A DNA stretch of 64,000 nt. It comes from a virus. Of this stretch, positions 1-64,000 are shown in pieces (position 1 is the stretch's first letter; each line of letters begins with the position of its first letter). The position numbers and the translations under genes are program-made. The notes under the pieces are model-generated. The model was given only the letters and a program-made list of their open reading frames with translations, did no database searches and had not been told where the DNA came from. Where the stretch lies: the IMG/VR virus record IMGVR_UViG_3300023106_000010, positions 22,911 through 86,910 of that record, one strand, 5' to 3'.

Positions 1-426
1 ATCTGCACCACTAACGCACCTCCTGCTACTTTCGATGCCGCTGGTTTCGGCGCACAAACTTATGTAGAAATCAAAGAACTGACTAACATTGGTGTTATCG
101 GTGAAGTCGCTTCGCTGATTACTCACGAGCCTGTCGGCGATCCTTATGTCTATAAGTTCAAGGGTAACTATAACACAGGTCAACTGACCCTGCAAGGTGC
201 TTACGCCCCTACCGATCCCGGCCAAGCTAAACTGCTGGTAGCTCTGCAAGACCCACTGGTTTACTCGTTCAAGCTGACCATCGGTGGTGGTACTACTGGT
301 ACTCCACAAGCAACGCTGTACGTGCAAGGTCAAGTTATGTCGGCACCTATCAATGTTGGTTCTGTGAATCAGATTACTGCAATTGATAGCACCGTCGAAC
401 TGTCAGGCAAACTGATTAAAGCGTAA
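1..426 (+). CDS. Major tail (tube) protein, 5'-truncated by window edge
   Basis: Frame 1 is open from base 1 to TAA at 424-426 (ICTTNAPPATFDAAGF...KFKGNYNTGQLTL...DPGQAKL...VELSGKLIKA). It has siphovirus tail-tube-like motifs and lies upstream of the chaperone and tape measure genes. Not in the ORF track. Confidence 0.8.
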   Translation: MCTTNAPPATFDAAGFGAQTYVEIKELTNIGVIGEVASLITHEPVGDPYVYKFKGNYNTGQLTLQGAYAPTDPGQAKLLVALQDPLVYSFKLTIGGGTTGTPQATLYVQGQVMSAPINVGSVNQITAIDSTVELSGKLIKA

Positions 427-433
427 TACAAAT

Positions 434-468
434 AGCCACTTGGGTAGAAATACTTGAGTGGCTTTCTT
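434..468 (+). terminator. Intrinsic terminator after tail tube gene
   Basis: AGCCACTTGGGTA-GAAA-TACTTGAGTGGCT hairpin (with G-U pairs) followed by TTCTT. Confidence 0.7.
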
Positions 469-563
469 ATCTAGTAACACTATATCAGAACTTACACAAG
501 TAAGTCAATATAAATTTCTAAGCCAATTGTGGCGAAGAACAATCTACCAAAGGAAATAATATT

Positions 564-965
564 ATGGCAACTTTTAACCTGAAGTCCCTGCAACTGGCAG
601 ACACTACTATTGTCCATCTGAAGAATGCTGATGGCTCTTACCTGTACGCTGATGAAGCTGAGAAAGAGCCTCTGGAAGTAGAAGTGTTCGGTCGTTCTTC
701 GAAACAAATGCGCAACTACCTGATTGCTGCTGAGAAGAAAAAAGCTAAGCGTGGCAAGCGTACTGCAACTCCAGAAGAAGCTCAAGAAGACAACGCAGAG
801 TTTTTTGCTGCAATCACCAAATCTGTCAAGAACTTCGATCTGGGCGACGGTCCTCTGACCACTCAAGATGACTTCAAGAAGATGTACCTTGATCCTGCAC
901 TGTACTTCGTAGTCGATCAAATCTCGGAAACCTTGGGCGATTCTGAAGTTTTTATGCAGAAGTAA
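564..965 (+). CDS. Tail assembly chaperone (gpG-like)
   Basis: 133 aa, between tail tube and tape measure; SD AAGGA; slippery GTTTTT near the 3' end. Confidence 0.8.
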   Translation: MATFNLKSLQLADTTIVHLKNADGSYLYADEAEKEPLEVEVFGRSSKQMRNYLIAAEKKKAKRGKRTATPEEAQEDNAEFFAAITKSVKNFDLGDGPLTTQDDFKKMYLDPALYFVVDQISETLGDSEVFMQK

Positions 966-1504
966 GAGAGAACCTCTCCCAATATGTCCGTCACAGTGCT
1001 TGGCTCAACGCCACTCCAGAAGGACAAAAGGGGGAGCCTAAATCTCGCAGAGAACAACGTGTGCAGGGTGATCCTATACTGGAACCTCTACCACTATCCA
1101 GCTACGAGGAATATCTAGTAAGTCTTTGGAGAGAAGCTGGAACAGTCTCACAAAAAGGTATGGGCATTGATGCTCTTGACTGGACAGAGCTTATAGCGTG
1201 GTCAGAAAGATTCTACTCAGATACTCTTATAGAGTGGGTAAGAAATCCTGACAATAAACGTCATAAGCCTGTCCCTTTGCTTATCAAGTATTGCACATTA
1301 CCAGATGTAGATTTACAAATCATTCGTCAGATGAGTCAAGAATACTGTTGGATGTCACAAGAGGCAACAGACCCTCGCTGTGCTTGCCCAATTGACGTTG
1401 AAGAACTTGAGATGAGTGAAGAACAGGAAGATGACGCAGTAGAAGATGTGTTGGCTAGCTTACGTGCTATGGGCTTCTTAGGTGAAGATGGACAGAGTTT
1501 ATAA
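950..1504 (+). CDS. Tail assembly chaperone C-terminal extension (gpGT-like, -1 frameshift product)
   Basis: The -1 frame is open from 950 (FYAEVRENLSQYVRHSAWLNATPEGQKGEPKSRREQR) into track ORF 1061..1504, which has no convincing SD of its own. Confidence 0.7.
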   Translation, partial: FYAEVRENLSQYVRHSAWLNATPEGQKGEPKSRREQRVQGDPILEPLPLSSYEEYLVSLWREAGTVSQKGMGIDALDWTELIAWSERFYSDTLIEWVRNPDNKRHKPVPLLIKYCTLPDVDLQIIRQMSQEYCWMSQEATDPRCACPIDVEELEMSEEQEDDAVEDVLASLRAMGFLGEDGQSL

Positions 1505-1512
1505 AGGTTGCC

Positions 1513-2427
1513 ATGAGAAAATTTAGAAATACTGAGTCATTTATTCGAGATTGCATAGCGATTCATGGTAACAAATACACATACGAAGATACTGAATTCG
1601 TAAAAAGAAAAGACAATGTAGAAATCAATTGTGTAAAACATGGTAAATTTGAGATAAAAGCCGACAACCTACTGTCTGGAAAAGGTTGTATGAAGTGCGC
1701 TGTCGAGAAAAGGGCAGATTTGCGTCGGGATACTACTGAAGACTTTATAGAAAAATCTAGAAAAGTACACGGCGACAAATACGATTACTCTATTTCTGTT
1801 TATGTGCTGGATGATGTGCCTTTGAACATTCGTTGTCCGATTCATGGAGATTTTAGTATGACTCCTGACGCCCACAAACACTCCCAAGGTTGTTCAAAAT
1901 GTGCAAACGTCTCTAGGTCTAAGAAGCATTCGGATACGTTAGAAGACTTTGTAAGGAAAGCGAAGTTAACACATGGGGATAAGTACATTTACTCTGAAGT
2001 GGATTATGTTGGGTCTAAGAGCAAGGTAAAGATAATTTGTCCGTCTATTGGACATGGGGCTTTTTATCAACAACCCGATAATCACATTGAAGGACAGGGT
2101 TGTCCTATTTGTCAACCGGGTGGGTTCAATAGCAAGCTCATGGGGTATGTTTACGTTCTTCAAGCAGGTAATATTACTAAAGTGGGCATCACGAACAAAT
2201 TACCAGAGCAACGCTGCAAGAAAGTTTCGGATTTTAGCAAAAAGAGTTTTGAAGTAGTTACTAGCTATCATCTGGAAGGATGTGAAGCGAGGAGATTGGA
2301 AAAGAGTGCACTTCTTTGGTTGGCAGAAAATTACGAAAAACAAGAGGACAAATTCAACGGCTCAACAGAGTGTTTTCTTGATGTAGATTTAACAGCCTTG
2401 ATATTCAAGATTGAGCAATTAAAATAA
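1513..2427 (+). CDS. Free-standing homing endonuclease-like protein (Cys/His zinc-ribbon repeats plus C-terminal GIY-YIG-like domain)
   Basis: Three repeats of F...HG.KY.Y....I.C..HG.F......G.GC..C; C-terminal GYVYVLQ...KVGIT; inserted between chaperone and tape measure. Confidence 0.75.
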   Translation: MRKFRNTESFIRDCIAIHGNKYTYEDTEFVKRKDNVEINCVKHGKFEIKADNLLSGKGCMKCAVEKRADLRRDTTEDFIEKSRKVHGDKYDYSISVYVLDDVPLNIRCPIHGDFSMTPDAHKHSQGCSKCANVSRSKKHSDTLEDFVRKAKLTHGDKYIYSEVDYVGSKSKVKIICPSIGHGAFYQQPDNHIEGQGCPICQPGGFNSKLMGYVYVLQAGNITKVGITNKLPEQRCKKVSDFSKKSFEVVTSYHLEGCEARRLEKSALLWLAENYEKQEDKFNGSTECFLDVDLTALIFKIEQLK

Positions 2428-2435
2428 GGATCGAC

Positions 2436-5400
2436 ATGGCTGCGGATATCACATCACTTGTAATTTCTGTTACATCACAAGGTATTAAGGAAGCATCGAC
2501 AGCTTTGTCAGGTCTTGGTACGTCTGCTGCAAACGCAGAGAAGCGTATTAACTCTCTTATCGAAGCTACAAAGCGTCTGAACACCATCAATGAAACTGCT
2601 GCAAAATCCTTTGTAAACGTAGCCGACAAGATGCGTGAGCAAGATAAACTGCTATCAAATATGGCAGCTAATTCTCGCACATCGGCTCGTGGGGTACAAG
2701 ACTTGGCAGCAGCTATGTTGCTCTTGTCTACATCCCTCAACTTGATGAATCAGAACATTGTGCGTACAACTGTCTCAACACGCGCTCACAATGAATCTAT
2801 GCGTGAGGCACACGCCCTCGCACGCGGCTTGTCAGGTTCCTTAGGTGCTCTGTGGCTGACGTATGGCAACCTTGCTGGTATGTCTGTTGGTGTGGCTATT
2901 GGTGCTGGTCTGAAGGGTATTATCAGTGTTGGTAAGGATGTCGAGAACACTTTGGAAGGTATTCGTGTTCGTGCAGGGGAATCCCGTGAATCGATGATTC
3001 AAGTTGCTGAAGCTGTAGAACGAATTGGTAAAGGTGTTTATGGCCCACAAGAAGTTGCTAAAGCGTTCGAGACTCTTGCTCTGGCAGGTTTGAAGGCTAA
3101 AGAATCAACTCTTGCAATTGGTGCTGCGCTGAACTTAGCTACAGCCGGTGGAACAAGTATTGAAAAGGCTGCTGAATCTCTCGTAACGATTGGCACAGCA
3201 GTAGGTGCAACAGCTAAGAGTTTTGACATGCTGGCAGATGGTATTACAGCAGCAGCTAATAGCTCTCTGGCATCTGTAGACAGTATTGCTGAATCAGTGA
3301 AACGTGCATCCGTAGTTAATAAATTGTATGGTGCAAGTTTTGACGATATCTTGACACAAACTGCTGCATTGGCACAATTAGGTATTAAGAATACAGCAGC
3401 AGGTACGGCTATTGTCAATTTCTACTCCAACTCGCTAGGTCAAACTGAAAAGTCGAAGAAAGCCCTTGACGCATTGGGAATGTCCTTCACGGATTTGAAC
3501 GGTAAAGCTAAACCTGTTGTAGATGCTTTTGAAGAGTTTACTGAGAAGCTGAATAAATTCGATTTGAAGTCACAGCAGACTATCATCAATGACATTTTTG
3601 GCGAACGAGCTTTGCGTGATGTCGAGGGTTTGCGTGACGCTGTTAATCGCTCCGCAGACGATACAGCAACGTATAGCAACAAGCTCCGTGAGATTCAAGG
3701 ACAGATTGCTGAAGCAGCGGGTACAGCGGCCCTGCAAAGTGTGCAGCTTGGTTTGACTACTTCTAAACAAATGGAATCTGTTGGTAACACTCTGAAAACT
3801 AGTTTGTCAGCAGCTTTCACAGAGGTCGCGCCGACGATTAAAGAGGTGTCCGATAGGCTGAAAGAAGTATTAGGCTCCCCTGAGTTTGTTCGTAGTATTG
3901 CAAACATCGCTACAGGTATTGCCAACCTGACCGCATTCTTGGTCGAGAATTACAAAGCAGTTGGCTATGTTGTTGAAGGTTTCTTGTTGTGGAAAGGTAT
4001 CACTCTCGGTGCTAATATGTTTGAAGCTATGGCACGAGGATTGACAGGCGTTGCTTCTGCAATGGGATTTGTGACGGTGGCAACTAATGGTGCTGCTGTA
4101 GGTACAGGCGCTCTTGCAACAGCTTTGAGATTCCTTCCGGGTATTGGTTTGGTGCTAACTGGCTTAACCGCCGCTTGGGCGCTGTACAACCTGCACTCAG
4201 GCAAAGCAAAGGATGTCGCTCAACAAACTGCTGACACGTATAATAAAGACTTTCTGAAAGCTTTGAAAGAAGAGGCTGAACGTCTTGAGAAGACTAACGA
4301 AGTGATTGCGTCTGGTACTTCTATCAAGGAGGCTGATGCTGTTGCTACTCGTGAACTGGCTATGGCTAAACTCCAAGAGACTAATGCTGACGCCGTCGCA
4401 AGTGCTCAAAAGACTCGTGACGAAGCCGCTGCTGCCCTCAAGGCTAAAAAGATTATCAATTACGCTTACGACGACAAGAGTAGCAAAGAAGCTAAAGCGT
4501 TAACTGCTGCACAGGATACACTCAACAAAGCAACAGAAACTTATAGCCAAACTATGAGTGATGCTGTGATGTTGACTAATCGTGTTGTGGAGGCAAGCAA
4601 GATAAAGAAAGCAGCTTATGCAGCAGAAGCGTTAGCAGCAGAGCAAGCAGCCAAAGCTGCTGCCGGTAATTTAAAATTTGGTGGAGCTAAACCAGACAAA
4701 GCTGCTGTCAACGACGCTTACGCAGCAGCCATCACATCGCTTAATAACAAAATCAAAGCTGCCAAGAAAGATATGCAGAACTTTGACGACAAGCTTAACG
4801 ATCAATTCAAAGCTGGCGAGATGGGCAAACTGCAAGTCATTCAGTCTTCTGCTGAAAATCAAATCGCAGAATATGAGAAAATTGGTAAGACTATTCAGGA
4901 TCAAATTGACAAGGCTTCTAAAGGTAAGAATAAAACTGCTGACGTAGAGAAATTCTCAGGTTTGCAGGAAGCTAATACAGAAGCCATCGAACAAGCCAAG
5001 CGTAAACAGGCTCAAGAGACTTCTGTGTATATTAGTCAACTTCGTCAAGATAGTAATAGAGAAGCTGTTAAGCAACTCGAAGAAGAAGGCAACTACGTAT
5101 CGGCAGCAGCCCTTCGCTGGAGTACCGAGTATTCTCCAGCAATTCAAGCTGTACAGAAAGACTACGAAGCTCTTGGCGATAAATTCCCTGAGATTGGTGA
5201 GCGTCTGAAACAATTGGAAGCTACGCAGGAATCCTTTATGGATGCTGCTCGTGTCAAAGAGTTGTCCAAAGAGTATAACGTGTTGGCTCTTGAAATTGCT
5301 AACACTCTGAAAGGTGTACAAACTGCTTCTGAAGATCAAGGCTTAGTTGCCATGTGGACAGCAGCACAAGATGCTACAGAGAAATACAAAGCTTCTTTGC

Positions 5401-8400
5401 CGGGATTAGCAGCCCAACTCGAAAAGCTGAAACGCTTTGCAATGGCTGATGACGCTTCCACAGGTGATAAGAAAGCCTACGAAGAGGCGTTGTCTCAGCA
5501 GACTTCTTTGGCTGAGAAATATAAGACAATGTGGACAGGTGTGGGTAAGTCTATCTCAGACTCCTTGGGAGACGCCTTCGGTAAATCTGGTAAAGCTGCT
5601 GGAGACATACTTCAGTCGATTGTCAAATACAATAATACCGATAACAAGTCAATCGAAGCTAAGAACAAACTCTACGGAAGCATGGCTGGTGCAGCTAAGA
5701 ACTTCTTCAAAGAAGGCTCTACAGGTTACAAGGTCATGGCTGCTGCTGAGAAAGTGTTCCGTGCTATCGAGTTGGCGAACATGATTAAGTCGTTGTTTGT
5801 GCACGAAGCTATAACTACCGCAAAAGTAACTGGAACTGCTATTGGTCAAGTGGCTGAAACTTCTGAAGTTATTGCCGGTGAAGCTGCTCGTAACACCGCC
5901 AAAGTTCCGGGAGTGTTTATGTCGTTCATGAGTGCACTTGGTCCATGGGGCGCTGCTGCGGCTGCTGTAGCTATTGCTGCTGTGCTGGGTGGCGCTTTCA
6001 GTGGAGGAGGCGGAGGTGGTATGTCTGCTGCTGAACGTCAAGCTAAACAAGGTACAGGTTCTGTACTGGGCGATGATTCAGCTAAAAGCGAAAGCATTGC
6101 TAAATCCTTGGAATTGATTCAACGTGACTCAGGCTTAGGCTTGGTACACTTCAAGTCAATGGATACTTCGCTGAAAGCTGTTGTTGCAGGACTTGGCAGC
6201 TTGGGGGCATCGATTGTTCAATTCGGTGGCGTCAATGATGTATCGAAACAAATCGCAGAAGGCCAATCTAGCGGATTCTTTAGTAAGCTTGCTACTTCTA
6301 TTTTCGGTGGCAAAACCACTGTGCAAGATAGCGGTATTTCGTTTGGTGCAGGTACTGTTGGTAGCATAGGTACCAGTGGTGTTAACGCACAATCCTACAA
6401 CGATATTAAGAAATCTGGTGGATGGTTTAGTAGTGACAAGTATCGCACAGAAACTAAAGATTTAGGGTCAGATATTAGTGGTAAGTTTTCTGACATTATT
6501 AGTAACATGGCTAAAACAATCACTGCTGCGGCTGACATGATTGGTATCGGTGGATCAGCTTTCAATGAACATCTGAAATCCTTTGTAGTCGATCTGGGTA
6601 AAATCTCCCTGAAAGATTTAAAAGGTGATGAAGTTACTGATGCACTGAATGCTATCTTCTCTAAACTTGGCGACGACATGGCAATGTTTGCTGTGGATGG
6701 CCTAAAGAACTTCCAGAAGATTGGTGAAGGTTATCTCGAAACTCTGTCACGAGTTGCTAATGAACTGATTCAGGTGCAAGATGTGTTTGCTGTACTTGGC
6801 AAGTCTATGACTTCTACAGGCTTGGCGGCGATTCAATCCTCGCAAAACTTTATTGATTTGTTCGGTAGTATTGATAAGCTGACAGAAGCTACAAGTTATT
6901 TTGTTGAGAACTTTTTGACAGATGCTGATAAGTTGAAACCTATCCAAGAATCACTGACCAAAGAGATGAATCGTTTAGGTTTGTCGTCAATTGACACTGT
7001 AGAAGAGTTCAAGAACCTCGTGCTTGCACAAGACTTGAATACTAAAGCTGGTCAAGAGATGTATGCAAACTTGATGAATGTCGCTCCTGCATTCTTGGCT
7101 GTTTCAGAGGCATCAACTAAAGCAGCAGAAGCAATAGCTGACCTCGCTAACAAGCGTCTGGACATGCTCTTGACAATTGCTGAATTGGAAGGTAATTCCG
7201 CCGCAGCTACATCCATAATTGCTCAGCAACGTTCTATTGAATTAGCTGCAATGGACGCCTCACTTCGCCCTCTGCAAGAACGTATCAATTTCTTGAACGA
7301 CGAAAAAGCTGCCACCGAAAAGTCTAACTCTTTACGAGACAAAACATTGTCGTTGAGTCTAACTCTGGCAAACTTGGAAGGTAATACTGCTGCGGCTACT
7401 GCTATTGTAGCACAACAGAGACTGATTGAGTTGGCAGCTATGGACGCTTCTCTGCGACCTATCCAAGAGCGCATTAACTTATTGACAGATGAGAAAGCAG
7501 CAGCTACAGCAGCGGCAGATGCCATTAAGAAGAATATTGATGCTTTGAAAACCACTGCTCAGAATGACTTTAATGTTCTGAGTAAAGCACTCACCAAAGC
7601 AAAGAATGATGCTCAGGTTGCGTACGATGCTCAAGCAGCTATTATTAATGCTCAAATTAGTTCTCTGGAAACTGTGCGCAATGGTATTACTGAGTTGAGT
7701 AATGCGTTGGATAGTACTCTGGACTCTATGCTGGACAATGCTGCTCTTGCAATGACTCGTGCTCAAGCTCAAGCGAAGTTGGATGAAGCTCTTAAAACTG
7801 CACGTACCACTGGTAAGCTCCCTTCCGCAGCAGACTTAAAAGATACGTTGGCAACTCTTGCGAAAGACCCAGCAGACTCGTTTAGCTCTTATGCAGATTA
7901 CATTAAGGATGTTGGTATTACAGCAGGTAAAGTTTCTAACTTAGCGGATATAGCTAAAGGTCAAGAGACAGCGGTGGATAAACAAATTGCTTTAGCTCAG
8001 AAGCAACTGGATGTCGCTAAAGATACTCTTGACAAAGAAATGGCTAAGTATGACATGTTGCTGGCTTTTGAACAGCAGCAGCTTGACGCGATGAATGGTA
8101 CGACAGTTGCTGTGCAAAATTTGACAGCGGCTTTGGTTAATTTCAATTCATCTGTACTGGCTGCTACAGCCGCTCAAGCTGGTCAGACAGGTTCTAATGG
8201 GAAGCCAATTACTTCTGTGAGAGCAACTGAAGATGACATTAAGAACCTGTACAAAAATGTGCTGGGTCGGGAAGGTGATGCTGGTGGGCTGGAGTATTAC
8301 AAGAAACTTGCTAGCGAGGGCTACACAGCATCCCAGTTGTCTCAGTTTTTTATGCAGTCTCCTGAGTATCTGGCTAAGCATCCTGACGGTAGTCATGCTG

Positions 8401-8654
8401 GTGGATTAGATTATGTGCCAAAGGATAACTATATTGCTCGTTTGCACAAGGGCGAGAAAGTTCTTACGGCACAGGAAGCTAAGAAGTCTCGTGACGGTGG
8501 TAGTGAAGATATGATTGCCACTGCTGTAAGTGCTGCTTGTTCAGCCACATTGGAAATGCTTGATCCATTGGTGAAAGATGTTAGCTACATGAAGAAGTTG
8601 TTGCAGAACTCTTCTCCAGATGGCAATAGCATTCAAGTTACGATTGTCTCCTAA
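2436..8654 (+). CDS. Tail tape measure protein
   Basis: 2072 aa, Ala-rich and helical; TP901-like N-terminal region; hydrophobic stretches; C-terminal GSHAGGLDYVP...ARLHKGEKVLT motif; position after chaperones. Confidence 0.95.
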   Translation: MAADITSLVISVTSQGIKEASTALSGLGTSAANAEKRINSLIEATKRLNTINETAAKSFVNVADKMREQDKLLSNMAANSRTSARGVQDLAAAMLLLSTSLNLMNQNIVRTTVSTRAHNESMREAHALARGLSGSLGALWLTYGNLAGMSVGVAIGAGLKGIISVGKDVENTLEGIRVRAGESRESMIQVAEAVERIGKGVYGPQEVAKAFETLALAGLKAKESTLAIGAALNLATAGGTSIEKAAESLVTIGTAVGATAKSFDMLADGITAAANSSLASVDSIAESVKRASVVNKLYGASFDDILTQTAALAQLGIKNTAAGTAIVNFYSNSLGQTEKSKKALDALGMSFTDLNGKAKPVVDAFEEFTEKLNKFDLKSQQTIINDIFGERALRDVEGLRDAVNRSADDTATYSNKLREIQGQIAEAAGTAALQSVQLGLTTSKQMESVGNTLKTSLSAAFTEVAPTIKEVSDRLKEVLGSPEFVRSIANIATGIANLTAFLVENYKAVGYVVEGFLLWKGITLGANMFEAMARGLTGVASAMGFVTVATNGAAVGTGALATALRFLPGIGLVLTGLTAAWALYNLHSGKAKDVAQQTADTYNKDFLKALKEEAERLEKTNEVIASGTSIKEADAVATRELAMAKLQETNADAVASAQKTRDEAAAALKAKKIINYAYDDKSSKEAKALTAAQDTLNKATETYSQTMSDAVMLTNRVVEASKIKKAAYAAEALAAEQAAKAAAGNLKFGGAKPDKAAVNDAYAAAITSLNNKIKAAKKDMQNFDDKLNDQFKAGEMGKLQVIQSSAENQIAEYEKIGKTIQDQIDKASKGKNKTADVEKFSGLQEANTEAIEQAKRKQAQETSVYISQLRQDSNREAVKQLEEEGNYVSAAALRWSTEYSPAIQAVQKDYEALGDKFPEIGERLKQLEATQESFMDAARVKELSKEYNVLALEIANTLKGVQTASEDQGLVAMWTAAQDATEKYKASLPGLAAQLEKLKRFAMADDASTGDKKAYEEALSQQTSLAEKYKTMWTGVGKSISDSLGDAFGKSGKAAGDILQSIVKYNNTDNKSIEAKNKLYGSMAGAAKNFFKEGSTGYKVMAAAEKVFRAIELANMIKSLFVHEAITTAKVTGTAIGQVAETSEVIAGEAARNTAKVPGVFMSFMSALGPWGAAAAAVAIAAVLGGAFSGGGGGGMSAAERQAKQGTGSVLGDDSAKSESIAKSLELIQRDSGLGLVHFKSMDTSLKAVVAGLGSLGASIVQFGGVNDVSKQIAEGQSSGFFSKLATSIFGGKTTVQDSGISFGAGTVGSIGTSGVNAQSYNDIKKSGGWFSSDKYRTETKDLGSDISGKFSDIISNMAKTITAAADMIGIGGSAFNEHLKSFVVDLGKISLKDLKGDEVTDALNAIFSKLGDDMAMFAVDGLKNFQKIGEGYLETLSRVANELIQVQDVFAVLGKSMTSTGLAAIQSSQNFIDLFGSIDKLTEATSYFVENFLTDADKLKPIQESLTKEMNRLGLSSIDTVEEFKNLVLAQDLNTKAGQEMYANLMNVAPAFLAVSEASTKAAEAIADLANKRLDMLLTIAELEGNSAAATSIIAQQRSIELAAMDASLRPLQERINFLNDEKAATEKSNSLRDKTLSLSLTLANLEGNTAAATAIVAQQRLIELAAMDASLRPIQERINLLTDEKAAATAAADAIKKNIDALKTTAQNDFNVLSKALTKAKNDAQVAYDAQAAIINAQISSLETVRNGITELSNALDSTLDSMLDNAALAMTRAQAQAKLDEALKTARTTGKLPSAADLKDTLATLAKDPADSFSSYADYIKDVGITAGKVSNLADIAKGQETAVDKQIALAQKQLDVAKDTLDKEMAKYDMLLAFEQQQLDAMNGTTVAVQNLTAALVNFNSSVLAATAAQAGQTGSNGKPITSVRATEDDIKNLYKNVLGREGDAGGLEYYKKLASEGYTASQLSQFFMQSPEYLAKHPDGSHAGGLDYVPKDNYIARLHKGEKVLTAQEAKKSRDGGSEDMIATAVSAACSATLEMLDPLVKDVSYMKKLLQNSSPDGNSIQVTIVS
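7141..7510 (+). repeat. Tandem 189-bp (63-aa) repeat within tape measure gene
   Basis: LEGN.AAAT.I.AQQR.IELAAMDASLRP.QERIN.L.DEKAA occurs twice; TTGGAAGGTAAT at 7185 and 7374. Confidence 0.9.
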
Positions 8655-8680
8655 CAGATTTAATCGTTATTGTAACACAA

Positions 8681-8706
8681 GGAAGGGCTTCGGCCCTTCT
8701 CTTTTT
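8681..8706 (+). terminator. Intrinsic terminator after tape measure
   Basis: GGAAGGGC-TTCG-GCCCTTCT followed by CTTTTT. Confidence 0.85.
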
Positions 8707-8716
8707 AGGAGAATAC

Positions 8717-11104
8717 ATGGACGTAATCGTTCCAACTAAATTAGCAGCGAGTGTTTTTACAAGAGCCTCTATTGCCTCTTTTTATAATAGCACTGCTGTC
8801 TTGTCGTATGCTGCTGTAAACGTCCCTCGGGCAAACTATGACCCTACTAATCTCAGTAACCAACCTACTCCTCTTTTTGAGAGCAATACTACTAACCTAA
8901 CTCCTTACCCAGAAAACTTCTTGTTTGGCGGGGATGCTAGTGGAGTAGCAACAAGTGTAAACAATGCCACTTGCGAATATAATTGCAGCGTGGCCCCGGA
9001 TGGTAGATTCTTCGCAGATAAGCTAGTAGAGACTGCAAGCAATACAGTACACGGCGCGCTTATGGGGGGGTTTTCCGCAGGTGTGAATACGACTTACTCG
9101 GTATTTGTCAAAGCTGGAGAGCGAACTAAGTTTCGTTGGGATGCTGTACCAACAGGCGGTTCTGGTATTACAGACTCGTGGGTATTTGATCTGGTCGCAG
9201 CAACAGTCACAAGGTCAACGACAGGTGCTACAACAGCTATTATTACGCCTGTAGGTAACGGTTGGTATCGTTGCTCGATGAGCGGAGCATCAGCTTTGAT
9301 CGATGCTACTAATTTTAATATGATGTCTGGCACGAATGTAATTTACACAGGTAACAGAACTTCTGGGATGTACTTGTGGGGCTTTCAGGCTGAAACTGGT
9401 TTGGTGCCCACGAGTTATATTCCACCTACTTACACTTTCACCAGCCGTGCTGGTACTACTGCCACTTATATTAATTCGGCAGGAAACATTACCTCGGCAG
9501 CAGCTAACGTTGCGAGGATGCATTATATCGCAGATAATTTGAGCTTAGCTCCGCGACTATTATTTGAACCTGCTGCGACTAATTTGTGTTTGCAGAGTTC
9601 TGCGTTTAATACCTCCCCTTGGGTTGCACAAGCCGGCCTAACAATAACTGCAAACTCAACGATTGCACCTGATGGGACAGCCGTAGCTGAAACCATTACA
9701 GACCCTTCCGCAGTTGCTAATGCTTACGTAGGGCAAGACATCACAGTTGCTAACAACAGTGCAGGTTACGTACTTTCGGTTTTTGTTTTGAAAACAGTAG
9801 GAGCAACAACGTTCCCTTGTCTGGAGTTGGCTTTAGGTGGAGGTAGCCCTCAGATTGCAGGAGGTGTTGTTATTGACACTAATGCTGGGGCTATCCAGAG
9901 ATATGGGACAAGCACGTCAGTCGTATACGGGCGAGTAGATTCTTGTAAAGACTATTGGAGAATAAGTGTCGGTATTTACAATAATAATGCAGGAAACACT
10001 GTGGCATCTTGTAAGGTTTATCCCGCTGTAAACACAAACGGCTCGACTACTTTTAATGTAGCAACAACAGGCTCGGCAATTATCTGGGGTGCTCAACTAG
10101 AAACTACTAACACAGGCTTCGGAACATTCGGAACAGCTAACCTGACACGTACATCCTACATCGCTACAACCACAGTCGCTGTAACTCGTAATGCTGACAT
10201 TATATCAGCTACAGCAACAGATCGTGCAGCAGATACTGTGGACGCACAAGGTATGTATTACACGAACATTCCTGAGAATGATTTCCCTGTGTGGAGTGGA
10301 GCTACAACTTACGGCATTGATGTATCTGGTAGCAATTCAGTAATCTACAAACACGTAAAGTATGCATCACTACAAGCGTCCAACACCAACCACCAACCAG
10401 ATATCAGCCCTACATGGTGGTCTGTTATAGGCTCCACAAATGCTTATGCGTTAATCGATACACAAGTTGGTACGCAAACTTCCACTAACTCTGGCAATCA
10501 CATTCTGAGTTATTTCACAGGTCCAACTCAATCTAGCATTAGCTTGATTAATGTCTCAGCAGATTATATCACGGTAAAGGTATTTTCAGGTGGTGTGCAA
10601 ATGTACACTAACACTGTGGATTTTACTGGAGGTTCTTCAGGAGTACCAATTACAGATTACACTATTACAGGACTTACCCCATATATTAATGGTGTTATAT
10701 CTCTGGACGTGTATGCTGATAACATCAAACCAGCTATTGGTAACTTCGTAGTAGGTACTAAATACTACTTAGGTTCAACTGAGACATCCCCAACAATTGG
10801 TATTGTTGACTACTCTGTCAAGACAATTGACGCATTTGGTAATCCTACACTTACAAAGCGTGGTTATGCCAAGAGAATGAATACTAAGCAACTGATGGAC
10901 GATTCTACTGTCGATACTGTTGCAAGGCTTATGTCGCAGATTCGGGCTACTCCTTGTGTGTGGAATGCTAACACAACAATGAGAAATCTCACAAGTAATG
11001 CCAAGACATCTTTGATTGTCTATGGGTATTATAAGGATTGGGAAATTAGTGTTGATTATAAGTCTATTAGCTATTTGACGTGTAGTATTGAGGGACTTAT
11101 CTAA
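8717..11104 (+). CDS. Tail tip/distal tail protein with two inserted beta-rich (lectin/spike-like) domains
   Basis: 795 aa, directly after tape measure; Thr/Ser/Gly/Asn-rich; two homologous internal modules (FT.RA...FE...TNL...APDG...SVFV...W.R.S...WG.Q.E...TSYI); C-terminal DYS.K..D.FGN...KRG..KRM region. Confidence 0.75.
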   Translation: MDVIVPTKLAASVFTRASIASFYNSTAVLSYAAVNVPRANYDPTNLSNQPTPLFESNTTNLTPYPENFLFGGDASGVATSVNNATCEYNCSVAPDGRFFADKLVETASNTVHGALMGGFSAGVNTTYSVFVKAGERTKFRWDAVPTGGSGITDSWVFDLVAATVTRSTTGATTAIITPVGNGWYRCSMSGASALIDATNFNMMSGTNVIYTGNRTSGMYLWGFQAETGLVPTSYIPPTYTFTSRAGTTATYINSAGNITSAAANVARMHYIADNLSLAPRLLFEPAATNLCLQSSAFNTSPWVAQAGLTITANSTIAPDGTAVAETITDPSAVANAYVGQDITVANNSAGYVLSVFVLKTVGATTFPCLELALGGGSPQIAGGVVIDTNAGAIQRYGTSTSVVYGRVDSCKDYWRISVGIYNNNAGNTVASCKVYPAVNTNGSTTFNVATTGSAIIWGAQLETTNTGFGTFGTANLTRTSYIATTTVAVTRNADIISATATDRAADTVDAQGMYYTNIPENDFPVWSGATTYGIDVSGSNSVIYKHVKYASLQASNTNHQPDISPTWWSVIGSTNAYALIDTQVGTQTSTNSGNHILSYFTGPTQSSISLINVSADYITVKVFSGGVQMYTNTVDFTGGSSGVPITDYTITGLTPYINGVISLDVYADNIKPAIGNFVVGTKYYLGSTETSPTIGIVDYSVKTIDAFGNPTLTKRGYAKRMNTKQLMDDSTVDTVARLMSQIRATPCVWNANTTMRNLTSNAKTSLIVYGYYKDWEISVDYKSISYLTCSIEGLI

Positions 11105-11140
11105 ATGTATTTTAACGTAGCACTCTTGAAAGGGAATATT

Positions 11141-11215
11141 ATGAACACTGCTCCACGTATGACAGGAGGAGGAACCCCACCACCTCCGCCTCCTCCAAAG
11201 CCTTCTAACAAATGA
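11141..11215 (+). CDS. 24-aa polyproline micropeptide MNTAPRMTGGGTPPPPPPPKPSNK
   Basis: Start context AAAGGGAATATTATG matches this phage's AATATTATG starts at 564, 12056 and 59191; seven Pro codons with varied third positions; TGA overlaps the next ATG (ATGA). Confidence 0.65.
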   Translation: MNTAPRMTGGGTPPPPPPPKPSNK

Positions 11216-11610
11216 TATACCTAGCCCTATTCATTCTCGCAATATGGTGTAGTAGGGCTAACCAAGGTGCTATGTGGATGACAGTGGTAATTGGAATAAG
11301 CTGGTCAGCACATTATCCCTTGAGCTTGATGACAGACAGAAGTGCATGGTTCATGATTGTGTTCTTTGTAGACATGTTTATCATCTACGCAGCCATTGCT
11401 GTCTGGCGTCAATCTTCGTTACCAATCATAGGACTGTCCTTCATGCTATGTGTTGGACATCTTATTGATTGGCGGTACGAGACAGACCCTGTGTACTACC
11501 AGATTGCGAATTATTTAGAATACTTAGAGATTATCAGTTGTATAATCTTTTCACCAGTTGTACTAGATTTTATTAAACAAAGGATTAGATATGCCTTCAG
11601 GGGAATTTAG
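11212..11610 (+). CDS. Multi-pass (about 4 TM) membrane protein of unknown function
   Basis: 132 aa with several hydrophobic segments; translationally coupled to the micropeptide. Confidence 0.75.
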   Translation: MIYLALFILAIWCSRANQGAMWMTVVIGISWSAHYPLSLMTDRSAWFMIVFFVDMFIIYAAIAVWRQSSLPIIGLSFMLCVGHLIDWRYETDPVYYQIANYLEYLEIISCIIFSPVVLDFIKQRIRYAFRGI

Positions 11611-11953
11611 CTGGATGTTGTCAGGAGCTTTATTCCTCTTGACAATCTTATTCGGAACGGTCTGGTATTTTATCAGGTCCGAGGTTCAAAGCCTTAAAGA
11701 TGCCGATGAACACAACAATGACAGGTTCCTCAAAATCGAATCTAAACTTGAAAAAGGATTAAGCGAGATGAGGGAAGAAGCGAAGCACATGGTGGAGAAA
11801 TCCCAGCAACGTGCAGATAGAGACATTGAACTGCTCCGCTCTGACATGCGCGACCAAATGGCACAAATGCGTGAAGCCTTGCGCAGTACGGAACAGAATA
11901 TTCTGAACCAACTTAATTTGTTGTTCAGAGCCAATAACATCGGCAGCAATTAG
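11591..11953 (+). CDS. N-terminal TM plus coiled-coil protein (possible holin/antiholin-type lysis accessory)
   Basis: Single hydrophobic helix (WMLSGALFLLTILFGTVWYFI) then a charged heptad region; immediately upstream of endolysin. Confidence 0.55.
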   Translation: MPSGEFSWMLSGALFLLTILFGTVWYFIRSEVQSLKDADEHNNDRFLKIESKLEKGLSEMREEAKHMVEKSQQRADRDIELLRSDMRDQMAQMREALRSTEQNILNQLNLLFRANNIGSN

Positions 11954-12055
11954 TAATACACAAGCCCACGTAAGATTTATCTTAAAAGATGGGCATTACA
12001 ACTATCTCGTGCGTTGTGCACGCGTAAGTTTATTAGTCTACCAAAGGAAAATATT

Positions 12056-12616
12056 ATGAACAAAGAAGAATTGATTGCAACAGCAACACGTATTGCTAAG
12101 AAGTTTATCCGCCCTACCGAAGAACTCTCCCTTGTAGCTTATCCGGACCCTTACAGCGCATTGGGTAAAGCTCTTGAGAACAACCTGAAATCTCGTGCGT
12201 ATCGTGACGGTAAGTTTGTCATTCCGAAAGAATGGGAGAAGCTATCACCTGAACCAGTAACTATAGGGTACGGAGCTACCTTCAAAGGACTCAAGCTTGG
12301 CACTGTATGGGCGCTAGAACAGGCTGAGAGCGATTTGGATCAACAAGTGAGGGTTCGCATTGAGCAAGTTCTCAAAGCCGCTCCTACGCTGCTCAAACGC
12401 TCACCTGAGAAGCTTGCTGCGTGCGTATCGCTTCAGTTCAATATCGGGCAGTCAGCCTTCGAAGAATCCACTCTGGTGAAGCTGCTGAATAAAGAGGACA
12501 TGGTAGGTGCTGCTGAACAGTTCCCTCGTTGGAATAAAGTTAAAGGGCAAGTATCAAATGGCCTGACCAATCGTCGCAAGGCTGAGCGAGATTTGTTTAT
12601 CTCTGTGAAGGGGTAA
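12056..12616 (+). CDS. Endolysin, GH24 (T4/P21-type) lysozyme
   Basis: E-x8-D (EELSLVAYPD), TIGYG, A.VS..FNIG..AF..STL...LN, F.RWNK..G....GL.NRR.AE..LF; SD-supported start at 12056. Confidence 0.92.
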   Translation: MNKEELIATATRIAKKFIRPTEELSLVAYPDPYSALGKALENNLKSRAYRDGKFVIPKEWEKLSPEPVTIGYGATFKGLKLGTVWALEQAESDLDQQVRVRIEQVLKAAPTLLKRSPEKLAACVSLQFNIGQSAFEESTLVKLLNKEDMVGAAEQFPRWNKVKGQVSNGLTNRRKAERDLFISVKG

Positions 12617-12618
12617 TT

Positions 12619-12888
12619 ATGAAGTGGGCTACCATTAAGCGTTGGACGCTCGATATCTTCACTGAGGAGGATGGCCTCACAATTGACCCTGTACGTGCAG
12701 GGGCTGTAGGAGGTTCCTTCTACGGCTTTGTGTGCCACGCGTATCAAACCTTCTGGCAGCACGTACAATTTGACATGCTATCCTTCTCAGGGGGCTTGGC
12801 AGCTATTCTAGGCGTGCTTGGCATGTACCTGAAGACTAATAAGAAGCATGTGTCAGAAGCTCCTAAAGAGGAGAACGGTAATGTTTAA
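12619..12888 (+). CDS. Putative holin
   Basis: 89 aa, two hydrophobic segments, charged C-terminus, between endolysin and spanins. Confidence 0.6.
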   Translation: MKWATIKRWTLDIFTEEDGLTIDPVRAGAVGGSFYGFVCHAYQTFWQHVQFDMLSFSGGLAAILGVLGMYLKTNKKHVSEAPKEENGNV

Positions 12889-13258
12889 TCTCATTGGATG
12901 GCAAGCTAAGCTAGCTGAATACTTGATTGTGATTGCTGTGCTGTGTGGAGTATTTTATGGAGTTTACCACAAAGGTGGTGAGGATGCTCGTTCAGAGATT
13001 GCAGAAGAACAAGCTAAAGCAGACAAGGCACAACAAGATAAGTACAATCTTGTTTCCCAGAAGTATGAGGATTTGAAGAATACGAGGCAACAGAATGTCA
13101 ACACCATCACCAAGGAAATTACTCACATTATTGATAAGCCTATTTATAATGTGCAGTGTATCGATGACTCAGGTAGGATGCTCATCAACGATGCCCTCGC
13201 GGGACGTGCAGCTACCAAGCAATCTGGTACAACCGTGCAAGCCACTCCAAAGCCTTGA
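12881..13258 (+). CDS. Inner-membrane spanin (Rz-like)
   Basis: N-terminal TM, coiled coil, Cys near C-terminus; SD GGAG before ATG 12881. Confidence 0.8.
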   Translation: MFNLIGWQAKLAEYLIVIAVLCGVFYGVYHKGGEDARSEIAEEQAKADKAQQDKYNLVSQKYEDLKNTRQQNVNTITKEITHIIDKPIYNVQCIDDSGRMLINDALAGRAATKQSGTTVQATPKP

Positions 13259-13373
13259 GGGAACAACTGGAGCGGACTTGACACGTAATATTATCGCCAA
13301 CTCTCAGATTTACTGGGAGTGTGCTGACAGCAAGCAAGCGCTGATTGATGCTGTTACAACAAAGAACAAGTAG
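13095..13373 (+). CDS. Outer-membrane lipoprotein spanin (Rz1-like)
   Basis: Overlaps Rz in another frame; signal peptide ending in lipobox-like VGC; LP.NL.QPC and Y.EC motifs. Confidence 0.8.
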   Translation: MSTPSPRKLLTLLISLFIMCSVSMTQVGCSSTMPSRDVQLPSNLVQPCKPLQSLEGTTGADLTRNIIANSQIYWECADSKQALIDAVTTKNK

Positions 13374-13419
13374 TATGTACAGATGTCCTTTTCGGTAGAA
13401 AAGACTTACCCACTATCCT

Positions 13420-13998
13420 TCACAGGACGTGGGCTTTTTGTTGCCCATGATCTTCAGTATATCCAGCACCAAAACTATTCTGTAAAGATATCATCTTTTC
13501 CCTGTAACTCACGGCCAGATCGAAAGCTGTCTGATATCCATAAGTCAGAATTCTGAAGGACTTAGATACTCTTCGCCCAAGCTTGACACAGTGCCAACTA
13601 GCTCTCCAATAAAGATACCCTCGGAGATTAGCTAGCATGACGCCATTATGACCAGAAGTATTTCTAGGATTTATTGTTCTGTTGCGGGAATTAATTGCAT
13701 TCTCGACGCAGCGAAGATTCTGAATAGAGTTGTTCTTTTTGTTTCTGTCTATGTGGTCTATCTGAAAACTTGGAGATATCGGGCCATTTACTAGTTGCCA
13801 GATAATTCGGTGGACTTTATATACTTTATAATTTATACCGACAACAAAATACCCAGCCTTTTCTACACTACCTGCCACATCTCCCGGAGAGCATAAAACC
13901 CTCCCTACTCCCTTACCGCCCCTGCGCTCCACCTTCCATCGCAAACAACTTGGGGAGGTTTCGTCGTAATAGAAATATTTATTAAATTCTTCTTCCAA
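13420..13998 (-). CDS. HNH homing endonuclease
   Basis: YDETSPSCLRWK, VHRIIW, IDHIDRNKKNNSIQNLR; probable TTG start at 13998 after GGAG (track start 14040). Confidence 0.9.
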   Translation of the reverse strand: MEEEFNKYFYYDETSPSCLRWKVERRGGKGVGRVLCSPGDVAGSVEKAGYFVVGINYKVYKVHRIIWQLVNGPISPSFQIDHIDRNKKNNSIQNLRCVENAINSRNRTINPRNTSGHNGVMLANLRGYLYWRASWHCVKLGRRVSKSFRILTYGYQTAFDLAVSYREKMISLQNSFGAGYTEDHGQQKAHVL

Positions 13999-14011
13999 AC
14001 TAATCTCCAAC

Positions 14012-14032
14012 AATAAAAGCCCCTTTCGGGGC
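14012..14032 (-). terminator. Intrinsic terminator
   Basis: Minus strand GCCCC-GAAA-GGGGC-TTTTATT. Confidence 0.8.
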
Positions 14033-14049
14033 AGTTGCAATTTAAATAT

Positions 14050-14424
14050 TTAGTTAAGGACTTCTTCAAGTTCTGAGAACAATTCAGCCTTCTCAAGAAC
14101 GTCCTCAACTTTATCCTTTGCACGCGAAGACAAATACTGCTTCATCTGTGCTGGTTTATAGTCAGTCCCTTTGACCATTGCTTTAACAGCCAAACCAATA
14201 TCAGTCTTCAGGTCTTTAATCTCCCGCACCAACTCAGGTTCTTTGTCTTCTGTGAAAGCTTTCATTTCCTCTTGGATAGCTTTGATTTCAGCCTTCTTCT
14301 GAGTTAGGAAAACTTGGTCAGCTTCCCACTCTTTAAGTATCTGAGACTTGGTGTCCAAAGTACGCAGACTAGGGAGAACTTCTTGCGCGTAGGTTTGCAG
14401 GGTTACGTTTTGGTTCATTGTCAT
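14050..14424 (-). CDS. Coiled-coil protein, possibly a GapR/DsbA-like dsDNA-binding protein
   Basis: 124 aa helical; EIKDLK.DI...K...K pattern; functional call is weak. Confidence 0.45.
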   Translation of the reverse strand: MTMNQNVTLQTYAQEVLPSLRTLDTKSQILKEWEADQVFLTQKKAEIKAIQEEMKAFTEDKEPELVREIKDLKTDIGLAVKAMVKGTDYKPAQMKQYLSSRAKDKVEDVLEKAELFSELEEVLN

Positions 14425-14427
14425 TCC

Positions 14428-14616
14428 TTATTTAGTTTTAAATTGCACAGCAAAAGATTTATACAGAGCTTGCACGCCTACACAAAGCACCCAAGTGTAA
14501 CAAGCAAGGCACATGAAGCCGATTACAATAGTTGCTCCAGCGAATAGCATGAAGAGTGCTAGGGCTGCTAGTGGTACACTCACAACAAGTGTCAGAAGTG
14601 TTTTAATTGTGTTCAT
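14428..14616 (-). CDS. Small membrane protein
   Basis: Hydrophobic 62 aa; SD GGAG before ATG 14616. Confidence 0.6.
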   Translation of the reverse strand: MNTIKTLLTLVVSVPLAALALFMLFAGATIVIGFMCLACYTWVLCVGVQALYKSFAVQFKTK

Positions 14617-14641
14617 TGTTTCTCCAAATTGAGAACTACCA

Positions 14642-14670
14642 TTTTTACAAGTAGTTCTCAAGGTTGTCAA
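14642..14670 (-). promoter_or_regulatory. Sigma70-type promoter
   Basis: TTGACA-17-TAAAAA, spacer box CCTTGAGAA. Confidence 0.55.
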
Positions 14671-14673
14671 GGG

Positions 14674-15672
14674 TTAAAAGTCATCCCAACCTTCAACGGC
14701 AGTAGAGTGCGAATACTCGGTCACAGAACTCTCAAAGAAGTTCTCCTTTTTGCTGTGATCCAAATGAGCATAGGGGTTGACAGAAAATCCCTTGTACAAC
14801 ACACCAAGACCAACAACCTTCGCACGCTGATTAGCCATCCACTTCACATACGACTCCGTAGACTGTTTAGAGATACCAAGAATGTTGTCGCCATAAATCT
14901 CATGGCCCCACACAATCTCTTGTTCAACAGCTTCCCGAATCACTCCCTCCAACATCTTCATGTCATCTTCATCAAACATATCTTTGATAAGGAAGTTCAT
15001 AAACGACACATGAGTGACTTCATCGTTTTCAATATACTTGATAATCGCAGCAGGTTCAACAAGCTTATTACGTGAAGCTAACTGATAGAACAGATTGAAT
15101 CCATTGTAGAAGTAAATACCCTCTAGAACGAAATCTGCTGCCAAGGCCAGCTTATAGTTGTCCTGAGTAGGATCGTCTGCAAAAGCCTGATAGAGCTTTG
15201 CAATCGTCTTATTACGCTCAAGCAGCAGTGGGTTAGTTCGCCAGTAATTGTATATCTCCTCACGTTCCAAGTTAGGGAACAACTCTTGAAGAATGTATTG
15301 GTAGCTTTGGCTATGCACCAATTCTTGATATGCTTGCACAGTGAAGAGTGCGCTTACTTCTGGTGCTGTGATGTAATCCGAAAGCATTGGTAAGTTATTC
15401 ACTTGCATAGAGTCCAGAGCAATCAGGAAGCTTAGGGTGTTCTTCACAGCTTTCATCTCAGCTTCAGTAAGCTCTTTCAGCGTCGTCTTAGACTCTACCA
15501 AACTAACCTTCTGCGGCAACCAGAAGTTATTCTGCATAATGTTCAGAAGGTTAGTAGCCCACTTGTACTTGATACTATTGAGGTTCATGATACCGGTAGA
15601 GTTACCACCAACAATCAGACGATCACCAGTGGCATCACTACCGTGCTCATTGAATACTTTCTTGTGTTCCAT
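14674..15672 (-). CDS. nrdB: Ribonucleotide reductase class I beta subunit
   Basis: FWLPQKV, LDSMQ, QELVHSQSY (iron ligands and radical Tyr), LEGIYFYNGF, NDEVTH, ENFFE..VTEY. Confidence 0.97.
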   Translation of the reverse strand: MEHKKVFNEHGSDATGDRLIVGGNSTGIMNLNSIKYKWATNLLNIMQNNFWLPQKVSLVESKTTLKELTEAEMKAVKNTLSFLIALDSMQVNNLPMLSDYITAPEVSALFTVQAYQELVHSQSYQYILQELFPNLEREEIYNYWRTNPLLLERNKTIAKLYQAFADDPTQDNYKLALAADFVLEGIYFYNGFNLFYQLASRNKLVEPAAIIKYIENDEVTHVSFMNFLIKDMFDEDDMKMLEGVIREAVEQEIVWGHEIYGDNILGISKQSTESYVKWMANQRAKVVGLGVLYKGFSVNPYAHLDHSKKENFFESSVTEYSHSTAVEGWDDF

Positions 15673-15686
15673 TAAATCCTTTCAGG

Positions 15687-17885
15687 TTATCCGGCACACG
15701 CAGCACAGTCCGCTTCAGCTTTCTGCAATGTCGCATTCTTCTTAATGCTGCGAATATAGTAAATCGTCTTGCACTTCTTCTGGTGAGCATAATGAATTGC
15801 ATCGTACAAATCTTTAGCGGTGAAGCCTTCTTTATTCTGGTCTAGAATGAGTTCCATACTGCAACCAGTATCAATAAACTTTTGAGCCTCAGACACATAA
15901 TCGATAATCTCAATCGGAGAGTGCTTAGAGAACGTTTTGCCGTAGCAGATAGGATTTTCTTTTAAATACTTTGCAGCCACGAGCAAACTTCCATTGCCGT
16001 TGCCCTCGGCAAAGAAGCCCGAATACACCGGAAGCACGCTAGCGGAAGCATCTTGATAAATCGAAGTGCTGGTGGTAGGTGCAGGAGAAGTCAGTTGGCT
16101 GTTGCGCATACCATATTTGTCAATCTCTTTTTGCACGTCCATCCAAGCAATCTGACTCTCACGGCTGTTACTTGCAAAATACTCAATCTGCTTACCGTTC
16201 TTCCAATCCGAGTTCTCGAAAGCGTCGAAACTACCAAACTCTTTAGCGAGTTCAACACTCTCAAGGATAGCATTGTATTCTATAACCTCACTCAAGTCAC
16301 GAATCTCTTTGATGCTCTTAAAGTTCAACCAGTTCTTAGCGAGGTAGTCATGAAGGCCCATCTGCCCGATTCCGATTGTTCGGTAAAGGTTATTGTGGTC
16401 TTGGTTGATCTGGTCAGGAGATTTCGTCAAACTGATTCCATAATCAAGCATTCGAGTAGCGATGCGAGTTACCTTAGCCAAATGTTCGTGATCCCGGATA
16501 TTCCCTAGATTAATGGAACCTAGATTACAAACATGTCCTAGCACGTCTGGGAGAACATTAGAGAACGACTCTGTGCACAAGTTCCCACACACAATACCGT
16601 AAGCTTGCTTGTCACCCTTGTTAGGATTACGACGATTCATCTCGTCAGTGAAAGCAATGTAAGGCAAGCCACTATCAAACTGAGAGCGCATGATGATCTT
16701 CATCACATCTTTGGCTTTCAATTCTTTGGCAACCTTCAACTTACCGGCATAGAATGCTGCTTCGATCTTCTCGTAAGCTTGCTCAAACTCTTCGCACCAC
16801 ATACCACGAATATCAATACCAAGTTTCTTCTTAACTTCAAACGGGCAGAAGGTGATATAGTTCTGATTGGCCTTATCGCGTTCCAAAAAGAAGTCAGGCA
16901 TCGTTACTTGCGGGAACACATCAAATGACTTCAATCGCAAGTCACCGTGTTCTGTTTGCATGTCCAAGAAGCCTTGAATATCATTGTGCCAAACTGGCAG
17001 AGCACAAGTCACAGCACCCGCACGCTTGCCGCCTTGATTGACTGCCACAGCAGTATCATTAATAATTTTAACCCACTGAGACACAGGTCCAGCAGCATCT
17101 TCCGCTCCACCTACATCACTGCCTTCAGCACGCAGATAACCAAGGAATACTCCAACACCTCCGCCTTGTTTACTGATACGAGCAATGCGCTTTACATTAT
17201 CAAAGATCGATTCCAAGTCATCTTCAAGAGCAATAATGAAGCAAGAAGCAATGTTACCACCTTTACGCAAGTTAATCATGAAAGGTGTAGCAAGAGAGAA
17301 CTCACGATTACTCAGCACGTCATAAAACTCTTTGACTCGTGCAATACGTTTCTCTGGCTTCTCAAATTGACCAAAGCGCATTGCATTACCCATATGCATG
17401 TGCTGGTTCAATTCAAACTTACCGAGATACTTCTTCTTGGCAGTTACCAGAGACGAGTGAGAGTGCTCCAAGTCGCGGCAGTGGTCAATGTAATTACCAA
17501 GCTCGTTAATCTCGTCTTCGGAGTACGTGTCAAGAATGTCCTTGTGCCACTCGCCCTTCTTCGTGTTGTACTTGACAACCTCTAGGAAGGTCTTGCCACG
17601 CAGCTTGTAGTTGGCCCACATGTCAGCAGCAAGGGCTTTGCCTGCCACGTTCAGCCACTCAGGCTCCTGTGGCGTAGCAAGCTGTTTGGCGTGCTCGATA
17701 ATGTTAGCTTGGATAGCAGATGTCTTGATACCGTTCTTGATAAACTGGTCAATACGAGCCTCCAAGGCAAGAGGGTTGGCACCAGTGTTGCCCACTGCAT
17801 GAGCAATAGATTGCTTGATCTTGATTACATCGTAGGGAACTTTGACACCATCTCGTTTTTCTACAAATACATTTTTAGCAGTCAT
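15687..17885 (-). CDS. nrdA: Ribonucleotide reductase class Ia alpha subunit with N-terminal ATP cone
   Basis: VEKRDG ATP cone, ATP...N, SCF, GGGVG, NLCTE, CNLGSINL, APTTSTS, KTIYY, C-terminal CAACAG; SD-supported start 17885. Confidence 0.97.
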   Translation of the reverse strand: MTAKNVFVEKRDGVKVPYDVIKIKQSIAHAVGNTGANPLALEARIDQFIKNGIKTSAIQANIIEHAKQLATPQEPEWLNVAGKALAADMWANYKLRGKTFLEVVKYNTKKGEWHKDILDTYSEDEINELGNYIDHCRDLEHSHSSLVTAKKKYLGKFELNQHMHMGNAMRFGQFEKPEKRIARVKEFYDVLSNREFSLATPFMINLRKGGNIASCFIIALEDDLESIFDNVKRIARISKQGGGVGVFLGYLRAEGSDVGGAEDAAGPVSQWVKIINDTAVAVNQGGKRAGAVTCALPVWHNDIQGFLDMQTEHGDLRLKSFDVFPQVTMPDFFLERDKANQNYITFCPFEVKKKLGIDIRGMWCEEFEQAYEKIEAAFYAGKLKVAKELKAKDVMKIIMRSQFDSGLPYIAFTDEMNRRNPNKGDKQAYGIVCGNLCTESFSNVLPDVLGHVCNLGSINLGNIRDHEHLAKVTRIATRMLDYGISLTKSPDQINQDHNNLYRTIGIGQMGLHDYLAKNWLNFKSIKEIRDLSEVIEYNAILESVELAKEFGSFDAFENSDWKNGKQIEYFASNSRESQIAWMDVQKEIDKYGMRNSQLTSPAPTTSTSIYQDASASVLPVYSGFFAEGNGNGSLLVAAKYLKENPICYGKTFSKHSPIEIIDYVSEAQKFIDTGCSMELILDQNKEGFTAKDLYDAIHYAHQKKCKTIYYIRSIKKNATLQKAEADCAACAG

Positions 17886-18450
17886 ATTTCTCCAAATAAA
17901 TTTCTCGTGTTTCTGCAAACTCTTTATATTCTTCCATGGTCTTCAAAGCACCGGAGCTATTATATACCGGACCTCGAATACTAACAAGAATATCATTCAA
18001 CTCTGCAATCTTCTTTTCTTCAGCTTCCCAGTCTTCTTCCAACTGGTCCTGCGGGAGTACCGCCCGGTCTTCCTGCCAATCTAAGCTGTCGTTATCATTA
18101 AGATATTCTGCCCAGTCTCTAGTTTTGAAAGACAGTTCAGCTATTTCTGTCATTTTAGACGGGTCGGAAAAACTCGAAATAATCAACCTTTCTGTAATAC
18201 CTGCCAAGTAACTGTTTCGATACTCAACATCACAGCGTACCTCCCCACACAACCTGTATCCTGTGACAACTTTGTTTTGCAAGTTGCGGTGCTTATTTGC
18301 AAAGTATGCCATAGGATACTCTACATCAATGCCAATCTGGTGTGCATACTTTGCAACGAGTGGATCGTTTTCAATTCTCACAATGTCGAATTCCGACATT
18401 TCTGAGAGTTCTGTGATTAGTTGTAAATCTGAAACTGAGATGCAAATCAT
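17875..18450 (-). CDS. Conserved hypothetical phage protein
   Basis: Coupled by ATGA overlap to the upstream HNH gene; KHRNLQNKVV.GYR motif. Confidence 0.7.
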   Translation of the reverse strand: MICISVSDLQLITELSEMSEFDIVRIENDPLVAKYAHQIGIDVEYPMAYFANKHRNLQNKVVTGYRLCGEVRCDVEYRNSYLAGITERLIISSFSDPSKMTEIAELSFKTRDWAEYLNDNDSLDWQEDRAVLPQDQLEEDWEAEEKKIAELNDILVSIRGPVYNSSGALKTMEEYKEFAETREIYLEKYDC

Positions 18451-19046
18451 TCTTCCTCCTTGTACTTCCAATTTTCTAGTGCAGTAATTACCCGCGCATC
18501 GACCAAGAACTCTCCAGACCTCAACCTTTCAGTCCACCTCAAAGCCTCATCTTGTTTCGCAGATTTGTAAGCACCGAATGCTTCTTGGTACGTTCCAAAA
18601 TTACCTAAATATTTTCTGCCAATCCCATCTTGATTGACTCTAGCCATAAATTTCCCATGATTCTTCGCAACGCCTGTGGGATAAGGACCAACACTCGAAG
18701 CTGACAGAAAACTGTTGAGGCTTGTAGGCACAAGTACGCAGAACTTTTCACCGTAGACTTTGTTGCCGGGAACGAGGATATCTTTGTCTAAGTCGTATTT
18801 AAGCTCCCCATAACCCACCTGTTTACTGTACCAATCCGCAAAGTATTGAAAGTCTAAAAATTCTTCAGATACAGTGCAACCAATATAAGTGGGTCGTTTT
18901 TTGTGATATTTACTTCTCTCTACACAACGAGATTTCATATCTTGCCAAGTCTGATTTGCTTTAGTCTTGTATTGAACCCCGTTGACAATATAGGTTGAAA
19001 TCCACCTCCCAGAAGAATCTTTCGCATCTGGTGCAAGAAGTGCCAT
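18447..19046 (-). CDS. HNH-type homing endonuclease with AP2-like C-terminal domain
   Basis: W.DM..RC...PTY.GCTV.EEF..FQ.F..W, LDKDIL..GNKVY...C.LVP..LN, YLG.F....EAF.AY. Confidence 0.85.
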   Translation of the reverse strand: MALLAPDAKDSSGRWISTYIVNGVQYKTKANQTWQDMKSRCVERSKYHKKRPTYIGCTVSEEFLDFQYFADWYSKQVGYGELKYDLDKDILVPGNKVYGEKFCVLVPTSLNSFLSASSVGPYPTGVAKNHGKFMARVNQDGIGRKYLGNFGTYQEAFGAYKSAKQDEALRWTERLRSGEFLVDARVITALENWKYKEEE

Positions 19047-19426
19047 CAGTAGGCCTTCCCACCAGCAGCCTCACGAGACTCTTTCTTGTGATCCTGACGA
19101 TTCTTATTATACTCCATCTTCTCCACAACAGCACCGCCCAAGTCCATGTTGTAAGCTCCCGCCAAATCGCAAATACGAATCAGAGCGTCCGCCAACTCCA
19201 CTTCTCGCATATCTCGGTGAGGTAGCTTATCATCAGGACAATCTTTGCGATCACCTTCCATTGCTTCAGAAATCTCACTGTGAATCAGACACAGTTTATT
19301 GGAAAAACACATTGGGTTCAGGGTTGTGCTGTTACCCTCTTTGTCGGTCCACCAACCAGCATCGAAAGAAGCTTTGTGGCATGCGTCTACTACGTTGTTA
19401 ATTTCAATCTTCATAATACTCCTCAA
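19046..19426 (-). CDS. MazG-like NTP pyrophosphohydrolase
   Basis: LIHSEISEAMEG.RK...EVELADALIRI.DLAG...K..YN..R.DH. Confidence 0.9.
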   Translation of the reverse strand: MRSIMKIEINNVVDACHKASFDAGWWTDKEGNSTTLNPMCFSNKLCLIHSEISEAMEGDRKDCPDDKLPHRDMREVELADALIRICDLAGAYNMDLGGAVVEKMEYNKNRQDHKKESREAAGGKAY

Positions 19427-19670
19427 ATGGATTTTCCAAATCTAAACTTACTAACCAAATCTTTAATCCTTCTGTCAAAGGCAGAGCAACATTATACTTG
19501 AAAGCTTCCCCATTCACAACAATATCTTCAACACTAATAACTACAGTATTATCAAAATCAAAGATTGTTGGAAATGTCTGGTGATTCTTTACAAGTGCTA
19601 CTCTGCCATAAGAAATTAGAATTAAGGAGATTGGCAATCCCACTAATGGCACTTGTAGTTGTTTCATCAC
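19404..19670 (-). CDS. Hypothetical protein
   Basis: Fills the gap with overlaps to both neighbours. Confidence 0.5.
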   Translation of the reverse strand: MMKQLQVPLVGLPISLILISYGRVALVKNHQTFPTIFDFDNTVVISVEDIVVNGEAFKYNVALPLTEGLKIWLVSLDLENPFEEYYED

Positions 19671-20539
19671 AAACTCATTGCTTCTAAAATAGGGACACCA
19701 TCAATAATCAGACTAGTGCCAATAATAGGACGTTTCAAATTAGTGTTGTTGTACGCAAACGCATAACTGTCATCTGCAATCAAACAACCGCTGTTCATTG
19801 CAAAGAACAAACCATTAGGATTGGCCCAATACTTCACACCAAAGCTCTCATGGAAGTGGCCGCACACATGGCTCATAGACATCGCCTGAGAAGTTTTAAT
19901 TGCTTCAGCACTCTTGCCATGGTGAATGTAAACCTTTTGACCGTCTGGAAGGTCGATTGTTAGATCGTGTACCCACTGCCAACCATCGCCAACTTGTAAC
20001 ACTTCATTGTAGCTTTTCAGGTAGTGTCGAGGGATACCGTGAGCCTTCGACTTACGGAACACCATGCTACCATGATTACTGTCGATAATGTCCATCACTG
20101 GGAACAACTCTTCAATCTGTTTGATGATTGGCAGTGCAGCACGAAGCTCATCACCAGCACTCATCAAATCCGGGTCGCTGTCGTGAAAACTTAGTGCATG
20201 TTTGTCAAGCTCATCTCCTAGACAAATCACTCGTGTAGGATTATAACGTTCCTTCAGCATCTTCAAGAAGGGGATAGTATTCGGATGATGATACGGAATG
20301 TGCATGTCAGAAATGAACAAAATACGAGAATTGTCATGACTCTGTTTAGGTGCAGGTTCGTAATATTTCTCGTCAATACTATAAACCTCATCCAACTTCA
20401 ACTCGGAGAAATAACTACGAAGCATATCACTCACTGTGCTTTTCGGCTTATTTACTTGGATGGCAATATCGCGCCATGACATCACACCAGTGTTTGCCAA
20501 CTTAACAGCATCTTGTTCCCACTCTTTGTTATCAATCAA
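19667..20539 (-). CDS. Calcineurin-like metallophosphoesterase with N-terminal HTH-like segment
   Basis: ISDMHIPY, GDELD, SNH, HHG, GHFH motifs; N-terminal SWRDIA..VNKPKSTVSD. Confidence 0.9.
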   Translation of the reverse strand: MIDNKEWEQDAVKLANTGVMSWRDIAIQVNKPKSTVSDMLRSYFSELKLDEVYSIDEKYYEPAPKQSHDNSRILFISDMHIPYHHPNTIPFLKMLKERYNPTRVICLGDELDKHALSFHDSDPDLMSAGDELRAALPIIKQIEELFPVMDIIDSNHGSMVFRKSKAHGIPRHYLKSYNEVLQVGDGWQWVHDLTIDLPDGQKVYIHHGKSAEAIKTSQAMSMSHVCGHFHESFGVKYWANPNGLFFAMNSGCLIADDSYAFAYNNTNLKRPIIGTSLIIDGVPILEAMSL

Positions 20540-20891
20540 GCTTATTCTCCTTAAAATCCTTAGCCACTTGCTTCAAAGTATCCAACAGTTCTGTATTAGT
20601 TCTCATTTCGACCATATCACTAACATTGAACACATTATGGTGAGAACAATCGTGCAGCTTTGTTGTGTATCCATCGGTAGGGACGTAAGCCAAACCACTT
20701 GCATACGTAACAGCTTTGCCATAAGTGGGGTCAAGCTTCTCAAGATACTCCACTCGTCGTTTCAACTCTGCAATTTCTCGCTGTGCATCAAACACTACTG
20801 TTTTATTATTCATCACAACCTTTCTTAGCAAATATTTCATCAAGTGCCTTACGTCTCTGTTCAGGATTCTTACAAACATATCCATGTTCAT
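20532..20891 (-). CDS. Hypothetical protein
   Basis: ORF in operon context; true start may be near 20813. Confidence 0.55.
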   Translation of the reverse strand: MNMDMFVRILNRDVRHLMKYLLRKVVMNNKTVVFDAQREIAELKRRVEYLEKLDPTYGKAVTYASGLAYVPTDGYTTKLHDCSHHNVFNVSDMVEMRTNTELLDTLKQVAKDFKENKLD

Positions 20892-21357
20892 CCAGCAGAG
20901 CTTGCATTATACTCTTATTGGCAGGTTTCAGCAAGGAAATCTTCTCTTTTTCTATGCGAGCTTCCTCGAAAGAAATTCCCTGCTTATCTGCCACCGTATG
21001 AATATCGTGACAAGTTTTATCCAGTATGCGGAAATTTTCTACCTCGCAATAAAGATTATTAGCGAACGGCCCAATATCCTGAATAGTCAGAATACTTCCT
21101 GCACTCACCGGGAAATGATCGGCAACGCAATCTTTCATCTTGAACCACTCACCACAGATAGCGCACTGGTATTCCCACTTCTGCTGTTTGTTCGGGCCTT
21201 TGTAAGCACGTCTAGCAAGCTTGAATGCTTCAGCACGAGGAGGCCAGCGAAGAGATTTAGAGCGGAGTGCTGAACGAATCCAAGCTAGGTAAGCACTCTC
21301 TGTCATTGTTCCGCCACACCTTACCAGAGGCTCTTTAGGCTTCTTTACGGCCATCAA
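20806..21357 (-). CDS. HNH endonuclease (core replication/recombination type)
   Basis: WIRSALR...RWPP, YQCAICG.WF, VADH, L.CE..N..ILDK.CH..HT. Confidence 0.8.
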   Translation of the reverse strand: MMAVKKPKEPLVRCGGTMTESAYLAWIRSALRSKSLRWPPRAEAFKLARRAYKGPNKQQKWEYQCAICGEWFKMKDCVADHFPVSAGSILTIQDIGPFANNLYCEVENFRILDKTCHDIHTVADKQGISFEEARIEKEKISLLKPANKSIMQALLDEHGYVCKNPEQRRKALDEIFAKKGCDE

Positions 21358-22274
21358 ACAATACCCTCAATATTCAACGTAAAGAATCTACCCTCACCTT
21401 CCTTGCCAGCTTCATCCAGAGTTTTCAAAGCATCCATGACAGCCACAACTTGCTCATCGGAGTAGCAGATGTATGGCATGTCTTCTTGGCTACGATAAAC
21501 CTTATAAACCCCCTCCGAGATAAACACATCATGACCTGTGCCAGAGGTGAAGTTTTTGATGGATTCCAGAAGAGTGTTAGAGGCTTCTGCCAGTTCTTCT
21601 ACAGCTTTCTGAGCTTCGTTCATACCAACAAGTTCAATTTTAAACTCAAGAATACTAGCGTCAATCTTGTCACCTTTTTTGTACTCAACAGCCTTAGTAT
21701 ACTCAGCAATCAGCTTATCAGCATCTTCCCCAATAGAGTAATCAGGATCACGAGAATAACCGCCAGCAGAAGGGCTACTAGTGTAAAGAGCATCTTCAGA
21801 TTGCCGGCACAGGATGTCTTCAAATTTATCTGCAAAGGTTTCTGGAGACATGAAAGTACCGATATACTTATTTTCAGGAGTTTTATAAGTCTTGTCAAGC
21901 TGTCGAATAATTCGTTTAAGTTCCCCTTCAGGTTCACCAAAGTAGCTGTCATTGTAGCTCATGCAACCAGTGTACATGTTGAGTTTGTCGATACATTGAC
22001 GAGTAAAATCACCATTCAAATCACTCTCCTCAGATGCAACATACTTCTCTCCGTATCTGCTAGTTTTGATTACACTGTGGTCAGTTATAACAACCTCTAG
22101 CGAATACTTCTTCAACACTTCCAATTGGCCCTTCGTAATCGTGACTGTTTCTTTCTCGCCGTCATATTGGAGGCTGTAGTAGTAATAACTAATAGGCCAG
22201 ACGGTTGCCCATTGTCCTTGGGAGTTTTTAATGCGGGTAGTGTTAGTGTTCAATTTTAAGTTTCTCCAAAACAT
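21354..22274 (-). CDS. Hypothetical protein
   Basis: 306-aa ORF in operon context. Confidence 0.7.
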   Translation of the reverse strand: MFWRNLKLNTNTTRIKNSQGQWATVWPISYYYYSLQYDGEKETVTITKGQLEVLKKYSLEVVITDHSVIKTSRYGEKYVASEESDLNGDFTRQCIDKLNMYTGCMSYNDSYFGEPEGELKRIIRQLDKTYKTPENKYIGTFMSPETFADKFEDILCRQSEDALYTSSPSAGGYSRDPDYSIGEDADKLIAEYTKAVEYKKGDKIDASILEFKIELVGMNEAQKAVEELAEASNTLLESIKNFTSGTGHDVFISEGVYKVYRSQEDMPYICYSDEQVVAVMDALKTLDEAGKEGEGRFFTLNIEGIV

Positions 22275-23235
22275 TCTTCACAATAAACCGATCACCATCC
22301 CAGCGAGGCATGAACGCACAGTCAGCATACATCTGCCAGATTTCCATCCAATCTTTAGTGTGCAGAGAATCATCCCAAGCACGATAGGTGGTAGGCTCTG
22401 GATACCAATACTTGTACTGATTCATAACAACTACAGCAGCTTCCTTGTCTGTGGTGCAATCCTTCAGAAGCTCATAAGCACCTACATCTCCAAACTTTAC
22501 TTTAGCAAGCTCGCATGGCTTGTACGCGTCAACTGGATCACCAAACATGAATTGGAACCAGAGGAATGCTCGCCCTTTACCTTTGATGATTTTCTCATAA
22601 GTAGGATCACCATTCTTTTTCTTCTTACCAGTATCACGGAGAATTAGAGTGAGTGCACCATACCCTTCAATCAACTCCGGTTCGTCCATGGTATCCCAAT
22701 TATACAGCCAACCGGGACCATGATTGGCATCTTTGTCTGTGCTGGCCTGAATTACCACTTCACCATCTTTATATCCCTGATAAGCATACGCCACCAACAC
22801 TTCATCAGCCTCGCCTACTGCCGTCTCCGCATTGTGAAACTTAACAAGATATTCTTTAGCTTCTGCAAGATTAATAGGCTTACCAGAATCGCTGCGAGTG
22901 TTCTTATACTGAGAGGGTAGAGGAATACTCTTGCGGAAATTGTCATCTCCAGAAATCACAATATGATAGCTATCCGCTTTGCACGCCTCAATAATACTGT
23001 TCAGCTTACTCTTGATGGAACGCAGAGTATTTGCAATTGGCTCTGGCTTCCTCACAGCTTCCAAGTCATATTGGTCTGCCGCATCAGACGCCCACTCTTT
23101 AAACTTTGTTGCTGTATCAAACTCATACTTATCAAGAGTTTCTTTGTGTGTGGCAATTACGCTACGCTTCTCTGTTACGGCTGCACATTTGAAAGCCAGA
23201 AGGTCGCCATCAATTACTGCTAATCGGCCAGCCAT
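22243..23235 (-). CDS. 5'-3' exonuclease (T7 gp6/T5 D15-like flap nuclease)
   Basis: IDGDLLAF, NFR...YK.TR...KP, EADE, DKD, GDPVD. Confidence 0.9.
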   Translation of the reverse strand: MAGRLAVIDGDLLAFKCAAVTEKRSVIATHKETLDKYEFDTATKFKEWASDAADQYDLEAVRKPEPIANTLRSIKSKLNSIIEACKADSYHIVISGDDNFRKSIPLPSQYKNTRSDSGKPINLAEAKEYLVKFHNAETAVGEADEVLVAYAYQGYKDGEVVIQASTDKDANHGPGWLYNWDTMDEPELIEGYGALTLILRDTGKKKKNGDPTYEKIIKGKGRAFLWFQFMFGDPVDAYKPCELAKVKFGDVGAYELLKDCTTDKEAAVVVMNQYKYWYPEPTTYRAWDDSLHTKDWMEIWQMYADCAFMPRWDGDRFIVKNVLEKLKIEH

Positions 23236-23236
23236 C

Positions 23237-24013
23237 TTACTCTCCCTTCAACCAGAGAATATCATCTTTCTCAAAGTCTTCGTTCTCCACAACTTCAATC
23301 CCGACTTTAAGCAGCACATCATAAGCATTACCCGGCATTGCTTCATTAGCACAACTCACAACAATGTCAGGCTTCTTCTTGTACAGTGCCATAGCTGCAT
23401 CGATAGAGAAAGGAACTTCGGTATCAATCAGAGCACGCTCACCGTATTGACCACCGATAGCTGCTGCCAGATCATCCCAAGAATTCAGTTCTACTTTGTG
23501 TAGAGCCAAACCAATTCGCAGCATGTCAGCACGATTGATCTTGTATCCACGATCTTGATACTTCAGCACTCGCAGCAAGCTACCGAATGGATAACGAGTG
23601 CCCGCATGGAAACTCATATGACGTTGTGCAGCATGTTTAAAGAAGTCTTCTTGGAATACAAACTCTTCTTTGTCAATGTCGTATGCACCCATGCAAACAG
23701 TGAAGTCGAATGCATCAAATACATTTTGTACTTCTTGGAAGAAATCAAACAACATGAATTGAATGATAGCTCCATCACGATTACCAAATGTAATGGCCCT
23801 ATCTGTAGCAGCCAAGCACCACATTCCATCATCGTAAGCATTACCTACCGCAGTAATAAAATCTTTCTGAGTCTTGAAGTAGAAGTCTACATCGTTGATT
23901 GGTTGTGCTGTGAATACGCTGGTGATTGCTCCACCAGCTACAAATGCACCTTTAGGCCAAGTGTAACCGGAAGCGTCTTTAATTTGTTTTAGTTCTTTTG
24001 CATGTTGGGTCAA
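23237..24013 (-). CDS. Nucleotidyltransferase, CCA-adding/poly(A) polymerase head-like
   Basis: FVAGGAI....DVDFYF, FDFTVC, R..KY..RGY; TTG start at 24013 after AAGGAG. Confidence 0.75.
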   Translation of the reverse strand: MTQHAKELKQIKDASGYTWPKGAFVAGGAITSVFTAQPINDVDFYFKTQKDFITAVGNAYDDGMWCLAATDRAITFGNRDGAIIQFMLFDFFQEVQNVFDAFDFTVCMGAYDIDKEEFVFQEDFFKHAAQRHMSFHAGTRYPFGSLLRVLKYQDRGYKINRADMLRIGLALHKVELNSWDDLAAAIGGQYGERALIDTEVPFSIDAAMALYKKKPDIVVSCANEAMPGNAYDVLLKVGIEVVENEDFEKDDILWLKGE

Positions 24014-24031
24014 TATGTTCTCCTTGGTAAA

Positions 24032-24064
24032 CAAAAATCCCCACACCCTTTCGAGTGCAGGGAC
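24032..24064 (-). terminator. Intrinsic terminator after SSB
   Basis: Minus strand GTCCCTGCACTC-GAAA-GGGTGTGGGGAT-TTTTG. Confidence 0.75.
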
Positions 24065-24077
24065 AATTTAGTTAATG

Positions 24078-25136
24078 CTAAAAAGGCGAATCTTCGAGGT
24101 CACTGTCGTCCACAGGAGCTTGTGGCTTCTTAGGTGCAACAGCTTTAACAACCTTTGGAGTCTCAACAGCAGCCTCGCCATCTTCAGGCTTCCCATTAGG
24201 GAACTTGGTGCGAATCTCAATCAAGTCTTTGTCCGATTCTTGAATCTTCGACAGAATCTCTTTAGCCTTGTTGATGATTTCTTTCTCACCATCTTCACCG
24301 TTACGTTCTACAACCGCAGCTTGCATCTTACTACCTTGGTACTCTTCAGCCAATACGATTTTCCGTACGTCAGCCATTCGCAGCAAGTCAAACTTAGCTA
24401 CACCACCCAGTTCTTCTTTCTCTTCCAGAATATCGTCATCATCGAAGTTGACAGACAGTGCTTTAATCAGAGCCTCTGGTGGAGTCATGCTCTTGAGCAA
24501 GGGGACAGGACTCTTAAGTTTCGTATTCACATACGTCTTATCATCCTTCTTTTCAACTTTGACATTGACATCAAACATGAATGGCTTGCCGACCAGTTGA
24601 CCGATATCATTCAGCTTAGGGTTTTTATACTCTGGGCTAAAGATTACTTCACCAACCTTCTTGCCGTCCTCATACTTCACAACGTTAGCAATCTTGTAGA
24701 ACTGCGACGTGGAAGCCAGTACCCAAGCTCGCCCTTTGATGTACGCATTGGTCTTTGGGTCACGAGGTGCAACAGTGGTAAAGTTCAGACCATCAGACAT
24801 GCCGCGATTGACAGGGTGCAGCGGCAGACGAATATTCTTGACTCCAATATCACCTTCATAGTCGTGAGTTTGGTCCAGCAGGTCAACGTAGCAAGCAATC
24901 TTCTGCTCCACAGCGTCAGGCTTAGGCCAGATGATTTTATCATTACCCTCTTCGTCTTGCTCCCGATCACCAGAGTTAGTCTTAGCAAACTTAGGCTGCT
25001 TCTTATGACTGCCCAAGTCAACCAGCAGTCCAATCTGCACAGCTTGCAAACCGTCTTCTGGAATGATTGGTACAAATTCCTTCTGCTCACCAGCAGTGGT
25101 ATTACGTTCAGGTGCATTAATATTGCGTGGCTTCAT
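24078..25136 (-). CDS. Putative single-stranded DNA-binding protein
   Basis: Position in the replication block; acidic tail ending DDSDLEDSPF; LVDLG.H motif; own terminator. Confidence 0.7.
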   Translation of the reverse strand: MKPRNINAPERNTTAGEQKEFVPIIPEDGLQAVQIGLLVDLGSHKKQPKFAKTNSGDREQDEEGNDKIIWPKPDAVEQKIACYVDLLDQTHDYEGDIGVKNIRLPLHPVNRGMSDGLNFTTVAPRDPKTNAYIKGRAWVLASTSQFYKIANVVKYEDGKKVGEVIFSPEYKNPKLNDIGQLVGKPFMFDVNVKVEKKDDKTYVNTKLKSPVPLLKSMTPPEALIKALSVNFDDDDILEEKEELGGVAKFDLLRMADVRKIVLAEEYQGSKMQAAVVERNGEDGEKEIINKAKEILSKIQESDKDLIEIRTKFPNGKPEDGEAAVETPKVVKAVAPKKPQAPVDDSDLEDSPF

Positions 25137-25199
25137 TTGTTTCCTTTAGTTTATTTACGTGCTAAGTCAGCACAGACGTTTGTTGATACACAACAATTA

Positions 25200-25276
25200 T
25201 GGAACCACCGGAGGAAATCGAATCCCCTTAAAGTCCGTGTAGAAAACGGATGCATAGTCCAGTCTGCCACGGTGGT
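25200..25276 (-). tRNA. tRNA-Arg(UCU) with encoded CCA
   Basis: Minus strand: acceptor ACCACCG/CGGTGGT-T-CCA; D arm GCAG-ACTGGACT-ATGC; anticodon arm TCCGT-TTTCTAC-ACGGA; T arm GGGGA-TTCGATT-TCCTC. Confidence 0.88.
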
Positions 25277-25367
25277 ATTGTTAGTGCCTCTATGTGACCA
25301 AGAGGACTTTACCGGAGACTTGTCACGGCTTCGTAAGGCATCGCCCATACTACGTCACAGAACAGTT

Positions 25368-25396
25368 ATTATACAGATTCTTCTAACAATTGTCAA
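25368..25396 (-). promoter_or_regulatory. Consensus sigma70 promoter driving tRNA and SSB
   Basis: TTGACA-17-TATAAT, spacer box TTGTTAGAA. Confidence 0.9.
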
Positions 25397-25476
25397 GCTT
25401 TATTTATTCTCAGTAATCGCATACAGAACAATTGCAATTAGCCCAAGCCACATAAGTGTTTCGACAATGATGTTCA

Positions 25477-25719
25477 TTAGTTCTTCTCCACAGTGATGAT
25501 ACTAAAACCTCTGTCCTTCAGAATCTTACGAGCATTGCGCAAGGACTCAGCGAATTCTTCAGCTTGCTCTTTTGTCAGGAAGAACTCTGACTCGTCTTGT
25601 AAATCTGCCAAGCTGCTAAGTTTCCTTGCACTGACCCAATTCACTCGATAAGAGTCAAAGACAACAATCTCTTTAGTGTTGTTAGTCTCTGGCACAGCTT
25701 TCTTTTTAAAGAAGATCAT
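25477..25719 (-). CDS. Hypothetical protein
   Basis: 80-aa ORF in operon context. Confidence 0.6.
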   Translation of the reverse strand: MIFFKKKAVPETNNTKEIVVFDSYRVNWVSARKLSSLADLQDESEFFLTKEQAEEFAESLRNARKILKDRGFSIITVEKN

Positions 25720-25929
25720 TTAGTCTCCCTTGCTGAACCAGCGTCGGATAACATATTGTCGTCCCAAGCTGATGAATGTGTAGATAATACCAATAATGAT
25801 GTTGTCATGAATTGACACGTTATACCCAAACATAGGGAACACAACAATATTAGCAATGAAGTTAATGCTGTAGCCAACAGCAATGTTAATCCAAGCCTCT
25901 TGCCAACTACGCTTCTTACTTTGTGCCAT
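25720..25929 (-). CDS. Small 2-TM membrane protein of a common phage family
   Basis: MAQSKKRSW.EA..NI.VGY...R.Y..RRWF. Confidence 0.7.
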   Translation of the reverse strand: MAQSKKRSWQEAWINIAVGYSINFIANIVVFPMFGYNVSIHDNIIIGIIYTFISLGRQYVIRRWFSKGD

Positions 25930-26374
25930 CTTGGTCTTTCAGGTAGTAGTGCTTTGGTTGCTTGTCAGAATGTAGTTCGTGCAAACTTTTCACAATCGGT
26001 GAGAGCTTTGCAATCTCTTCTTGATAGCCTTTAAACTGTGGTCGGTCATCTACGAGAGTTCCAGCAGCACGAGCACACAACAGGATATCAACATTTGCCA
26101 GAATAGCGCCAAAGTGAGGCACACCATCAGCGCTGTCAACTTCCTCGCCGCTCATCCACTTGTCAAGATGTCGTCGGATAGCGTCAACGTAGATAGAAGC
26201 GATTACAGGCGTTGCTACAAAATTGGACAGACCGTACTTCAGCTTACCGTTCAGCTTGCCCAATGAGCCGTACGCTGTGCCTAATGGGCTGAACAGCGAC
26301 AAAGGAATACTTGACTGCCCATGGATTTGTTTAGGATTAGTTTTAGATGTGTCTTCAACCAGTTTTCCACCCAT
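25916..26374 (-). CDS. dATP/dGTP diphosphohydrolase-like domain protein (DUF5664-like)
   Basis: NPK...G....PL.L, G..KYG..N, Y.DA..RHL..W..GE..D..DG.PH. Confidence 0.75.
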   Translation of the reverse strand: MGGKLVEDTSKTNPKQIHGQSSIPLSLFSPLGTAYGSLGKLNGKLKYGLSNFVATPVIASIYVDAIRRHLDKWMSGEEVDSADGVPHFGAILANVDILLCARAAGTLVDDRPQFKGYQEEIAKLSPIVKSLHELHSDKQPKHYYLKDQDGTK

Positions 26375-26378
26375 ATAA

Positions 26379-26636
26379 TCAATCTCCCTTGAAAGGCTTG
26401 TACAAAGTGTTACGAGTCTCAAACTCACCAGTTTCTTCGTCAAATGCCACAATAGCACTCGTGTAGACAACTGGAAAGTCGTTCAAATATGCCGCAGGAT
26501 GATCCACAGTAGTAATTGTCACGCTCTTGCCAATTTCAAAATCGTTCCACCTAGCAGTGTAATGCACAACAGGCTTCACACGTTCTTTGTTCGTTGTCAC
26601 ATCTGAGTAGTAAGCTAGTTCATTATTGTATTCCAC
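26379..26636 (-). CDS. Hypothetical protein
   Basis: SD AAGGAG; V.TS.IV......FET.NT.Y motif common in phage small proteins. Confidence 0.7.
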   Translation of the reverse strand: MEYNNELAYYSDVTTNKERVKPVVHYTARWNDFEIGKSVTITTVDHPAAYLNDFPVVYTSAIVAFDEETGEFETRNTLYKPFKGD

Positions 26637-26677
26637 TTGATTCTCCTTAAATTAAGCTCTCCTGAGCTAATGTGAAC

Positions 26678-26706
26678 ATCTTATAGACAATTCTTACTGC
26701 TGTCAA
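26678..26706 (-). promoter_or_regulatory. Sigma70-type promoter
   Basis: TTGACA-17-TAAGAT. Confidence 0.65.
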
Positions 26707-26714
26707 GACAATTC

Positions 26715-27068
26715 TCAATCAATGCCAATTTCCTTGCACATCCAATCCAAACTCTTCAGAACGCCCCTTCGTTGTGTGTAGATGTCGTGCGAGGAGAAGT
26801 GAGAAATTCCTTGCTCGTTTAGCCAGTCCAGCAAAGTAAAGGCACGATATTCTCGTATCTCGTAAGCTTCATCTTCACAAGGAAGCATAACACACTTTGG
26901 TAAACGTGCAGGAACTTTGTAGGCTTTGGGAAGCTTGATTCGTATCTTTGCACGTTCTCCCCTGTTGTCGGTACGAGGAGGTTCATTCACAAGAAGGTCA
27001 ATACAGATTTGTACAATTGGTAACCAAGGAGCTTTCTTGGGGATTGTCCATGTTTTAGGTTTTGTCAT
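26715..27068 (-). CDS. Hypothetical protein
   Basis: 117-aa ORF in operon context. Confidence 0.65.
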   Translation of the reverse strand: MTKPKTWTIPKKAPWLPIVQICIDLLVNEPPRTDNRGERAKIRIKLPKAYKVPARLPKCVMLPCEDEAYEIREYRAFTLLDWLNEQGISHFSSHDIYTQRRGVLKSLDWMCKEIGID

Positions 27069-27325
27069 AGGCTGTAAGTTTTGCTGTCAAGTCTGCTAAC
27101 CTAGAATAATATTCCCTGTCATCAATTTTCTCAGCTTCCCACAAATCTGTCAATACTGATATAGCATCCCTGTAATCTTGGTAGTGCATCATTGTTTGCT
27201 CTCCTTCTCTGCAAGCCATTGCTCATGCAAAGCGTCTAGTTCGTTTTCCAATTCATCCTCAGTCATGTCATATGTGCGATAGATTTCTAGGAGTTCTTTT
27301 TCTCGTGTGTTGTATTCTTCAAGAG

Positions 27326-27556
27326 TCATTGTTCCTCCTCCACCAATTTAACATCACTCAAATCTTCTGGCAGATAAGCTACATCATCCATCCAGTCATA
27401 ATCTGGTTCAGGACACTCTACAAAATATCCAAGTTGCTTCAGAAGTTCTCTCGGATTGATTCGATGGTCTTGTACGACAAGCTTACCATCAATGTAGATG
27501 CCTATCCAATCGTCTCCGTTGTCGATGATAGTTGCTGTTTTCATTGTTCTTCCCAA
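27326..27556 (-). CDS. Hypothetical protein
   Basis: DDW.GIY.DGKL motif; operon context. Confidence 0.6.
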   Translation of the reverse strand: MGRTMKTATIIDNGDDWIGIYIDGKLVVQDHRINPRELLKQLGYFVECPEPDYDWMDDVAYLPEDLSDVKLVEEEQ

Positions 27557-27771
27557 TACATTTCCAACTGTCGTAGTTTTTCTCTGTATTCTTTGTCAGA
27601 ATACTCATCAGCAGCCCACTTTTCATATAGGTGTTTTAGCTGCCATTCATAGTCGTCTCTTGTCATTGTTCAGTTTCCTCTTGTTGTGTTCGCCTTGCGG
27701 CTGTGAGAAAGGCTTTTGGAATTCGCTGCCATTTATCGCCGTTGTGTACGTAATCACTCTCAGAGCTTTGC

Positions 27772-27984
27772 TTACAGCAAAATTGCTTTGTGTTTGTAGC
27801 CATTTTCTTCTGCGTCCTCTTCATCGTTTGCATAACCCTCACTTGGATCATCTCCGAAATAAATTATCGAAGGTGATTGTACTTTCTCTGGAGATTGTCC
27901 GTGGTCGCAGTAACCGTAGACGGACAGTTCCAGTTCTGCTTTGGATAGCAGCTTCAGTTGTGCTAGTAGTTCTTTTGCTTTCAT
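27772..27984 (-). CDS. Hypothetical protein
   Basis: ATGA-coupled to the upstream HNH gene. Confidence 0.6.
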   Translation of the reverse strand: MKAKELLAQLKLLSKAELELSVYGYCDHGQSPEKVQSPSIIYFGDDPSEGYANDEEDAEENGYKHKAILL

Positions 27985-28751
27985 GTTCCGTGCCTTTCAG
28001 TGTATCCCGCTCCAAGAGCGTTAAGTTCTTCAATCATTTTCTTACGGTGTTCACAAGCCATTTCAAACGCTATTGCATCACCTAATTTAGCAACAGGGAA
28101 GCATTTACATGATTCTGTATTATCGATGTTTCTCCAAACCGCAACATAATAATAGTAAGGATCACCTTTTCTATCTGTATTGGTTTGATACTTTACACCA
28201 GACACTCCTGTTGAATTGTTAATATTCTTCTTTGCGTTTCTGGCATTAATTACTCTTGGTACAAGTCTAAGATTCTCAATTTTATTGTTTGTTCCATCTC
28301 CATCGATATGGTCAATAAACAAATCAGAATCAATTTCTCCATGAAATAAAACCCACACCACACGGTGAGCACTGCTCTTTAAACCATCAATATTAATCTT
28401 CCAATATCCTCCGTGACAACTTCCAACCACATCTCCGGGATAACATTGCACCTTTAAATTATCCTTACCAGAGTATCGAAACACTTTCCATCTCAGACCA
28501 CTAGGACTTGTTTCGTCATACTCTACAATTTCTGACAAATGATTATACTTAACATTCTCCCTACGGATATTCACTTCTGGGTTAACGAACTGACCCTTTC
28601 TTAGTTTTCCACCCGTAGTCTGTACTTCTGTTGAAAAGTTATCAAAAACTATAGTGATATCGGAATACAGATTGTATTTTGTTACAGTACACCAACCACA
28701 ATTATTTGACAGAAATCTATCACCTACTTTAATATTTGGTTTCATGCTCAT
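27981..28751 (-). CDS. HNH homing endonuclease
   Basis: YDETSPSGLRWK, AHRVVW, IDHIDGDGTNNKIENLR, GAGYTERHG; paralog of 13420..13998. Confidence 0.9.
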   Translation of the reverse strand: MSMKPNIKVGDRFLSNNCGWCTVTKYNLYSDITIVFDNFSTEVQTTGGKLRKGQFVNPEVNIRRENVKYNHLSEIVEYDETSPSGLRWKVFRYSGKDNLKVQCYPGDVVGSCHGGYWKINIDGLKSSAHRVVWVLFHGEIDSDLFIDHIDGDGTNNKIENLRLVPRVINARNAKKNINNSTGVSGVKYQTNTDRKGDPYYYYVAVWRNIDNTESCKCFPVAKLGDAIAFEMACEHRKKMIEELNALGAGYTERHGT

Positions 28752-28936
28752 TCAAATGACTCCAATTTCTTCAGAAGTCGAATCTTGGCTGCACGTTTAC
28801 GAGCTTCAATAATCTTTTCTACAATTTCTGTGTGACCTTTGTTTTTATGATAGGTCAACATTTGACTTACAGACTGACTTGTGACAGTTAACACATGTTC
28901 AACAACTTCTTCTACACTTGCTTCTGAATATTTCAT
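28748..28936 (-). CDS. Small basic helical protein coupled to HNH gene (homolog of 51598..51813)
   Basis: MKYSEAS...SQSVS...YHKNKG...VEKI.EAR; ATGA overlap with the HNH gene. Confidence 0.75.
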   Translation of the reverse strand: MKYSEASVEEVVEHVLTVTSQSVSQMLTYHKNKGHTEIVEKIIEARKRAAKIRLLKKLESFE

Positions 28937-28961
28937 GGACAATATCTCTGGTTAAAGAAAC

Positions 28962-28990
28962 ATTATACCATGAACTATATGATTTGTCAA
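28962..28990 (-). promoter_or_regulatory. Consensus sigma70 promoter
   Basis: TTGACA-17-TATAAT, with TG upstream of -10. Confidence 0.9.
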
Positions 28991-28991
28991 G

Positions 28992-29007
28992 CTGTTTATT
29001 TATACAG
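28992..29007. promoter_or_regulatory. LexA (SOS) box
   Basis: CTGT-TTATTTAT-ACAG, 1 nt upstream of the -35; overlaps the DNA polymerase stop codon. Confidence 0.75.
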
Positions 29008-31072
29008 TAGTCAGAACTAACTTCTCAGCTTCGGCTACGTAGTAGTCATAATCAATGTCACCAACAAAGTCTTCAATGTTATTACAAGTCTTTACCATGT
29101 ATTCAATGTCGATGCCAAAGCGGCGTTCCTCACCACCTTCTTCAGTTGGAGGCATGATCTTCACAAGCTTTCCACCAGTCTTGCATGGATAGTAGCGGCA
29201 AATGTTCTGTTGAAGTGTCTCATTTTCTTCCGCATCAATAATCACCAAACGACTACTGCGCGGAACCTTCGTTCGCAACATGAAGTCAAACTTCTCTTTG
29301 TGAGCCATAATAAATTCACGCACATCCGTTCCAAACAGCATCTTCGCTTCTGCTGCCATTGGAATGACCAGTGAAGAGTGGTTCTTGTGCCAACCTAAAT
29401 CTTTGTACTCGTAAGCACCTTTGTTCTTCAGCTTACCATTTGTGTAGTGCGCAATATAATTATTCACGTCTCGGATATACATTGCTTTGTACTCAGCATA
29501 CTCCAAATCAAGCTTAACCTGTTTCTGCCAGTCTGCACAAATCTGATTGTATTGCTCACGAGAAGTACGTTTCATCTTCACAGTGATGCCATCGGTGTTG
29601 ACTTGAATAATCTGCAAACCTTCAATGTCCATCAATTTCTCGGCTAACAGGCACAATGAAAGCTGACCATTGATCGTGATCTTCATAGTGTATGCAGAGT
29701 CGTAGAACACACTAAACTGATTGTTGCTATCGCCGTACACACCGTTCAGAGCTAGCTTCAGCATTGCATTCTCAGCAGATGCCTTTGGATAGCTTTTACG
29801 CTGTTCATAAACGTCCTTGTAAATCTCACAGAACTTCTTGCTCAAGTGTTCTGGATAGACATTGTTGCTGATAGCAATGTTTGGATACATTGAGGAAACG
29901 TCAGCATCAATTACTTCGTGCTCATCATCCTCTCGTACAATGGTTGTGGACAAGCTACCATGAATCCCACCTACACCGAAGTCAAAGCGGAAACCATTAA
30001 TAACTACGTTCAGAGTTTCGGCAATCTTCCACTTGAAATAATATGAGTGCTGGAATTCGCCTTTCTTCTTTGCTTTCAGTTGAACCTTGTCAACCCAGCC
30101 ACATGGATGTTCTCGTTTGAATTCATCATACTGAGCACGAGTCGGTTCACCTGTCTTACACTTCTCTTTCTTGACAATCATCTCAGCGTATAGTGCAACG
30201 TCACCAAGTTTGTGTTCTTCGATATCTGTGAATACACCTTTGGTTTCTTTGATAACCTGCTTAGCCAACCATTGATGAACTGCGATAAACTCAGGGCGTT
30301 TGAAGTCGTAATAATCAAACAAACAATCTCGAATCTTGATATACGGACGAATAGTTTGAATCAATTTCTTCTGACGACCAACCATCTTGTGTGTTTTGAT
30401 ACCAGCTTCTTGTAATCGCATCGTGAAGAAGTCTTTGCCGATCTTCGTATCATTGTGATTCATGAAGTCTCGGTTATACTTCTCCGTCAGTTGAGTTCGG
30501 AAGTCCACCATCGGCTTGCTATGATGATAGAAGTTGTTTGTACAATAAACGTCATGTCCATTGTACTTCACAAGCACATCAATCTGTTCGTGTGACAACT
30601 CCATACCAACAGGAAAAGGCAAATCCTCAATGTTAGGTTCACGCATATTAAACTCAAGCATCTTTAGACTTGTCATCTTCGCTTTGTTGTCGAAGTGATG
30701 AATCTTGAACAGATCAACCTGCTTCACATATTCTTCTTCAGCAGGAACAGTGTGTGCAAACCCGCCCTCTTTGACAGACGCAATTTGTTCCATTGCCCAA
30801 CCATAAATCATTCGTGCGAGTTCTTCACCGTCTTTAGGAAGACGATTGCGATTCTCAATGATCTTGTGTAATACAGGGTAATCAAATCCTTTATTGTTGA
30901 ATCCTACCATTCGATCACCCTGCTTCTTGAGATAATCTACACAAGCAAGTACCCGATGGATTTCGTTCTTACGACCACTTACTTCAAAGGTGTTAGGAAA
31001 CTTTCCATCTGTACGAACAATACAGAAAGTAAAGCAGTTAGGGTAAGTCTCGCAGTCAAACGTCCAATCCAT
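29000..31072 (-). CDS. DNA polymerase, family B-type, with 3'-5' exonuclease
   Basis: Exo DCETY / GFNNKGFD / YNGHD; polymerase motifs DVSSMYP, KLALNGVYG, NTDG. Confidence 0.92.
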   Translation of the reverse strand: MDWTFDCETYPNCFTFCIVRTDGKFPNTFEVSGRKNEIHRVLACVDYLKKQGDRMVGFNNKGFDYPVLHKIIENRNRLPKDGEELARMIYGWAMEQIASVKEGGFAHTVPAEEEYVKQVDLFKIHHFDNKAKMTSLKMLEFNMREPNIEDLPFPVGMELSHEQIDVLVKYNGHDVYCTNNFYHHSKPMVDFRTQLTEKYNRDFMNHNDTKIGKDFFTMRLQEAGIKTHKMVGRQKKLIQTIRPYIKIRDCLFDYYDFKRPEFIAVHQWLAKQVIKETKGVFTDIEEHKLGDVALYAEMIVKKEKCKTGEPTRAQYDEFKREHPCGWVDKVQLKAKKKGEFQHSYYFKWKIAETLNVVINGFRFDFGVGGIHGSLSTTIVREDDEHEVIDADVSSMYPNIAISNNVYPEHLSKKFCEIYKDVYEQRKSYPKASAENAMLKLALNGVYGDSNNQFSVFYDSAYTMKITINGQLSLCLLAEKLMDIEGLQIIQVNTDGITVKMKRTSREQYNQICADWQKQVKLDLEYAEYKAMYIRDVNNYIAHYTNGKLKNKGAYEYKDLGWHKNHSSLVIPMAAEAKMLFGTDVREFIMAHKEKFDFMLRTKVPRSSRLVIIDAEENETLQQNICRYYPCKTGGKLVKIMPPTEEGGEERRFGIDIEYMVKTCNNIEDFVGDIDYDYYVAEAEKLVLTTV

Positions 31073-31643
31073 GTTTCAGACCTTCCACAACACGGATACA
31101 AACATCAAGGATTTCTTCATCATTCATTTCTCCGCGTAATAAATTCACTTGCCAAATAACAACTCGTGTATTCTCTTTAGTATATCCTTTTGAAGAGTCT
31201 CGTCTGTCGATACTTGGTGCAAAAGGATTCTTTTCATATTTTGGATGCTGTGACAAGTCAAATGGTAGATGTGTTATTTCACAGAACCCGGATTTGAGTT
31301 TATCTTCGATCCAATTAACAGTAAGATCAAATTCTTCGTATTTTACTGCTCTGCGTGTAGCACTTTTGTAAAGTGTTTTTGCTCTACCACTGATACTTTT
31401 GTAGAAATCAGCGCTTCTCTTTTGGGAAGCTTCTTTGACTTCAGGGTTTTCTTGTCGTTTCTTCTCTCGTTCTTGTCGTTTGTGTTTGTATTCAGGATTA
31501 TCAGAATATCTTTTTCTATTATACTCTAACACACACGCCTTACAAACCGAATTTCTTCGATGATTTCCATCTTCAGATTTTTCGACAACGTAGAAATCTT
31601 CTTCATTTTTCTCTGTATTACACTTGCTGCAAACTTTACTCAT
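31056..31643 (-). CDS. Cys-rich HNH/endonuclease VII-like homing endonuclease
   Basis: CSKC...CKAC N-terminus; CEIT..PF, PSIDR.D...GYTK.N.RVV...VN. Confidence 0.8.
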   Translation of the reverse strand: MSKVCSKCNTEKNEEDFYVVEKSEDGNHRRNSVCKACVLEYNRKRYSDNPEYKHKRQEREKKRQENPEVKEASQKRSADFYKSISGRAKTLYKSATRRAVKYEEFDLTVNWIEDKLKSGFCEITHLPFDLSQHPKYEKNPFAPSIDRRDSSKGYTKENTRVVIWQVNLLRGEMNDEEILDVCIRVVEGLKHGLDV

Positions 31644-31672
31644 AACACACCTTCTATGACGTTGAAAGCAGT

Positions 31673-31700
31673 ATTATATCATAAAGTTGCAGCCTGTCAA
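31673..31700 (-). promoter_or_regulatory. Sigma70 promoter for nuclease/DNA polymerase
   Basis: TTGACA-16-TATAAT. Confidence 0.8.
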
Positions 31701-31702
31701 GA

Positions 31703-31718
31703 CTGTACGGATATACAG
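31703..31718. promoter_or_regulatory. LexA (SOS) box
   Basis: CTGT-ACGGATAT-ACAG flanked by TA, 2 nt upstream of the -35. Confidence 0.75.
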
Positions 31719-31720
31719 TA

Positions 31721-33340
31721 TTAATCCGAACTACTCTCAAACAGAATTACTTCCCACGTATCTTCGTCAACACAAAACTCGTCACAATTACCAAGATTAC
31801 TCCAAGGTCGATTCTTCAGAACTGTCAGACGGACAAGTCCTCGTTCTCGATTTGGCAAAATCTGTGGTTCAAGTCCAAGAATGATAAATGACAATTGTTC
31901 TAGTGCAGCGGAACCGCGTAGAAGCTCTTTATTTACTTTTACCCAGAATGCTTCATCTTCTTTACCTTTTGGAGCTTTAAAGATGTCATCCGAACGTTTG
32001 ATGTGTGACACAGCAATAATACAGACATCGTTAGCTGCACAGAATGCTGCCAGTTCTGTCATTACCATGTCAAGCTCTTTACGCTCGTTTGCAATGTCTG
32101 ACCCGCTGATGACGACAGAAAGATGGTCCAATATGATGTAACCACACTTCTCAACCAAGTGCATTGTCTTGATCTTGGACATCAGTTCTGTGATTGGCAG
32201 ACTACCAAAGTGGTCAAGCATCACCAAACTATCGTTGTCCACAATCTTGTCATAGGCTTCTTTGATTCGCTCACGAGTTGCACAAGACAACGGATCATTC
32301 TTGAACTTATTATAGTTCACTTTCAGTTCACCCGCAACCATTCGTTGCAAGGTTTCTACCTTATTTTCCTCAAGGTAAATCATACCAACTTTTTCACCAG
32401 CTTTCAAGAAGCCGGATGCAAAGATGGATGTCACAGTCGATTTGCCCACACCAGATGGGCTTGTCACAAGAACAAGCTCTCCCTTGCGGAAACCATGAAT
32501 CTTCTTCATGAGCTTAGGGAATTCATTGATGTACAAACCTTCTTCACGAGGTGCAATCAATTCTTCAAAACTAATATCAGAAGCCTTGATAATCTTCTCA
32601 GCACTATAAGGACGCTTGTTGAATTGCACCAACTTTGCCAGATCGTCAGACTTACCAGCTTGAAGCATGTCCGAAGCATCTTTAAACTCATCAGGAGCCG
32701 TCACAACGAACAGACTCAGTGGTGTACCAATCAGTGCACCAGCGACTGCTTCACGAGCTTCATGGCCCTTCATAATCCCTTTTTGACGTTCCGCTGGAGT
32801 GCAGTAATCGTCATCGAAGAAGATGCAGAGGGAATCAAAGTTCTGGATAAAGGATTCATTGTGTAGAGTTGCCTCTACAGCATTAGCAGTTCCAAGTGGA
32901 ATACTAACAACAAAAGGTTCCATGCCATCAAACTTGGTCCCTTTAACTTGGTCTTTCATAGACTGAAATACGCTCAGACAGTCAAGCTGACCCTCTGTGT
33001 AGACAAGCGCATTCTTTTTTCGTTGAATCGATTCAGCAACATCCTGTCCAAATAGGCGGTTGCTGATATTAACAGAACCAACACTCGTCCAATGATACTT
33101 CTCAGACTTGTCTCTCGTCAAGTCCATTTTGGAGAACCCGACTACTTTTCCTTTTTGATTATACGAAGGGAAATAGAGTGCTTCCAGATTACCGTTGTTC
33201 ACATAACCACGTACGCCAAATCGTTCACAGGTTTCTTTTCGGATATTACGCTGTGGAATATCAACGAACGGATATTTACCAATATCTTTTAGAGTTTCTT
33301 TTGGTACAAACTCGCTACCGCTTTCATTATCATCACTCAT
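31721..33340 (-). CDS. TOPRIM primase / DnaB-like helicase fusion (T7 gp4-like)
   Basis: LFGQ, TEGQLD, FDDD, KDASD; Walker A SPSGVGKST; Walker B IILDHL; LRGS; VLKNR; SD AAGGAG before ATG 33340. Confidence 0.95.
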   Translation of the reverse strand: MSDDNESGSEFVPKETLKDIGKYPFVDIPQRNIRKETCERFGVRGYVNNGNLEALYFPSYNQKGKVVGFSKMDLTRDKSEKYHWTSVGSVNISNRLFGQDVAESIQRKKNALVYTEGQLDCLSVFQSMKDQVKGTKFDGMEPFVVSIPLGTANAVEATLHNESFIQNFDSLCIFFDDDYCTPAERQKGIMKGHEAREAVAGALIGTPLSLFVVTAPDEFKDASDMLQAGKSDDLAKLVQFNKRPYSAEKIIKASDISFEELIAPREEGLYINEFPKLMKKIHGFRKGELVLVTSPSGVGKSTVTSIFASGFLKAGEKVGMIYLEENKVETLQRMVAGELKVNYNKFKNDPLSCATRERIKEAYDKIVDNDSLVMLDHFGSLPITELMSKIKTMHLVEKCGYIILDHLSVVISGSDIANERKELDMVMTELAAFCAANDVCIIAVSHIKRSDDIFKAPKGKEDEAFWVKVNKELLRGSAALEQLSFIILGLEPQILPNRERGLVRLTVLKNRPWSNLGNCDEFCVDEDTWEVILFESSSD

Positions 33341-33364
33341 TCTGCTCCTTTTTTCGTAGCCCAA

Positions 33365-33601
33365 TTAACCCTCCGCATCCATCCCAAAATTCAACTCCCA
33401 ACTACCTGTCTCATCCTGAAGATACATATCCTCATTACAAAACTTGTCATTCGGATTATAAGGATTATCCCAAACAATGAGATTCTCATTCCCAGCATCA
33501 AGCATCACACCATGCTCCTCGCACAATGCTTCCAAGGCAGCTTTGAAGTTGTCGAATTTAGTTGTCATTCTCTCACCAAGTTTGTTGAGGCATTCAAGCA
33601 T
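33365..33601 (-). CDS. Hypothetical protein
   Basis: ORF in operon context; true start probably at MTTKF. Confidence 0.55.
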   Translation of the reverse strand: MLECLNKLGERMTTKFDNFKAALEALCEEHGVMLDAGNENLIVWDNPYNPNDKFCNEDMYLQDETGSWELNFGMDAEG

Positions 33602-33740
33602 GCTGCCAACTCATAAAACTGCTGAGCAACATCTTCCATGGTAGTGTGCTTATCCACGTAAGCTAATTCTGACTTAACGCCTTGTCGCGACACGTAGAAC
33701 ACCTCAACACTCTGGTCATCATATTTGATAATAATTTCAC

Positions 33741-35102
33741 TCATTTCAATCCCTTCGCAGCAGCAAGAATGCGTTCACAGTCTTCCAAGCTGTCAGCAAC
33801 ATTTTTATCATGTCGTTCTTCAAGCCACACTGGCAAGAACAAGCTCTTAGTATCCCGATCCCGCTTGCTGATGATGTCGTTAGCCTTCACTGTCACAATC
33901 TGACCAATCATAACATCACGATTCATCCAGAAGTATTGACGAATAATATCTGTGAAGCCTGTACCTACATCCGTCACCAGTTTACCACAACTACTCTTCA
34001 ATTGCAATGCACCCATCATACCAGAAGCCTTACCAGTGCCTTCTGCAACACCTGTGATTTCCAAGTCAATCTCAAACTCAATCTTTAGTTTCACACAATC
34101 CTTACTCGTGCCGTCTTTCCAAATGAAGTCAGGAGTTTTGAGCACAGCACCTTCCAATCCTGCCGCAGTGAATTTAGAATAAATCTCGTAAGCTTCTACC
34201 AGAGTTGCAACTTTCTCCGTATGCACCTTCTCGACATTAACCACTTTGTTGCTAATCACCAAGTTGCTGAGACTCGCTAAACGATAGCTGTAATCCATAT
34301 TACTCTTACCAGCCTTAAACTCTTCAACTTTCAAGTAGTCCCAAGCAAACATCTTGAAGATGAAATTGTCATCAACGTCACCACCCTTGAGAATACTGTT
34401 AAGCATTCCATTGCCGGTTTGACGGTCTAGAACATCTTGCTTGCCATCGTATTGAGGATTCGTGAATACCAACAACTCACCAATCAACACAGCACCATCA
34501 GGAACACCCTCAGCAAGCTTCTCAGCGAACTCTTTAGGATACTTGCTACCTGCACGAGTGATCGCCTCTGGAGCCTTGCCAGCCTCTTTGACAAGATACA
34601 GGAAGCTCCCATCACATTTCTCTTGCACATACATCAGAGGAAGCTTGGAAAACTTCTCTTTAGCTTTTGCATCAAGCAGGGAGCAACGTTGATAAGGCAC
34701 TGAGAAATATAAATCAGGCCAAGTTTTCAGCACCATCGTGTCACCTACCGAAGCGCCTATGGATCGGTCAATCATAAGCTTGGTAAGTTCTTGACCTTCA
34801 CCATTCAAACTGTGGTGAATCATACTCAGAGTAGCAATCGCCTTGTTGCCTGTATCTTTTCGTTCAGCCAAGTAACCAATCATCTGGTCAATTGTTTCCT
34901 GACCAAATTCCTTGCTAGGAGAGACAGCGAGAGTTTTCGCGGGAACAATCTTCTTCTGATAATAATTAATACCCGGATCATACGTTACCCGCATAAATTC
35001 CTTGAACAACTCGTTGTCCTTGTGCTGCATTAGAATGGCTTGCTTGTTCAGATTACCCTGAGCTTCTTGAAGGCTCTTTACAATATCATACAGTTTCATC
35101 AA
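33741..35102 (-). CDS. ATP-dependent DNA ligase
   Basis: Motif I QEKCDG, LIGEL, AWD, EGAVLK, KLK, VGTGF, SLFLP. Confidence 0.93.
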   Translation of the reverse strand: MMKLYDIVKSLQEAQGNLNKQAILMQHKDNELFKEFMRVTYDPGINYYQKKIVPAKTLAVSPSKEFGQETIDQMIGYLAERKDTGNKAIATLSMIHHSLNGEGQELTKLMIDRSIGASVGDTMVLKTWPDLYFSVPYQRCSLLDAKAKEKFSKLPLMYVQEKCDGSFLYLVKEAGKAPEAITRAGSKYPKEFAEKLAEGVPDGAVLIGELLVFTNPQYDGKQDVLDRQTGNGMLNSILKGGDVDDNFIFKMFAWDYLKVEEFKAGKSNMDYSYRLASLSNLVISNKVVNVEKVHTEKVATLVEAYEIYSKFTAAGLEGAVLKTPDFIWKDGTSKDCVKLKIEFEIDLEITGVAEGTGKASGMMGALQLKSSCGKLVTDVGTGFTDIIRQYFWMNRDVMIGQIVTVKANDIISKRDRDTKSLFLPVWLEERHDKNVADSLEDCERILAAAKGLK

Positions 35103-35716
35103 ATCTCCTTATGTGCTGGATCATTCCGTTCAACACCACGTTCAACCAAATCCCAATCGTAGTCTATCAGATAATTGTGAGCATTGCCAACTCTATTGTA
35201 CTTATTCTTGGAAACAGAAATCTTCACAAATGTCCTGAAGCCCTCAGTTGTTGGATTAGCTACACGATGCACAATGGTGTTGTCAAGCTTTAACAAACTG
35301 TTCGCAGGATATATCCTGATGTTCTCAACCTTAGCTTGCTCAGTCATCTGCTCCATAGAAACACTGTGATCTTCACTTAGTTCAAACTCTTGCACACAGA
35401 ACTCTGTTGGGTAGCTGTCACTCCACAAGAAATTAATATCGTCCGTGCCAAAGCCATCTATGTGCCATCCGGGACGATTCCAGCTACAATTTGGCCCTGT
35501 GAACAAGTGCTTGGCTGTCAAGTAGATGTAGTGGTCACAGTAGTGTAAAGCGCTTGGTAACGCCTTCGCAATGATAGGCCAGAAACATTTCAGATTGTCT
35601 GGTATCATCCAAGGTCCGTCAGGCAAAGCAATCAGCATGTCCTGAACGAACATCATCTCAGATGGCTTGACAATCACTTGTGCTATTTGTTCAGGTTCTT
35701 TGCTGAATACTTTCAT
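35099..35716 (-). CDS. 2OG-Fe(II) oxygenase-like (double-stranded beta-helix) protein
   Basis: RPGWHIDG (HxD), later VHR, then RTFVKIS (Arg for 2OG binding). Confidence 0.6.
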   Translation of the reverse strand: MKVFSKEPEQIAQVIVKPSEMMFVQDMLIALPDGPWMIPDNLKCFWPIIAKALPSALHYCDHYIYLTAKHLFTGPNCSWNRPGWHIDGFGTDDINFLWSDSYPTEFCVQEFELSEDHSVSMEQMTEQAKVENIRIYPANSLLKLDNTIVHRVANPTTEGFRTFVKISVSKNKYNRVGNAHNYLIDYDWDLVERGVERNDPAHKEI

Positions 35717-35819
35717 GTTACTATTTCTCCATCAACAGCAACAAGAACCCAATCAGAAAGATATACCACGGAGCTTCGTATGCGCAACACACAATAAATG
35801 CAAATAGTGCTACCATGAT

Positions 35820-36029
35820 TTAACTCCCATAATTACAAGCATCATTGAACCGAACAAACTCTACAGTTGCTGCAATATTATCCGCAGTGAGTGATAGTCG
35901 TGCAAGCTCCCTAGCCATCTCATCAGGAGTGCAGTTATCCACTCCCTTCAGAACAAGCTTCAGCTTCTTGGTGAAATAGTCTGTGTCTAGGCCATAGGAG
36001 TTACGCATAACAACCCTCCTCGGCATCAT
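35820..36029 (-). CDS. Hypothetical protein
   Basis: ORF in operon context. Confidence 0.5.
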   Translation of the reverse strand: MMPRRVVMRNSYGLDTDYFTKKLKLVLKGVDNCTPDEMARELARLSLTADNIAATVEFVRFNDACNYGS

Positions 36030-36315
36030 GTGCCTCGGTCAATCGAACGAAATCCTCATGTTGATATGCAAAGGTTAGCTCGTCAAGTAGCTCTCGCTGA
36101 TTACGTTCCAAGAGGTGCAGCTTGCGCAACTCCTTCTCAGCACTCTTAGTGTACCGCAAGTATGCCTCGTCATCGCTCTTGCCACACTGACGGAAATCCT
36201 TCAGAATGTCTCGATATGATTGATACGAAATATTATGCAAATCGATCTGTTGGCTATTGATTGCGATGATCGATTGTAGGATGCTAGACGAGAGGCTCAT
36301 ACATTTCCTTTGCAC
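36001..36315 (-). CDS. Hypothetical coiled-coil protein
   Basis: Operon context; weak similarity to 36297..36527. Confidence 0.6.
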   Translation of the reverse strand: MQRKCMSLSSSILQSIIAINSQQIDLHNISYQSYRDILKDFRQCGKSDDEAYLRYTKSAEKELRKLHLLERNQRELLDELTFAYQHEDFVRLTEAHDAEEGCYA

Positions 36316-36527
36316 AATTGCTTCAGTGCTTGTTGGATTTTGACATAACCTTTCAACTCCGCACGATGTTGCTTCATAATTTCATGTACAGAATACTCTA
36401 GAGTCAGATAACCTTTTTCATCAGCTTCAGCTTTGCGTTGTCGCAAGTAGATAATTTCATCCTCAATGAATTTGATAATTTTCTTGTTCGTACTCAGTTG
36501 GCTCTGAATTGCTGCTAGATGTTTCAT
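36297..36527 (-). CDS. Coiled-coil protein, paralog of 37325..37621
   Basis: SD AAGGAG; shared NK..I...E..I.Y.RQ.K.E.D..G pattern. Confidence 0.75.
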   Translation of the reverse strand: MKHLAAIQSQLSTNKKIIKFIEDEIIYLRQRKAEADEKGYLTLEYSVHEIMKQHRAELKGYVKIQQALKQLCKGNV

Positions 36528-36740
36528 AATTTCTCCTTATTTAATAACAGCAATACGTGCTTGAATACACTTACCATTCATATAATCTTTGTTCGGAAGA
36601 TTGCCCAAAACTCGAATACATTCCTCACTTGTTGCAAACTTTTCAATAACTACAGGGTTGTTAGCATTATAACCACCTGCTGTAATCAGAAGCCATACCA
36701 GAATTGTGCTCATAATTTCTCCTTAGTTGTTCGTAACGTC

Positions 36741-36770
36741 ATTGTATAGCAGTTGTCAGGGTTGTGTCAA
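36741..36770 (-). promoter_or_regulatory. Sigma70-type promoter
   Basis: TTGACA-18-TACAAT. Confidence 0.7.
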
Positions 36771-36939
36771 GCTATTTAGGATGCACAAGATTGGCCCCTA
36801 CCCACACGACCCCTGCAATAATCCCTGTCAGAGCTAACGTAACTAACACTTGTCCTAGTTTTCCAAGATATATCTGCCAAGCACAGAAGCAGATTATTGG
36901 AGAAGACATTAATACGTACCCTATAAATTTCTTCATTAT

Positions 36940-37122
36940 TCATTTCTCCACGGTATGTAAGTATTCACCACAACCCTCGCAGTATTCTTTGTTCAATTCC
37001 TCAATATCATGCTCTTTGCCACAGAAAACACAAACGAAAACTGGAAATTCTATCGGTTTGAGTTTAGTACAAAGATAGTCTTCTTGGGAGTATTTGTCGT
37101 ACTTAGCTGAAACGTTGCTCAT
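36940..37122 (-). CDS. Small zinc-ribbon protein
   Basis: CVFC...CEGC; D.YS.EDYLC.K shared with 37886..38083. Confidence 0.65.
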   Translation of the reverse strand: MSNVSAKYDKYSQEDYLCTKLKPIEFPVFVCVFCGKEHDIEELNKEYCEGCGEYLHTVEK

Positions 37123-37294
37123 CTCGTTCTTTCATAGCTTCTTTTACAGAGTCAATAACAGCTTGTGTCACTTCCAACTTCAACTTCAGATGTTCGTTAG
37201 ACAGATTACCTTCTTCATCAACCATTTGCACCATGAGAGTGATTGTTGGTGTGTTGAATCGTGAGAGCCAAAGCTCAGGTTTATTTATGCTCAC
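37103..37294 (-). CDS. Hypothetical protein
   Basis: SD GGAG; operon context. Confidence 0.55.
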   Translation of the reverse strand: MSINKPELWLSRFNTPTITLMVQMVDEEGNLSNEHLKLKLEVTQAVIDSVKEAMKERDEQRFS

Positions 37295-37324
37295 GGATTC
37301 TCCAACAAAGCTTTCAGGCTAACA

Positions 37325-37621
37325 TTATTTCTTCCAATCTGTAGCGATAGACGGCTTAGGTTGATCTTTACGATGTTTCTTTACAATCTTAGGCTTCTTG
37401 TAAGCACTCAGTAATCCTTTGAAATACCTCTGCTCCAGAACATATTTTGCAAGTTCTCCCTTCAAATAGCTCAGAGCATTGTGATACTTGTATTCATCTT
37501 CCAACAAACCACTAGCATCACATTCACGCTTCTTTTGTCGATAGTATTCAATGTGTTGTTCTAGAGCTTGGATTTCAATCTTGTTTAGAAAAATCCGTCG
37601 AGTTAATACTGCTTCTGTCAT
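37325..37621 (-). CDS. Coiled-coil protein, paralog of 36297..36527
   Basis: SD AAGGAG before ATG 37621; first gene after a promoter. Confidence 0.75.
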   Translation of the reverse strand: MTEAVLTRRIFLNKIEIQALEQHIEYYRQKKRECDASGLLEDEYKYHNALSYLKGELAKYVLEQRYFKGLLSAYKKPKIVKKHRKDQPKPSIATDWKK

Positions 37622-37649
37622 GCTGTTCTCCTTAATTGTTCGTGTAAGT

Positions 37650-37678
37650 ATTTTACGCTGGTTTGTGAGAATTGTCAA
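37650..37678 (-). promoter_or_regulatory. Sigma70-type promoter
   Basis: TTGACA-17-TAAAAT, spacer box TTCTCACAA. Confidence 0.75.
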
Positions 37679-37886
37679 GAAAATCGTCATCATCTAGAAC
37701 ATCATACAAAACTTGATCTTCCTTAAATTGATTATCGAAAGCTTGACAAATCAACGAGTAAGTATTCTTAGATATCTTGCTATTGTCACCTGTGATTTTG
37801 TTGAACAAGTCTAGATAATTTTCATAGTCAAAGTCTCTCGACCAAGCATCACATTCTATAGTGCTCCAAATTGAATCGCTCATCAC
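37653..37886 (-). CDS. Hypothetical protein
   Basis: Operon context. Confidence 0.55.
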   Translation of the reverse strand: MMSDSIWSTIECDAWSRDFDYENYLDLFNKITGDNSKISKNTYSLICQAFDNQFKEDQVLYDVLDDDDFLDNSHKPA

Positions 37887-38083
37887 TAATCCTCATAATA
37901 TGGAAAACTTACTTCACAGCATTTGGAACAAACTGTCATGGTATTGTTATGCAAACCATAAGTTATAGATTCGTAAGGCTCGTGACAATACCCGCACAGA
38001 AGCAATCCACGAGGGCGTGTCTTGTTGCAAAGATAATCCTCACCACTGTATTCGTCAAAGATTCTGTTTACGTTCATTTCCAA
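37886..38083 (-). CDS. Small zinc-ribbon protein
   Basis: CGYC...CSKC; D.YS.EDYLC.K motif. Confidence 0.65.
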   Translation of the reverse strand: MEMNVNRIFDEYSGEDYLCNKTRPRGLLLCGYCHEPYESITYGLHNNTMTVCSKCCEVSFPYYED

Positions 38084-38736
38084 GTCTCATCAGCAATAGG
38101 AAAAGCCTGATTCACAGCTTCTGCGATTAGCCGAGCAAGCACGACGTGTTCTTCTTGAGTAACACCTTTTTCAAGACGTACCTGCAAATAATGGCACCAA
38201 GAACGAATTGTACCATTCACATATGCACGAGACATTGTCAGCCCTTCGGGTAGAATCACTCGACAAACTTCCTTGGCAATCCCTGCTTCCAGAGCAAACT
38301 TGTAGCGGTCTTTTACAATATCCAAGATTTCGTGTTGAATATCTTCCCACACTCGTTTCAATACTTCGTCATCCGTGTCAATACTATTCTGACGATTTTT
38401 GCTATCTTGCATACGCAGATCACGAATACAGAAAGCTTTCTCCAGAGAAGTCACATCAGCATAACGCTGTGAGAATTCTTGGAAACTAAAGCTGCGATGG
38501 CGCAGTAACTGTCGCATAATATCTCGTGGGGCCGAAACCTCCACCACGGCATTAGCCATCTCTAAAGGACTCCAGTGACTGTGCTTCACAAGGTACGACA
38601 GCAGCTTGTCAGCCGTATCCATGTTCATTTGATTGGATGGATTGCTCACTCGTGCACAATACGCGATGAGTTCTTTAGCATCTTCAATACCTTCTACTAC
38701 AGGTTTAGTTACAGCGATTAGTTTTGCGTTCAGCAT
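38074..38736 (-). CDS. thyX: Flavin-dependent thymidylate synthase
   Basis: AYCARVS, HWSPLE, RQLLRHRSFSFQEFSQRY, KE.CR.ILP. Confidence 0.96.
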   Translation of the reverse strand: MLNAKLIAVTKPVVEGIEDAKELIAYCARVSNPSNQMNMDTADKLLSYLVKHSHWSPLEMANAVVEVSAPRDIMRQLLRHRSFSFQEFSQRYADVTSLEKAFCIRDLRMQDSKNRQNSIDTDDEVLKRVWEDIQHEILDIVKDRYKFALEAGIAKEVCRVILPEGLTMSRAYVNGTIRSWCHYLQVRLEKGVTQEEHVVLARLIAEAVNQAFPIADETWK

Positions 38737-38915
38737 TTATCAATCTTTCAAATCAGAATATTCACAGAGGTCCAACTTTACAGCCAACTCTTTCAAGCCG
38801 CTATTAGCACCATCGATATAATCAGAGTTAGCTCCCGCCAAGAACATTACTTCTCGGTTCCTGTCAAGCATATCCAGAATTGTTTCCAAGAGGAATGCCT
38901 TATACATTGTTGTAC

Positions 38916-40608
38916 TCATTCTTCTTCCTCATCTTGTTCAGGCTCATCCAAACCTTCGACACAGTACATAGAGTATTCGCCATCACGACAATCACCACGA
39001 GGGTCCATTGATCGCTCTGTGCCGAAAGCATCTTCACAGGCCATTTCATTCAAGCCAATCTCCAGAGCTTCTGCAATAGTGTCTTCCCAATCTTCGTCCT
39101 CATTCATTGCCAGAAGATTTTCCAATACTTTCTTGTTGCGTAGTTGTTGTTCAGTCATGGTCGTTTCACTCCCATGCTAATCTTCACGTTGTTCAGCTTA
39201 GTAATCAGATTTCCTCCATGTAAGGATCGCAGTCTACACTACGAACCCTCTTATTACAATGACGAATATCACCTTCAAGGTCAACTGAAACTAGTTCAGC
39301 TTCATCGAAATCTTCAGCCTCGATTACAACTCGATATTCACAAATCCATTTAGCCATTATTCTCATCCTTGTAATCTTCAACACATTCTTCGCACATGCG
39401 ATTAACATACTCAGAATGCAATGATAGCACAACATCAGGGTCCGTCATAGGATTACTCACCAACCCTCCTGTAACACCCATGTAAACTTCTGGAATGTTG
39501 CGAATCAACACTGAGAAATCAGAAAGCTCTTTCTTCAGTTGCTCTACATCGATTGAGCCATCTGGCAAAACTAGGATTTCTTTCCAGAATCGGTCCCAGC
39601 ATTCTTGTGGGTCTTCTTGTTTACGCATCACCAAGCCACATCCACAACAATAGCTTCCACTTCAGATAGATCATAGTTGTCCACTAACCATTGTGCGAAG
39701 TTGCCCTCTTCAGGTTCAAGATATTCCTTGTCGAGAATAATAGCAGTGTCATTATGAATCCGCCAGTCTTGGTCATCAAAGAACAACTTGGAGATTTCAC
39801 CGGGGAAATTGCATCGCTGTAGCATCAAAACTTTTTGTACTTTGCTCATACATCCTCCACAGCCGAATGCAACTGCCCACTAACATTCTTCAAATCCTCA
39901 AAGCTCTCAAGAATCTCGTACAAGATACCAAAAGTCTCCTTAGAATTCTCTACACTCGTACCAAGAATATTTGCTGTGAACGTCACAGGATAGAGTTGCA
40001 CGTCGGCTACAGCGGCTTTCTCTCCCAACATCTTACGATATTCCTCAGCCTCACGCTGTTTACGTTCTAGCATACGTTGTTCAAAATGGCTCATACACCC
40101 TCTCCAGTGACTTCCATCAACATCTGCACAACAATATCACTCGTGCGCTTAGTGTAAGCCTCCAGACACCAAGCAGCTTTGAAGACATTATTAACATACA
40201 ATTCAACAATATCTTCTGATGGATTCTCTACAATCTTATAATCGTTCATACATTCTCCTCAATAATTTCTACAGGGTCTACGGGTTCCGCAGGTTCTTCT
40301 TGCTCAACAAGCACAGGAGGCTTTGCCAATTCCTCATTACGTTGAGCTTGCAACACTTGAATAAACCACTCACGATTTTTGTATTGTACACCAGTTGCCA
40401 CTTCTGTGTAAATACCACTTGGGTGAGAAATGTAGTCTACCCCTACAGCACCGTGTATAGTGATGGGCGTGGGCACTTTTGTTGTGGCAAGATTGAATTG
40501 GTCCACTTGTACATCCCAAGCAATGATGGAATGCTCCGTCACTTGAATTGTTGGCGTGGACTTGTCTACGTGTACGGCGTAGTAATCTGGTAGTGCGGTG
40601 ATGATCAT
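38916..40608 (-). other. Run of small hypothetical genes (38916..39158, 39350..39634, 39628..39849, 39846..40094, 40246..40608 and shorter ORFs)
   Basis: Tightly packed, overlapping start/stop codons, same strand; no recognisable motifs. Confidence 0.65.
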
Positions 40609-40775
40609 TGATTCTCCTTAATTCTGTAGTAAGTATTTACATCCCAGCTAGGATTTCCCCAAGTGTTATGTTGACGAGGAAGGTCTTCCCAAGGCATATA
40701 AAGATTATGCCGATATTGAATTTCTAAACCGTTTGCCCAAGCGATGATTATTTCTTTGTGTGGATGTTGTTTCAC
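40605..40775 (-). CDS. 56-aa hypothetical protein (not in ORF track)
   Basis: GTG start after GGAG; MKQHPHKEIIIAWANGLEIQY...PSWD...YRIK, a common phage small-protein pattern; ATGA-coupled to the next gene. Confidence 0.65.
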   Translation of the reverse strand: MKQHPHKEIIIAWANGLEIQYRHNLYMPWEDLPRQHNTWGNPSWDVNTYYRIKENQ

Positions 40776-40776
40776 G

Positions 40777-41670
40777 CTACTCTCCGAATTTCTTGATATA
40801 TCCGTTACTCAAAGCTTCATAGAATTTGTTAACATAACTCTCGTCATAGAGAGCTTGAATTTCATCATAATGGTCGTAGCAGAACTTCCTAAACCACCCT
40901 GAAGAAATGCTTGTACTTAACTTCATCTGAGCCATGTCAAAAGCCCATTTACGATTTACATCTGGAAACGGGTGAATACTTCTCTCCAAGCTTAGCACAT
41001 ACATTTCTTCCAACGCTGCGTAAAGCTGAATCTCTTTAGGTAAAGTAAAGAACATGCTCTTAGACGTAAACACCTCTGTATCATCAGGCTTGAAATACTC
41101 GTAAGCTGGTTTGTCCAAGTGCTTCACGGCCAGATGGATATCGTCGTGCTCTAGTGTATAGATGCTCGCAGAGTTATCAAAGAAATCTTGCTTACTTTGA
41201 TTTAATTTTGGTAAAACATTATCATAAGTGTCTTTCTCACGCTGCTTAAAGAAATCCATGTACGATGGTCGAAGCTCGCATCCAAGCTTCTCAAGTGCCT
41301 GAATGTCACGTAAAGTCTTCAAGAAGTGTGGACTATCCTTCTTGTACTTGTGGGAGCACTTCAGAAGATAAAGGAAGTCCAAGGATGGAATCAACATACC
41401 TTCATGTTCGATTGTGTCCCAATCATTCTTCACAAATTCAATAAGCTTCTCAGCACGACTTCCTGTCCATGCCACTTCTACTTCCGTAATCTCACCGTCA
41501 GCAAACTTCATATAGATGCTATCACCACTCGAAATAGGATAGCACACTTTCGGCCTATGCTTTTTCTGATATTCTTCAGCTTCTTCATAAGTGCCTACCA
41601 AGTCAGTGTCCTGCGGCTCACGCCATTCTGGCACATGGTATTTAATAGCTTTGCTTCCGATGAGGATCAT
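40777..41670 (-). CDS. Nucleotidyltransferase-fold protein with C-terminal helical domain
   Basis: N-terminal LIGSKA...PQDTDL (hG[GS]...DxD), third acid in EVE, K.SH; C-terminal HDDIH, EE.YV..LER, GWFR. Confidence 0.65.
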   Translation of the reverse strand: MILIGSKAIKYHVPEWREPQDTDLVGTYEEAEEYQKKHRPKVCYPISSGDSIYMKFADGEITEVEVAWTGSRAEKLIEFVKNDWDTIEHEGMLIPSLDFLYLLKCSHKYKKDSPHFLKTLRDIQALEKLGCELRPSYMDFFKQREKDTYDNVLPKLNQSKQDFFDNSASIYTLEHDDIHLAVKHLDKPAYEYFKPDDTEVFTSKSMFFTLPKEIQLYAALEEMYVLSLERSIHPFPDVNRKWAFDMAQMKLSTSISSGWFRKFCYDHYDEIQALYDESYVNKFYEALSNGYIKKFGE

Positions 41671-41682
41671 ATCTTCTTTCTA

Positions 41683-41946
41683 TTAGCAGTCGTACGAGGA
41701 GCTATTCCAGTCAGGATGCAAACTATCTACAGCCTCAATCTCATTACTAAACATGCCGTAGCTGCCACCAAGCTTAATCTCAATACCAGAGATTTCTACA
41801 ACTTCTTTAATTTCTTTAAGAATGGTTTTGATAGCTTCAACTTTCTCAGCAACAACCTTTTTACCTTCTTTGGCTGTGAGAGTTGGGATGCCAGCTTGTT
41901 TCATAATTGCATCCAGACGTGCTTTACTGATTGTGATATTAGTCAT
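41683..41946 (-). CDS. Small protein with C-terminal WNSSSYDC
   Basis: SD AAGGA; member of a tandem family. Confidence 0.8.
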   Translation of the reverse strand: MTNITISKARLDAIMKQAGIPTLTAKEGKKVVAEKVEAIKTILKEIKEVVEISGIEIKLGGSYGMFSNEIEAVDSLHPDWNSSSYDC

Positions 41947-41964
41947 TTGTTAGTCCTTAATTAA

Positions 41965-42414
41965 TTAGCAATAAGAAGTCAACCACTCGGAGACATCACT
42001 TTCCATCGTGTCTAGCAGACTCCACAGCTGTTGGAAAGACGCACTTTCATCATAGCTAAAGATACCCTCGTCAAACTGAGTGGTGTAAGGATCGCCATAA
42101 GGGCTATATTCGCTCTGGCGGTCGTAATAAGGCAGATCATAACTAACACCAGAAACATCGCTGACAAACTTAGCATTCTTCAGAAGCTCCAGAGCTTGTG
42201 CACTGACAGCTTCCAGATCGATCTTTTCTTCGTCATCTTCATCGGCACTAACAATCTGTTCCAGAAATACTTTAGCATCCTTAATTGCATCAGCAATAAA
42301 CTTGCTAGCACCTTGACGAATAGATGCTCGCATTTGTGCTTGCTCTACTGCCAAAGCATCATAACGAACTTTCATTTCGGTCAGATTTACGCCATCGATA
42401 ATAATTTCTTGCAT
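41965..42414 (-). CDS. Protein with C-terminal WLTSYC
   Basis: SD AAGGAG; member of a tandem family. Confidence 0.8.
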   Translation of the reverse strand: MQEIIIDGVNLTEMKVRYDALAVEQAQMRASIRQGASKFIADAIKDAKVFLEQIVSADEDDEEKIDLEAVSAQALELLKNAKFVSDVSGVSYDLPYYDRQSEYSPYGDPYTTQFDEGIFSYDESASFQQLWSLLDTMESDVSEWLTSYC

Positions 42415-42434
42415 GATTTTCTCCTTAGTTTAAA

Positions 42435-42677
42435 TTAGCACGTTGCTGTGGAAGAAACCCACTGAGCACTATCAGACCACTTGTTGTAATTCTCAACACC
42501 ATCAGGATAGTACGTAGCTCCAGCACCATAACCAGCTTGCGCAGAACAACCTTCACCACCCCAAGGCAAATCAAACTCCACTTGAGCTTCATCTGCAATC
42601 TTAACACATTCGTTGAAAAGTTTATTCATGATTTCACAACGATCTGAGAGTTCTTTGTACGCTTGTTGTTTGTCCAT
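42435..42677 (-). CDS. Small protein with C-terminal WVSSTATC
   Basis: Start MDKQQA at 42677; member of a tandem family. Confidence 0.8.
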   Translation of the reverse strand: MDKQQAYKELSDRCEIMNKLFNECVKIADEAQVEFDLPWGGEGCSAQAGYGAGATYYPDGVENYNKWSDSAQWVSSTATC

Positions 42678-42679
42678 TG

Positions 42680-42874
42680 TTAGCAACCTTCTGCCGAAGA
42701 ACTTACCCAACCATTTTCATTGTCATAATAGCCACCATCACCATAACCTGCCGGGCCATCATAGCGAACGTAGTCCAAGCCAGCTTGATCTGCAATGTCA
42801 GCAATACGGCTGTACAGAACATCAATTTCGGCTTTCAACTCTACAATCTTTTTACTTGCTTCTTGCTTTTCCAT
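42680..42874 (-). CDS. Small protein with C-terminal WVSSSAEGC
   Basis: SD AAGGAG before ATG 42874 (MEKQEA); member of a tandem family. Confidence 0.8.
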   Translation of the reverse strand: MEKQEASKKIVELKAEIDVLYSRIADIADQAGLDYVRYDGPAGYGDGGYYDNENGWVSSSAEGC

Positions 42875-42884
42875 AATTTTCTCC

Positions 42885-43292
42885 TTAACGTACAGCAAAA
42901 TATAAATTCCCAATTCTCACATTCTTCTTAGTAAACTCGTGCGGAACATGGTTGAAGTAGAAATATCCACTCCTAATTGGACTTCGGTGTTTCAACAACT
43001 TAAATCCAAACTCTGCTTGCTCTGTTGTCAGTCGCCATGTCTTCAGCTTAGCAACCCAAGGATACTGACGAGGTTCCTTCAATACTTGATGCAAGCTCTT
43101 GTCAGAAATTATAGCACGATTGTAAGCGCTGTCAACAACTAAATTTTGTACTTTTACAGTCTCACCTCTGGCTTCGTACCAAGCTATCAACGTGACGGCT
43201 TCAAACCTCGAAGGAACCCTGTCAGAAATCCTAGCACATACTTCTGACGAAAGCAACAATCCTAACAGTAAACTTACCCATAACACTCTCAA
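42885..43292 (-). CDS. SleB-like cell wall hydrolase (Hydrolase_2) with signal peptide/TM
   Basis: WYEARGE, V....NR, V...P.QY.W, YF, RIGN.YF. Confidence 0.75.
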   Translation of the reverse strand: MRVLWVSLLLGLLLSSEVCARISDRVPSRFEAVTLIAWYEARGETVKVQNLVVDSAYNRAIISDKSLHQVLKEPRQYPWVAKLKTWRLTTEQAEFGFKLLKHRSPIRSGYFYFNHVPHEFTKKNVRIGNLYFAVR

Positions 43293-44089
43293 ACAATCCC
43301 CTGTTCAATCTCATAGAAGCGTTTTATGTACGCATCCTTCTGCTCTGGAGTGAGAAGGCCATGTACACTCTGAAGCTTCTCACGTTCTTTGAAAGCCTTC
43401 TCAATGTCTTCAGCAGAGACAGCAGCTAGAGCACTTGCATAGTCGTATTCAATGTAAGGCTTTCGCATAGAGTTTTCAATATCGTCAGTCATTGCTCACT
43501 CCCTTTCAATAATTTATACAATTCCTCTTCCATCTCATCTGTCAAGAATTCTGACAATTCTACATCACCTACTTTGAAGCTGTCAATGTAAAATTCTTCA
43601 GGCGCTCCGGGATCGAATTCTGACGAATTCCAAGCTGGATTGTGCGTGTAATTGATTGTGCACGTCTGTTTAGCTTTATAAGCTGTCATTCACTCTCCTT
43701 AAATATTGGGTGAAACACTGATGAGCTTTGTTCACACATCCGCTCAATAAGAGCATCCTTGACAAGCTCTCGTAGTTGTATGAGGTCTTGTAGATTGAAC
43801 AACTTCACCCTTGGCTCAGAGCGTGGAGATGAGTATTCAAAGTTGTCTTCGATAAATTCTTGTAGTTTTTCATTGTCTGTCATTCTTCCTCCTTGTTGCT
43901 ATACATAACATGGGCTTCTTGCCAGTAAAACCAAGCAGCTTGCAAACCCTCGTGTAGATATACTCCATACCTGTCCCTATCAAGCGAAGCTCCAAAGATG
44001 TGTAATTTACAAGCAGTTACTTCAAAATCTTCTCTTACTGGGCAAGAACCTATCTCAGACGACTGCGGAAATGTATAAGTAGATTTCAT
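43289..44089 (-). other. Four small hypothetical genes (43289..43492, 43489..43689, 43686..43883, 43880..44089)
   Basis: Chain of 4-nt start/stop overlaps downstream of the promoter at 44112-44140. Confidence 0.65.
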
Positions 44090-44111
44090 GTTTCCTCCTG
44101 TGTGAACATAC

Positions 44112-44140
44112 ATTCTACGTGCAGTTGTAAGAGTTGTCAA
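44112..44140 (-). promoter_or_regulatory. Sigma70-type promoter
   Basis: TTGACA-17-TAGAAT, spacer box CTCTTACAA. Confidence 0.75.
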
Positions 44141-44156
44141 GCGCAAATGTTCAGAC

Positions 44157-44192
44157 GAAGAAAAGCCCTCCGAGCTTTCGCAGGGAGGGCTT
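44157..44192 (-). terminator. Intrinsic terminator after SGNH gene
   Basis: Minus strand AAGCCCTCCCTGC-GAAA-GCTCGGAGGGCTT-TTCTTC. Confidence 0.75.
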
Positions 44193-44200
44193 ATGTTGTT

Positions 44201-45670
44201 TTAATTCACAACTTTTGTAAGAACAGGGATTGCTGCCAATGTGGCTATGGCGGCATATCCAGAAAAACTAGGGTGCGTGTTGTCCACCGTACCAGCAGGA
44301 TTCCAGTAGAAACCCCCTGAATTTGTGGCGTCATATACTCCTACCACATTAGGGTTAATAAAGAAAGCTCCTCGAATCGCACTCATTTTGGCAATGAAGG
44401 ATTGTCGGCGGGCTTCTGTACCAGCACCTGCATATGGTACAGGTGCGATGAGCACTGGTACAACCCCTAGCGAATAGGCGGTGTCGTAGAGGTCAAAAGC
44501 CCTTGAAAATTCAGCGCTATTAACGGCATCTGTAGATGGTGTGTCATTTGGCGTGTAAGGTGGGTAAACTACAACTGTTGGGCGGATAAGTGCCATAAAA
44601 TCTTTTGCACGTTGCAAGTATTGCGTAGTAGTTTGTCCACCAATACCCGCGTTGATGAACCCTACAGGTTTGTCCACATTAGCTAAGGCAACCCCTGCTT
44701 TCATGGTCCAACCACCTGACGAGTTTAGTGCGTTGTTAGTGGTAGCATCCCCACCAGCACCCAGCCCTTTGATGATAGAATCACCCACAAAAAGAACTAG
44801 GTCGGCACTACCCCTCATACGAAAAACTAAGCCATAAATACGTACAGTGGTAGTATTAGCCCCAGCAGTCCATGCTGTGGTCATTGCCGAAGGGTTACTC
44901 ACACCGTCTACACTAGCTTGGGCAACACTAGCAAATTCATAAGGGGCAAGGCTGTCGTTGAACAAATCAGCTTGAGCGGCAGTAGTGAACTGGAAAGATG
45001 CACACGTCCTGTTATTTATGTAAGACCTAGCCATCACAATTGGGAGTGTCTTTCCGTCCGTTCTAGGAATACTTGACAAAGAAATCCAATCAGACAGTAT
45101 CAATGTTGGGCGAGCCAGCGATCCTGCTGCTATTGATGTCGAAGATGCTCCTGACCATGTTACAGGAATCCATCCATTTTGTGTGCCCGCAGCAGCTAAT
45201 GTGTTATACTGAGTGCCATTGATAATAGGTACAGTTTTACTTACATTGGAACTTTCTGACACTGCCACACAAGCTCCATCTAAGGTGGTAGAAGATGCTC
45301 CAATGTTGATTGTCAGGAGTGCCACAGCATCAAAATGGCCCGGTGCAGTTGTGAGAAGGTTGGCAGTTACAACATTGGCTCCACCATCGAAAGATGGCAT
45401 CATAGGTACAAACGCGCTAATAGTACTAGGTCGTTTTACAAACGTTGTAATTTTACCATTTGAATTGTTGAGTGCCAAACCGTCTGCTGTGAAAGTAGCT
45501 GTCTCAGCAGGAAGCTTCACAACCATTTTGTTTGTTGCAACATCTTGAGGTACTTGTGTCGAGCTAATACTTCCTGTAACATTACTGCTACCGGTATCTG
45601 ATTGAAGTACAATTGCCCCATTCTCATTGACTCCCCATACACTAGCTTCTTGAATTGTATCTACAGCCAT
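44201..45670 (-). CDS. SGNH/GDSL hydrolase-domain protein (tailspike/esterase-like)
   Basis: FVGDSI, NAGIGGQTT, ND, DNTHPS..GY blocks; Thr/Ser/Ala-rich beta N-terminal part; start MAVDT at 45670 (track 45706). Confidence 0.85.
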   Translation of the reverse strand: MAVDTIQEASVWGVNENGAIVLQSDTGSSNVTGSISSTQVPQDVATNKMVVKLPAETATFTADGLALNNSNGKITTFVKRPSTISAFVPMMPSFDGGANVVTANLLTTAPGHFDAVALLTINIGASSTTLDGACVAVSESSNVSKTVPIINGTQYNTLAAAGTQNGWIPVTWSGASSTSIAAGSLARPTLILSDWISLSSIPRTDGKTLPIVMARSYINNRTCASFQFTTAAQADLFNDSLAPYEFASVAQASVDGVSNPSAMTTAWTAGANTTTVRIYGLVFRMRGSADLVLFVGDSIIKGLGAGGDATTNNALNSSGGWTMKAGVALANVDKPVGFINAGIGGQTTTQYLQRAKDFMALIRPTVVVYPPYTPNDTPSTDAVNSAEFSRAFDLYDTAYSLGVVPVLIAPVPYAGAGTEARRQSFIAKMSAIRGAFFINPNVVGVYDATNSGGFYWNPAGTVDNTHPSFSGYAAIATLAAIPVLTKVVN

Positions 45671-45798
45671 ATAATTATTCTTTCTATAAACGCCAAATGG
45701 CTCCATACACTACGTGTAGAAGCTTTCAGCTTTTGTTATCCCTTGCGCAAGGACTCTAACAGAATGTTAGAACGACTGTAAAAGTTACAGTCTTCGCC

Positions 45799-45826
45799 AT
45801 TATACCACGATTCCGCTGTGTGTCAA
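45799..45826 (-). promoter_or_regulatory. Sigma70 promoter for SGNH gene
   Basis: TTGACA-16-TATAAT with extended -10 TG. Confidence 0.75.
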
Positions 45827-45851
45827 TAGGGCAACAGCCATAAACTTTATC

Positions 45852-45880
45852 TTGACAGTTCTCAGAACAACTCCTATCAT
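45852..45880 (+). promoter_or_regulatory. Divergent sigma70 promoter at start of + strand block
   Basis: TTGACA-17-TATCAT, spacer box TTCTCAGAA. Confidence 0.75.
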
Positions 45881-45909
45881 GTACCTGTACAGCTTCCACG
45901 AAAGACATC

Positions 45910-46522
45910 ATGAAAATTCTGCTTTACTCAGTTCTCACAATTCTCTTGACAGCCATCTGTACACTCCTTATAGTGTACGCAGAGCCTAAGACAATCATCA
46001 ATGTGTTGGCTGTCAGTGTTCTGGCAATTCTAGTAGGATTGATGCTGGAGAGCGGATTTATAGCGTTGTACAATTTTATTAACAAGGAGAAATAATTATG
46101 GCTCAGCCATTGGAAGCTTATCGTAAGAGGAATGGTGATGATACGTTAGTTGTGACGTACTATCCCGGAATGATCGAATTATATACAATTGATGCGTGGC
46201 ATGAGCACAAAACAGCTTTCAACATGCATATCTTAGATTGGCGTGCTTTGAATGTGGCTGTTGAGGCTTGTCATAATGGAGAGAATGTATGAACGAAGAA
46301 GACAATTTGTTGAAGGAATTTGGAAAGCTTGTCGAGCAATGTAGGCTTAATATTGCAGGAGATTGTCCTAGCAAGGATGATGTTATTATTGTGTTTGCTG
46401 GCGAGTACATTGGTGCTATTAAGAAATTAGTTAGCGAGAAAGATTATTTGCTTGATATAACCCTTACACGGTTGACTAAATTTACTGGAAGTAAAAACTT
46501 AGGAGTTGTGAATGAAAGTTGA
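45910..46522 (+). other. Three small hypothetical genes (45910..46095 membrane, 46098..46292, 46289..46522)
   Basis: SD motifs and coupled start/stops. Confidence 0.65.
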
Positions 46523-47213
46523 AATTACAAATAACAAAGGCCAAGAAGGTATTGGTAATCCTTGGTATTCTTCTCGGATTGGCGAGAAGTTTGATGTTGA
46601 AGAAGTTGTTGACGAAGATCGCTTTAGAGAAGGTTGGTATTGGGTGGTTGTTCCTAAGAAAGATAACTTCACTCACTACATTCAAGGTCGTGATTGTGTA
46701 GCTGTATCTTGGGGAATTGACGCAGCATGGGACAAGCCTTCGGAGGATTGGTTTGATTCTTGTAAACCTGTGAGCAATGTTTGGATTGAGAATAAAGACT
46801 TTGTACAACCTGTCGCAGATGATGTTCTTGTAGACGTAAAGTTGGACGGAGTTTATGATGCATATTACAATGGGACTTCCGCTGGTGTATGGATGTGGAA
46901 AAAACTTGAACATGAATGTGTGACACATTGGCGTCTGCATAAAGAAGAGAAATCTTTAGAAGACGCATGGGACGAACCTGATAGCATCCCTTGGACAGAA
47001 GCGGTCACATGTCACAAAGGTGAACAAATCCTTGCTGGCGACTATTACAAGTATCCGGATACGCCTAAGAAAATCATTTATCCAAAGAAGAAATCTGTAG
47101 AGCAAATTACAGCAGACTCTTACAATCAAGTAGCTGGTACAAGTTTGTCAGAACAAATGGTTGTGGATATTGTGCGACTTGTAGAAGCTCTGAAAAACAT
47201 GGAGAAAGTATGA
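46512..47213 (+). CDS. Hypothetical protein
   Basis: 233 aa, SD AGGAG; Trp-rich, VTHWR motif. Confidence 0.7.
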   Translation: MKVEITNNKGQEGIGNPWYSSRIGEKFDVEEVVDEDRFREGWYWVVVPKKDNFTHYIQGRDCVAVSWGIDAAWDKPSEDWFDSCKPVSNVWIENKDFVQPVADDVLVDVKLDGVYDAYYNGTSAGVWMWKKLEHECVTHWRLHKEEKSLEDAWDEPDSIPWTEAVTCHKGEQILAGDYYKYPDTPKKIIYPKKKSVEQITADSYNQVAGTSLSEQMVVDIVRLVEALKNMEKV

Positions 47214-47545
47214 AAATTGAATTCGGAAATTCTAATGCTGCAAATAAGTTTGTTGAGCAAATTAAGAAAGATGGTATGAAGGTGTCTATAGCTGGAGAAG
47301 AATATTTTGTGAATTATATAGAACTTCAGTTTCAACAACCCTTTATCAGTGTAGTTCTACATCTACATCATAATCTTAAACGTGTATATCCAACTTGGGA
47401 ACATGGTGAAACAATTTTGAAAGACTTGCGTCAACGTAATAGCAGCCTGTTGAAGTTTACTGAGAAAGCTATTGCTCTGTATGTGTCCAGTGGTGATGCT
47501 GAGAAGTATCTTGCTAAGTACAATCGTGATGGCACTGAAAAGTAG
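47210..47545 (+). CDS. Hypothetical protein
   Basis: ATGA-coupled. Confidence 0.65.
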   Translation: MKIEFGNSNAANKFVEQIKKDGMKVSIAGEEYFVNYIELQFQQPFISVVLHLHHNLKRVYPTWEHGETILKDLRQRNSSLLKFTEKAIALYVSSGDAEKYLAKYNRDGTEK

Positions 47546-47693
47546 CTTTTCAAAATCAAACTTATTTCCTGAGGCGGTCGAAAACTTCAGGAACTTTTTA
47601 GTCTCTTTTAGCAGCTATTTTTGATTGTCCCTAATTACAAATAGCTCTCATAACACCTAATAGTTTCTCATTCACAACTTTTAAGGAATTGCT

Positions 47694-48047
47694 ATGGCTT
47701 TCGCAACATCGATTATTCTCGCCTATCTCGTGTCTACTGCGCCTATTGTTCATCTACGTTTCATTGACAAGATGGCTTCTGTAGAAAACTGTTCTGCTGT
47801 CATTGAAGCTGTCAAACGTCAAGAAATTCTTGAGCCAGAGGATGAGCAGATTCACACTCGTCTACGATGCTTGGCTGTGTCGCTCAAGATAGACCAAGAC
47901 GACGATGGCCCTAGCAAACCTGTAGCTGTTCCTCCTACAACTCTTAACAGCCCTGTGACAGGATATCCTTGCAGGAAAGCTCTCACAGGTTTGCTAACTC
48001 CCTGCAAAGAGGCTTCCTATTCGGAACAACCCTTACATACACAATAG
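47694..48047 (+). CDS. Hypothetical protein with hydrophobic N-terminus
   Basis: SD AAGGA; followed by a terminator. Confidence 0.6.
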   Translation: MAFATSIILAYLVSTAPIVHLRFIDKMASVENCSAVIEAVKRQEILEPEDEQIHTRLRCLAVSLKIDQDDDGPSKPVAVPPTTLNSPVTGYPCRKALTGLLTPCKEASYSEQPLHTQ

Positions 48048-48052
48048 CACAC

Positions 48053-48077
48053 AGCCCGCTTGAGCGGGCTTTCTTTT
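48053..48077 (+). terminator. Intrinsic terminator
   Basis: AGCCCGC-TTGA-GCGGGCT-TTCTTTT. Confidence 0.85.
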
Positions 48078-48157
48078 GCGTGAAAGAATCTTAATTTCTT
48101 CAAAGATACTTAGCTCAAACTTTCTTTGAAAAGTCCAGAATTATTTTGATAAAACGC

Positions 48158-48186
48158 TTGACTGTCGTTTTGTTATCGTGCATACT
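48158..48186 (+). promoter_or_regulatory. Sigma70-type promoter
   Basis: TTGACT-17-CATACT. Confidence 0.6.
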
Positions 48187-48254
48187 TCTTCACATGGACA
48201 GAAATACAAGTGTCCAAATAACCTAAACCTCGTTATTAATTATTGGAGAATCCC

Positions 48255-48725
48255 ATGAACGCACAAGCTTACGAAACCACTGTCAACTCTGGCCCGGTCC
48301 CTGTTATTGCACGTAAAGACTCCGCAGGCAATGCTGTCATCTTCATTCAGTCTGAGTTGGATATGTCAAAAGAGGGCGGTGAGATTGCTGTTTGGCACAA
48401 CGGGGTAGAGACTCGCAAAGTTCCTCTTTCCTACTACCACAGTAGCACTAAACTGGAGCATGATAAAGAGCTAGAAGTGTTGAACAAATTTGCGACCGAA
48501 TTTAAACCGACCTTCGGGGTTGCAGTGAAACGTAGGCTCGGGAAGGATTTGTCAAAACATCGCACTGTAGTGCAAGATGATGAACCTAAAAGTGCTAACA
48601 ACACGCTTCGCCGGTCTAGTGACAAACCTGTTTTCTCGTTTAATCAAGAAGAGTATCGTGCAAAGATGCAGATCGCGATTCAGGCTGCAATTGCTGCGGT
48701 AGATGCTGAATATAACTCAAAGTAA
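48255..48725 (+). CDS. Hypothetical protein
   Basis: SD GGAG before ATG 48255. Confidence 0.7.
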   Translation: MNAQAYETTVNSGPVPVIARKDSAGNAVIFIQSELDMSKEGGEIAVWHNGVETRKVPLSYYHSSTKLEHDKELEVLNKFATEFKPTFGVAVKRRLGKDLSKHRTVVQDDEPKSANNTLRRSSDKPVFSFNQEEYRAKMQIAIQAAIAAVDAEYNSK

Positions 48726-48836
48726 ACGATCTGTTGTAAAATAGCCTCAAAGAAATAAAGCTCTTGCCTTCTCTCCATGGAACGCCGATAATTCTTAAAA
48801 GGATGTCGGCGTTTATTATTTATTCTGGAGACAAGA

Positions 48837-49220
48837 GTGAGCTTACGTAAAATCATAAGATTTGAAACGGCAGTTGATGCTAAAGGTATGTACCACGATG
48901 GCGAAGCGCCCTGTACAAACGATATGCAGGAAAGTATGCGTCACCCTATGCCTAGAGATGATAGCAAGCTCTCAGACGCATTAGATGCTCACGAAAACCC
49001 AACTATGTCTGATTGGTACTTTGGCTTCGGTAGCAAGAAGCAAGCGCGCTTCTGGATTTATAAAGCTGTGTGGTTGCGTCAACTGCATGCTGCTGGGATT
49101 GTAGTGAGCGAGTACCAATGCCTTCGCGAGCATACGATTGTAGGTGATACTCAAGCTATTTTCCTAAGCCACGAAAGTAAACAATCTTTTTCGATATTAG
49201 ACTACTTCAATTTGAAATAA
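48837..49220 (+). CDS. Conserved-type hypothetical phage protein
   Basis: SD GGAG; R.E....G.Y, HP.P..D, FGF.S..Q...W pattern. Confidence 0.65.
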   Translation: MSLRKIIRFETAVDAKGMYHDGEAPCTNDMQESMRHPMPRDDSKLSDALDAHENPTMSDWYFGFGSKKQARFWIYKAVWLRQLHAAGIVVSEYQCLREHTIVGDTQAIFLSHESKQSFSILDYFNLK

Positions 49221-49533
49221 TGTGTTACTATTAAGCTTCCTCCCAAACAACGAGCGAAGCCTAATGTCTACTCCATTCACATCCCTCTACCTAATCAACT
49301 ACACCCTCGTCAATCCCACAGAGACACGAGTAAGCTATACCAAAGCAGACAATGCAATCCGTGCCTTACACACGCTCCAACAGACTCTTGATCTTCGCAC
49401 GCTCCATAGAGTGGAAAGTGTCTCCGTGAGCCTCTACGACTCATCTAGCAACAGCTTTGTCCCATTGGACTTGGACCTAATTTGCAAGTCGTGGGTGGAA
49501 TGGATTCAGGTATACAAAAGTTGAAGAAACTTG

Positions 49534-49562
49534 TTGACAGTTGTCAGAACTGAGAGCATCAT
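49534..49562 (+). promoter_or_regulatory. Sigma70-type promoter
   Basis: TTGACA-17-CATCAT, spacer box TTGTCAGAA. Confidence 0.65.
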
Positions 49563-49592
49563 AGACCTACATTAACGAAACGGAGAAATAAA

Positions 49593-49934
49593 ATGGACAA
49601 CCGAATCATCCCAAGCTTCATCCAAGAGCTACTCGAAGCAGACATTCCTGTATCGCTCACCAAAGACAGCTTCATCGTAGACGGTTTCTATAAGAGTGGC
49701 ACTGTAGAAATCAAATGCCGAAACGAAGCTGATTGGTATGCTGTAGCTCGGTATCAAGAGAAAACGGATATTGAAGATATTCAAGACCTAGTTGCTTTGA
49801 ATTATTATTGGTGGCAGAGTGGAAAGGAACGCTACGAAGGCTGGAATCAACCTAATAGCCGCTGGCTCCCTCTCTTGGTGCAATACGGCTATGTCACTGC
49901 TAAAGTGATCCCTGAACAAACTATTTACGAATAA
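49593..49934 (+). CDS. Hypothetical protein
   Basis: SD GGAG; GFYKSG motif. Confidence 0.75.
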   Translation: MDNRIIPSFIQELLEADIPVSLTKDSFIVDGFYKSGTVEIKCRNEADWYAVARYQEKTDIEDIQDLVALNYYWWQSGKERYEGWNQPNSRWLPLLVQYGYVTAKVIPEQTIYE

Positions 49935-49945
49935 GGAGAAATAAA

Positions 49946-50533
49946 ATGCCAACAGGATACACCGCAGCAATCAAAGATGGAATCACTTTTAAAGAATATG
50001 CTCTGTCTTGTGCACGAGCTTTTGGAGCGTTAGTATCAATGCGTGATGAGCCATCTAACGCAACAATACCCGATTCTTTCGAGATATCCTCTTACTACCA
50101 GACAGCTTACGACGATGCTCGCAAAGCTCTTGATGATCTCTCTGCACTCGAATACGAAGAAGTTGCTACAAAGTATGAAGCTTACTATACGAAGTCTGTA
50201 GCAGATTATGAAGCCATTAAGCTTAACAAGCAAGATTTGGAAGTAAAGTATCTTCGCATGTTGGCAGATGTAAAAGAGTATGCTGTACCGTCTGACGAAC
50301 ACAAAGAGTTTAAGAAGTTCATGATTGACCAAATCGTGCAAAGCATTGATTGGGATTGTGACATGAAATATTATGATATTCCTAAACGTGTCGAACCACT
50401 TGATTGGTGGTCTGAGCAAATGCTTTACTTGAAGCGTGCTGTAGAAAATCGTAGCAATAGTTTGGACGAAGAAATTGAACGCGTCAACAAACGTAATCTC
50501 TGGATCAAACAACTTAAGGAGTCTTTGAAATGA
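49946..50533 (+). CDS. Conserved hypothetical phage protein (MPTGYT...CARAFGA family)
   Basis: SD AAGGAG; recognisable N-terminal motif; coiled coil. Confidence 0.8.
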   Translation: MPTGYTAAIKDGITFKEYALSCARAFGALVSMRDEPSNATIPDSFEISSYYQTAYDDARKALDDLSALEYEEVATKYEAYYTKSVADYEAIKLNKQDLEVKYLRMLADVKEYAVPSDEHKEFKKFMIDQIVQSIDWDCDMKYYDIPKRVEPLDWWSEQMLYLKRAVENRSNSLDEEIERVNKRNLWIKQLKESLK

Positions 50534-50661
50534 GCAACGACAAAGCACTCTCCCTCTACTCTGGTCGCAATGTGCCAGAGTCTTTGGCAGCAATTAACGC
50601 CCAGATCAATCTTGCACAGATGCCTCTTGTATTATATTTTCAACAAAAGACACTACGCTAG
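50530..50661 (+). pseudogene. Truncated homolog of 51909..52073, cut by the inverted nuclease cassette
   Basis: MSNDKALSLYSGRNVPESLAAINA aligns with MTTNKALELFQGRDVPQHLAESNA; similarity ends at about 50605, where the nuclease gene's 3' end begins. Confidence 0.6.
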
Positions 50662-51601
50662 GATAATTCTCAATTAATGTGGCTTCTGTGATGAAGCCCT
50701 TAACTTCTTGAGGGGTTACGATAAAATTAGCTTTTATTTTTCGTTCGATCTTACTTGCAAGCCAAGGGCTTATATCATTAAAAGTTTTATAGTTTTGAAT
50801 TACAAACTGCCTCTTTTTAAGATTCATTTTGTGGTGTTTCAGTCTTGTAGTCAAGTCTCGTGTTATTCCATAACCAGTAAAACTGCCTGTATCAGAGGTT
50901 ACTTCCAGAACATAAATAATAAAATTAGCGTCCTTAGGGATTGTTTTGGTTTTCCTACAACTGCAAGGCAGATAACCTTGGAGCATATTTTGTCTACAAC
51001 CTTCAAATATCTCTTGGGGATTACTTGTAGAGCATCTTGGGCAAATGTACCTCCAAGAATCTTTACCTTTGACCTCTTTTTCACACTTCCAAAACAATGT
51101 ATCTTCATGGAACAATCCTGTTGCCATTAGCTTATTAGCTACAAATTCATCATTATCTTTCTTTCTCGGTACAACTTGTAAGCTGCACATTTGGCAACCA
51201 CCTCGCTTATCCATGAATGTTTTTATTGTCGATGTCCATTCGTGGTTATCCCTTCTACATCTTAGGAAGATCTTGTCGTCATCAATTCTGGTAATTTCTA
51301 CATTCATTTTTGCCGCTTTTCTGTGACACAAAACAATTTTCTGTTCTTTTGACCATTTACCCATTTTAGTGCAGCCACACGGCAATTTACCTTTCATGAG
51401 AGATGATTTCTCTGCTAGAAATTTGCCATCCCCAAACAGTTCAGAATCATTCTTACAAGTATGGCAAATAATAGTGTACACCTTAGCCCAAGCACGTTTC
51501 TCACCAAACCAACCTAAAACCTCAACTTGGCCTTCTTTACCAAAACGTTTTCCAACAAATTCATCTAGTTCTGCAAAATATGGTTGTACTTTACCGTTCA
51601 T
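50606..51601 (-). CDS. Homing endonuclease-like protein (Cys-rich repeats plus GIY-YIG-like C-terminus), antisense to its neighbours
   Basis: CHTC...PCGC, CRRD.H.W...GGCQMC, CPRC...PCSC; IYVLEV....GYGITR....RL..H. Confidence 0.75.
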   Translation of the reverse strand: MNGKVQPYFAELDEFVGKRFGKEGQVEVLGWFGEKRAWAKVYTIICHTCKNDSELFGDGKFLAEKSSLMKGKLPCGCTKMGKWSKEQKIVLCHRKAAKMNVEITRIDDDKIFLRCRRDNHEWTSTIKTFMDKRGGCQMCSLQVVPRKKDNDEFVANKLMATGLFHEDTLFWKCEKEVKGKDSWRYICPRCSTSNPQEIFEGCRQNMLQGYLPCSCRKTKTIPKDANFIIYVLEVTSDTGSFTGYGITRDLTTRLKHHKMNLKKRQFVIQNYKTFNDISPWLASKIERKIKANFIVTPQEVKGFITEATLIENYPSVVSFVENIIQEASVQD

Positions 51602-51813
51602 TCTCCAAATCCTTTACAATCATTTTTAAGCTGCTCTAGTTGGAGCATTACCCGTTGTTGTTTCAACACCATACGAGCTTTATCAATTCGTTCAACAACA
51701 TAAAAATTCCCCTTGCTTTTGTGGTAGCGCTTTGCTACACTTACTGAAGCTGAGGAAGACGAAGCGATGTGTTGTAGAAGTTCAACATCACTAGAAGTTA
51801 CGTAATTAAACAT
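51598..51813 (-). CDS. Small basic helical protein coupled to nuclease (homolog of 28748..28936)
   Basis: MFNY..S...SASVS...YHKSKG...VERI.KAR; SD AAGGA; ATGA overlap with the nuclease. Confidence 0.75.
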   Translation of the reverse strand: MFNYVTSSDVELLQHIASSSSASVSVAKRYHKSKGNFYVVERIDKARMVLKQQRVMLQLEQLKNDCKGFGE

Positions 51814-51845
51814 TGTGCTTATCCTTACAGTTGTGGTAAGCTTAT

Positions 51846-51873
51846 ATTGTAACACGGAAATGTTACCTGTCAA
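51846..51873 (-). promoter_or_regulatory. Sigma70 promoter for the inverted cassette
   Basis: TTGACA-16-TACAAT. Confidence 0.75.
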
Positions 51874-51875
51874 TA

Positions 51876-51891
51876 CTGTGTATTTATACAG
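51876..51891. promoter_or_regulatory. LexA (SOS) box
   Basis: (TA)CTGT-GTATTTAT-ACAG, 2 nt upstream of the -35. Confidence 0.8.
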
Positions 51892-51908
51892 TTATTTAGG
51901 AGAGAGAA

Positions 51909-52073
51909 ATGACTACTAACAAAGCTTTAGAACTTTTCCAAGGGCGTGACGTACCTCAACACCTTGCGGAATCGAATGCAGCAAAGCTCATCAATGCCTT
52001 GCACTACCTCGGAGACCGTTACATCCTCGCAAAGCCTGTAAAGCGCCTTAAACTGAAGAAACGGAGCTATTGA
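51909..52073 (+). CDS. 54-aa basic protein (not in ORF track)
   Basis: SD AGGAG; MTTNKALELFQGRDVPQHLAESNAAKLINALHYLGDRYILAKPVKRLKLKKRSY. Confidence 0.7.
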   Translation: MTTNKALELFQGRDVPQHLAESNAAKLINALHYLGDRYILAKPVKRLKLKKRSY

Positions 52074-52074
52074 T

Positions 52075-55000
52075 ATGGCAACCTACACTCTCACCACATC
52101 TCCCACGTATGACGCCAAAGGTAAGGCCGTGGGAGCGTATTACACTGTGCTACGCGATGGCATGATTATTAACACTTACACTAGCAAAGAGGAAGCTACT
52201 CAGATTGTCGAGGCGCTTACTGAAATGGAAGCTCTTAAGAAAGTTAAGAAATGAATACGTTCCAGTCTGGTGACACTTGTGGAGAGTATGTGAGCCAGTG
52301 TAACGATAAGTTTGAATATCCGGAGGATTACTAACATGAACCAATTCCTATTCACCAAAGAACTACTGGAATCTTGTACCGTAGAACTGTCCGAGAAATA
52401 CAACATCGTATATGCTTACGAAGACAATGGAATCTACCTCACCGTATGCAAGCTTGAGGGCGGCGTAGCTACTATTGTTGTGCAAGACATTATTCCTTGG
52501 CCTAGCAAGGATGCTTTTGAGATTACTCAGAAAGATTAAGATGACACGCTTACAACTTCTCTTCCTAGCCTTGCTGCTAGATGCTGCATGTTGGAGTGCA
52601 TTGGGATGGATTGTTTATAAGGGTTTGGTATGAGCGCACCTAGAGCAACCATCCCACCACCTATACCTCCTCTCAAGAGCGACTTGAAGCTTAAACTGGC
52701 AACACAAGCTATCAACAAACTGAAGAATGGTGGCTACGAAGATGGTAAGAACATTGCTGTCGTGCTGGAGTATATTATGGAGAAATTGAAATGACAAAAT
52801 TCCAAGAAGGTGACAAAGTAATGTGCACAGACACTCGTAATGATGCAAATCATTTGCAGTGGAACAAAGTTTACAAAGTGTCATGGTGCAGTGAACATTA
52901 CGTTCGGCTCAGCATGAGTATGATGCGTGTCGGAGGTGGCTTGCAAGCGACGATGTTTTCTGTGGATAGATTTGAGAAGGTTCTTGACAATTCTTAGAAC
53001 TACTGTAGAATGTAATTCATAGCAGCACAACACACAGGAGAACGAAATGCGCGAAGGCAGCAAACTCATCGTAGCAAATGGTAGCGGAAGCTTCACGTGC
53101 ATTTTTCTCTCTTGGATTGGTGCTACAGATAAGATGAATTGTCTGTCTCGATTTGGTGGGCAGATCGTTGTTGACCAGAAAGATGTGTTAGAATTCTTCG
53201 TATAACTTAAAAGGAAATAAAATGACTCCAACTATGATTGTAGAACTTATTGCAGCAGCTTACGCACTGTACATGGGCTGGAAATTGCGCATCACTAATG
53301 GTGGATACTTTGATACGTTCATCTTTAAGATGTCCCCAATCGGATTGAGCTTTGCGCTTGTGCTCAATGCTTTTAAAGTTTTCTGACTAAATATGAACAT
53401 CAAGAAGGTTTTGGAACTCTCATTAGCATCCATCAAGAACAGTCAGCGTAATTTCATCTGCGTGGCTATCAAGCAACATTGTGATGGTGATGAGATTCTT
53501 GAACAGAAGTGTGTTAAGATTATGGAGAAATATAAACCTAAAGGCAAGAATGACTTGTACGTAGGTTGGTGGAGCTTCTTTGACAGGAAGAGTCGTATTG
53601 AAGCACTTGAGAAAGCTATTGGAGAATTGAAATGAAACTTAAAGACCATAAAATTGCGGCGTTGAAACATGCTCGCAAGCTTATTTCTAATGAACAAGCA
53701 GAATACGTCTGTATTGCTCTGACTAACTACGCCGTTATTAAAGAGAATGCTGTTGCATCAGAAGCAGTAGAATATCTTCACCACTACATAGGTAAACAGC
53801 TTAATGGTGAGGGTGCACTTGATTATTGGCTCTTTTCGAATAAAACTCTTGACACTATTGAAGATGTTCAAAGCTGTTGGTTTCATGGCAAGGGGAGTAA
53901 GAAGATTCGCCAAACTCGACTCAATTGGATTGATTGGATGCTTGAGTGCTATGAAGGAAAGAAATAATGTTCAAATCAATCGATGACACTAACGAGAAGC
54001 TGGAAGGCTTCAAATACGCTAACAAGCACCACGAAGAAGAGTTTGTTGTGATGGAACATGATGATGGTATTGTGACGATTCAAATGTCAGGTGATTCTGC
54101 CGCTATTTTCGTAGAGGACATCCCGAAGCTTGTGAAAGCTTTGCTTGCAGCGGAAGACTATATGCGTCATAATGGAGGGAGTTGATATGTTCTGCTGGCA
54201 TAAATGGAGTAAGTGGACTGTCCCTGTTGCATATCGTGCAGTTGGAGGCTACATTGGATGGTGGCAAACCAAAGAATGTTCTAAATGTGGTAAAGTTAAA
54301 CGGAGGACTTTTGAATGAAACACATTCAAACGGAGAGCAGAATGTTATCTTTCAACATCAACAATTACGCCACTGTCACATTGACAGAATTTGGTGCAGA
54401 AATTTACAATAAACGTTATGATGATATGAAGCAATATGTTCCAACAGACTACATTTTTAGTAATGTAGATGTCAAAGCTGGATATGTTCTCAAAGCACAA
54501 CTGTGGAGCTTGTTCCAAGATTTTGGTCCTTACATTAGTCTTGGTCGGGAGAATCCATTTGAGGGGTGTATTATGATGTTTGATGAGGAGGATTTTGAAT
54601 GAGCGCCGCATTCGTAGCAATCAACAGTGCCAACAACTCCATTGCCGCATCCAATGCAGCACGTGCACGAGCGAAATACCTAGCCGACTGTCAATTTGTC
54701 ATGGATCATGGCGAGAGCACTGCAAGCAACACAGTAGCTGAGAAACAAGCTTATGCTGAATGTGTTAGTGCAATTTATCCGCCAGCTACAATGGATGTTC
54801 ATTCAGGTAAGGCTGTTGTAGCTGCCTTCTTGATTGCTGCATTGATTGGGGCTATTGTGGGATGGTTCCGCTCTGATTATGAGCGATTTGAAAGTGCTTG
54901 TTTGGGCGCTCTTGGTGGAATGGCTCTGCTGATGGTTGGTGCAATTATTATTGTTGCTATTGCTTTTGTGTTCTCTTGAAGGCATTATGAATAAATACAT

Positions 55001-55172
55001 TTCAGGTACAATCACTTGTCTTTCTACATTTGGTCTGACATTCTTTCTATCACATTTCATGTGGCAACTACTTTTCTACAAGACGTTCAGCGTAGATTAT
55101 TTCATGTTTAGTGTGCTCAGCATGGGTGGAATGGTTGTGGGATTGAATTACTTAACGGGAGAATGGGAGTGA
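52075..55172 (+). other. Run of small early-type hypothetical genes (e.g. 52075..52254, 52336..52539, 52791..52997, 53393..53635, 53632..53967, 53967..54185, 54315..54602, 54599..54979 membrane)
   Basis: Dense packing with SD motifs and ATGA overlaps. Confidence 0.65.
52984..53011 (+). promoter_or_regulatory. Sigma70-type promoter
   Basis: TTGACA-16-TAGAAT, spacer box TTCTTAGAA. Confidence 0.7.
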
Positions 55173-55340
55173 GATACTACTACGAACGAGAAGATTTGAC
55201 AGATGTTTATTACATCATTGACCGTTACTCAGACACCCATATTTGTGATTGCTTCTTTTTAGGTCAAGTGAAATTTGTTGTCAAGGCTTTGAATGAATTT
55301 GAGGAGCGGAGGGTGAATGGCACTAACTTTTAGTTAGCTC

Positions 55341-55368
55341 TTGACAACGTGCAAATGTATGATATAAT
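55341..55368 (+). promoter_or_regulatory. Sigma70 promoter
   Basis: TTGACA-16-TATAAT. Confidence 0.75.
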
Positions 55369-55398
55369 ATATGTACAATTGATAGAAAGGTGTTAATT

Positions 55399-55614
55399 AT
55401 GGCAGTTGATAAGTCTCGTGCTAAGCTGCTACGCGAGCAAGGATTGACGTTCAAAGAGATTGCCTTGGAGCTTGGTTGCTCTGAGGCTTATTTGCGTACA
55501 ATCATGCGAGGTGTGGCTAAGGGTGTGCGCTATCAGGAGTTTTCCGTAGAGGATGATCTGAGGCGTATTAGCAAGGAACTTGCTGGAGTTGTGAAGCGAC
55601 TAGAGCAAGAATAG
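55399..55614 (+). CDS. Helix-turn-helix DNA-binding protein
   Basis: LREQGLTFKEIALELGCSEAYLR; own promoter and terminator. Confidence 0.8.
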   Translation: MAVDKSRAKLLREQGLTFKEIALELGCSEAYLRTIMRGVAKGVRYQEFSVEDDLRRISKELAGVVKRLEQE

Positions 55615-55641
55615 ATATAAGAGTAGTTACATTTTGATTAT

Positions 55642-55665
55642 GACCCACCATGAGTGGGTCTTTTT
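55642..55665 (+). terminator. Intrinsic terminator
   Basis: GACCCAC-CATGA-GTGGGTC-TTTTT. Confidence 0.8.
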
Positions 55666-55680
55666 ACGTTTGGAGGTTTT

Positions 55681-56493
55681 GTGGCAGTAATTAATAAAAA
55701 TGTATTTTATGTATACGTACACAGGAGAGGTGATAACAACGAGGTGTTTTATGTTGGAAAAGGTAAGGGCGGGAGGGCGACAGCTACAGCAAGGAGGAAT
55801 GCATGGTGGACGAATATCTACAAAAAATATGGAAGAGTGGTAGAGTACGTAGAGAAGGGCATGTCAGAAGAAGATGCATATGATTTGGAGTATGAATTAG
55901 TTAAATTTTACAGAGAAACTGGACACACCCTATGTAATCTAACAAATGGTGGGGATGGTACAAGATCAATTCCAGAAGCCGCTAAAAAGATAATGACAGA
56001 AAGAATTTTATCCCCTGAAGTTGTCGAAAAACGATTAAGAAATATGAGAAGGCCCGTTCTTTGCTCAAATGGAATGATTTTTGATTCTGCAAAGAGTGCT
56101 GCTGCGTGGCTGGGTAAGGGGTGTGGTGGAAGTATTAGTGTGGTGTGCAAGAGAAAAGGTAAATGTAGCTGGGGTGGTTTTGTTTGGAGATATGTTGACG
56201 ATTCTGAAGATTTAAAGATTATTTTGTTGAAAAATTTAGATGCTTTTGTAGAGTTCGGTTGTGATGTACATCTATCACAATTTGCCCCAAGTAAAGTTTA
56301 TTGTTCAAACGGAATCGTATTCAAATCGGCTGACCAAGCAGCAAACTGGCTAAAAACTAATGGATTCCCTAATGCGAATCGTTCAACTGTCAGACGTTGT
56401 TGTAATAATGCTACATGGTACTTTGATAAAATAGGGTTTTCATGGCAAGAAATATTTGTCGGACCATTTGTGACAAATCAAAATATTTCTTGA
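55681..56493 (+). CDS. GIY-YIG-type homing endonuclease with NUMOD1-like repeats
   Basis: FYVYVHRR.....FYVGKG...R, L.NLT.GG.G, two V.CSNG..F.SA..AA.WL repeats; GTG start after GGAGG. Confidence 0.85.
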   Translation: MAVINKNVFYVYVHRRGDNNEVFYVGKGKGGRATATARRNAWWTNIYKKYGRVVEYVEKGMSEEDAYDLEYELVKFYRETGHTLCNLTNGGDGTRSIPEAAKKIMTERILSPEVVEKRLRNMRRPVLCSNGMIFDSAKSAAAWLGKGCGGSISVVCKRKGKCSWGGFVWRYVDDSEDLKIILLKNLDAFVEFGCDVHLSQFAPSKVYCSNGIVFKSADQAANWLKTNGFPNANRSTVRRCCNNATWYFDKIGFSWQEIFVGPFVTNQNIS

Positions 56494-56552
56494 TTTTCTC
56501 AGGATAGTGTAATACTATGTCTACTGGATGCACAAACACAAGGAGAACAACC

Positions 56553-59500
56553 ATGACCAGCTTCATAAATCTTCCAGCCATTTACCACTACGCACACTCC
56601 ACCAACACAGACATGTACACAGCCTATTGCGAAGGTGTTATTATTGGGCAAAGCTTTAGCAAGGATGAATGTGAGTGGATTGCTAAGAAACATTACATTG
56701 CAAATAAACAGGAGAAATAAAATGGAATACAAAGATATCTCGGAAAAGCAACCTTTCCAATTCGTTGACACCACTGTATATCAACTGGAATTTGATAGCT
56801 GGCGCAAAGGAGAGGCGCAGATGCGAAATCGTGTGTATGCTAATGTGTATGGTTATCGGGACACGCCTAAAGAGGAATTGGAAGCTACGGCACGTTTATT
56901 CGCTGCTGCAAGCGAAATGCTGGAGTTGCTAAAAGAATCGCAAGAAAGTATTGGCGGAGACTGGCGACAACGTCGTGATGCAATTGTTGCCAAAGCACAA
57001 GGGGAAGCGGAATGAACTACCATAACGAAATTATGAACCTGCCTTGCGTTTTATCAATGCTAGACCTGTCCGGCCCATTGGATCGTAATGTAGCTTTTAA
57101 AGTTGGACATCGCACGGCTAGGCATCAAGCAGCGGAAATTTGTAATCAAGCAGACGCACGCATAGAGGAGCTTGAGAGTGCTTTGCAATCAATGATTGAC
57201 TCCTATGAGTATGAAGCTAGTGCAGAAAATCCTAGTTTATTGCAAGCTAAGAAAGTTCTTGCACAATCCTGAGAACTGTGCAATAATAGATTCACGTTGT
57301 CCCACATAGCAAACGGAGAGAATTATGATCGCCACTTTCAAAACTTATGGTCGCTTGTCAACGTACAAAATTCGTCTGCAAGCATTCTATCTGCATAAAT
57401 CCTATTTGTTCCGTCACTGGCTGTTTCAGTGGAAGCAAGACGAAGATGGTGATATTGTTTTCAGTGTTGCTAATCGGCTGCATTTCATCAAATATAAAGA
57501 GCATACATTGATTAAGTTTGGTAAAGTGGATTATCAACAGGCTGCTAAGTATGTTCGGGGAGAATAACATGAGCCAGCAAGAATACAAATTGTGGTACGT
57601 CCAACATTTAGCTATGCTGGCTGAGTTTAGGAAATATAAAGAACAATTGCTCAAGGGGAAATGATATGATTGCCTTTATGAAATACGACTTATTCCCTTA
57701 TGTAGTCTGGGGAGAGGTGGTAGAAGATGGTCGCAAAGATAGTACGGTTAATGTAAAAGGATATGGGTGCTATCACATTAATTCCGTAAAATTCATTCTT
57801 CCACAAGAGCGAGGAGTTAAGCTTGCTGAAGAGGTAGTACAAATTAACATTGAATATCAAGATGTTAAAGAAGCTTTGCACAAGAAATATACAGACAAAC
57901 TTAATGCCTTGATGGCATGGAAAGAAATTTGATATGAACATTCCACCAAACACTAAGCCATTTTCATTAGAACTGGCAAAACAAAATCACCCTCTAATCA
58001 CTCGTGACGGACGCAATGCTAAGTTTATTGCTTATGTGCCTGATGCTAACAAAGGATTCAATTTAGTAGTTATGATTGACGGCAATGTGTACACTACGCG
58101 TGACGATGGGCAATTCACCAATCGTAATTTTGATGTATTCCTAGCACCATTGGGAATGTGTGAGGGATTGCCAGTGTTCGCGGGAGACACTTTACACGGC
58201 GTCAAAGGTAATCACACATCGACGTTTGAACAGTGATCTATCTTTCGAGCATCTTGCACAGAATGTATTAAGTGAGTATTTGGAGGGCTTGAAATGACAA
58301 CAGTTTATCGAGTAGACAACGAACTACTAACCATTGCAGAGGTTGATAAACAATCCTTGCACGCTGATACGCCTCTGAATGTGTGGCTTCCTGTTGTGTA
58401 TGGTTGTGGGGAGTATTGTTATTATGAGGATGAGCAAGAGGCTAAAGAATCTTTGTATCGTATTATTGACAAAAAGATTGTAGCTCTGCGAGAGATTCAA
58501 GCAAGTATTTTTGATTGGTCTGATGAGGAGTATGAGGAATGATACGCTCAACAACTAAGCACCATACACCCGGAATCACTCTTGAGCAGTTCATTGCACT
58601 GAAGCCGCATAATTTACGCCTCGGTCAATGGTTTGTTAATTGCTACCTGAAGCCTATCAAGACTGGCAACAATTATCACTGGGAAGCTTTGGCAGATGAA
58701 TTACACAACTCTGACGGAGCTAAAGCTAAACGATTGATTACTCAGGCTATGAACCAATGGCAGTGGTCTACACTACCTGAAATTATTTGAAGATTCTTCT
58801 TGCATTCCTAGCGAATGTGCGCTATTCTTAAGGCTCTGAAACGGACAGCACATAAAGGAAATATCATGAACAACCTTCAACAACTGCAAGACGAATTTTG
58901 GCGCACTCGTGTGGAAGCTAAAGCAGCTTACAAAGCTTGGCAAGATGCTGTTAAGATTGGTAATCATACGGACGAGCCTAAGCTACATCATTTGTATGTG
59001 CGCGCATGGCAACTACACCAAGAAGTAAATATGGCACAATTTCTGGCTGAGTGTGAAGAATAAGCTAGGAAGCCACTTTAGAGCCATTCTTAGGCACCTA
59101 GGAGCGCTCCAAAGCTAAAGAGCTAGGACATTTGCACACAACACACAACGGAGCCTGTGAGGTCTGTTTAAATCACTTTGAAAGAATATTATGAACCTTC
59201 AAGATTACCTTATGTCATTCCGTGACATTAACGACGAACAAGTATTTACAGACCGGAGTTTCCCTCGTGCGAATCGTATCACTTGTGCAGATGGCTTCTC
59301 GTTGTCTGTGCAAGCATCCTTCGGAGCTTATTGCACTCCTCGCACTAACATTGCAAATTGGTCCGCTGTAGAAGTGGGATTCCCAAGTGCTAAGCCTGAA
59401 TTCTTTGCACAGTATGCAGAGTCAAGCGGTTGGACTGACGAGGATACAGGTGAAGTGGAGTTCTTCGACTATACAAATACAGTTTATGGATATGTCCCTA

Positions 59501-61852
59501 TTGAGCTTGTAGAGCAATGTATTGCGTTGCATGGCGGGATTGTCTTAAATAACTTGTTGGAGAACAAATAATGTTTACTCGATTTAGCGATATGTGTAGT
59601 GGAGGTTCTGTCAAGATTAAAGGTGCCGAGTGGATTATTATTGAGGCATCGGAAGATGACGCTGTAGCTTACTTTGAAAAGCGATTTGACCGTGATCCGT
59701 ACAATGTCACGTGTGATTGCTGCGGTGGGGATTATTCTATTGACGAATACGAGACACTGGAAAAATGTATGTATCGATGGATGGACGTTGATAAAACTCT
59801 GATTATCTGCAAAGAAGATATGAAAGGCTAAAACCATGAAAGTTACAATCAATCCCGCACAACCATCCAATGACGACATTTTCAAGCCGGGGACGTTGGT
59901 TATAGACCCTAAAGATGGCTCTGTTGTATTAGTATGCAAGTCTGACGAAATTCTTAGAGATTGTGAATTTACAGGAGTTGCTATTAACTCTGTCAGTTTG
60001 TTCTGTTCTGGCTATCTTGAGCCTAAATTTCAAAAGAAACACTTTGTCAAGTTTGTTGGTAATGTTATTTTGGAGCAAGCATAATGACAATCGAATACAA
60101 ACAACCGTCTAAAGACGAATTTACTTACATCATGGATGATTATTGGTTTATGATGTCTGAGCTAGAGAGAATTGCACAAGATAACAACGATGCTGTATTG
60201 AGACATTTCTTAGATGCTTATTTTAAGAAATGGAGTGAGTTTGCTGGATTGGAGCGTAAACCTGTCTGGAGTTAGAAATGAACATCACATGCGACACAAA
60301 CACACTAGAAGCTATCAAGACAGTGTGCTACACTCTATGCGTATTCGGTGTTGGGTATTGGATTTATAAGATGCGCCGAGTTTTCTTTATTATTGAGGAA
60401 TGATTATGGTGCGTAAATATAATCCTGATGTGGAAACGGAATGGGCTAATGCATACAACCCAAACAGTGAATACTCTATTGCTGTTATGGTAGAATCTCC
60501 TTATGGGGAATGGGTGAAGTTGGAAACCTATGAGGACGAAACTAAGAGACTTCGTGCTATGATTCATAGGCTGGAAGAACGTAACACAGCGCTAGAGGAA
60601 GACATCAAGCTAGGGGAAGCCAACCAGTTGCAATTATTGGAGATGCTTAAGCCATGACAACTTTACGAGTTGAAAACGAGGAAAGAGCGACGCAAGGCGC
60701 TATTACATTTGAAACACAAGAACACTTCGACGCGGCTGTTCGTAAATACCTTGCAATTGATATTACCCTGTACGAAGATTACGGAGATGTCAAGCTTTCG
60801 GTGATGCTCACAGACACTTTGACGGGGGTCACTGTAGATAGTGCTAAGGATTATTGTACAGTGGTAGAAAGTAAGTGGGAATAGAGCCTATTCACGTCAA
60901 AACAGGGCTAGAAGCGCGTTGTACATGTTGGACGACAGGATTTATGTGATAATGCTGGAAACGACTTAGAGAGGTTTAAAATGGCTTACATAGATTTTGA
61001 AGGTAGTAATTTTATAACAGCCTACAAGGACGCTGATAAAGATTCCATTATCATCCGCTGCAATATACAATACACAGACATTGGCAAGGGCGAATCACTT
61101 TGGCTGTTTATTGAGCGCCACGGTGGTCATAAAGAAACTGCTAAGTATTTAGCAGAGCGGTATAAGAAGGAAACTTTCTTGTGAAGCCACAGATAAAGTT
61201 ATTGTACAGTCAAGAATTCCGTGTATTACTGTAACTAATTATAAAGATTGGTATGGATGGAATGATTATTTGTTTGTCAAGGCTGATGAATATGTGGATT
61301 GGTTGAATGAGGTAGGGAGGGATTGTATATGGAATGTTCCACAAAACATAGAGGATTGATATGAGTCGCAACAAATCAGAAGGTAAGTACGCTGGTAAGA
61401 TCAAGGGTAAATTCTTCCGCACTTGGGCAAACAACCGCGTAAACGTCCCTTGTGCGTATAGAGCATTGCGCGCCCCACACAGTAGGAAATATTCGGCATG
61501 ACTGAATACATATAGGAGGTTGTGAAATGAATAAAATTGCTTATATCGTCATACCTATTATTTTATGCATTCTCTTCATAGCATTTATTGTGACGATTAC
61601 GTTATTGGTGAGCAAATGAACATGCGAGAAGAATTCCATAAGTGGTGCGAACAGAACGATTTTGATATAGGGATGTACGATAGAGCGCCTATATCTGTGT
61701 ACAATTGCAGGGTGACAGATAAGGCTTGGGTAGTGTGGCAAGCAGCACATCAAGCGGGGTATGATGATGGTGTAGACTGGGCCAACGAAGAAGCTTACAC
61801 AAAGGGTTATGAGCAGGGTAGGATGTTAGCTAAACTACGAAATAGCGCTTGA
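56553..61852 (+). other. Run of small early-type hypothetical genes (e.g. 56722..57015, 57012..57272, 57325..57567, 57666..57932, 57934..58236, 58294..58542, 58539..58790, 59191..59571, 59571..59831, 59836..60084, 60084..60275, 60400..60657, 60654..60884, 60981..61184)
   Basis: Dense packing and SD motifs; sigma70-like promoters at about 56490, 57259 and 58800. Confidence 0.65.
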
Positions 61853-61899
61853 TAGATTTGTGATAGTTTCTTGCTATTGTGGTCATAGTTATAATTGTC

Positions 61900-61927
61900 T
61901 TGACTGTCTACAGATTGGGCGTATAAT
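61900..61927 (+). promoter_or_regulatory. Sigma70 promoter upstream of polymerase-like gene
   Basis: TTGACT-16-TATAAT. Confidence 0.7.
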
Positions 61928-62082
61928 GGTCGTACGTGACACTGATTTGACATGTCAGAATCGTCTGTAACCCGCATGTACGCTTGTTCTCCAGCTTGTC
62001 GCTACTGTCATAACTAGGTGAAATGTGCCTTAATGATAGGAAATGAACTTGACTTGCTGAGAAAAAGAACTAACAAGGAAGC

Positions 62083-63393
62083 TTGATAAGGACAACAATG
62101 ACAGTAAGATTAACCGAAGAAGGAATGGTATTAGAGAATAGTTCACTACCTATCAATAGTAAGCGACTAGCACTCAACATAGAGATAAGTGATTCAGTCA
62201 AGAACAAGACTAGACGATGGAATGTAAGGAACAAGATAGCTATTCAAGTTGTATTAATGAACTTGATTGCTTGTAATGAGAAGAAACAAAGGTTGTTCTA
62301 CAGTAGGCAGAAGGATAGCCGACAGAAGTGGAAATACAATGTAAGAGGACTAAACGCTCTAGACATCATCAAAGCTATTGATGAACTGGAGCTAATGGGC
62401 TATGTATATAACTACATTGCAGATAGACAATACCTTTATAGCGAAGAGGATAAACTACCTTCTTGGGTGAAAGCTACAGATTCTCTTGTAAGTAAGTTCT
62501 GTACAGACGAAACAGACTGTCAGAAGGCTGAGAAAGCTTATATAGCTGCAAACTTGAACATTGAAGTAAGAGAGTTCAAAAGCAAGAAGAAAGTAGACTA
62601 TGTAATATCGGATGAGACAAGGGAAATAGAGCGTGTTGTCTTATTCTTGAACGATATGAATAGTAATCACCTATTCCTAACCAAAGATGGGGAAGTTATC
62701 GAGAACGTGTACACCCGCATATTCAATGAGAGTTTGAAATACGGTGGCAGGTTTTACCGTGCCGGAATCTTGAACATGCCGAACAAGGCTAACAAGGATC
62801 GATTACGAACGACAATTGACGGTGAATCCGTTTATGAGATAGACTTTGATTGCTTACACATTTCTATTCTTGCTGATGAGAGTGGTGTAGCTGACAAGTA
62901 CGAGGGAGACATTTATTACAAGGTGTTGGAGCCTGAGCAATACAGTTTAGCTAATCGTGCACTTGTGAAGCTTGCTGTAAATATCTGTCTCAATGCCACT
63001 TCGGTGACTTCGGCAGCCAAAGCGATCAATAAACAGATTGGTAAGTATCCTGAGAATACATTCTGCTTTACTTGCGGTTATGCTGTAATACGGCAGATCA
63101 AATTAAAATTACCTGACTTTGTACAAGCATTTTGCAATAAGAAGTCCACAGGTAAACGGCTTCAGAATATTGATAGCTGGATTGCTCATTATGTGGTTGA
63201 CGAGTTTATCAAGATTCAACAGCCAATTCTCATTATTCATGATTCGTTCATGGTGCAACGTAAGAACGCTGGTAAGCTTGTAGACGCAATGACAGCAGCA
63301 TACAAGAAAGTTGTTAAAGTAGACAAGATTGTAAGAATGAAAATGAACTGGGTTGAGAACGACGAAGTACAGGCCACAGATTGTTCTAAATGA
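62083..63393 (+). CDS. Compact polymerase of the PolA / T7-RNAP superfamily (function uncertain)
   Basis: GGRFY, motif A EIDFDCLH, motif B-like R.LVK..VN, LQ..DS, motif C IIHDSF. Confidence 0.7.
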   Translation: MIRTTMTVRLTEEGMVLENSSLPINSKRLALNIEISDSVKNKTRRWNVRNKIAIQVVLMNLIACNEKKQRLFYSRQKDSRQKWKYNVRGLNALDIIKAIDELELMGYVYNYIADRQYLYSEEDKLPSWVKATDSLVSKFCTDETDCQKAEKAYIAANLNIEVREFKSKKKVDYVISDETREIERVVLFLNDMNSNHLFLTKDGEVIENVYTRIFNESLKYGGRFYRAGILNMPNKANKDRLRTTIDGESVYEIDFDCLHISILADESGVADKYEGDIYYKVLEPEQYSLANRALVKLAVNICLNATSVTSAAKAINKQIGKYPENTFCFTCGYAVIRQIKLKLPDFVQAFCNKKSTGKRLQNIDSWIAHYVVDEFIKIQQPILIIHDSFMVQRKNAGKLVDAMTAAYKKVVKVDKIVRMKMNWVENDEVQATDCSK

Positions 63394-63403
63394 AGGGGAA
63401 GAT

Positions 63404-63822
63404 ATGAAATACGAAGTGTTGGAGTTATTGCAACCAAACGATGAGTTAGACGACTTCGGGCGGGATATGGTGAAAACTAGATGTATTGCTAATAACGTGT
63501 TACGTGTTGTTTATGTGCAACATCCTATAGATAACCGTCTGATTGATGTAGGTTACACTTTCGATGTACCAACAAAGGAATAACTATGAACATTGAACTA
63601 ACAGACGACCAACAATATGATGTTTGCAAAGCTGTTCTCATTGCAGACTACAAGCGGACACTAACACAAAACGAATGCCAGCCAGATGAACTAGAGCAGC
63701 GTATACGAGCTTTCCATACATTGTTTGGGTACTATCTCACCACCAAGGAACAAACAGCGCTTAGCGAGTGGCGTTGGCAACAGATTGAAATTGTTGTTGA
63801 CAAGATTCCTAAAGTAGCATAA
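63404..63822 (+). other. Two small hypothetical genes (about 63404..63583 and 63586..63822), followed by a partial ORF from 63858 to the window end
   Basis: SD motifs GGGG/AAGGA. Confidence 0.55.
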
Positions 63823-64000
63823 CCTACGTATATCAACCTAACCTTAAAGGAACAATCATGAAACTCTCAGAAGCAATCGACCGTATCAACAAAGACGACA
63901 TTGACTCGTGTTATGATATAGAAGTATTTAATAGTGCTTTAGGTATGAACTGTTATGCTTATGACAGCATTATTAAAGAAAGTCTTAAGTATGCATTCCT

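What the first reader, a model, noticed from the sequence alone, without database searches (positions are those of the whole stretch)
27981..51891. Three homing-nuclease cassettes wired to host LexA (SOS) boxes at a fixed promoter position
Seen: CTGT-TTATTTAT-ACAG (28992), CTGT-ACGGATAT-ACAG (31703) and CTGT-GTATTTAT-ACAG (51876). Each lies 1-2 nt upstream of a TTGACA with a TATAAT/TACAAT -10, and each promoter points into a nuclease gene of a different type (HNH 27981, endoVII/HNH-like 31056, GIY-YIG-like 50606). Eight fixed bases would occur about once per 65 kb by chance, so three with AT-rich spacers at the same offset is very unlikely to be random (my scan for other copies was by eye). 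Established: CTGT-N8-ACAG is the LexA operator of gamma/beta-proteobacteria, and LexA is cleaved when RecA is activated. Inference: these selfish nucleases are silent until the host SOS response is on, timing DNA cleavage to recombination-competent or co-infected cells, possibly with positive feedback because breaks induce SOS. The 31.7-kb promoter would also put the downstream DNA polymerase under SOS control. No lysogeny genes are visible here, so SOS control is unexpected. I am not aware of this being described, but cannot check the literature.
Basis: partly seen in the sequence, partly recalled or inferred. Interest (0 to 1): 0.88.

Follow-up and report, generated by a model that had tools for sequence, protein, structure and literature searches.

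The report
LexA-type boxes on phage nuclease promoters
An apparently lytic 87-kb phage carries near-consensus binding sites for the bacterial DNA-damage repressor LexA pressed against the promoters of three inserted selfish nuclease genes, which suggests that these genes stay off until the host's DNA-damage alarm is raised.

Summary
The bare CTGT-N8-ACAG count is not significant: 3 in the window, and 21 of 100 shuffles reach 3. The extended motif is significant. The genome has 4 CTGTATA-N5-ACAG sites against 0.06 expected, and 3 abut a perfect TTGACA against 0 in 300 shuffles. The sites have 3-5 mismatches to the 20-mer LexA consensus. Boxes upstream of nine E. coli SOS genes have 2-7.

All three window boxes sit at the 5' edge of inserted nuclease cassettes. 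The closest relative lacks both the cassettes and the boxes. More distant relatives have homologous cassettes and promoters but no box. One independent groundwater contig (polymerase 90% identical) keeps box 1 16/16 while its flanks have diverged.

New here: read-through RNA across P1 and P2 folds so that the promoter's own spacer and -10 pair with the SD/AUG. This is a T4-style translational lock, so only own-promoter transcripts should be translatable.

Best reading (about 0.6): host LexA represses these promoters and RecA activation releases them. LexA binding, the host and the transcription starts are all untested. Two other nuclease paralogs carry no box. I rate it a new variant of a known kind.

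The parts
28992..29007 (-). Box 1, CTGTATAAATAAACAG on the minus strand. It overlaps the last codons and the stop of the DNA polymerase gene.
   Evidence: 4 mismatches to the 20-mer consensus. Identical 16/16 in L153.
28962..28990 (-). Promoter P1: TTGACA 28985-28990, 17-nt spacer, TATAAT 28962-28967.
   Evidence: Sequence read.
28932..28974 (-). P1 translational lock. The 5' arm (28956-28974, promoter spacer and -10, upstream of the predicted start) pairs with the 3' arm (28932-28949) that holds the AUG.
   Evidence: MFE -27.3 kcal/mol, z -2.7. RNA from the predicted start gives -2.9 kcal/mol.
28748..28936 (-). Small leader ORF, 62 aa (P0003), no family match.
27981..28751 (-). HNH_3 + AP2-like nuclease gene, 256 aa.
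29000..31072 (-). Family B DNA polymerase, 690 aa, downstream of P2 and of the PacI-like nuclease gene.
31703..31718 (-). Box 2, CTGTATATCCGTACAG on the minus strand, starting 2 nt after the primase/helicase stop codon.
   Evidence: 4 mismatches.
31673..31700 (-). Promoter P2: TTGACA 31695-31700, 16-nt spacer, TATAAT 31673-31678.
31626..31693 (-). P2 translational lock. The 5' arm (31664-31693, spacer and -10) pairs with the 3' arm (31626-31654) that holds the SD and AUG. The AUG pairs with the -10 hexamer.
   Evidence: MFE -40.2 kcal/mol, z -4.4, 0 of 200 shuffles as stable. RNA from the predicted start gives -5.0 kcal/mol.
31056..31643 (-). Zn-ribbon + PacI-like HNH ('endonuclease VII'-annotated) gene, 195 aa (P0004). 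Its end overlaps the polymerase start by 17 nt.
   Evidence: Absent in L017.
31721..33364 (-). Primase/helicase, the conserved gene upstream of the P2 cassette.
51876..51891 (-). Box 3, CTGTATAAATACACAG on the minus strand, between the inverted cassette and the SD of the + strand gene at 51909.
   Evidence: 3 mismatches.
51846..51873 (-). Promoter P3: TTGACA 51868-51873, 16-nt spacer, TACAAT 51846-51851.
51598..51813 (-). Small leader ORF, 71 aa (P0002), homolog of P0003.
50606..51601 (-). CapR + treble-clef zinc finger + C-terminal GIY-YIG-like nuclease gene, 331 aa (P0001).
50530..50601 (+). Truncated copy (24 codons, 54% identical) of the small gene at 51909-52073. It marks the left edge of the inverted P3 cassette.

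Best explanation
The three boxes are operators for the host's LexA repressor (gamma/beta-proteobacterial type). They have been added to the upstream edge of the consensus sigma70 promoters of three free-standing nuclease cassettes.

Proposed mechanism:
1. A LexA dimer on the box, roughly -53 to -38, would cover the upstream flank of the -35 hexamer and the site where the RNA polymerase alpha subunits dock. The promoter would then stay off in a cell whose LexA is intact.
2. When RecA filaments form on single-stranded DNA (DNA damage, phage replication or recombination intermediates), LexA cleaves itself and the promoters fire.
3. For the two cassettes inside the long replication operon (P1, P2), transcripts reading through from upstream fold so that the promoter's own spacer and -10 pair with the SD/AUG of the first cassette gene. 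Only transcripts that start at the cassette's own promoter would be translatable. The box would therefore control the only productive route to the nuclease.
4. The third cassette is inverted relative to its neighbours, gets no same-strand read-through, and has no such hairpin.

The net effect would be nuclease production tied to a recombination-active cell. That is the role late promoters play for homing endonucleases in T4.

Shown here: the sequence, its statistics, its position, cassette presence and absence in relatives, conservation in one relative, and the predicted RNA folds.
Inferred: LexA binding, repression from this position, transcription start sites, the trigger, and the benefit to the phage.
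For: (1) Match to the consensus. The four sites have 3, 4, 4 and 5 mismatches to TACTGTATATATATACAGTA. That consensus is given as TACTG(TA)5CAGTA in PMC9578287 (passages). The best CTG-N10-CAG sites upstream of lexA, recA, sulA, umuD, uvrA, ssb, uvrB, recN and dinB in E. coli K-12 have 2-7 mismatches.

(2) Enrichment and fixed position. 0 of 300 shuffles reach the observed counts. Only 3 of 56 promoter-like sites carry the box.

(3) Selection on the box.
- P1 and P3 share 15 of 16 box bases, while their spacers and leaders are unalignable and their leader ORFs are 36% identical.
- In L153, from a different metagenome, a 29-nt block covering the box and the -35 is identical within an alignment of 75% mean identity. 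The spacer, leader and small ORF have diverged.

(4) The box is an add-on. Homologous promoter-leader-small ORF-nuclease modules in relatives begin 3-10 nt after the upstream stop codon, directly with the -35.

(5) No LexA_DNA_bind or Peptidase_S24 domain is found in six frames of the phage.

(6) The same architecture recurs in unrelated viral contigs. CTGTATA-N5-ACAG-N1-2-TTGACA gives 63 stretches in 30 flank clusters. Its reversed control gives 12 stretches in 3 clusters. A factor shared by unrelated phages is more likely to come from the host.

(7) Translational locks at P1 and P2. Similar hairpins occur in relatives L007 and L012 (z -2.0 and -4.25). 4 of 7 consensus pairs show changes on both sides. 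The T4 precedent is described in PMC2988022 (passages).

(8) Isolated relatives by polymerase infect beta- and gamma-proteobacteria: Limnohabitans, Curvibacter, Acinetobacter, Nitrincola, Rheinheimera.
Against: - The host is unknown. Some relatives infect Acinetobacter, which lacks LexA (abstract of PMC3978071, listing).
- The box lies upstream of the -35 rather than over the core promoter, so repression from there is plausible but not shown. The one precedent I recall (CTX phage rstA promoter) could not be retrieved.
- Relatives with homologous cassettes and promoters lack the box. Of five related whole genomes, only one has a good box, and it is not at a clear promoter.
- Two other nuclease paralogs in this genome have no box. 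The second HNH_3 sits behind a terminator without a promoter. The second CapR/GIY gene has an ordinary phage promoter.
- The fourth box is not at a usable promoter.
- A phage-encoded small HTH candidate exists (13.3 bits, below cut-off).
- The 29-nt identical run in L153 would occur by chance about 0.03 times in such an alignment by my rough estimate, so it is supportive rather than overwhelming.
- Transcription starts are predicted, not mapped.
Confidence: 0.6

Rival explanations
1. The palindrome is the operator of another dimeric regulator, either phage-encoded or a different host protein, that happens to resemble a LexA box. It would set the timing of the cassette promoters independently of SOS.
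For: The box is specific to this phage lineage (this genome and L153) and is missing from homologous promoters of relatives. That fits a lineage-specific regulator. A weak HTH_3 match in an 83-aa ORF lies downstream of a consensus promoter. Many other promoters of this phage carry a different recurrent spacer motif, so the phage does appear to use its own promoter-bound factors (read by eye). T4 intron endonucleases repress their own promoters (PMC2988022 passages).
Against: All four sites match the LexA consensus beyond the CTGT/ACAG core: CTGTATA in all four, and a TA or AA 5' flank in three. The same box-plus-TTGACA architecture occurs in 30 unrelated groups of viral contigs against 3 for the control. 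Three different nuclease families share the box, so autorepression by a nuclease is unlikely. The small leader ORF occurs without the box in relatives and is absent from P2. No LexA-like domain is encoded.
Confidence: 0.2
2. The box has no regulatory role. It could be a junction or recognition sequence left by cassette insertion or recombination, an A+T-rich upstream promoter element, or sequence hitch-hiking with the -35.
For: Every box sits exactly at the 5' boundary of an inserted cassette: it overlaps the polymerase stop, lies 2 nt after the primase/helicase stop, and abuts the duplicated small gene. The fourth box, similar to box 2, lies next to a degenerate -35-like hexamer (TTTACC) and may be a decayed copy. 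A serine recombinase gene lies 295 nt from it.
Against: Related cassettes inserted at the same junctions lack the box. Box 2 has a G+C-containing spacer, so it is not simply an A+T tract. The flanking CTGT/ACAG bases are invariant in four sites whose spacers vary. All boxes are in direct orientation across essential genes, so recombination between them would delete those genes. I recall invertase and resolvase sites as having a different sequence; this was not checked.
Confidence: 0.12
3. Chance co-occurrence of a short palindrome with strong promoters.
For: The bare CTGT-N8-ACAG count is not significant (21 of 100 shuffles; 19% of 300).
Against: 0 of 300 shuffles reach the observed counts for the extended motif or for adjacency to TTGACA. 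The box is conserved in L153.
Confidence: 0.03

Closest known systems
LexA-controlled promoters of mobile elements: temperate phages such as CTX phage and GIL01, integron integrases, colicin operons, ISCR transposase
   Same: A mobile element places a host SOS box at its own promoter, so that a DNA-cutting or mobility function is expressed when RecA is activated (PMC9578287 passages; abstracts of PMC4551915, PMC6182141 and PMC13393415 in the listings).
   Different: Here the carrier looks like a lytic phage: no tyrosine integrase, no S24 repressor, no LexA homolog. The regulated units are free-standing homing-endonuclease-type cassettes. The box lies upstream of the -35, not over the core promoter. 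Searches for LexA together with homing endonucleases or with virulent or lytic phages found no such case.
T4 homing endonuclease regulation: a late promoter placed inside an RBS-sequestering hairpin (I-TevI, I-TevII, I-TevIII, segB, Aeh1 mobE)
   Same: Read-through transcripts sequester the SD/AUG. A promoter placed inside the hairpin gives transcripts that lack the 5' arm. Expression is thereby delayed to a recombination-active phase (PMC2988022 passages).
   Different: The promoters here are consensus sigma70 promoters rather than T4 late promoters. The proposed timing signal is loss of a host repressor rather than a phage late sigma. That review has no occurrence of LexA or SOS.
Chromosomal SOS operators of E. 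coli (recA, sulA, umuDC, recN and others)
   Same: The same 20-mer consensus and a comparable distance from it: 3-5 mismatches here, 2-7 there.
   Different: Those genes are repair and checkpoint genes of the cell. Operator positions relative to their promoters were not analysed here.

Membership tests
LexA (SOS) operator, gamma/beta-proteobacterial type | 16-bp palindrome CTGT-N8-ACAG close to TACTG(TA)5CAGTA | tested here: met
   3-5 mismatches, against 2-7 for sites upstream of nine E. coli SOS genes. Consensus from PMC9578287.
LexA (SOS) operator, gamma/beta-proteobacterial type | Placed so that the bound repressor hinders RNA polymerase at a promoter | tested here: inconclusive
   The box ends 1-2 nt before a perfect -35 at three promoters. 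It does not cover the core hexamers. The fourth site has no good promoter.
LexA (SOS) operator, gamma/beta-proteobacterial type | Bound by the host's LexA and derepressed on RecA-stimulated cleavage | not testable with these tools
   Host unknown. No RNA run holds the sequence.
LexA (SOS) operator, gamma/beta-proteobacterial type | Host belongs to a clade whose LexA reads this motif | tested here: inconclusive
   Isolated relatives by polymerase infect beta- and gamma-proteobacteria, including Acinetobacter, which lacks LexA. The sigma70 consensus promoters fit Proteobacteria.
Free-standing homing endonuclease cassette | Encodes a nuclease of a homing-endonuclease family | tested here: met
   HNH_3 at 1.9e-16. 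PHROG endonuclease families at 3e-27 and 1.7e-31. GIY-YIG is below the Pfam cut-off. PacI-like HNH is only E 0.24.
Free-standing homing endonuclease cassette | Sporadic presence between conserved genes in related genomes | tested here: met
   L017 and L148 have primase/helicase-polymerase-next gene with no cassettes. Others carry different nucleases at the same junctions. The P3 cassette is inverted and flanked by a truncated and a full copy of a small gene.
Free-standing homing endonuclease cassette | Cleaves the cassette-less allele and spreads in co-infection | not testable with these tools
   Needs phage crosses or in vitro cleavage.
T4-type translational lock on a nuclease gene | A stable hairpin sequesters the SD/AUG in read-through RNA, and the cassette promoter lies inside it | tested here: met
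   P1 z -2.7 and P2 z -4.4. The AUG pairs with the promoter spacer or -10. RNAs from the predicted starts are unstructured. Starts are predicted only. P3 has no lock (z -0.6).
T4-type translational lock on a nuclease gene | Structure kept in relatives through compensatory change | tested here: inconclusive
   Five sequences: 4 of 7 consensus pairs have both-side changes, but the covariation term is only -0.76. Single folds give L012 z -4.25, L007 z -2.0, L009 z -0.9, L144 z +0.26.
Temperate-phage SOS switch | Lysogeny module (integrase, cleavable or LexA-dependent repressor) | tested here: not met
   No Phage_integrase, Peptidase_S24 or LexA_DNA_bind. Only a 224-aa invertase/resolvase-type serine recombinase.

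The most novel reading that the evidence does not exclude
A lytic phage that transcribes with host sigma70 throughout uses the host's LexA as its clock for selfish nucleases. A LexA operator bolted onto the cassette promoter, plus a hairpin that silences read-through RNA, would make nuclease synthesis strictly dependent on RecA activation. This would be a host-repressor equivalent of T4 late-promoter control. The phage encodes no RecA-family protein, so it would cut DNA only when the host's recombination machinery is induced. The 30 unrelated groups of viral contigs with the same box-on-TTGACA architecture hint that LexA-timed promoters may be common in phages beyond lysogeny control.
Probability: 0.4. 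Interest if true: 0.75.

Novelty: new variant of a known kind. Interest (0 to 1): 0.62.

Why it matters
Homing endonucleases must be timed so that the breaks they make get repaired by recombination. The only well-described timing scheme is that of T4, which uses late promoters and RNA hairpins. If LexA does the same job here, that would show three things:
- A lytic phage can read the host's DNA-damage state, something usually credited to temperate phages.
- Selfish cassettes can acquire host-repressor control as a module.
- SOS-inducing conditions, such as antibiotics, UV or co-infection, could change gene flow between phages.

It is easy to test. The promoters are E. coli-type consensus promoters and the boxes match the E. 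coli consensus, so reporter and gel-shift assays in E. coli would give a first answer without the unknown host.

Tried and rejected
- **Near-identical phage records.** None found.
- **Expression data.** No RNA holder is listed for this DNA. Laying contigs of three runs showed the source (leaf-litter metagenome) and diverse relatives in two aquatic metagenomes. The stretches without cover over the HNH and PacI-like genes are not joined by any contig, so they say nothing.
- **P3 relatives.** A search with P0001 found nothing. A search with the neighbouring 195-aa gene found one distant locus with no informative synteny.
- **Small-ORF profile search.** It gave only 5 loci, 2 of them new contigs (L144 and L146), both without a box.
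- **Genes downstream of the 63 IMG/VR box-promoters.** PHROGs named 4 of 10 sampled proteins (three to families of unknown function, one to terminase small subunit) and found no family for the other 6, so nothing useful came of it.
- **The genome-contig scan.** It returned 50 stretches from scattered phyla, probably capped, so no taxon tally can be drawn. Two Burkholderiales hits (Variovorax, Pseudoduganella) carry ...ACAGTATTGACA in front of defence- or mobile-element-like genes. I did not follow them up.
- **Rfam on the noncoding region around the fourth box.** No match.
- **Recombination-site reading of the boxes.** Rejected because all boxes are in direct orientation across essential genes.
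- **Literature.** I recall that the CTX phage rstA promoter has a LexA site just upstream of its -35. I could not retrieve that paper, so this remains recall. Supplementary files were not consulted. Lists of LexA sites in supplements of the SOS-regulon papers might bear on operator positions.
- **Structure prediction and complex prediction.** Not used.

Full report
**What is there**

The window is bases 22,911-86,910 of an 86,910-b virus record (CheckV 100% complete, 42% G+C). CTGT-N8-ACAG occurs three times in the window, at the stated coordinates. On the minus strand the three sites read:
- TACTGTATAAATAAACAGC-TTGACA-17 nt-TATAAT
- TACTGTATATCCGTACAGTC-TTGACA-16 nt-TATAAT
- AACTGTATAAATACACAGTA-TTGACA-16 nt-TACAAT

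. A fourth site, CTGTACGAATATACAG, lies outside the window at genome 5191-5206.

**Is it more than chance?**

The bare pattern is not. 1.53 copies are expected in the window, and 21 of 100 shuffles give at least 3. The genome has 4 against 2.2 expected.

The extended match is. In 300 dinucleotide shuffles of the genome:

| Measure | Observed | Shuffle mean | Shuffles reaching observed |
|---|---|---|---|
| 20-mers with at most 4 mismatches to TACTGTATATATATACAGTA | 3 | 0.023 | 0 |
| CTGTATA-N5-ACAG | 4 | 0.057 | 0 |
| Box within 0-3 nt of TTGACA | 3 | 0 | 0 |

The genome has 56 sigma70-like sites by my scan, many with perfect hexamers. Only these three carry the box.

As a positive control for the mismatch measure, I fetched the upstream regions of nine E. 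coli K-12 SOS genes. Their best CTG-N10-CAG sites have 2 (umuD), 3 (sulA), 4 (recA, recN), 5 (lexA, uvrA, ssb, uvrB) and 7 (dinB) mismatches. The phage sites have 3, 4, 4 and 5. That those E. coli sites are LexA operators is textbook knowledge that I recall. The consensus itself is given in PMC9578287.

**What the promoters drive**

- P1 (28990, minus) leads into a 62-aa ORF and then an HNH_3/AP2 nuclease, with further co-oriented genes beyond.
- P2 (31700) leads into a 195-aa zinc-ribbon protein and then the family B DNA polymerase. The 195-aa protein is annotated by PHROGs as endonuclease or endonuclease VII, and its C-terminus weakly resembles the HNH enzyme PacI. Its end overlaps the polymerase start.
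- P3 (51873) leads into a 71-aa ORF and then a 331-aa CapR/zinc-finger protein with a C-terminal GIY-YIG-like motif.

. The two small ORFs are homologs (36% identity, E 2e-10). P1 and P3 are therefore paralogous modules, not independent inventions.

**The boxes belong to inserted cassettes**

- In the closest relative found in IMG/VR (L017: polymerase 84%, primase/helicase 88%), primase/helicase is followed directly by the polymerase and then by the homolog of the gene beyond our HNH. Both cassettes and both boxes are absent. The same holds for L148 (78%).
- Each box lies at the extreme 5' edge of its cassette. Box 1 overlaps the last codons and stop of the polymerase. Box 2 starts 2 nt after the primase/helicase stop.
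- Box 3 lies between the cassette and the SD of a 54-aa + strand gene. A truncated copy of that gene (24 codons, 54% identical) sits at the other end of the inverted cassette.

**The box does not travel with the cassettes in general**

- Relatives carry homologous modules at the same junctions: small ORF + GIY-type gene (L007/L013/L146, L144), small ORF + PacI-like gene (L009), and PacI-like gene alone (L005, L010, L012).
- Most of these have a recognisably homologous TTGACA...TATAAT promoter and leader, yet none has the box. The -35 follows the upstream stop codon within 3-10 nt.
- None of the 59 polymerase-neighbourhood loci has a box at a promoter.
- Of five related whole genomes, one has a single good box (CTGTATAAAAACACAG) in an intergenic region without a clear promoter.
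- Within this genome, a second HNH_3 gene (window about 13420-14000) sits behind a terminator with no promoter. A second CapR/GIY gene (genome 6162-7382) has an ordinary phage promoter. Neither has a box.

**The box is conserved where the lineage is close**

A 1,248-b groundwater metagenome contig (L153) has a polymerase C-terminus 90% identical to ours. After the polymerase it carries CTGTATAAATAAACAG-C-TTGACA, then a small-ORF homolog, then the start of an HNH-type gene.

In the pairwise alignment (75% mean identity), the longest identical run is the 29 nt covering the box and the -35. The promoter spacer, leader and small ORF have diverged. P1 and P3 likewise share 15 of 16 box bases but little else. 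This pattern points to selection on the box sequence itself.

**A second layer: translational locks**

RNA reading through P1 folds into a hairpin. The promoter spacer and -10 (28956-28974) pair with 28932-28949, which includes the AUG (MFE -27.3 kcal/mol, z -2.7).

Through P2 the hairpin is longer. 31664-31693 pairs with 31626-31654, and the AUG pairs with the -10 hexamer (MFE -40.2 kcal/mol, z -4.4, 0 of 200 shuffles as stable).

RNAs that begin at the predicted start sites lack the 5' arm and are essentially unstructured (-2.9 and -5.0 kcal/mol). P3 is inverted and receives no same-strand read-through. It has no such structure (z -0.6).

Relatives show the same design with different sequences: L012 z -4.25 and L007 z -2.0, weaker in L009 and L144. 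An alignment fold of five leaders gives 7 pairs between the -10-proximal bases and the SD, 4 of them with changes on both sides.

This is the arrangement described for T4 I-TevI, I-TevII, I-TevIII, segB and Aeh1 mobE (PMC2988022, passages). It means the cassette's own promoter is probably the only productive source of nuclease. That gives a repressor site on that promoter real leverage.

**Who binds the box?**

Host LexA is the simplest candidate:
- The match to the consensus extends beyond the core.
- The phage encodes no LexA-like or S24 domain.
- The same architecture recurs across unrelated viral contigs. CTGTATA-N5-ACAG-N1-2-TTGACA gives 63 stretches in 30 flank clusters, against 12 stretches in 3 clusters for the reversed control.
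- The phage's cultured relatives infect beta- and gamma-proteobacteria, the classes that I recall use this motif. PMC9578287 lists it for E. coli and P. aeruginosa and states that the motif follows phyla and classes.

Weak points:
- The host is unknown. The source is a leaf-litter metagenome, and relatives occur in aquatic metagenomes.
- Some relatives infect Acinetobacter, which lacks LexA.
- The box lies upstream of the -35, not over the core promoter.
- A small HTH candidate exists in the phage.

The phage has no tyrosine integrase and no RecA-family protein. It does have a 224-aa invertase/resolvase-type serine recombinase, whose gene starts 295 nt from the fourth box. That box sits in an apparently noncoding stretch of about 880 b.

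**Literature**

Searches combining the following terms found no report of LexA-controlled homing endonucleases or of SOS boxes in lytic phages:
- LexA with homing endonuclease, SOS box and phage
- LexA box with lytic phage
- LexA binding site with virulent phage
- LexA with free-standing homing endonuclease
- SOS box with HNH endonuclease

LexA control of other mobile elements is well known: temperate phages, integrons, colicins, ICEs, ISCR. The library lacks most subscription journals, and supplements were closed.

**Verdict**

The best reading, at about 0.6, is LexA operators added to the promoters of nuclease cassettes in one phage lineage, acting together with T4-like translational locks. 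It is a new variant of two known kinds: SOS-wired mobile elements, and promoter-in-hairpin control of homing endonucleases. It rests on sequence evidence only, and it can be tested directly in E. coli.

Noticed in passing
window 28932-28974 and 31626-31693 (minus strand); relatives L007, L009, L012, L144, L153: Promoter-in-hairpin translational locks on nuclease cassettes. The promoter spacer and -10 pair with the SD/AUG of the first cassette gene, so only own-promoter transcripts should be translated. This is the same design as T4 I-TevI and segB, but with sigma70 promoters.
   Followed up: yes
window 28748-28936 and 51598-51813; L009:3240-3434, L007:743-925, L144 about 769-933, L153:955-1143: A 61-71-aa helical leader ORF with no family match precedes nuclease genes of three different types (HNH, PacI-like, CapR/GIY) across this phage group. 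It behaves like a shared 5' module of the cassettes.
   Followed up: partly
genome 4620-5500 (outside the window; L001:930-1810): An apparently noncoding region of about 880 b with repeated GGCAG/AAGCGGCAG motifs. It contains the fourth LexA-type box and lies directly upstream of a 224-aa serine recombinase (DNA invertase-like) gene at genome 5501-6175. No Rfam match. It could be an origin, a packaging region or a recombination region.
   Followed up: partly
many promoters, e.g. window 14670, 25396, 26706, 45852, 49534, 52984: Many consensus promoters carry a recurrent ..AGAAYT.. or palindromic CACAG-N6-CTGTG motif in the -35/-10 spacer. The three box promoters lack it. This suggests a separate, probably phage-encoded, promoter-bound regulator (read by eye).
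   Followed up: no
window 55423-55515 (+), genome 78333-78425: An 83-aa ORF with a weak HTH_3 match (13.3 bits) just downstream of a perfect TTGACA-16-TATAAT promoter. It is followed by a 279-aa ORF with a faint GIY-YIG match (E 0.096). It is a candidate phage regulator.
   Followed up: no
window 13420-14040 (-): A second HNH_3 nuclease gene with a TTG start and no promoter of its own, placed directly behind a terminator-like hairpin. It is an example of a promoter-less cassette in the same genome.
   Followed up: partly
IMG/VR loci L068-L130: 30 unrelated groups of viral contigs carry a consensus LexA-type box abutting TTGACA, mostly ...ACAGTATTGACA. Several sit in front of genes of unknown function, and one group sits beside a ligase-like gene with a KWDG motif. 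Some have a second box-like sequence just after the -35.
   Followed up: partly

What the first reader, a model, noticed from the sequence alone, without database searches (positions are those of the whole stretch)
40777..42874. Array of four proteins ending in W-x-[ST]-S-x(1-4)-C directly upstream of a nucleotidyltransferase-fold enzyme
Seen: four consecutive co-oriented genes end in GWVSSSAEGC*, QWVSSTATC*, EWLTSYC* and DWNSSSYDC*. They share an amphipathic helix ending in IADQAGLDY / IADEAQVEF / VSDVSGVSY / VVEISGIEI, then a Gly/Tyr-rich linker (AGYGDGGYY, AGYGAGATYY), while lengths (64-149 aa) and the rest of the sequence diverge. The next gene, 12 nt downstream, has an hGS...DxD...E nucleotidyltransferase signature plus a second domain with HDDIH and EE..V..LER. 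Established: constant C-terminal tags on variable proteins beside an ATP-using enzyme typify ubiquitin-like conjugation and RiPP precursor/maturase systems. Inference: a phage post-translational modification system in which the enzyme NMPylates the Ser/Thr motif or activates the terminal Cys carboxylate for ligation or cyclisation. Alternatively, the small proteins are co-assembling subunits, decoys or inhibitors controlling a toxic NTase. This is a strong candidate for an undescribed system.
Basis: partly seen in the sequence, partly recalled or inferred. Interest (0 to 1): 0.88.

Follow-up and report, generated by a model that had tools for sequence, protein, structure and literature searches.

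The report
Cysteine-tailed phage proteins with nucleotidyltransferase
Four small acidic phage proteins that all end in the same Trp-x-x-Ser...Cys tail sit directly in front of a nucleotide-transferring enzyme, and the same pairing recurs in hundreds of unrelated large phages, so it is a real two-part phage system that no searched paper describes and whose chemistry is still untested.

Summary
Four adjacent minus-strand genes end in W-x-x-S-x(1-5)-C-stop. They are the only 4 of 1068 ORFs in the whole 86.9-kb phage with this ending. The next gene, 12 nt downstream, is a 297-aa DUF7277+DUF7275 protein with invariant GS...DxD...E.

The pairing is not chance. In 80 metagenomic phage loci chosen only for the enzyme, 188 of 4175 same-strand ORFs carry the tail, against 0 of 4827 on the other strand. 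75 of the 80 loci have 1-6 tail genes, usually within 50 nt upstream. In the reverse test, 20 of 21 tail genes found by an internal motif share a record with the enzyme.

RB69, JS98, Marfa, KARL-1, Mx1, REC and RsoM2USA have the module; T4 was not examined. Cellular genomes essentially lack it.

The tail family is large: 1922 clusters at 50% identity. The ten literature searches listed in the report found nothing on it.

This scan has already met the same system in at least 49 other genomes, and I agree with those reports.

The chemistry is untested. My best guess (0.4) is that the enzyme covalently modifies the invariant Ser of the client tails. Activation of the terminal carboxylate is disfavoured.

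The parts
42680..42874 (-). Tail protein 1: 64 aa, pI 4.2, ends GWVSSSAEGC (10-residue tail from W to C)
   Evidence: phrog_899 E 1.3e-5. A5 HMM E 2.5e-10.
42435..42677 (-). Tail protein 2: 80 aa from the ATG at 42677 (the ORF extends to a TTG at 42710, giving 91 aa). Ends QWVSSTATC.
   Evidence: phrog_899 E 1.1e-7. A5 HMM E 1.7e-15.
41965..42414 (-). Tail protein 3: 149 aa, net charge about -19. Ends EWLTSYC (6-residue tail). The most diverged paralogue.
   Evidence: phrog_899 E 0.0018. A5 HMM not significant, 0.25. Relatives of 140-160 aa ending ..W..S.C occur in many related loci.
41683..41946 (-). Tail protein 4: 87 aa, ends DWNSSSYDC (8-residue tail). It ends 12 nt before the enzyme start.
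   Evidence: 14 orthologues aligned in A2, with W80, S83 and C87 invariant. A5 HMM E 4.5e-7.
40777..41670 (-). Two-domain enzyme, 297 aa. The N-terminal DUF7277 domain (aa 1-78, window 41437-41670) carries GS..DxD..E. The C-terminal DUF7275 helical domain (aa 100-281, window 40828-41373) carries KxSH, HDxxH, EE and ER invariants.
   Evidence: Pfam E 4e-13 and 1.7e-55. phrog_2141 E 6e-83. Invariant residues. hhalign to AbiEii and NTP_transf_5. Atlas structural neighbours.
43108..43135 (-). Candidate promoter for the array and enzyme: TTGACA-16-TATAAT, with TG before the -10 hexamer. It lies inside the 3' half of the upstream 135-aa gene.
   Evidence: A 12-of-12 consensus match. This is a pattern match only, not evidence of function.

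Best explanation
This is a conserved two-component phage module.

Component 1 is an array of one to six small, mostly acidic client proteins. Each has four parts in order: an N-terminal amphipathic helix; a short strand followed by a YG(M)GG-type Gly/Tyr turn; a variable acidic linker; and a terminal W-x-x-S-x(1 or 3)-C tail.

Component 2 is a dedicated two-domain Pol-beta-type nucleotidyltransferase (DUF7277+DUF7275), usually encoded within about 50 nt downstream of the last client gene.

Most likely mechanism (inferred, not shown): the enzyme docks the tail, using the Trp as anchor, and transfers a nucleotide-derived group from an NTP to the hydroxyl of the invariant Ser. That would be protein O-nucleotidylylation, possibly repeated. 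The nearby Cys thiol would serve as a second ligand or nucleophile. Modification arms or switches the variable client bodies, which then act on host targets early in infection.

Shown here: the genetic coupling, the motif invariance, the homology of the clients, and the NTase signature.

Inferred: that the tails are substrates, which residue is modified, and what the biological role is.
For: 1. Coupling, forward. In 80 loci picked only by the enzyme, 188 of 4175 same-strand ORFs carry the tail, against 0 of 4827 opposite-strand ORFs.
- 73 of 80 loci are positive by the strict motif, and 75 of 80 when one residue after the Cys is allowed.
- 176 tail genes lie upstream and 18 downstream. The median gap to the enzyme is 19.5 nt, and it is 50 nt or less in 49 of 72 loci.

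2. Coupling, reverse. Of 21 tail genes found through the internal motif AYGMGGTY, 15 have the enzyme in the fetched locus. For 5 of 5 others it lies elsewhere on the same record. One contig was too short to tell.

3. Only these two gene families are conserved across the loci.

4. The invariant tail residues are W, S and C, the last two being nucleophiles. W+3 is Ser in 183 cases and Thr in 0. The Cys follows at S+2 or S+4 in 158 of 168 non-redundant tails.

5. There are several diverged clients per enzyme, from 1 to 6. Both tail lengths occur in the same locus in 31 of 66 loci. Tandem motifs occur within one protein. One client has an N-terminal WYL_2 domain. All of this fits a substrate or client array better than a single cognate inhibitor.

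6. In the enzyme, G5/S6, D21, D23 and E63 are conserved. They align in register with the catalytic motifs of AbiEii and NTP_transf_5. The Atlas structural neighbours are NTase families.

7. Precedents for NTase-fold enzymes acting on a partner protein or peptide hydroxyl:
- MntA polyadenylylates HepT (PMC7641770 and PMC11586414; abstracts seen in the listing).
- PsmN is required for a modification at the C-terminal phospho-Ser of pseudomycoidin (PMC6993621; passages read).
Against:
- The fold assignment rests on weak scores. hhalign gives P 0.0016 and 0.0024 with probabilities of only 12-16%. Pfam AbiEii matches 2 of 35 members, below cut-off. The PDB profile search gave 0 hits. The Atlas model has pLDDT 0.65 and TM values of 0.38-0.50.
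- In the closest characterised family (MenT/AbiEii), the small upstream protein is an inhibitor, not a substrate, and the enzyme acts on tRNA (abstracts of PMC10435456 and PMC11375011).
- Invariant W, S and C could equally be binding or metal-ligand residues.
- The C-terminal domain has many invariant polar residues (HDxxH, EE, ER) whose role this model does not explain.
Confidence: 0.4

Rival explanations
1. Regulator or antitoxin-like model. The enzyme's real substrate is something else: tRNA or RNA 3' ends as for MenT/AbiEii, or a small molecule. The tail proteins bind it as inhibitors, pseudo-substrates or activity switches, as MenA1 does for MenT1.
For: - The gene order, small protein upstream of the NTase, is the same as in MenAT1.
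- The N-terminal helix of MenA1 controls MenT1 (PMC11375011, abstract and section headings; PMC10435456, abstract).
- Weak AbiEii similarity.
- The acidic bodies plus a Trp/Ser/terminal-carboxylate tail could mimic a nucleic-acid 3' end (my inference).
- Earlier scan agents named MenAT1 as the closest known system.
Against: - Up to six diverged paralogues per enzyme, variable bodies, a WYL_2 fusion and tandem motifs are unusual for a cognate antitoxin.
- The module is almost absent from cellular genomes: 7 MAG loci across 185,579 species genomes. MenAT/AbiE modules, by contrast, are common there; AbiEii was found in 38 of 81 sampled genomes.
- The enzymes are mostly acidic, with a median charge of -5.6 and 4 of 35 with pI above 7. 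MenT3 is described as having an electropositive substrate surface (PMC7450476 passage).
Confidence: 0.25
2. Adaptor model. The tail is a docking peptide for the DUF7275 domain. Each variable body binds a different host protein and brings it to the enzyme, which then nucleotidylylates the host target rather than the tail.
For: - A constant tail on variable bodies, with several paralogues per genome.
- The tail module is portable: it occurs behind a WYL_2 domain in L060.
- Both tail lengths are served by one enzyme.
Against: - A pure docking motif would not be expected to need an invariant Ser and Cys with no Thr substitutions.
- No host-binding domain is recognisable in most bodies.
Confidence: 0.15
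3. RiPP-like maturation. The enzyme activates the Ser by nucleotidylylation. Elimination gives dehydroalanine, and the Cys thiol adds to it, closing a small thioether (lanthionine-type) ring at the C-terminus.
For: - The Ser...Cys spacing is flexible but short: S+2 or S+4 in 158 of 168 tails.
- Tandem S..C units occur in one protein.
- Several precursor-like genes precede one enzyme.
- The layout resembles leader-helix plus C-terminal core.
- Recalled, not from any call: class III lanthipeptides use a S-x-x-S-x-x-x-C motif.
Against: - No lyase, cyclase, leader peptidase, transporter or recognition-element gene is conserved nearby.
- Ser is never Thr, whereas lanthipeptide dehydratases, as I recall, take both.
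- The conserved part here is the 'core' and the variable part is the body, the reverse of most RiPP families.
- I know of no NTase-driven dehydration.
Confidence: 0.1
4. No functional link. The tail is a family trait of a common phage protein, and its position beside the enzyme is inherited synteny.
For: Many of the loci are related phages, so the counts are not independent events.
Against: - The pairing holds in very different phage groups where all other neighbours differ. These are T4-like Mosigvirus, Dhakavirus, Marfavirus and Lazarusvirus, Otagovirus REC, Myxococcus phage Mx1 and the Ralstonia jumbo phage RsoM2USA.
- The reverse test gave 20 of 21.
Confidence: 0.03

Closest known systems
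MenAT1 (MenA1-MenT1) and the wider MenT/AbiEii DUF1814 nucleotidyltransferase toxin-antitoxin systems
   Same: - A short helical protein is encoded directly upstream of a bi-lobed Pol-beta-type NTase of about 300 aa.
- The GS...DxD motif aligns in register.
- AbiEii families are among the Atlas structural neighbours.
- The small partner controls the enzyme's active site (abstracts of PMC10435456 and PMC11375011).
   Different: - No significant sequence membership. The Pfam AbiEii model matches 2 of 35 members, below cut-off. A1 gives 0 PDB hits, although I recall MenT structures being in the PDB.
- It is found in phages rather than cells.
- There are 1-6 partners per enzyme, all with an invariant W..S..C tail that MenA proteins are not reported to have.
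- Toxicity and tRNA activity are untested.
HepT/MntA (HEPN-MNT, type VII TA), in which an NTase AMPylates its partner protein
   Same: An NTase-fold enzyme covalently nucleotidylylates a side-chain hydroxyl of the protein encoded next to it (PMC7641770 and PMC11586414; abstracts seen in the listing). This is the mechanism I favour here.
   Different: - The partners here have no HEPN domain.
- The enzyme has an extra 200-aa DUF7275 domain.
- The acceptor would be a Ser in a C-terminal tail. As I recall, the HEPN-MNT acceptor is a Tyr beside the RNase motif.
- Here there is an array of clients, not a one-to-one pair.
PsmN, the nucleotidyltransferase-family tailoring enzyme of the lasso peptide pseudomycoidin
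   Same: - An uncharacterised NTase-family protein with a DxD metal site is needed for a modification on the C-terminal (phospho)Ser of a ribosomal peptide encoded in the same cluster (PMC6993621, passages read).
- NTP_transf_5 gave the longest hhalign alignment to the phage enzyme, 176 columns, and an Atlas TM of 0.50.
   Different: - That PsmN belongs to Pfam NTP_transf_5 is recalled, not checked here.
- The phage loci have no lasso cyclase, kinase or transporter.
- The clients are 60-230-aa proteins, not short peptides.
CitX/MdcG holo-ACP synthases (recalled; no call made)
   Same: As I recall, these NTase-related enzymes attach a nucleotide-derived prosthetic group by phosphodiester to a strictly conserved Ser of a small acidic carrier protein. 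That matches the Ser-only, never-Thr pattern seen here.
   Different: No sequence similarity was examined. The carrier Ser in those systems is not in a C-terminal W..S..C tail.

Membership tests
Pfam DUF7277 + DUF7275 / phrog_2141 (enzyme) | Match above the curated cut-off to both domain models | tested here: met
   PF23942 E 4e-13 (50.3 bits, cut-off 27). PF23940 E 1.7e-55 (188 bits, cut-off 27). phrog_2141 E 6e-83. All 35 of 35 homologues match both models.
phrog_899 (tail proteins) | Match to the C-terminal 80 positions of the family profile | tested here: met
   All four window proteins match, at E 1.1e-7, 1.3e-5, 3.7e-4 and 1.8e-3. An independent HMM (A5) confirms three of the four.
Pol-beta superfamily nucleotidyltransferase | hG[GS]-x(9-14)-D-h-[DE]-h motif plus a third carboxylate on a later strand | tested here: met
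   IGS(5-6)...D21-x-D23...E63. The three carboxylates are invariant and G5/S6 are at least 90% conserved in 35 sequences. The motif aligns in register to the same motifs of AbiEii and NTP_transf_5.
Pol-beta superfamily nucleotidyltransferase | The alpha-beta-alpha-beta-alpha-beta NTase fold itself | tested here: inconclusive
The Atlas's own model has pLDDT 0.65. Its neighbours are AbiEii, DUF6036, DUF2204 and NTP_transf_5, at TM 0.38-0.50.
MenT/AbiEii (DUF1814, PF08843) | Significant match to the family model, or to solved MenT structures by sequence | tested here: not met
   - Window protein: no AbiEii hit at E up to 1.
- 2 of 35 homologues hit, best E 0.0088.
- hhalign P 0.0016 over only 31 columns, probability 16%.
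- PDB profile search: 0 hits at E up to 10.
MenT/AbiEii (DUF1814, PF08843) | Growth-inhibiting tRNA 3'-end nucleotidyltransferase activity, neutralised by the upstream gene product | not testable with these tools
   Needs expression and tRNA assays.
NTP_transf_5 (PF14907) | Significant match to the family model | tested here: inconclusive
   - 1 of 35 homologues hits, at E 0.15.
- hhalign P 0.0024 over 176 columns, probability 12%. This is comparable to AbiEii versus NTP_transf_5 (P 0.00054), and well above the unrelated control (P 0.34).
- Atlas TM 0.50 over 220 residues.
HEPN-MNT type VII toxin-antitoxin | Partner protein is a HEPN-domain RNase | tested here: not met
   No HEPN family was listed for the four window tail proteins or for 10 long relatives.
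Ubiquitin-like / E1 conjugation | C-terminal Gly-Gly on the small protein, and an E1 (ThiF/MoeB-type) adenylating enzyme | tested here: not met
   The tails end in Cys. No E1/ThiF-type family was listed among the enzyme's Pfam matches.
Canonical RiPP gene cluster | Precursor plus maturase, together with a conserved leader peptidase, transporter or recognition element | tested here: not met
   Clustering all same-strand ORFs from 83 sources gave only two widely conserved families: the enzyme (82 sources) and the tail family (71 sources). The next family is a secreted hydrolase-like protein in 20 sources.
Known anti-phage defence proteins (PADLOC) and NCBIfam named families | Any match | tested here: not met
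   PADLOC gave no hit at E up to 1. NCBIfam gave only three matches at E 0.04-0.28, far below their cut-offs. Tested on the enzyme, the four tails and two foreign tails.

The most novel reading that the evidence does not exclude
Large virulent phages of many lineages carry a dedicated protein-tagging system. A phage-specific nucleotidyltransferase writes a nucleotide-derived mark on the Ser (and perhaps uses the Cys) of a universal eight-residue tail. That mark arms a fast-evolving repertoire of small acidic effectors that take over or disarm the host. The repertoire comprises at least 1900 clusters at 50% identity. This would be a new class of phage post-translational modification, with its own portable substrate tag.
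Probability: 0.3. Interest if true: 0.88.

Novelty: new variant of a known kind. Interest (0 to 1): 0.78.

Why it matters
The module occurs in 731 of 50,697 deposited phage records. These include RB69-, JS98- and KARL-1-type phages that are studied and used in the laboratory.

Its partner family has at least 1922 clusters at 50% identity. None of the ten literature searches found a description of it.

If the tails are enzyme substrates, this would be a new phage post-translational modification with a short transferable tag. That would help explain dozens of orphan early genes, and could serve as a protein-labelling handle.

If the tails are regulators, it would be the first phage-borne counterpart of the MenAT/AbiE systems, with an unusual multi-partner layout.

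Either way, simple experiments in E. coli with RB69 or JS98 genes can decide between the two.

Tried and rejected
- Structure prediction of the enzyme and complex prediction of enzyme plus tail protein.
- PDB profile search with A1: 0 hits.
- Fused or longer forms of the enzyme: none found (weak evidence).
- Longer forms of the tail module, searched with alignment A4: none scored (weak evidence because candidates were crowded out).
- The search for related loci with tail alignment A5: no stretch was conserved enough.
- Whole-record search for tails with profile A5 in L062, L047, L082, prophi86-1 and ValKK3: nothing rang. But L047, which does have a variant tail gene, was also missed, so this blank says nothing.
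- RNA evidence: no RNA holder listed.
- The shared AYGMGGTY motif with S24 repressors, tested as possible homology. hhalign aligns only 14 columns around the motif that was itself used to select them, so I reject homology and keep it as a curiosity.
- A tail-enzyme fusion suggested by my ORF caller in L109 and L116. It was an artefact of an overlapping frame.
- Charge of the enzyme as a discriminator against RNA substrates: only mildly informative.
- Literature. Searches for DUF7275/DUF7277, RB69 ORF134c (23), the phrog ids (28), a C-terminal cysteine/nucleotidyltransferase/bacteriophage combination (29), PF14907 (88), phage-encoded/AbiEii-like/MenT-like (95) and motif strings (97) found nothing on this system. 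Supplementary files of papers were closed and not consulted. Phage proteomics or screen tables in supplements could mention these genes.
Full report
**What is in the window.** Between 40777 and 42913, all on the minus strand, lie four small genes followed by a 297-aa gene.
- The gaps between successive genes are 12, 18 and 20 nt.
- The 91-aa ORF overlaps its neighbour by 31 nt if read from its TTG. It has an ATG at 42677, 2 nt after the upstream stop, so it is probably 80 aa.
- The small proteins are acidic, with pI 4.05-5.35 and net charge -2 to -19.
- A perfect sigma-70-type consensus (TTGACA-16-TATAAT) lies at 43135-43108 on the same strand and could drive the set. This is a pattern match only.
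- The surrounding genes are small orphans with no PHROG function.

**Is it more than chance?** The expression W..S.{1,5}C at the very end matches 4 of 781 ORFs in the window. It matches the same 4 of 1068 ORFs in the complete 86,910-bp virus record of which the window is bases 22911-86910.

All four match the C-terminal third of phrog_899. A profile built only from foreign members (A5) finds three of them at E 1.7e-15, 2.5e-10 and 4.5e-7. It still finds them at 2.9e-15, 3.8e-11 and 1.4e-5 after the last ten residues are cut from both model and ORFs. So they are true paralogues, not unrelated proteins with a shared tag. The 149-aa protein is too diverged for this model (0.25 / 0.059).

The common plan is visible in alignments A3 and A5 and in the best database hits:
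- a helix of about 30 residues ending ..IADE.G;
- a short h-x-F-x-F strand;
- an (A)YG(M)GG.Y turn;
- an acidic or aromatic linker of variable length;
- G-W-x-x-S-S-x-x-C.

**The enzyme.** It matches Pfam DUF7277 (residues 1-78) and DUF7275 (100-281), and phrog_2141.

In 35 homologues of 43-72% identity the following are conserved:
- invariant: D21, D23, E63, K104, S106, H107, K118, T119, R144, H175, D176, H179, E221, E222, E229, R230, K250, S254, R261;
- at least 90% conserved: G5 and S6.

The N-terminal pattern is the Pol-beta nucleotidyltransferase signature. The evidence for the fold is as follows.
- A profile of the 35 finds nothing among PDB sequences.
- The ESM Atlas holds its own, mediocre model (pLDDT 0.65). 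Its structural neighbours outside the family are AbiEii, DUF6036, DUF2204 and NTP_transf_5, at TM 0.38-0.50. The C-terminal domain alone gave nothing convincing.
- I fetched 29 AbiEii and 19 NTP_transf_5 proteins from unnamed bacterial genomes and ran hhalign. The results were:

| Comparison | P-value | Columns | Note |
|---|---|---|---|
| A1 vs AbiEii | 0.0016 | 31 | covers the GS..DxD motif exactly |
| A1 vs NTP_transf_5 | 0.0024 | 176 | GS..DxD, the E-x-E-h-x-W strand and the first helices of the second domain, all in register |
| AbiEii vs NTP_transf_5 | 0.00054 | 158 | two accepted NTase families against each other |
| A1 vs unrelated control | 0.34 | 23 | negative control |

The hhalign probabilities are low (12-30%). 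I read this as follows: the enzyme is a member of the NTase superfamily. Its relation to these two families is about as distant as they are to each other. It is not a member of either family.

**Co-occurrence, forward.** A scan of IMG/VR with the enzyme alignment gave 80 loci of 34-59% identity.
- 188 of 4175 ORFs on the enzyme's strand carry the tail, against 0 of 4827 on the other strand.
- 188 of the 240 same-strand ORFs of at least 45 aa that end in Cys carry it.
- 73 of 80 loci are positive by the strict motif.
- Of the seven negatives, L017, L031 and L082 have 0, 243 and 365 nt of upstream DNA.
- L047 and L049 have a family member with one extra residue after the Cys (..WAPSNVCW..WSSSNCY).
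- L064 is a second enzyme copy on a contig whose first copy (L043) has a tail gene.
- L062 has none in the DNA fetched.
- Allowing one extra residue, the number of tail genes per locus is 0 (5 loci), 1 (19), 2 (19), 3 (21), 4 (10), 5 (2) or 6 (4).
- 176 tail genes lie upstream and 18 downstream. The last upstream one ends a median 19.5 nt before the enzyme start, and within 50 nt in 49 of 72 loci.
- Clustering all same-strand ORFs of 83 sources shows only two widely shared families. They are the enzyme (82 sources) and the tail family (71 sources; 182 members, 169 with the strict tail). The next family, a secreted hydrolase-like protein, is in 20 sources.

**Named phages.** tblastn finds the enzyme in 731 of 50,697 phage records. 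I looked at ten.
- Tail genes lie beside it in eight. These are Ralstonia jumbo phage RsoM2USA (2), Escherichia Mosigvirus AV114 (3), Shigella Mosigvirus Shf125875 (3; the genes are annotated as similar to RB69 ORF134c and ORF136c-139c), Dhakavirus JS98 (5), Klebsiella Marfa (5), Acinetobacter KARL-1 (2), Myxococcus Mx1 (1, with two W..S units) and Pseudomonas Otagovirus REC (3).
- They are absent near the two most distant matches. These are Mycobacterium prophage prophi86-1 (25% identity) and Vibrio ValKK3 (a partial match to residues 94-263).
- The module therefore has a boundary inside the wider enzyme family.
- In 185,579 species genomes only 7 loci were found, all in metagenome bins, and 6 of the 7 have tail genes. 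It is a phage system.

**Co-occurrence, reverse.** So I scanned IMG/VR for DNA encoding the internal motif AYGMGGTY, which gave 39 matches.
- 21 of them lie in tail genes. The script assigned 18. It mis-assigned L109, L116 and L126 because of an overlapping frame; I checked L109 and L116 by eye.
- 15 of the 21 have the enzyme in the fetched piece.
- For five others the piece was too short, and the enzyme was found elsewhere on the same record in 5 of 5.
- L108 is a 3.6-kb contig that ends 368 nt downstream.
- That makes 20 of 21, with one undecidable.
- 17 of the other 18 matches are in an unrelated protein (see below), and one is at a contig edge.

**Size and shape of the tail family.** A profile of 141 tail modules, searched against 1.84 billion representatives, finds 1922 clusters at E up to 0.001 and 363 at up to 1e-10. 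Of the best 150:
- 146 end in the strict tail;
- 3 have one residue after the Cys;
- 1 has none;
- 9 carry two or three tandem units, of the type W-N-S-S-G-C-E-W-E-S-S-G-C-Y...G-W-N-S-S-S-A-H-C.

In 168 non-redundant tails from the enzyme-selected loci, the W-to-C length is 6 (54), 7 (4), 8 (104), 9 (4) or 10 (2). So the Cys sits at Ser+2 or Ser+4 in 158 of 168. An even spacing puts Ser and Cys on the same face of an extended strand (my inference).

Both lengths occur in one locus in 31 of 66 loci, including this window.

The residue at W+3 is Ser in 183 cases and never Thr. The nine exceptions are mostly spurious ORFs.

One 190-aa member (L060) has an N-terminal WYL_2 domain above the Pfam cut-off, so the tail module is portable. 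No fused enzyme form was found.

**What it most likely does.** The genetics say the two parts work together. Three things point to chemistry on the tail rather than mere binding:
- the invariant residues are a Trp plus two nucleophiles;
- the Ser is never a Thr;
- one enzyme serves several very different bodies, two tail lengths and even tandem units.

NTase-fold enzymes that modify the hydroxyl of a neighbouring gene product are known.
- MntA polyadenylylates HepT (PMC7641770 and PMC11586414; I saw the abstracts in the listing).
- PsmN is required for a modification on the C-terminal phospho-Ser of pseudomycoidin (PMC6993621; passages read).

I therefore favour Ser O-nucleotidylylation of a client array, at confidence 0.4.

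The reason is the members with residues after the Cys and the internal repeats.

**Rivals.**
- *MenAT1-like reading (0.25).* The small helical protein regulates an NTase whose substrate is tRNA. It rests on PMC10435456 and PMC11375011 (abstracts and outlines) and PMC7450476 (passages). It keeps real weight because gene order and fold family fit. Against it stand the multi-paralogue arrays, the fusion, and the near absence from cellular genomes, where AbiEii itself is common (38 of 81 sampled genomes).
- *Adaptor model (0.15).*
- *RiPP-like thioether model (0.1).*
- *Pure synteny (0.03).*

**Earlier work in this scan.** Look-ups show that the same system was reported from at least 49 other genomes.

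I took the MenAT lead from those notes and checked it myself. By sequence it is a resemblance, not a membership.
- the reverse co-occurrence test;
- the even Ser-Cys spacing and the Ser-never-Thr counts;
- the tail-independent homology test;
- the calibrated hhalign comparison with NTP_transf_5;
- the WYL_2 fusion.

**Novelty.** Ten literature searches found no paper on the enzyme family, the tail family or the motif. Supplementary files could not be read.

Both Pfam and PHROGs hold the families as 'unknown function'. I class the finding as a new variant of a known kind: an NTase with a small encoded partner. There is a real chance (about 0.3) that it is a new kind of phage protein modification.

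Noticed in passing
L100-L136 (e.g. L101:3939-4613); window 42735-42758 region of tail protein 1 for comparison: The tail family's internal motif AYGMGGTY also occurs, letter for letter, in 17 IMG/VR contigs (13 distinct proteins). There it lies in HTH + Peptidase_S24 (LexA/CI-type) repressors, just before the S24 domain, where the self-cleavage site region lies. In both families it follows a short hydrophobic strand and precedes acidic residues. hhalign aligns only 14 columns, so this is a shared short motif, not shown homology. It may simply be a strand-turn-strand element.
   Followed up: partly
window 42885-43292 (-): A 135-aa protein with an N-terminal signal-like segment and a weak SleB/cell-wall-hydrolase match (Pfam Hydrolase_2, E 0.047) lies just upstream of the array. 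Relatives lie near the module in 20 of 83 sources. A perfect sigma-70 consensus sits inside its 3' half, at 43135-43108.
   Followed up: partly
L060:2458-3030: A 190-aa tail-family member carries an N-terminal WYL_2 (Sm-like SH3 barrel) domain: PF10902, E 3.9e-8, above cut-off. So the helix-turn-tail module can be appended to another domain.
   Followed up: no
L043 and L064 (same contig, IMGVR_UViG_3300012943_000029): One 157-kb phage contig carries two copies of the enzyme about 96 kb apart. Only one copy has a tail gene next to it in the DNA fetched.
   Followed up: no
L084 (Mycobacterium prophage prophi86-1) and L087 (Vibrio phage ValKK3): Distant relatives of the enzyme have no tail genes within 5 kb. 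One has 25% identity. The other is a 253-aa protein matching only residues 94-263. The prophage copy lies two genes downstream of a gene annotated as cysteine dioxygenase. The wider enzyme family may therefore have other partners.
   Followed up: no
window 42435-42710 (-): The mechanical ORF of tail protein 2 starts at a TTG that overlaps the upstream gene by 31 nt. An in-frame ATG at 42677, 2 nt after the upstream stop, is the more likely start (80 aa).
   Followed up: yes
whole window: The only run holding the full stretch is a leaf-litter metagenome, probably the source sample. Relatives of the enzyme at 50-72% identity sit on many contigs of 85-94 kb. This suggests a sizeable uncultivated phage group of that genome size.
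   Followed up: no
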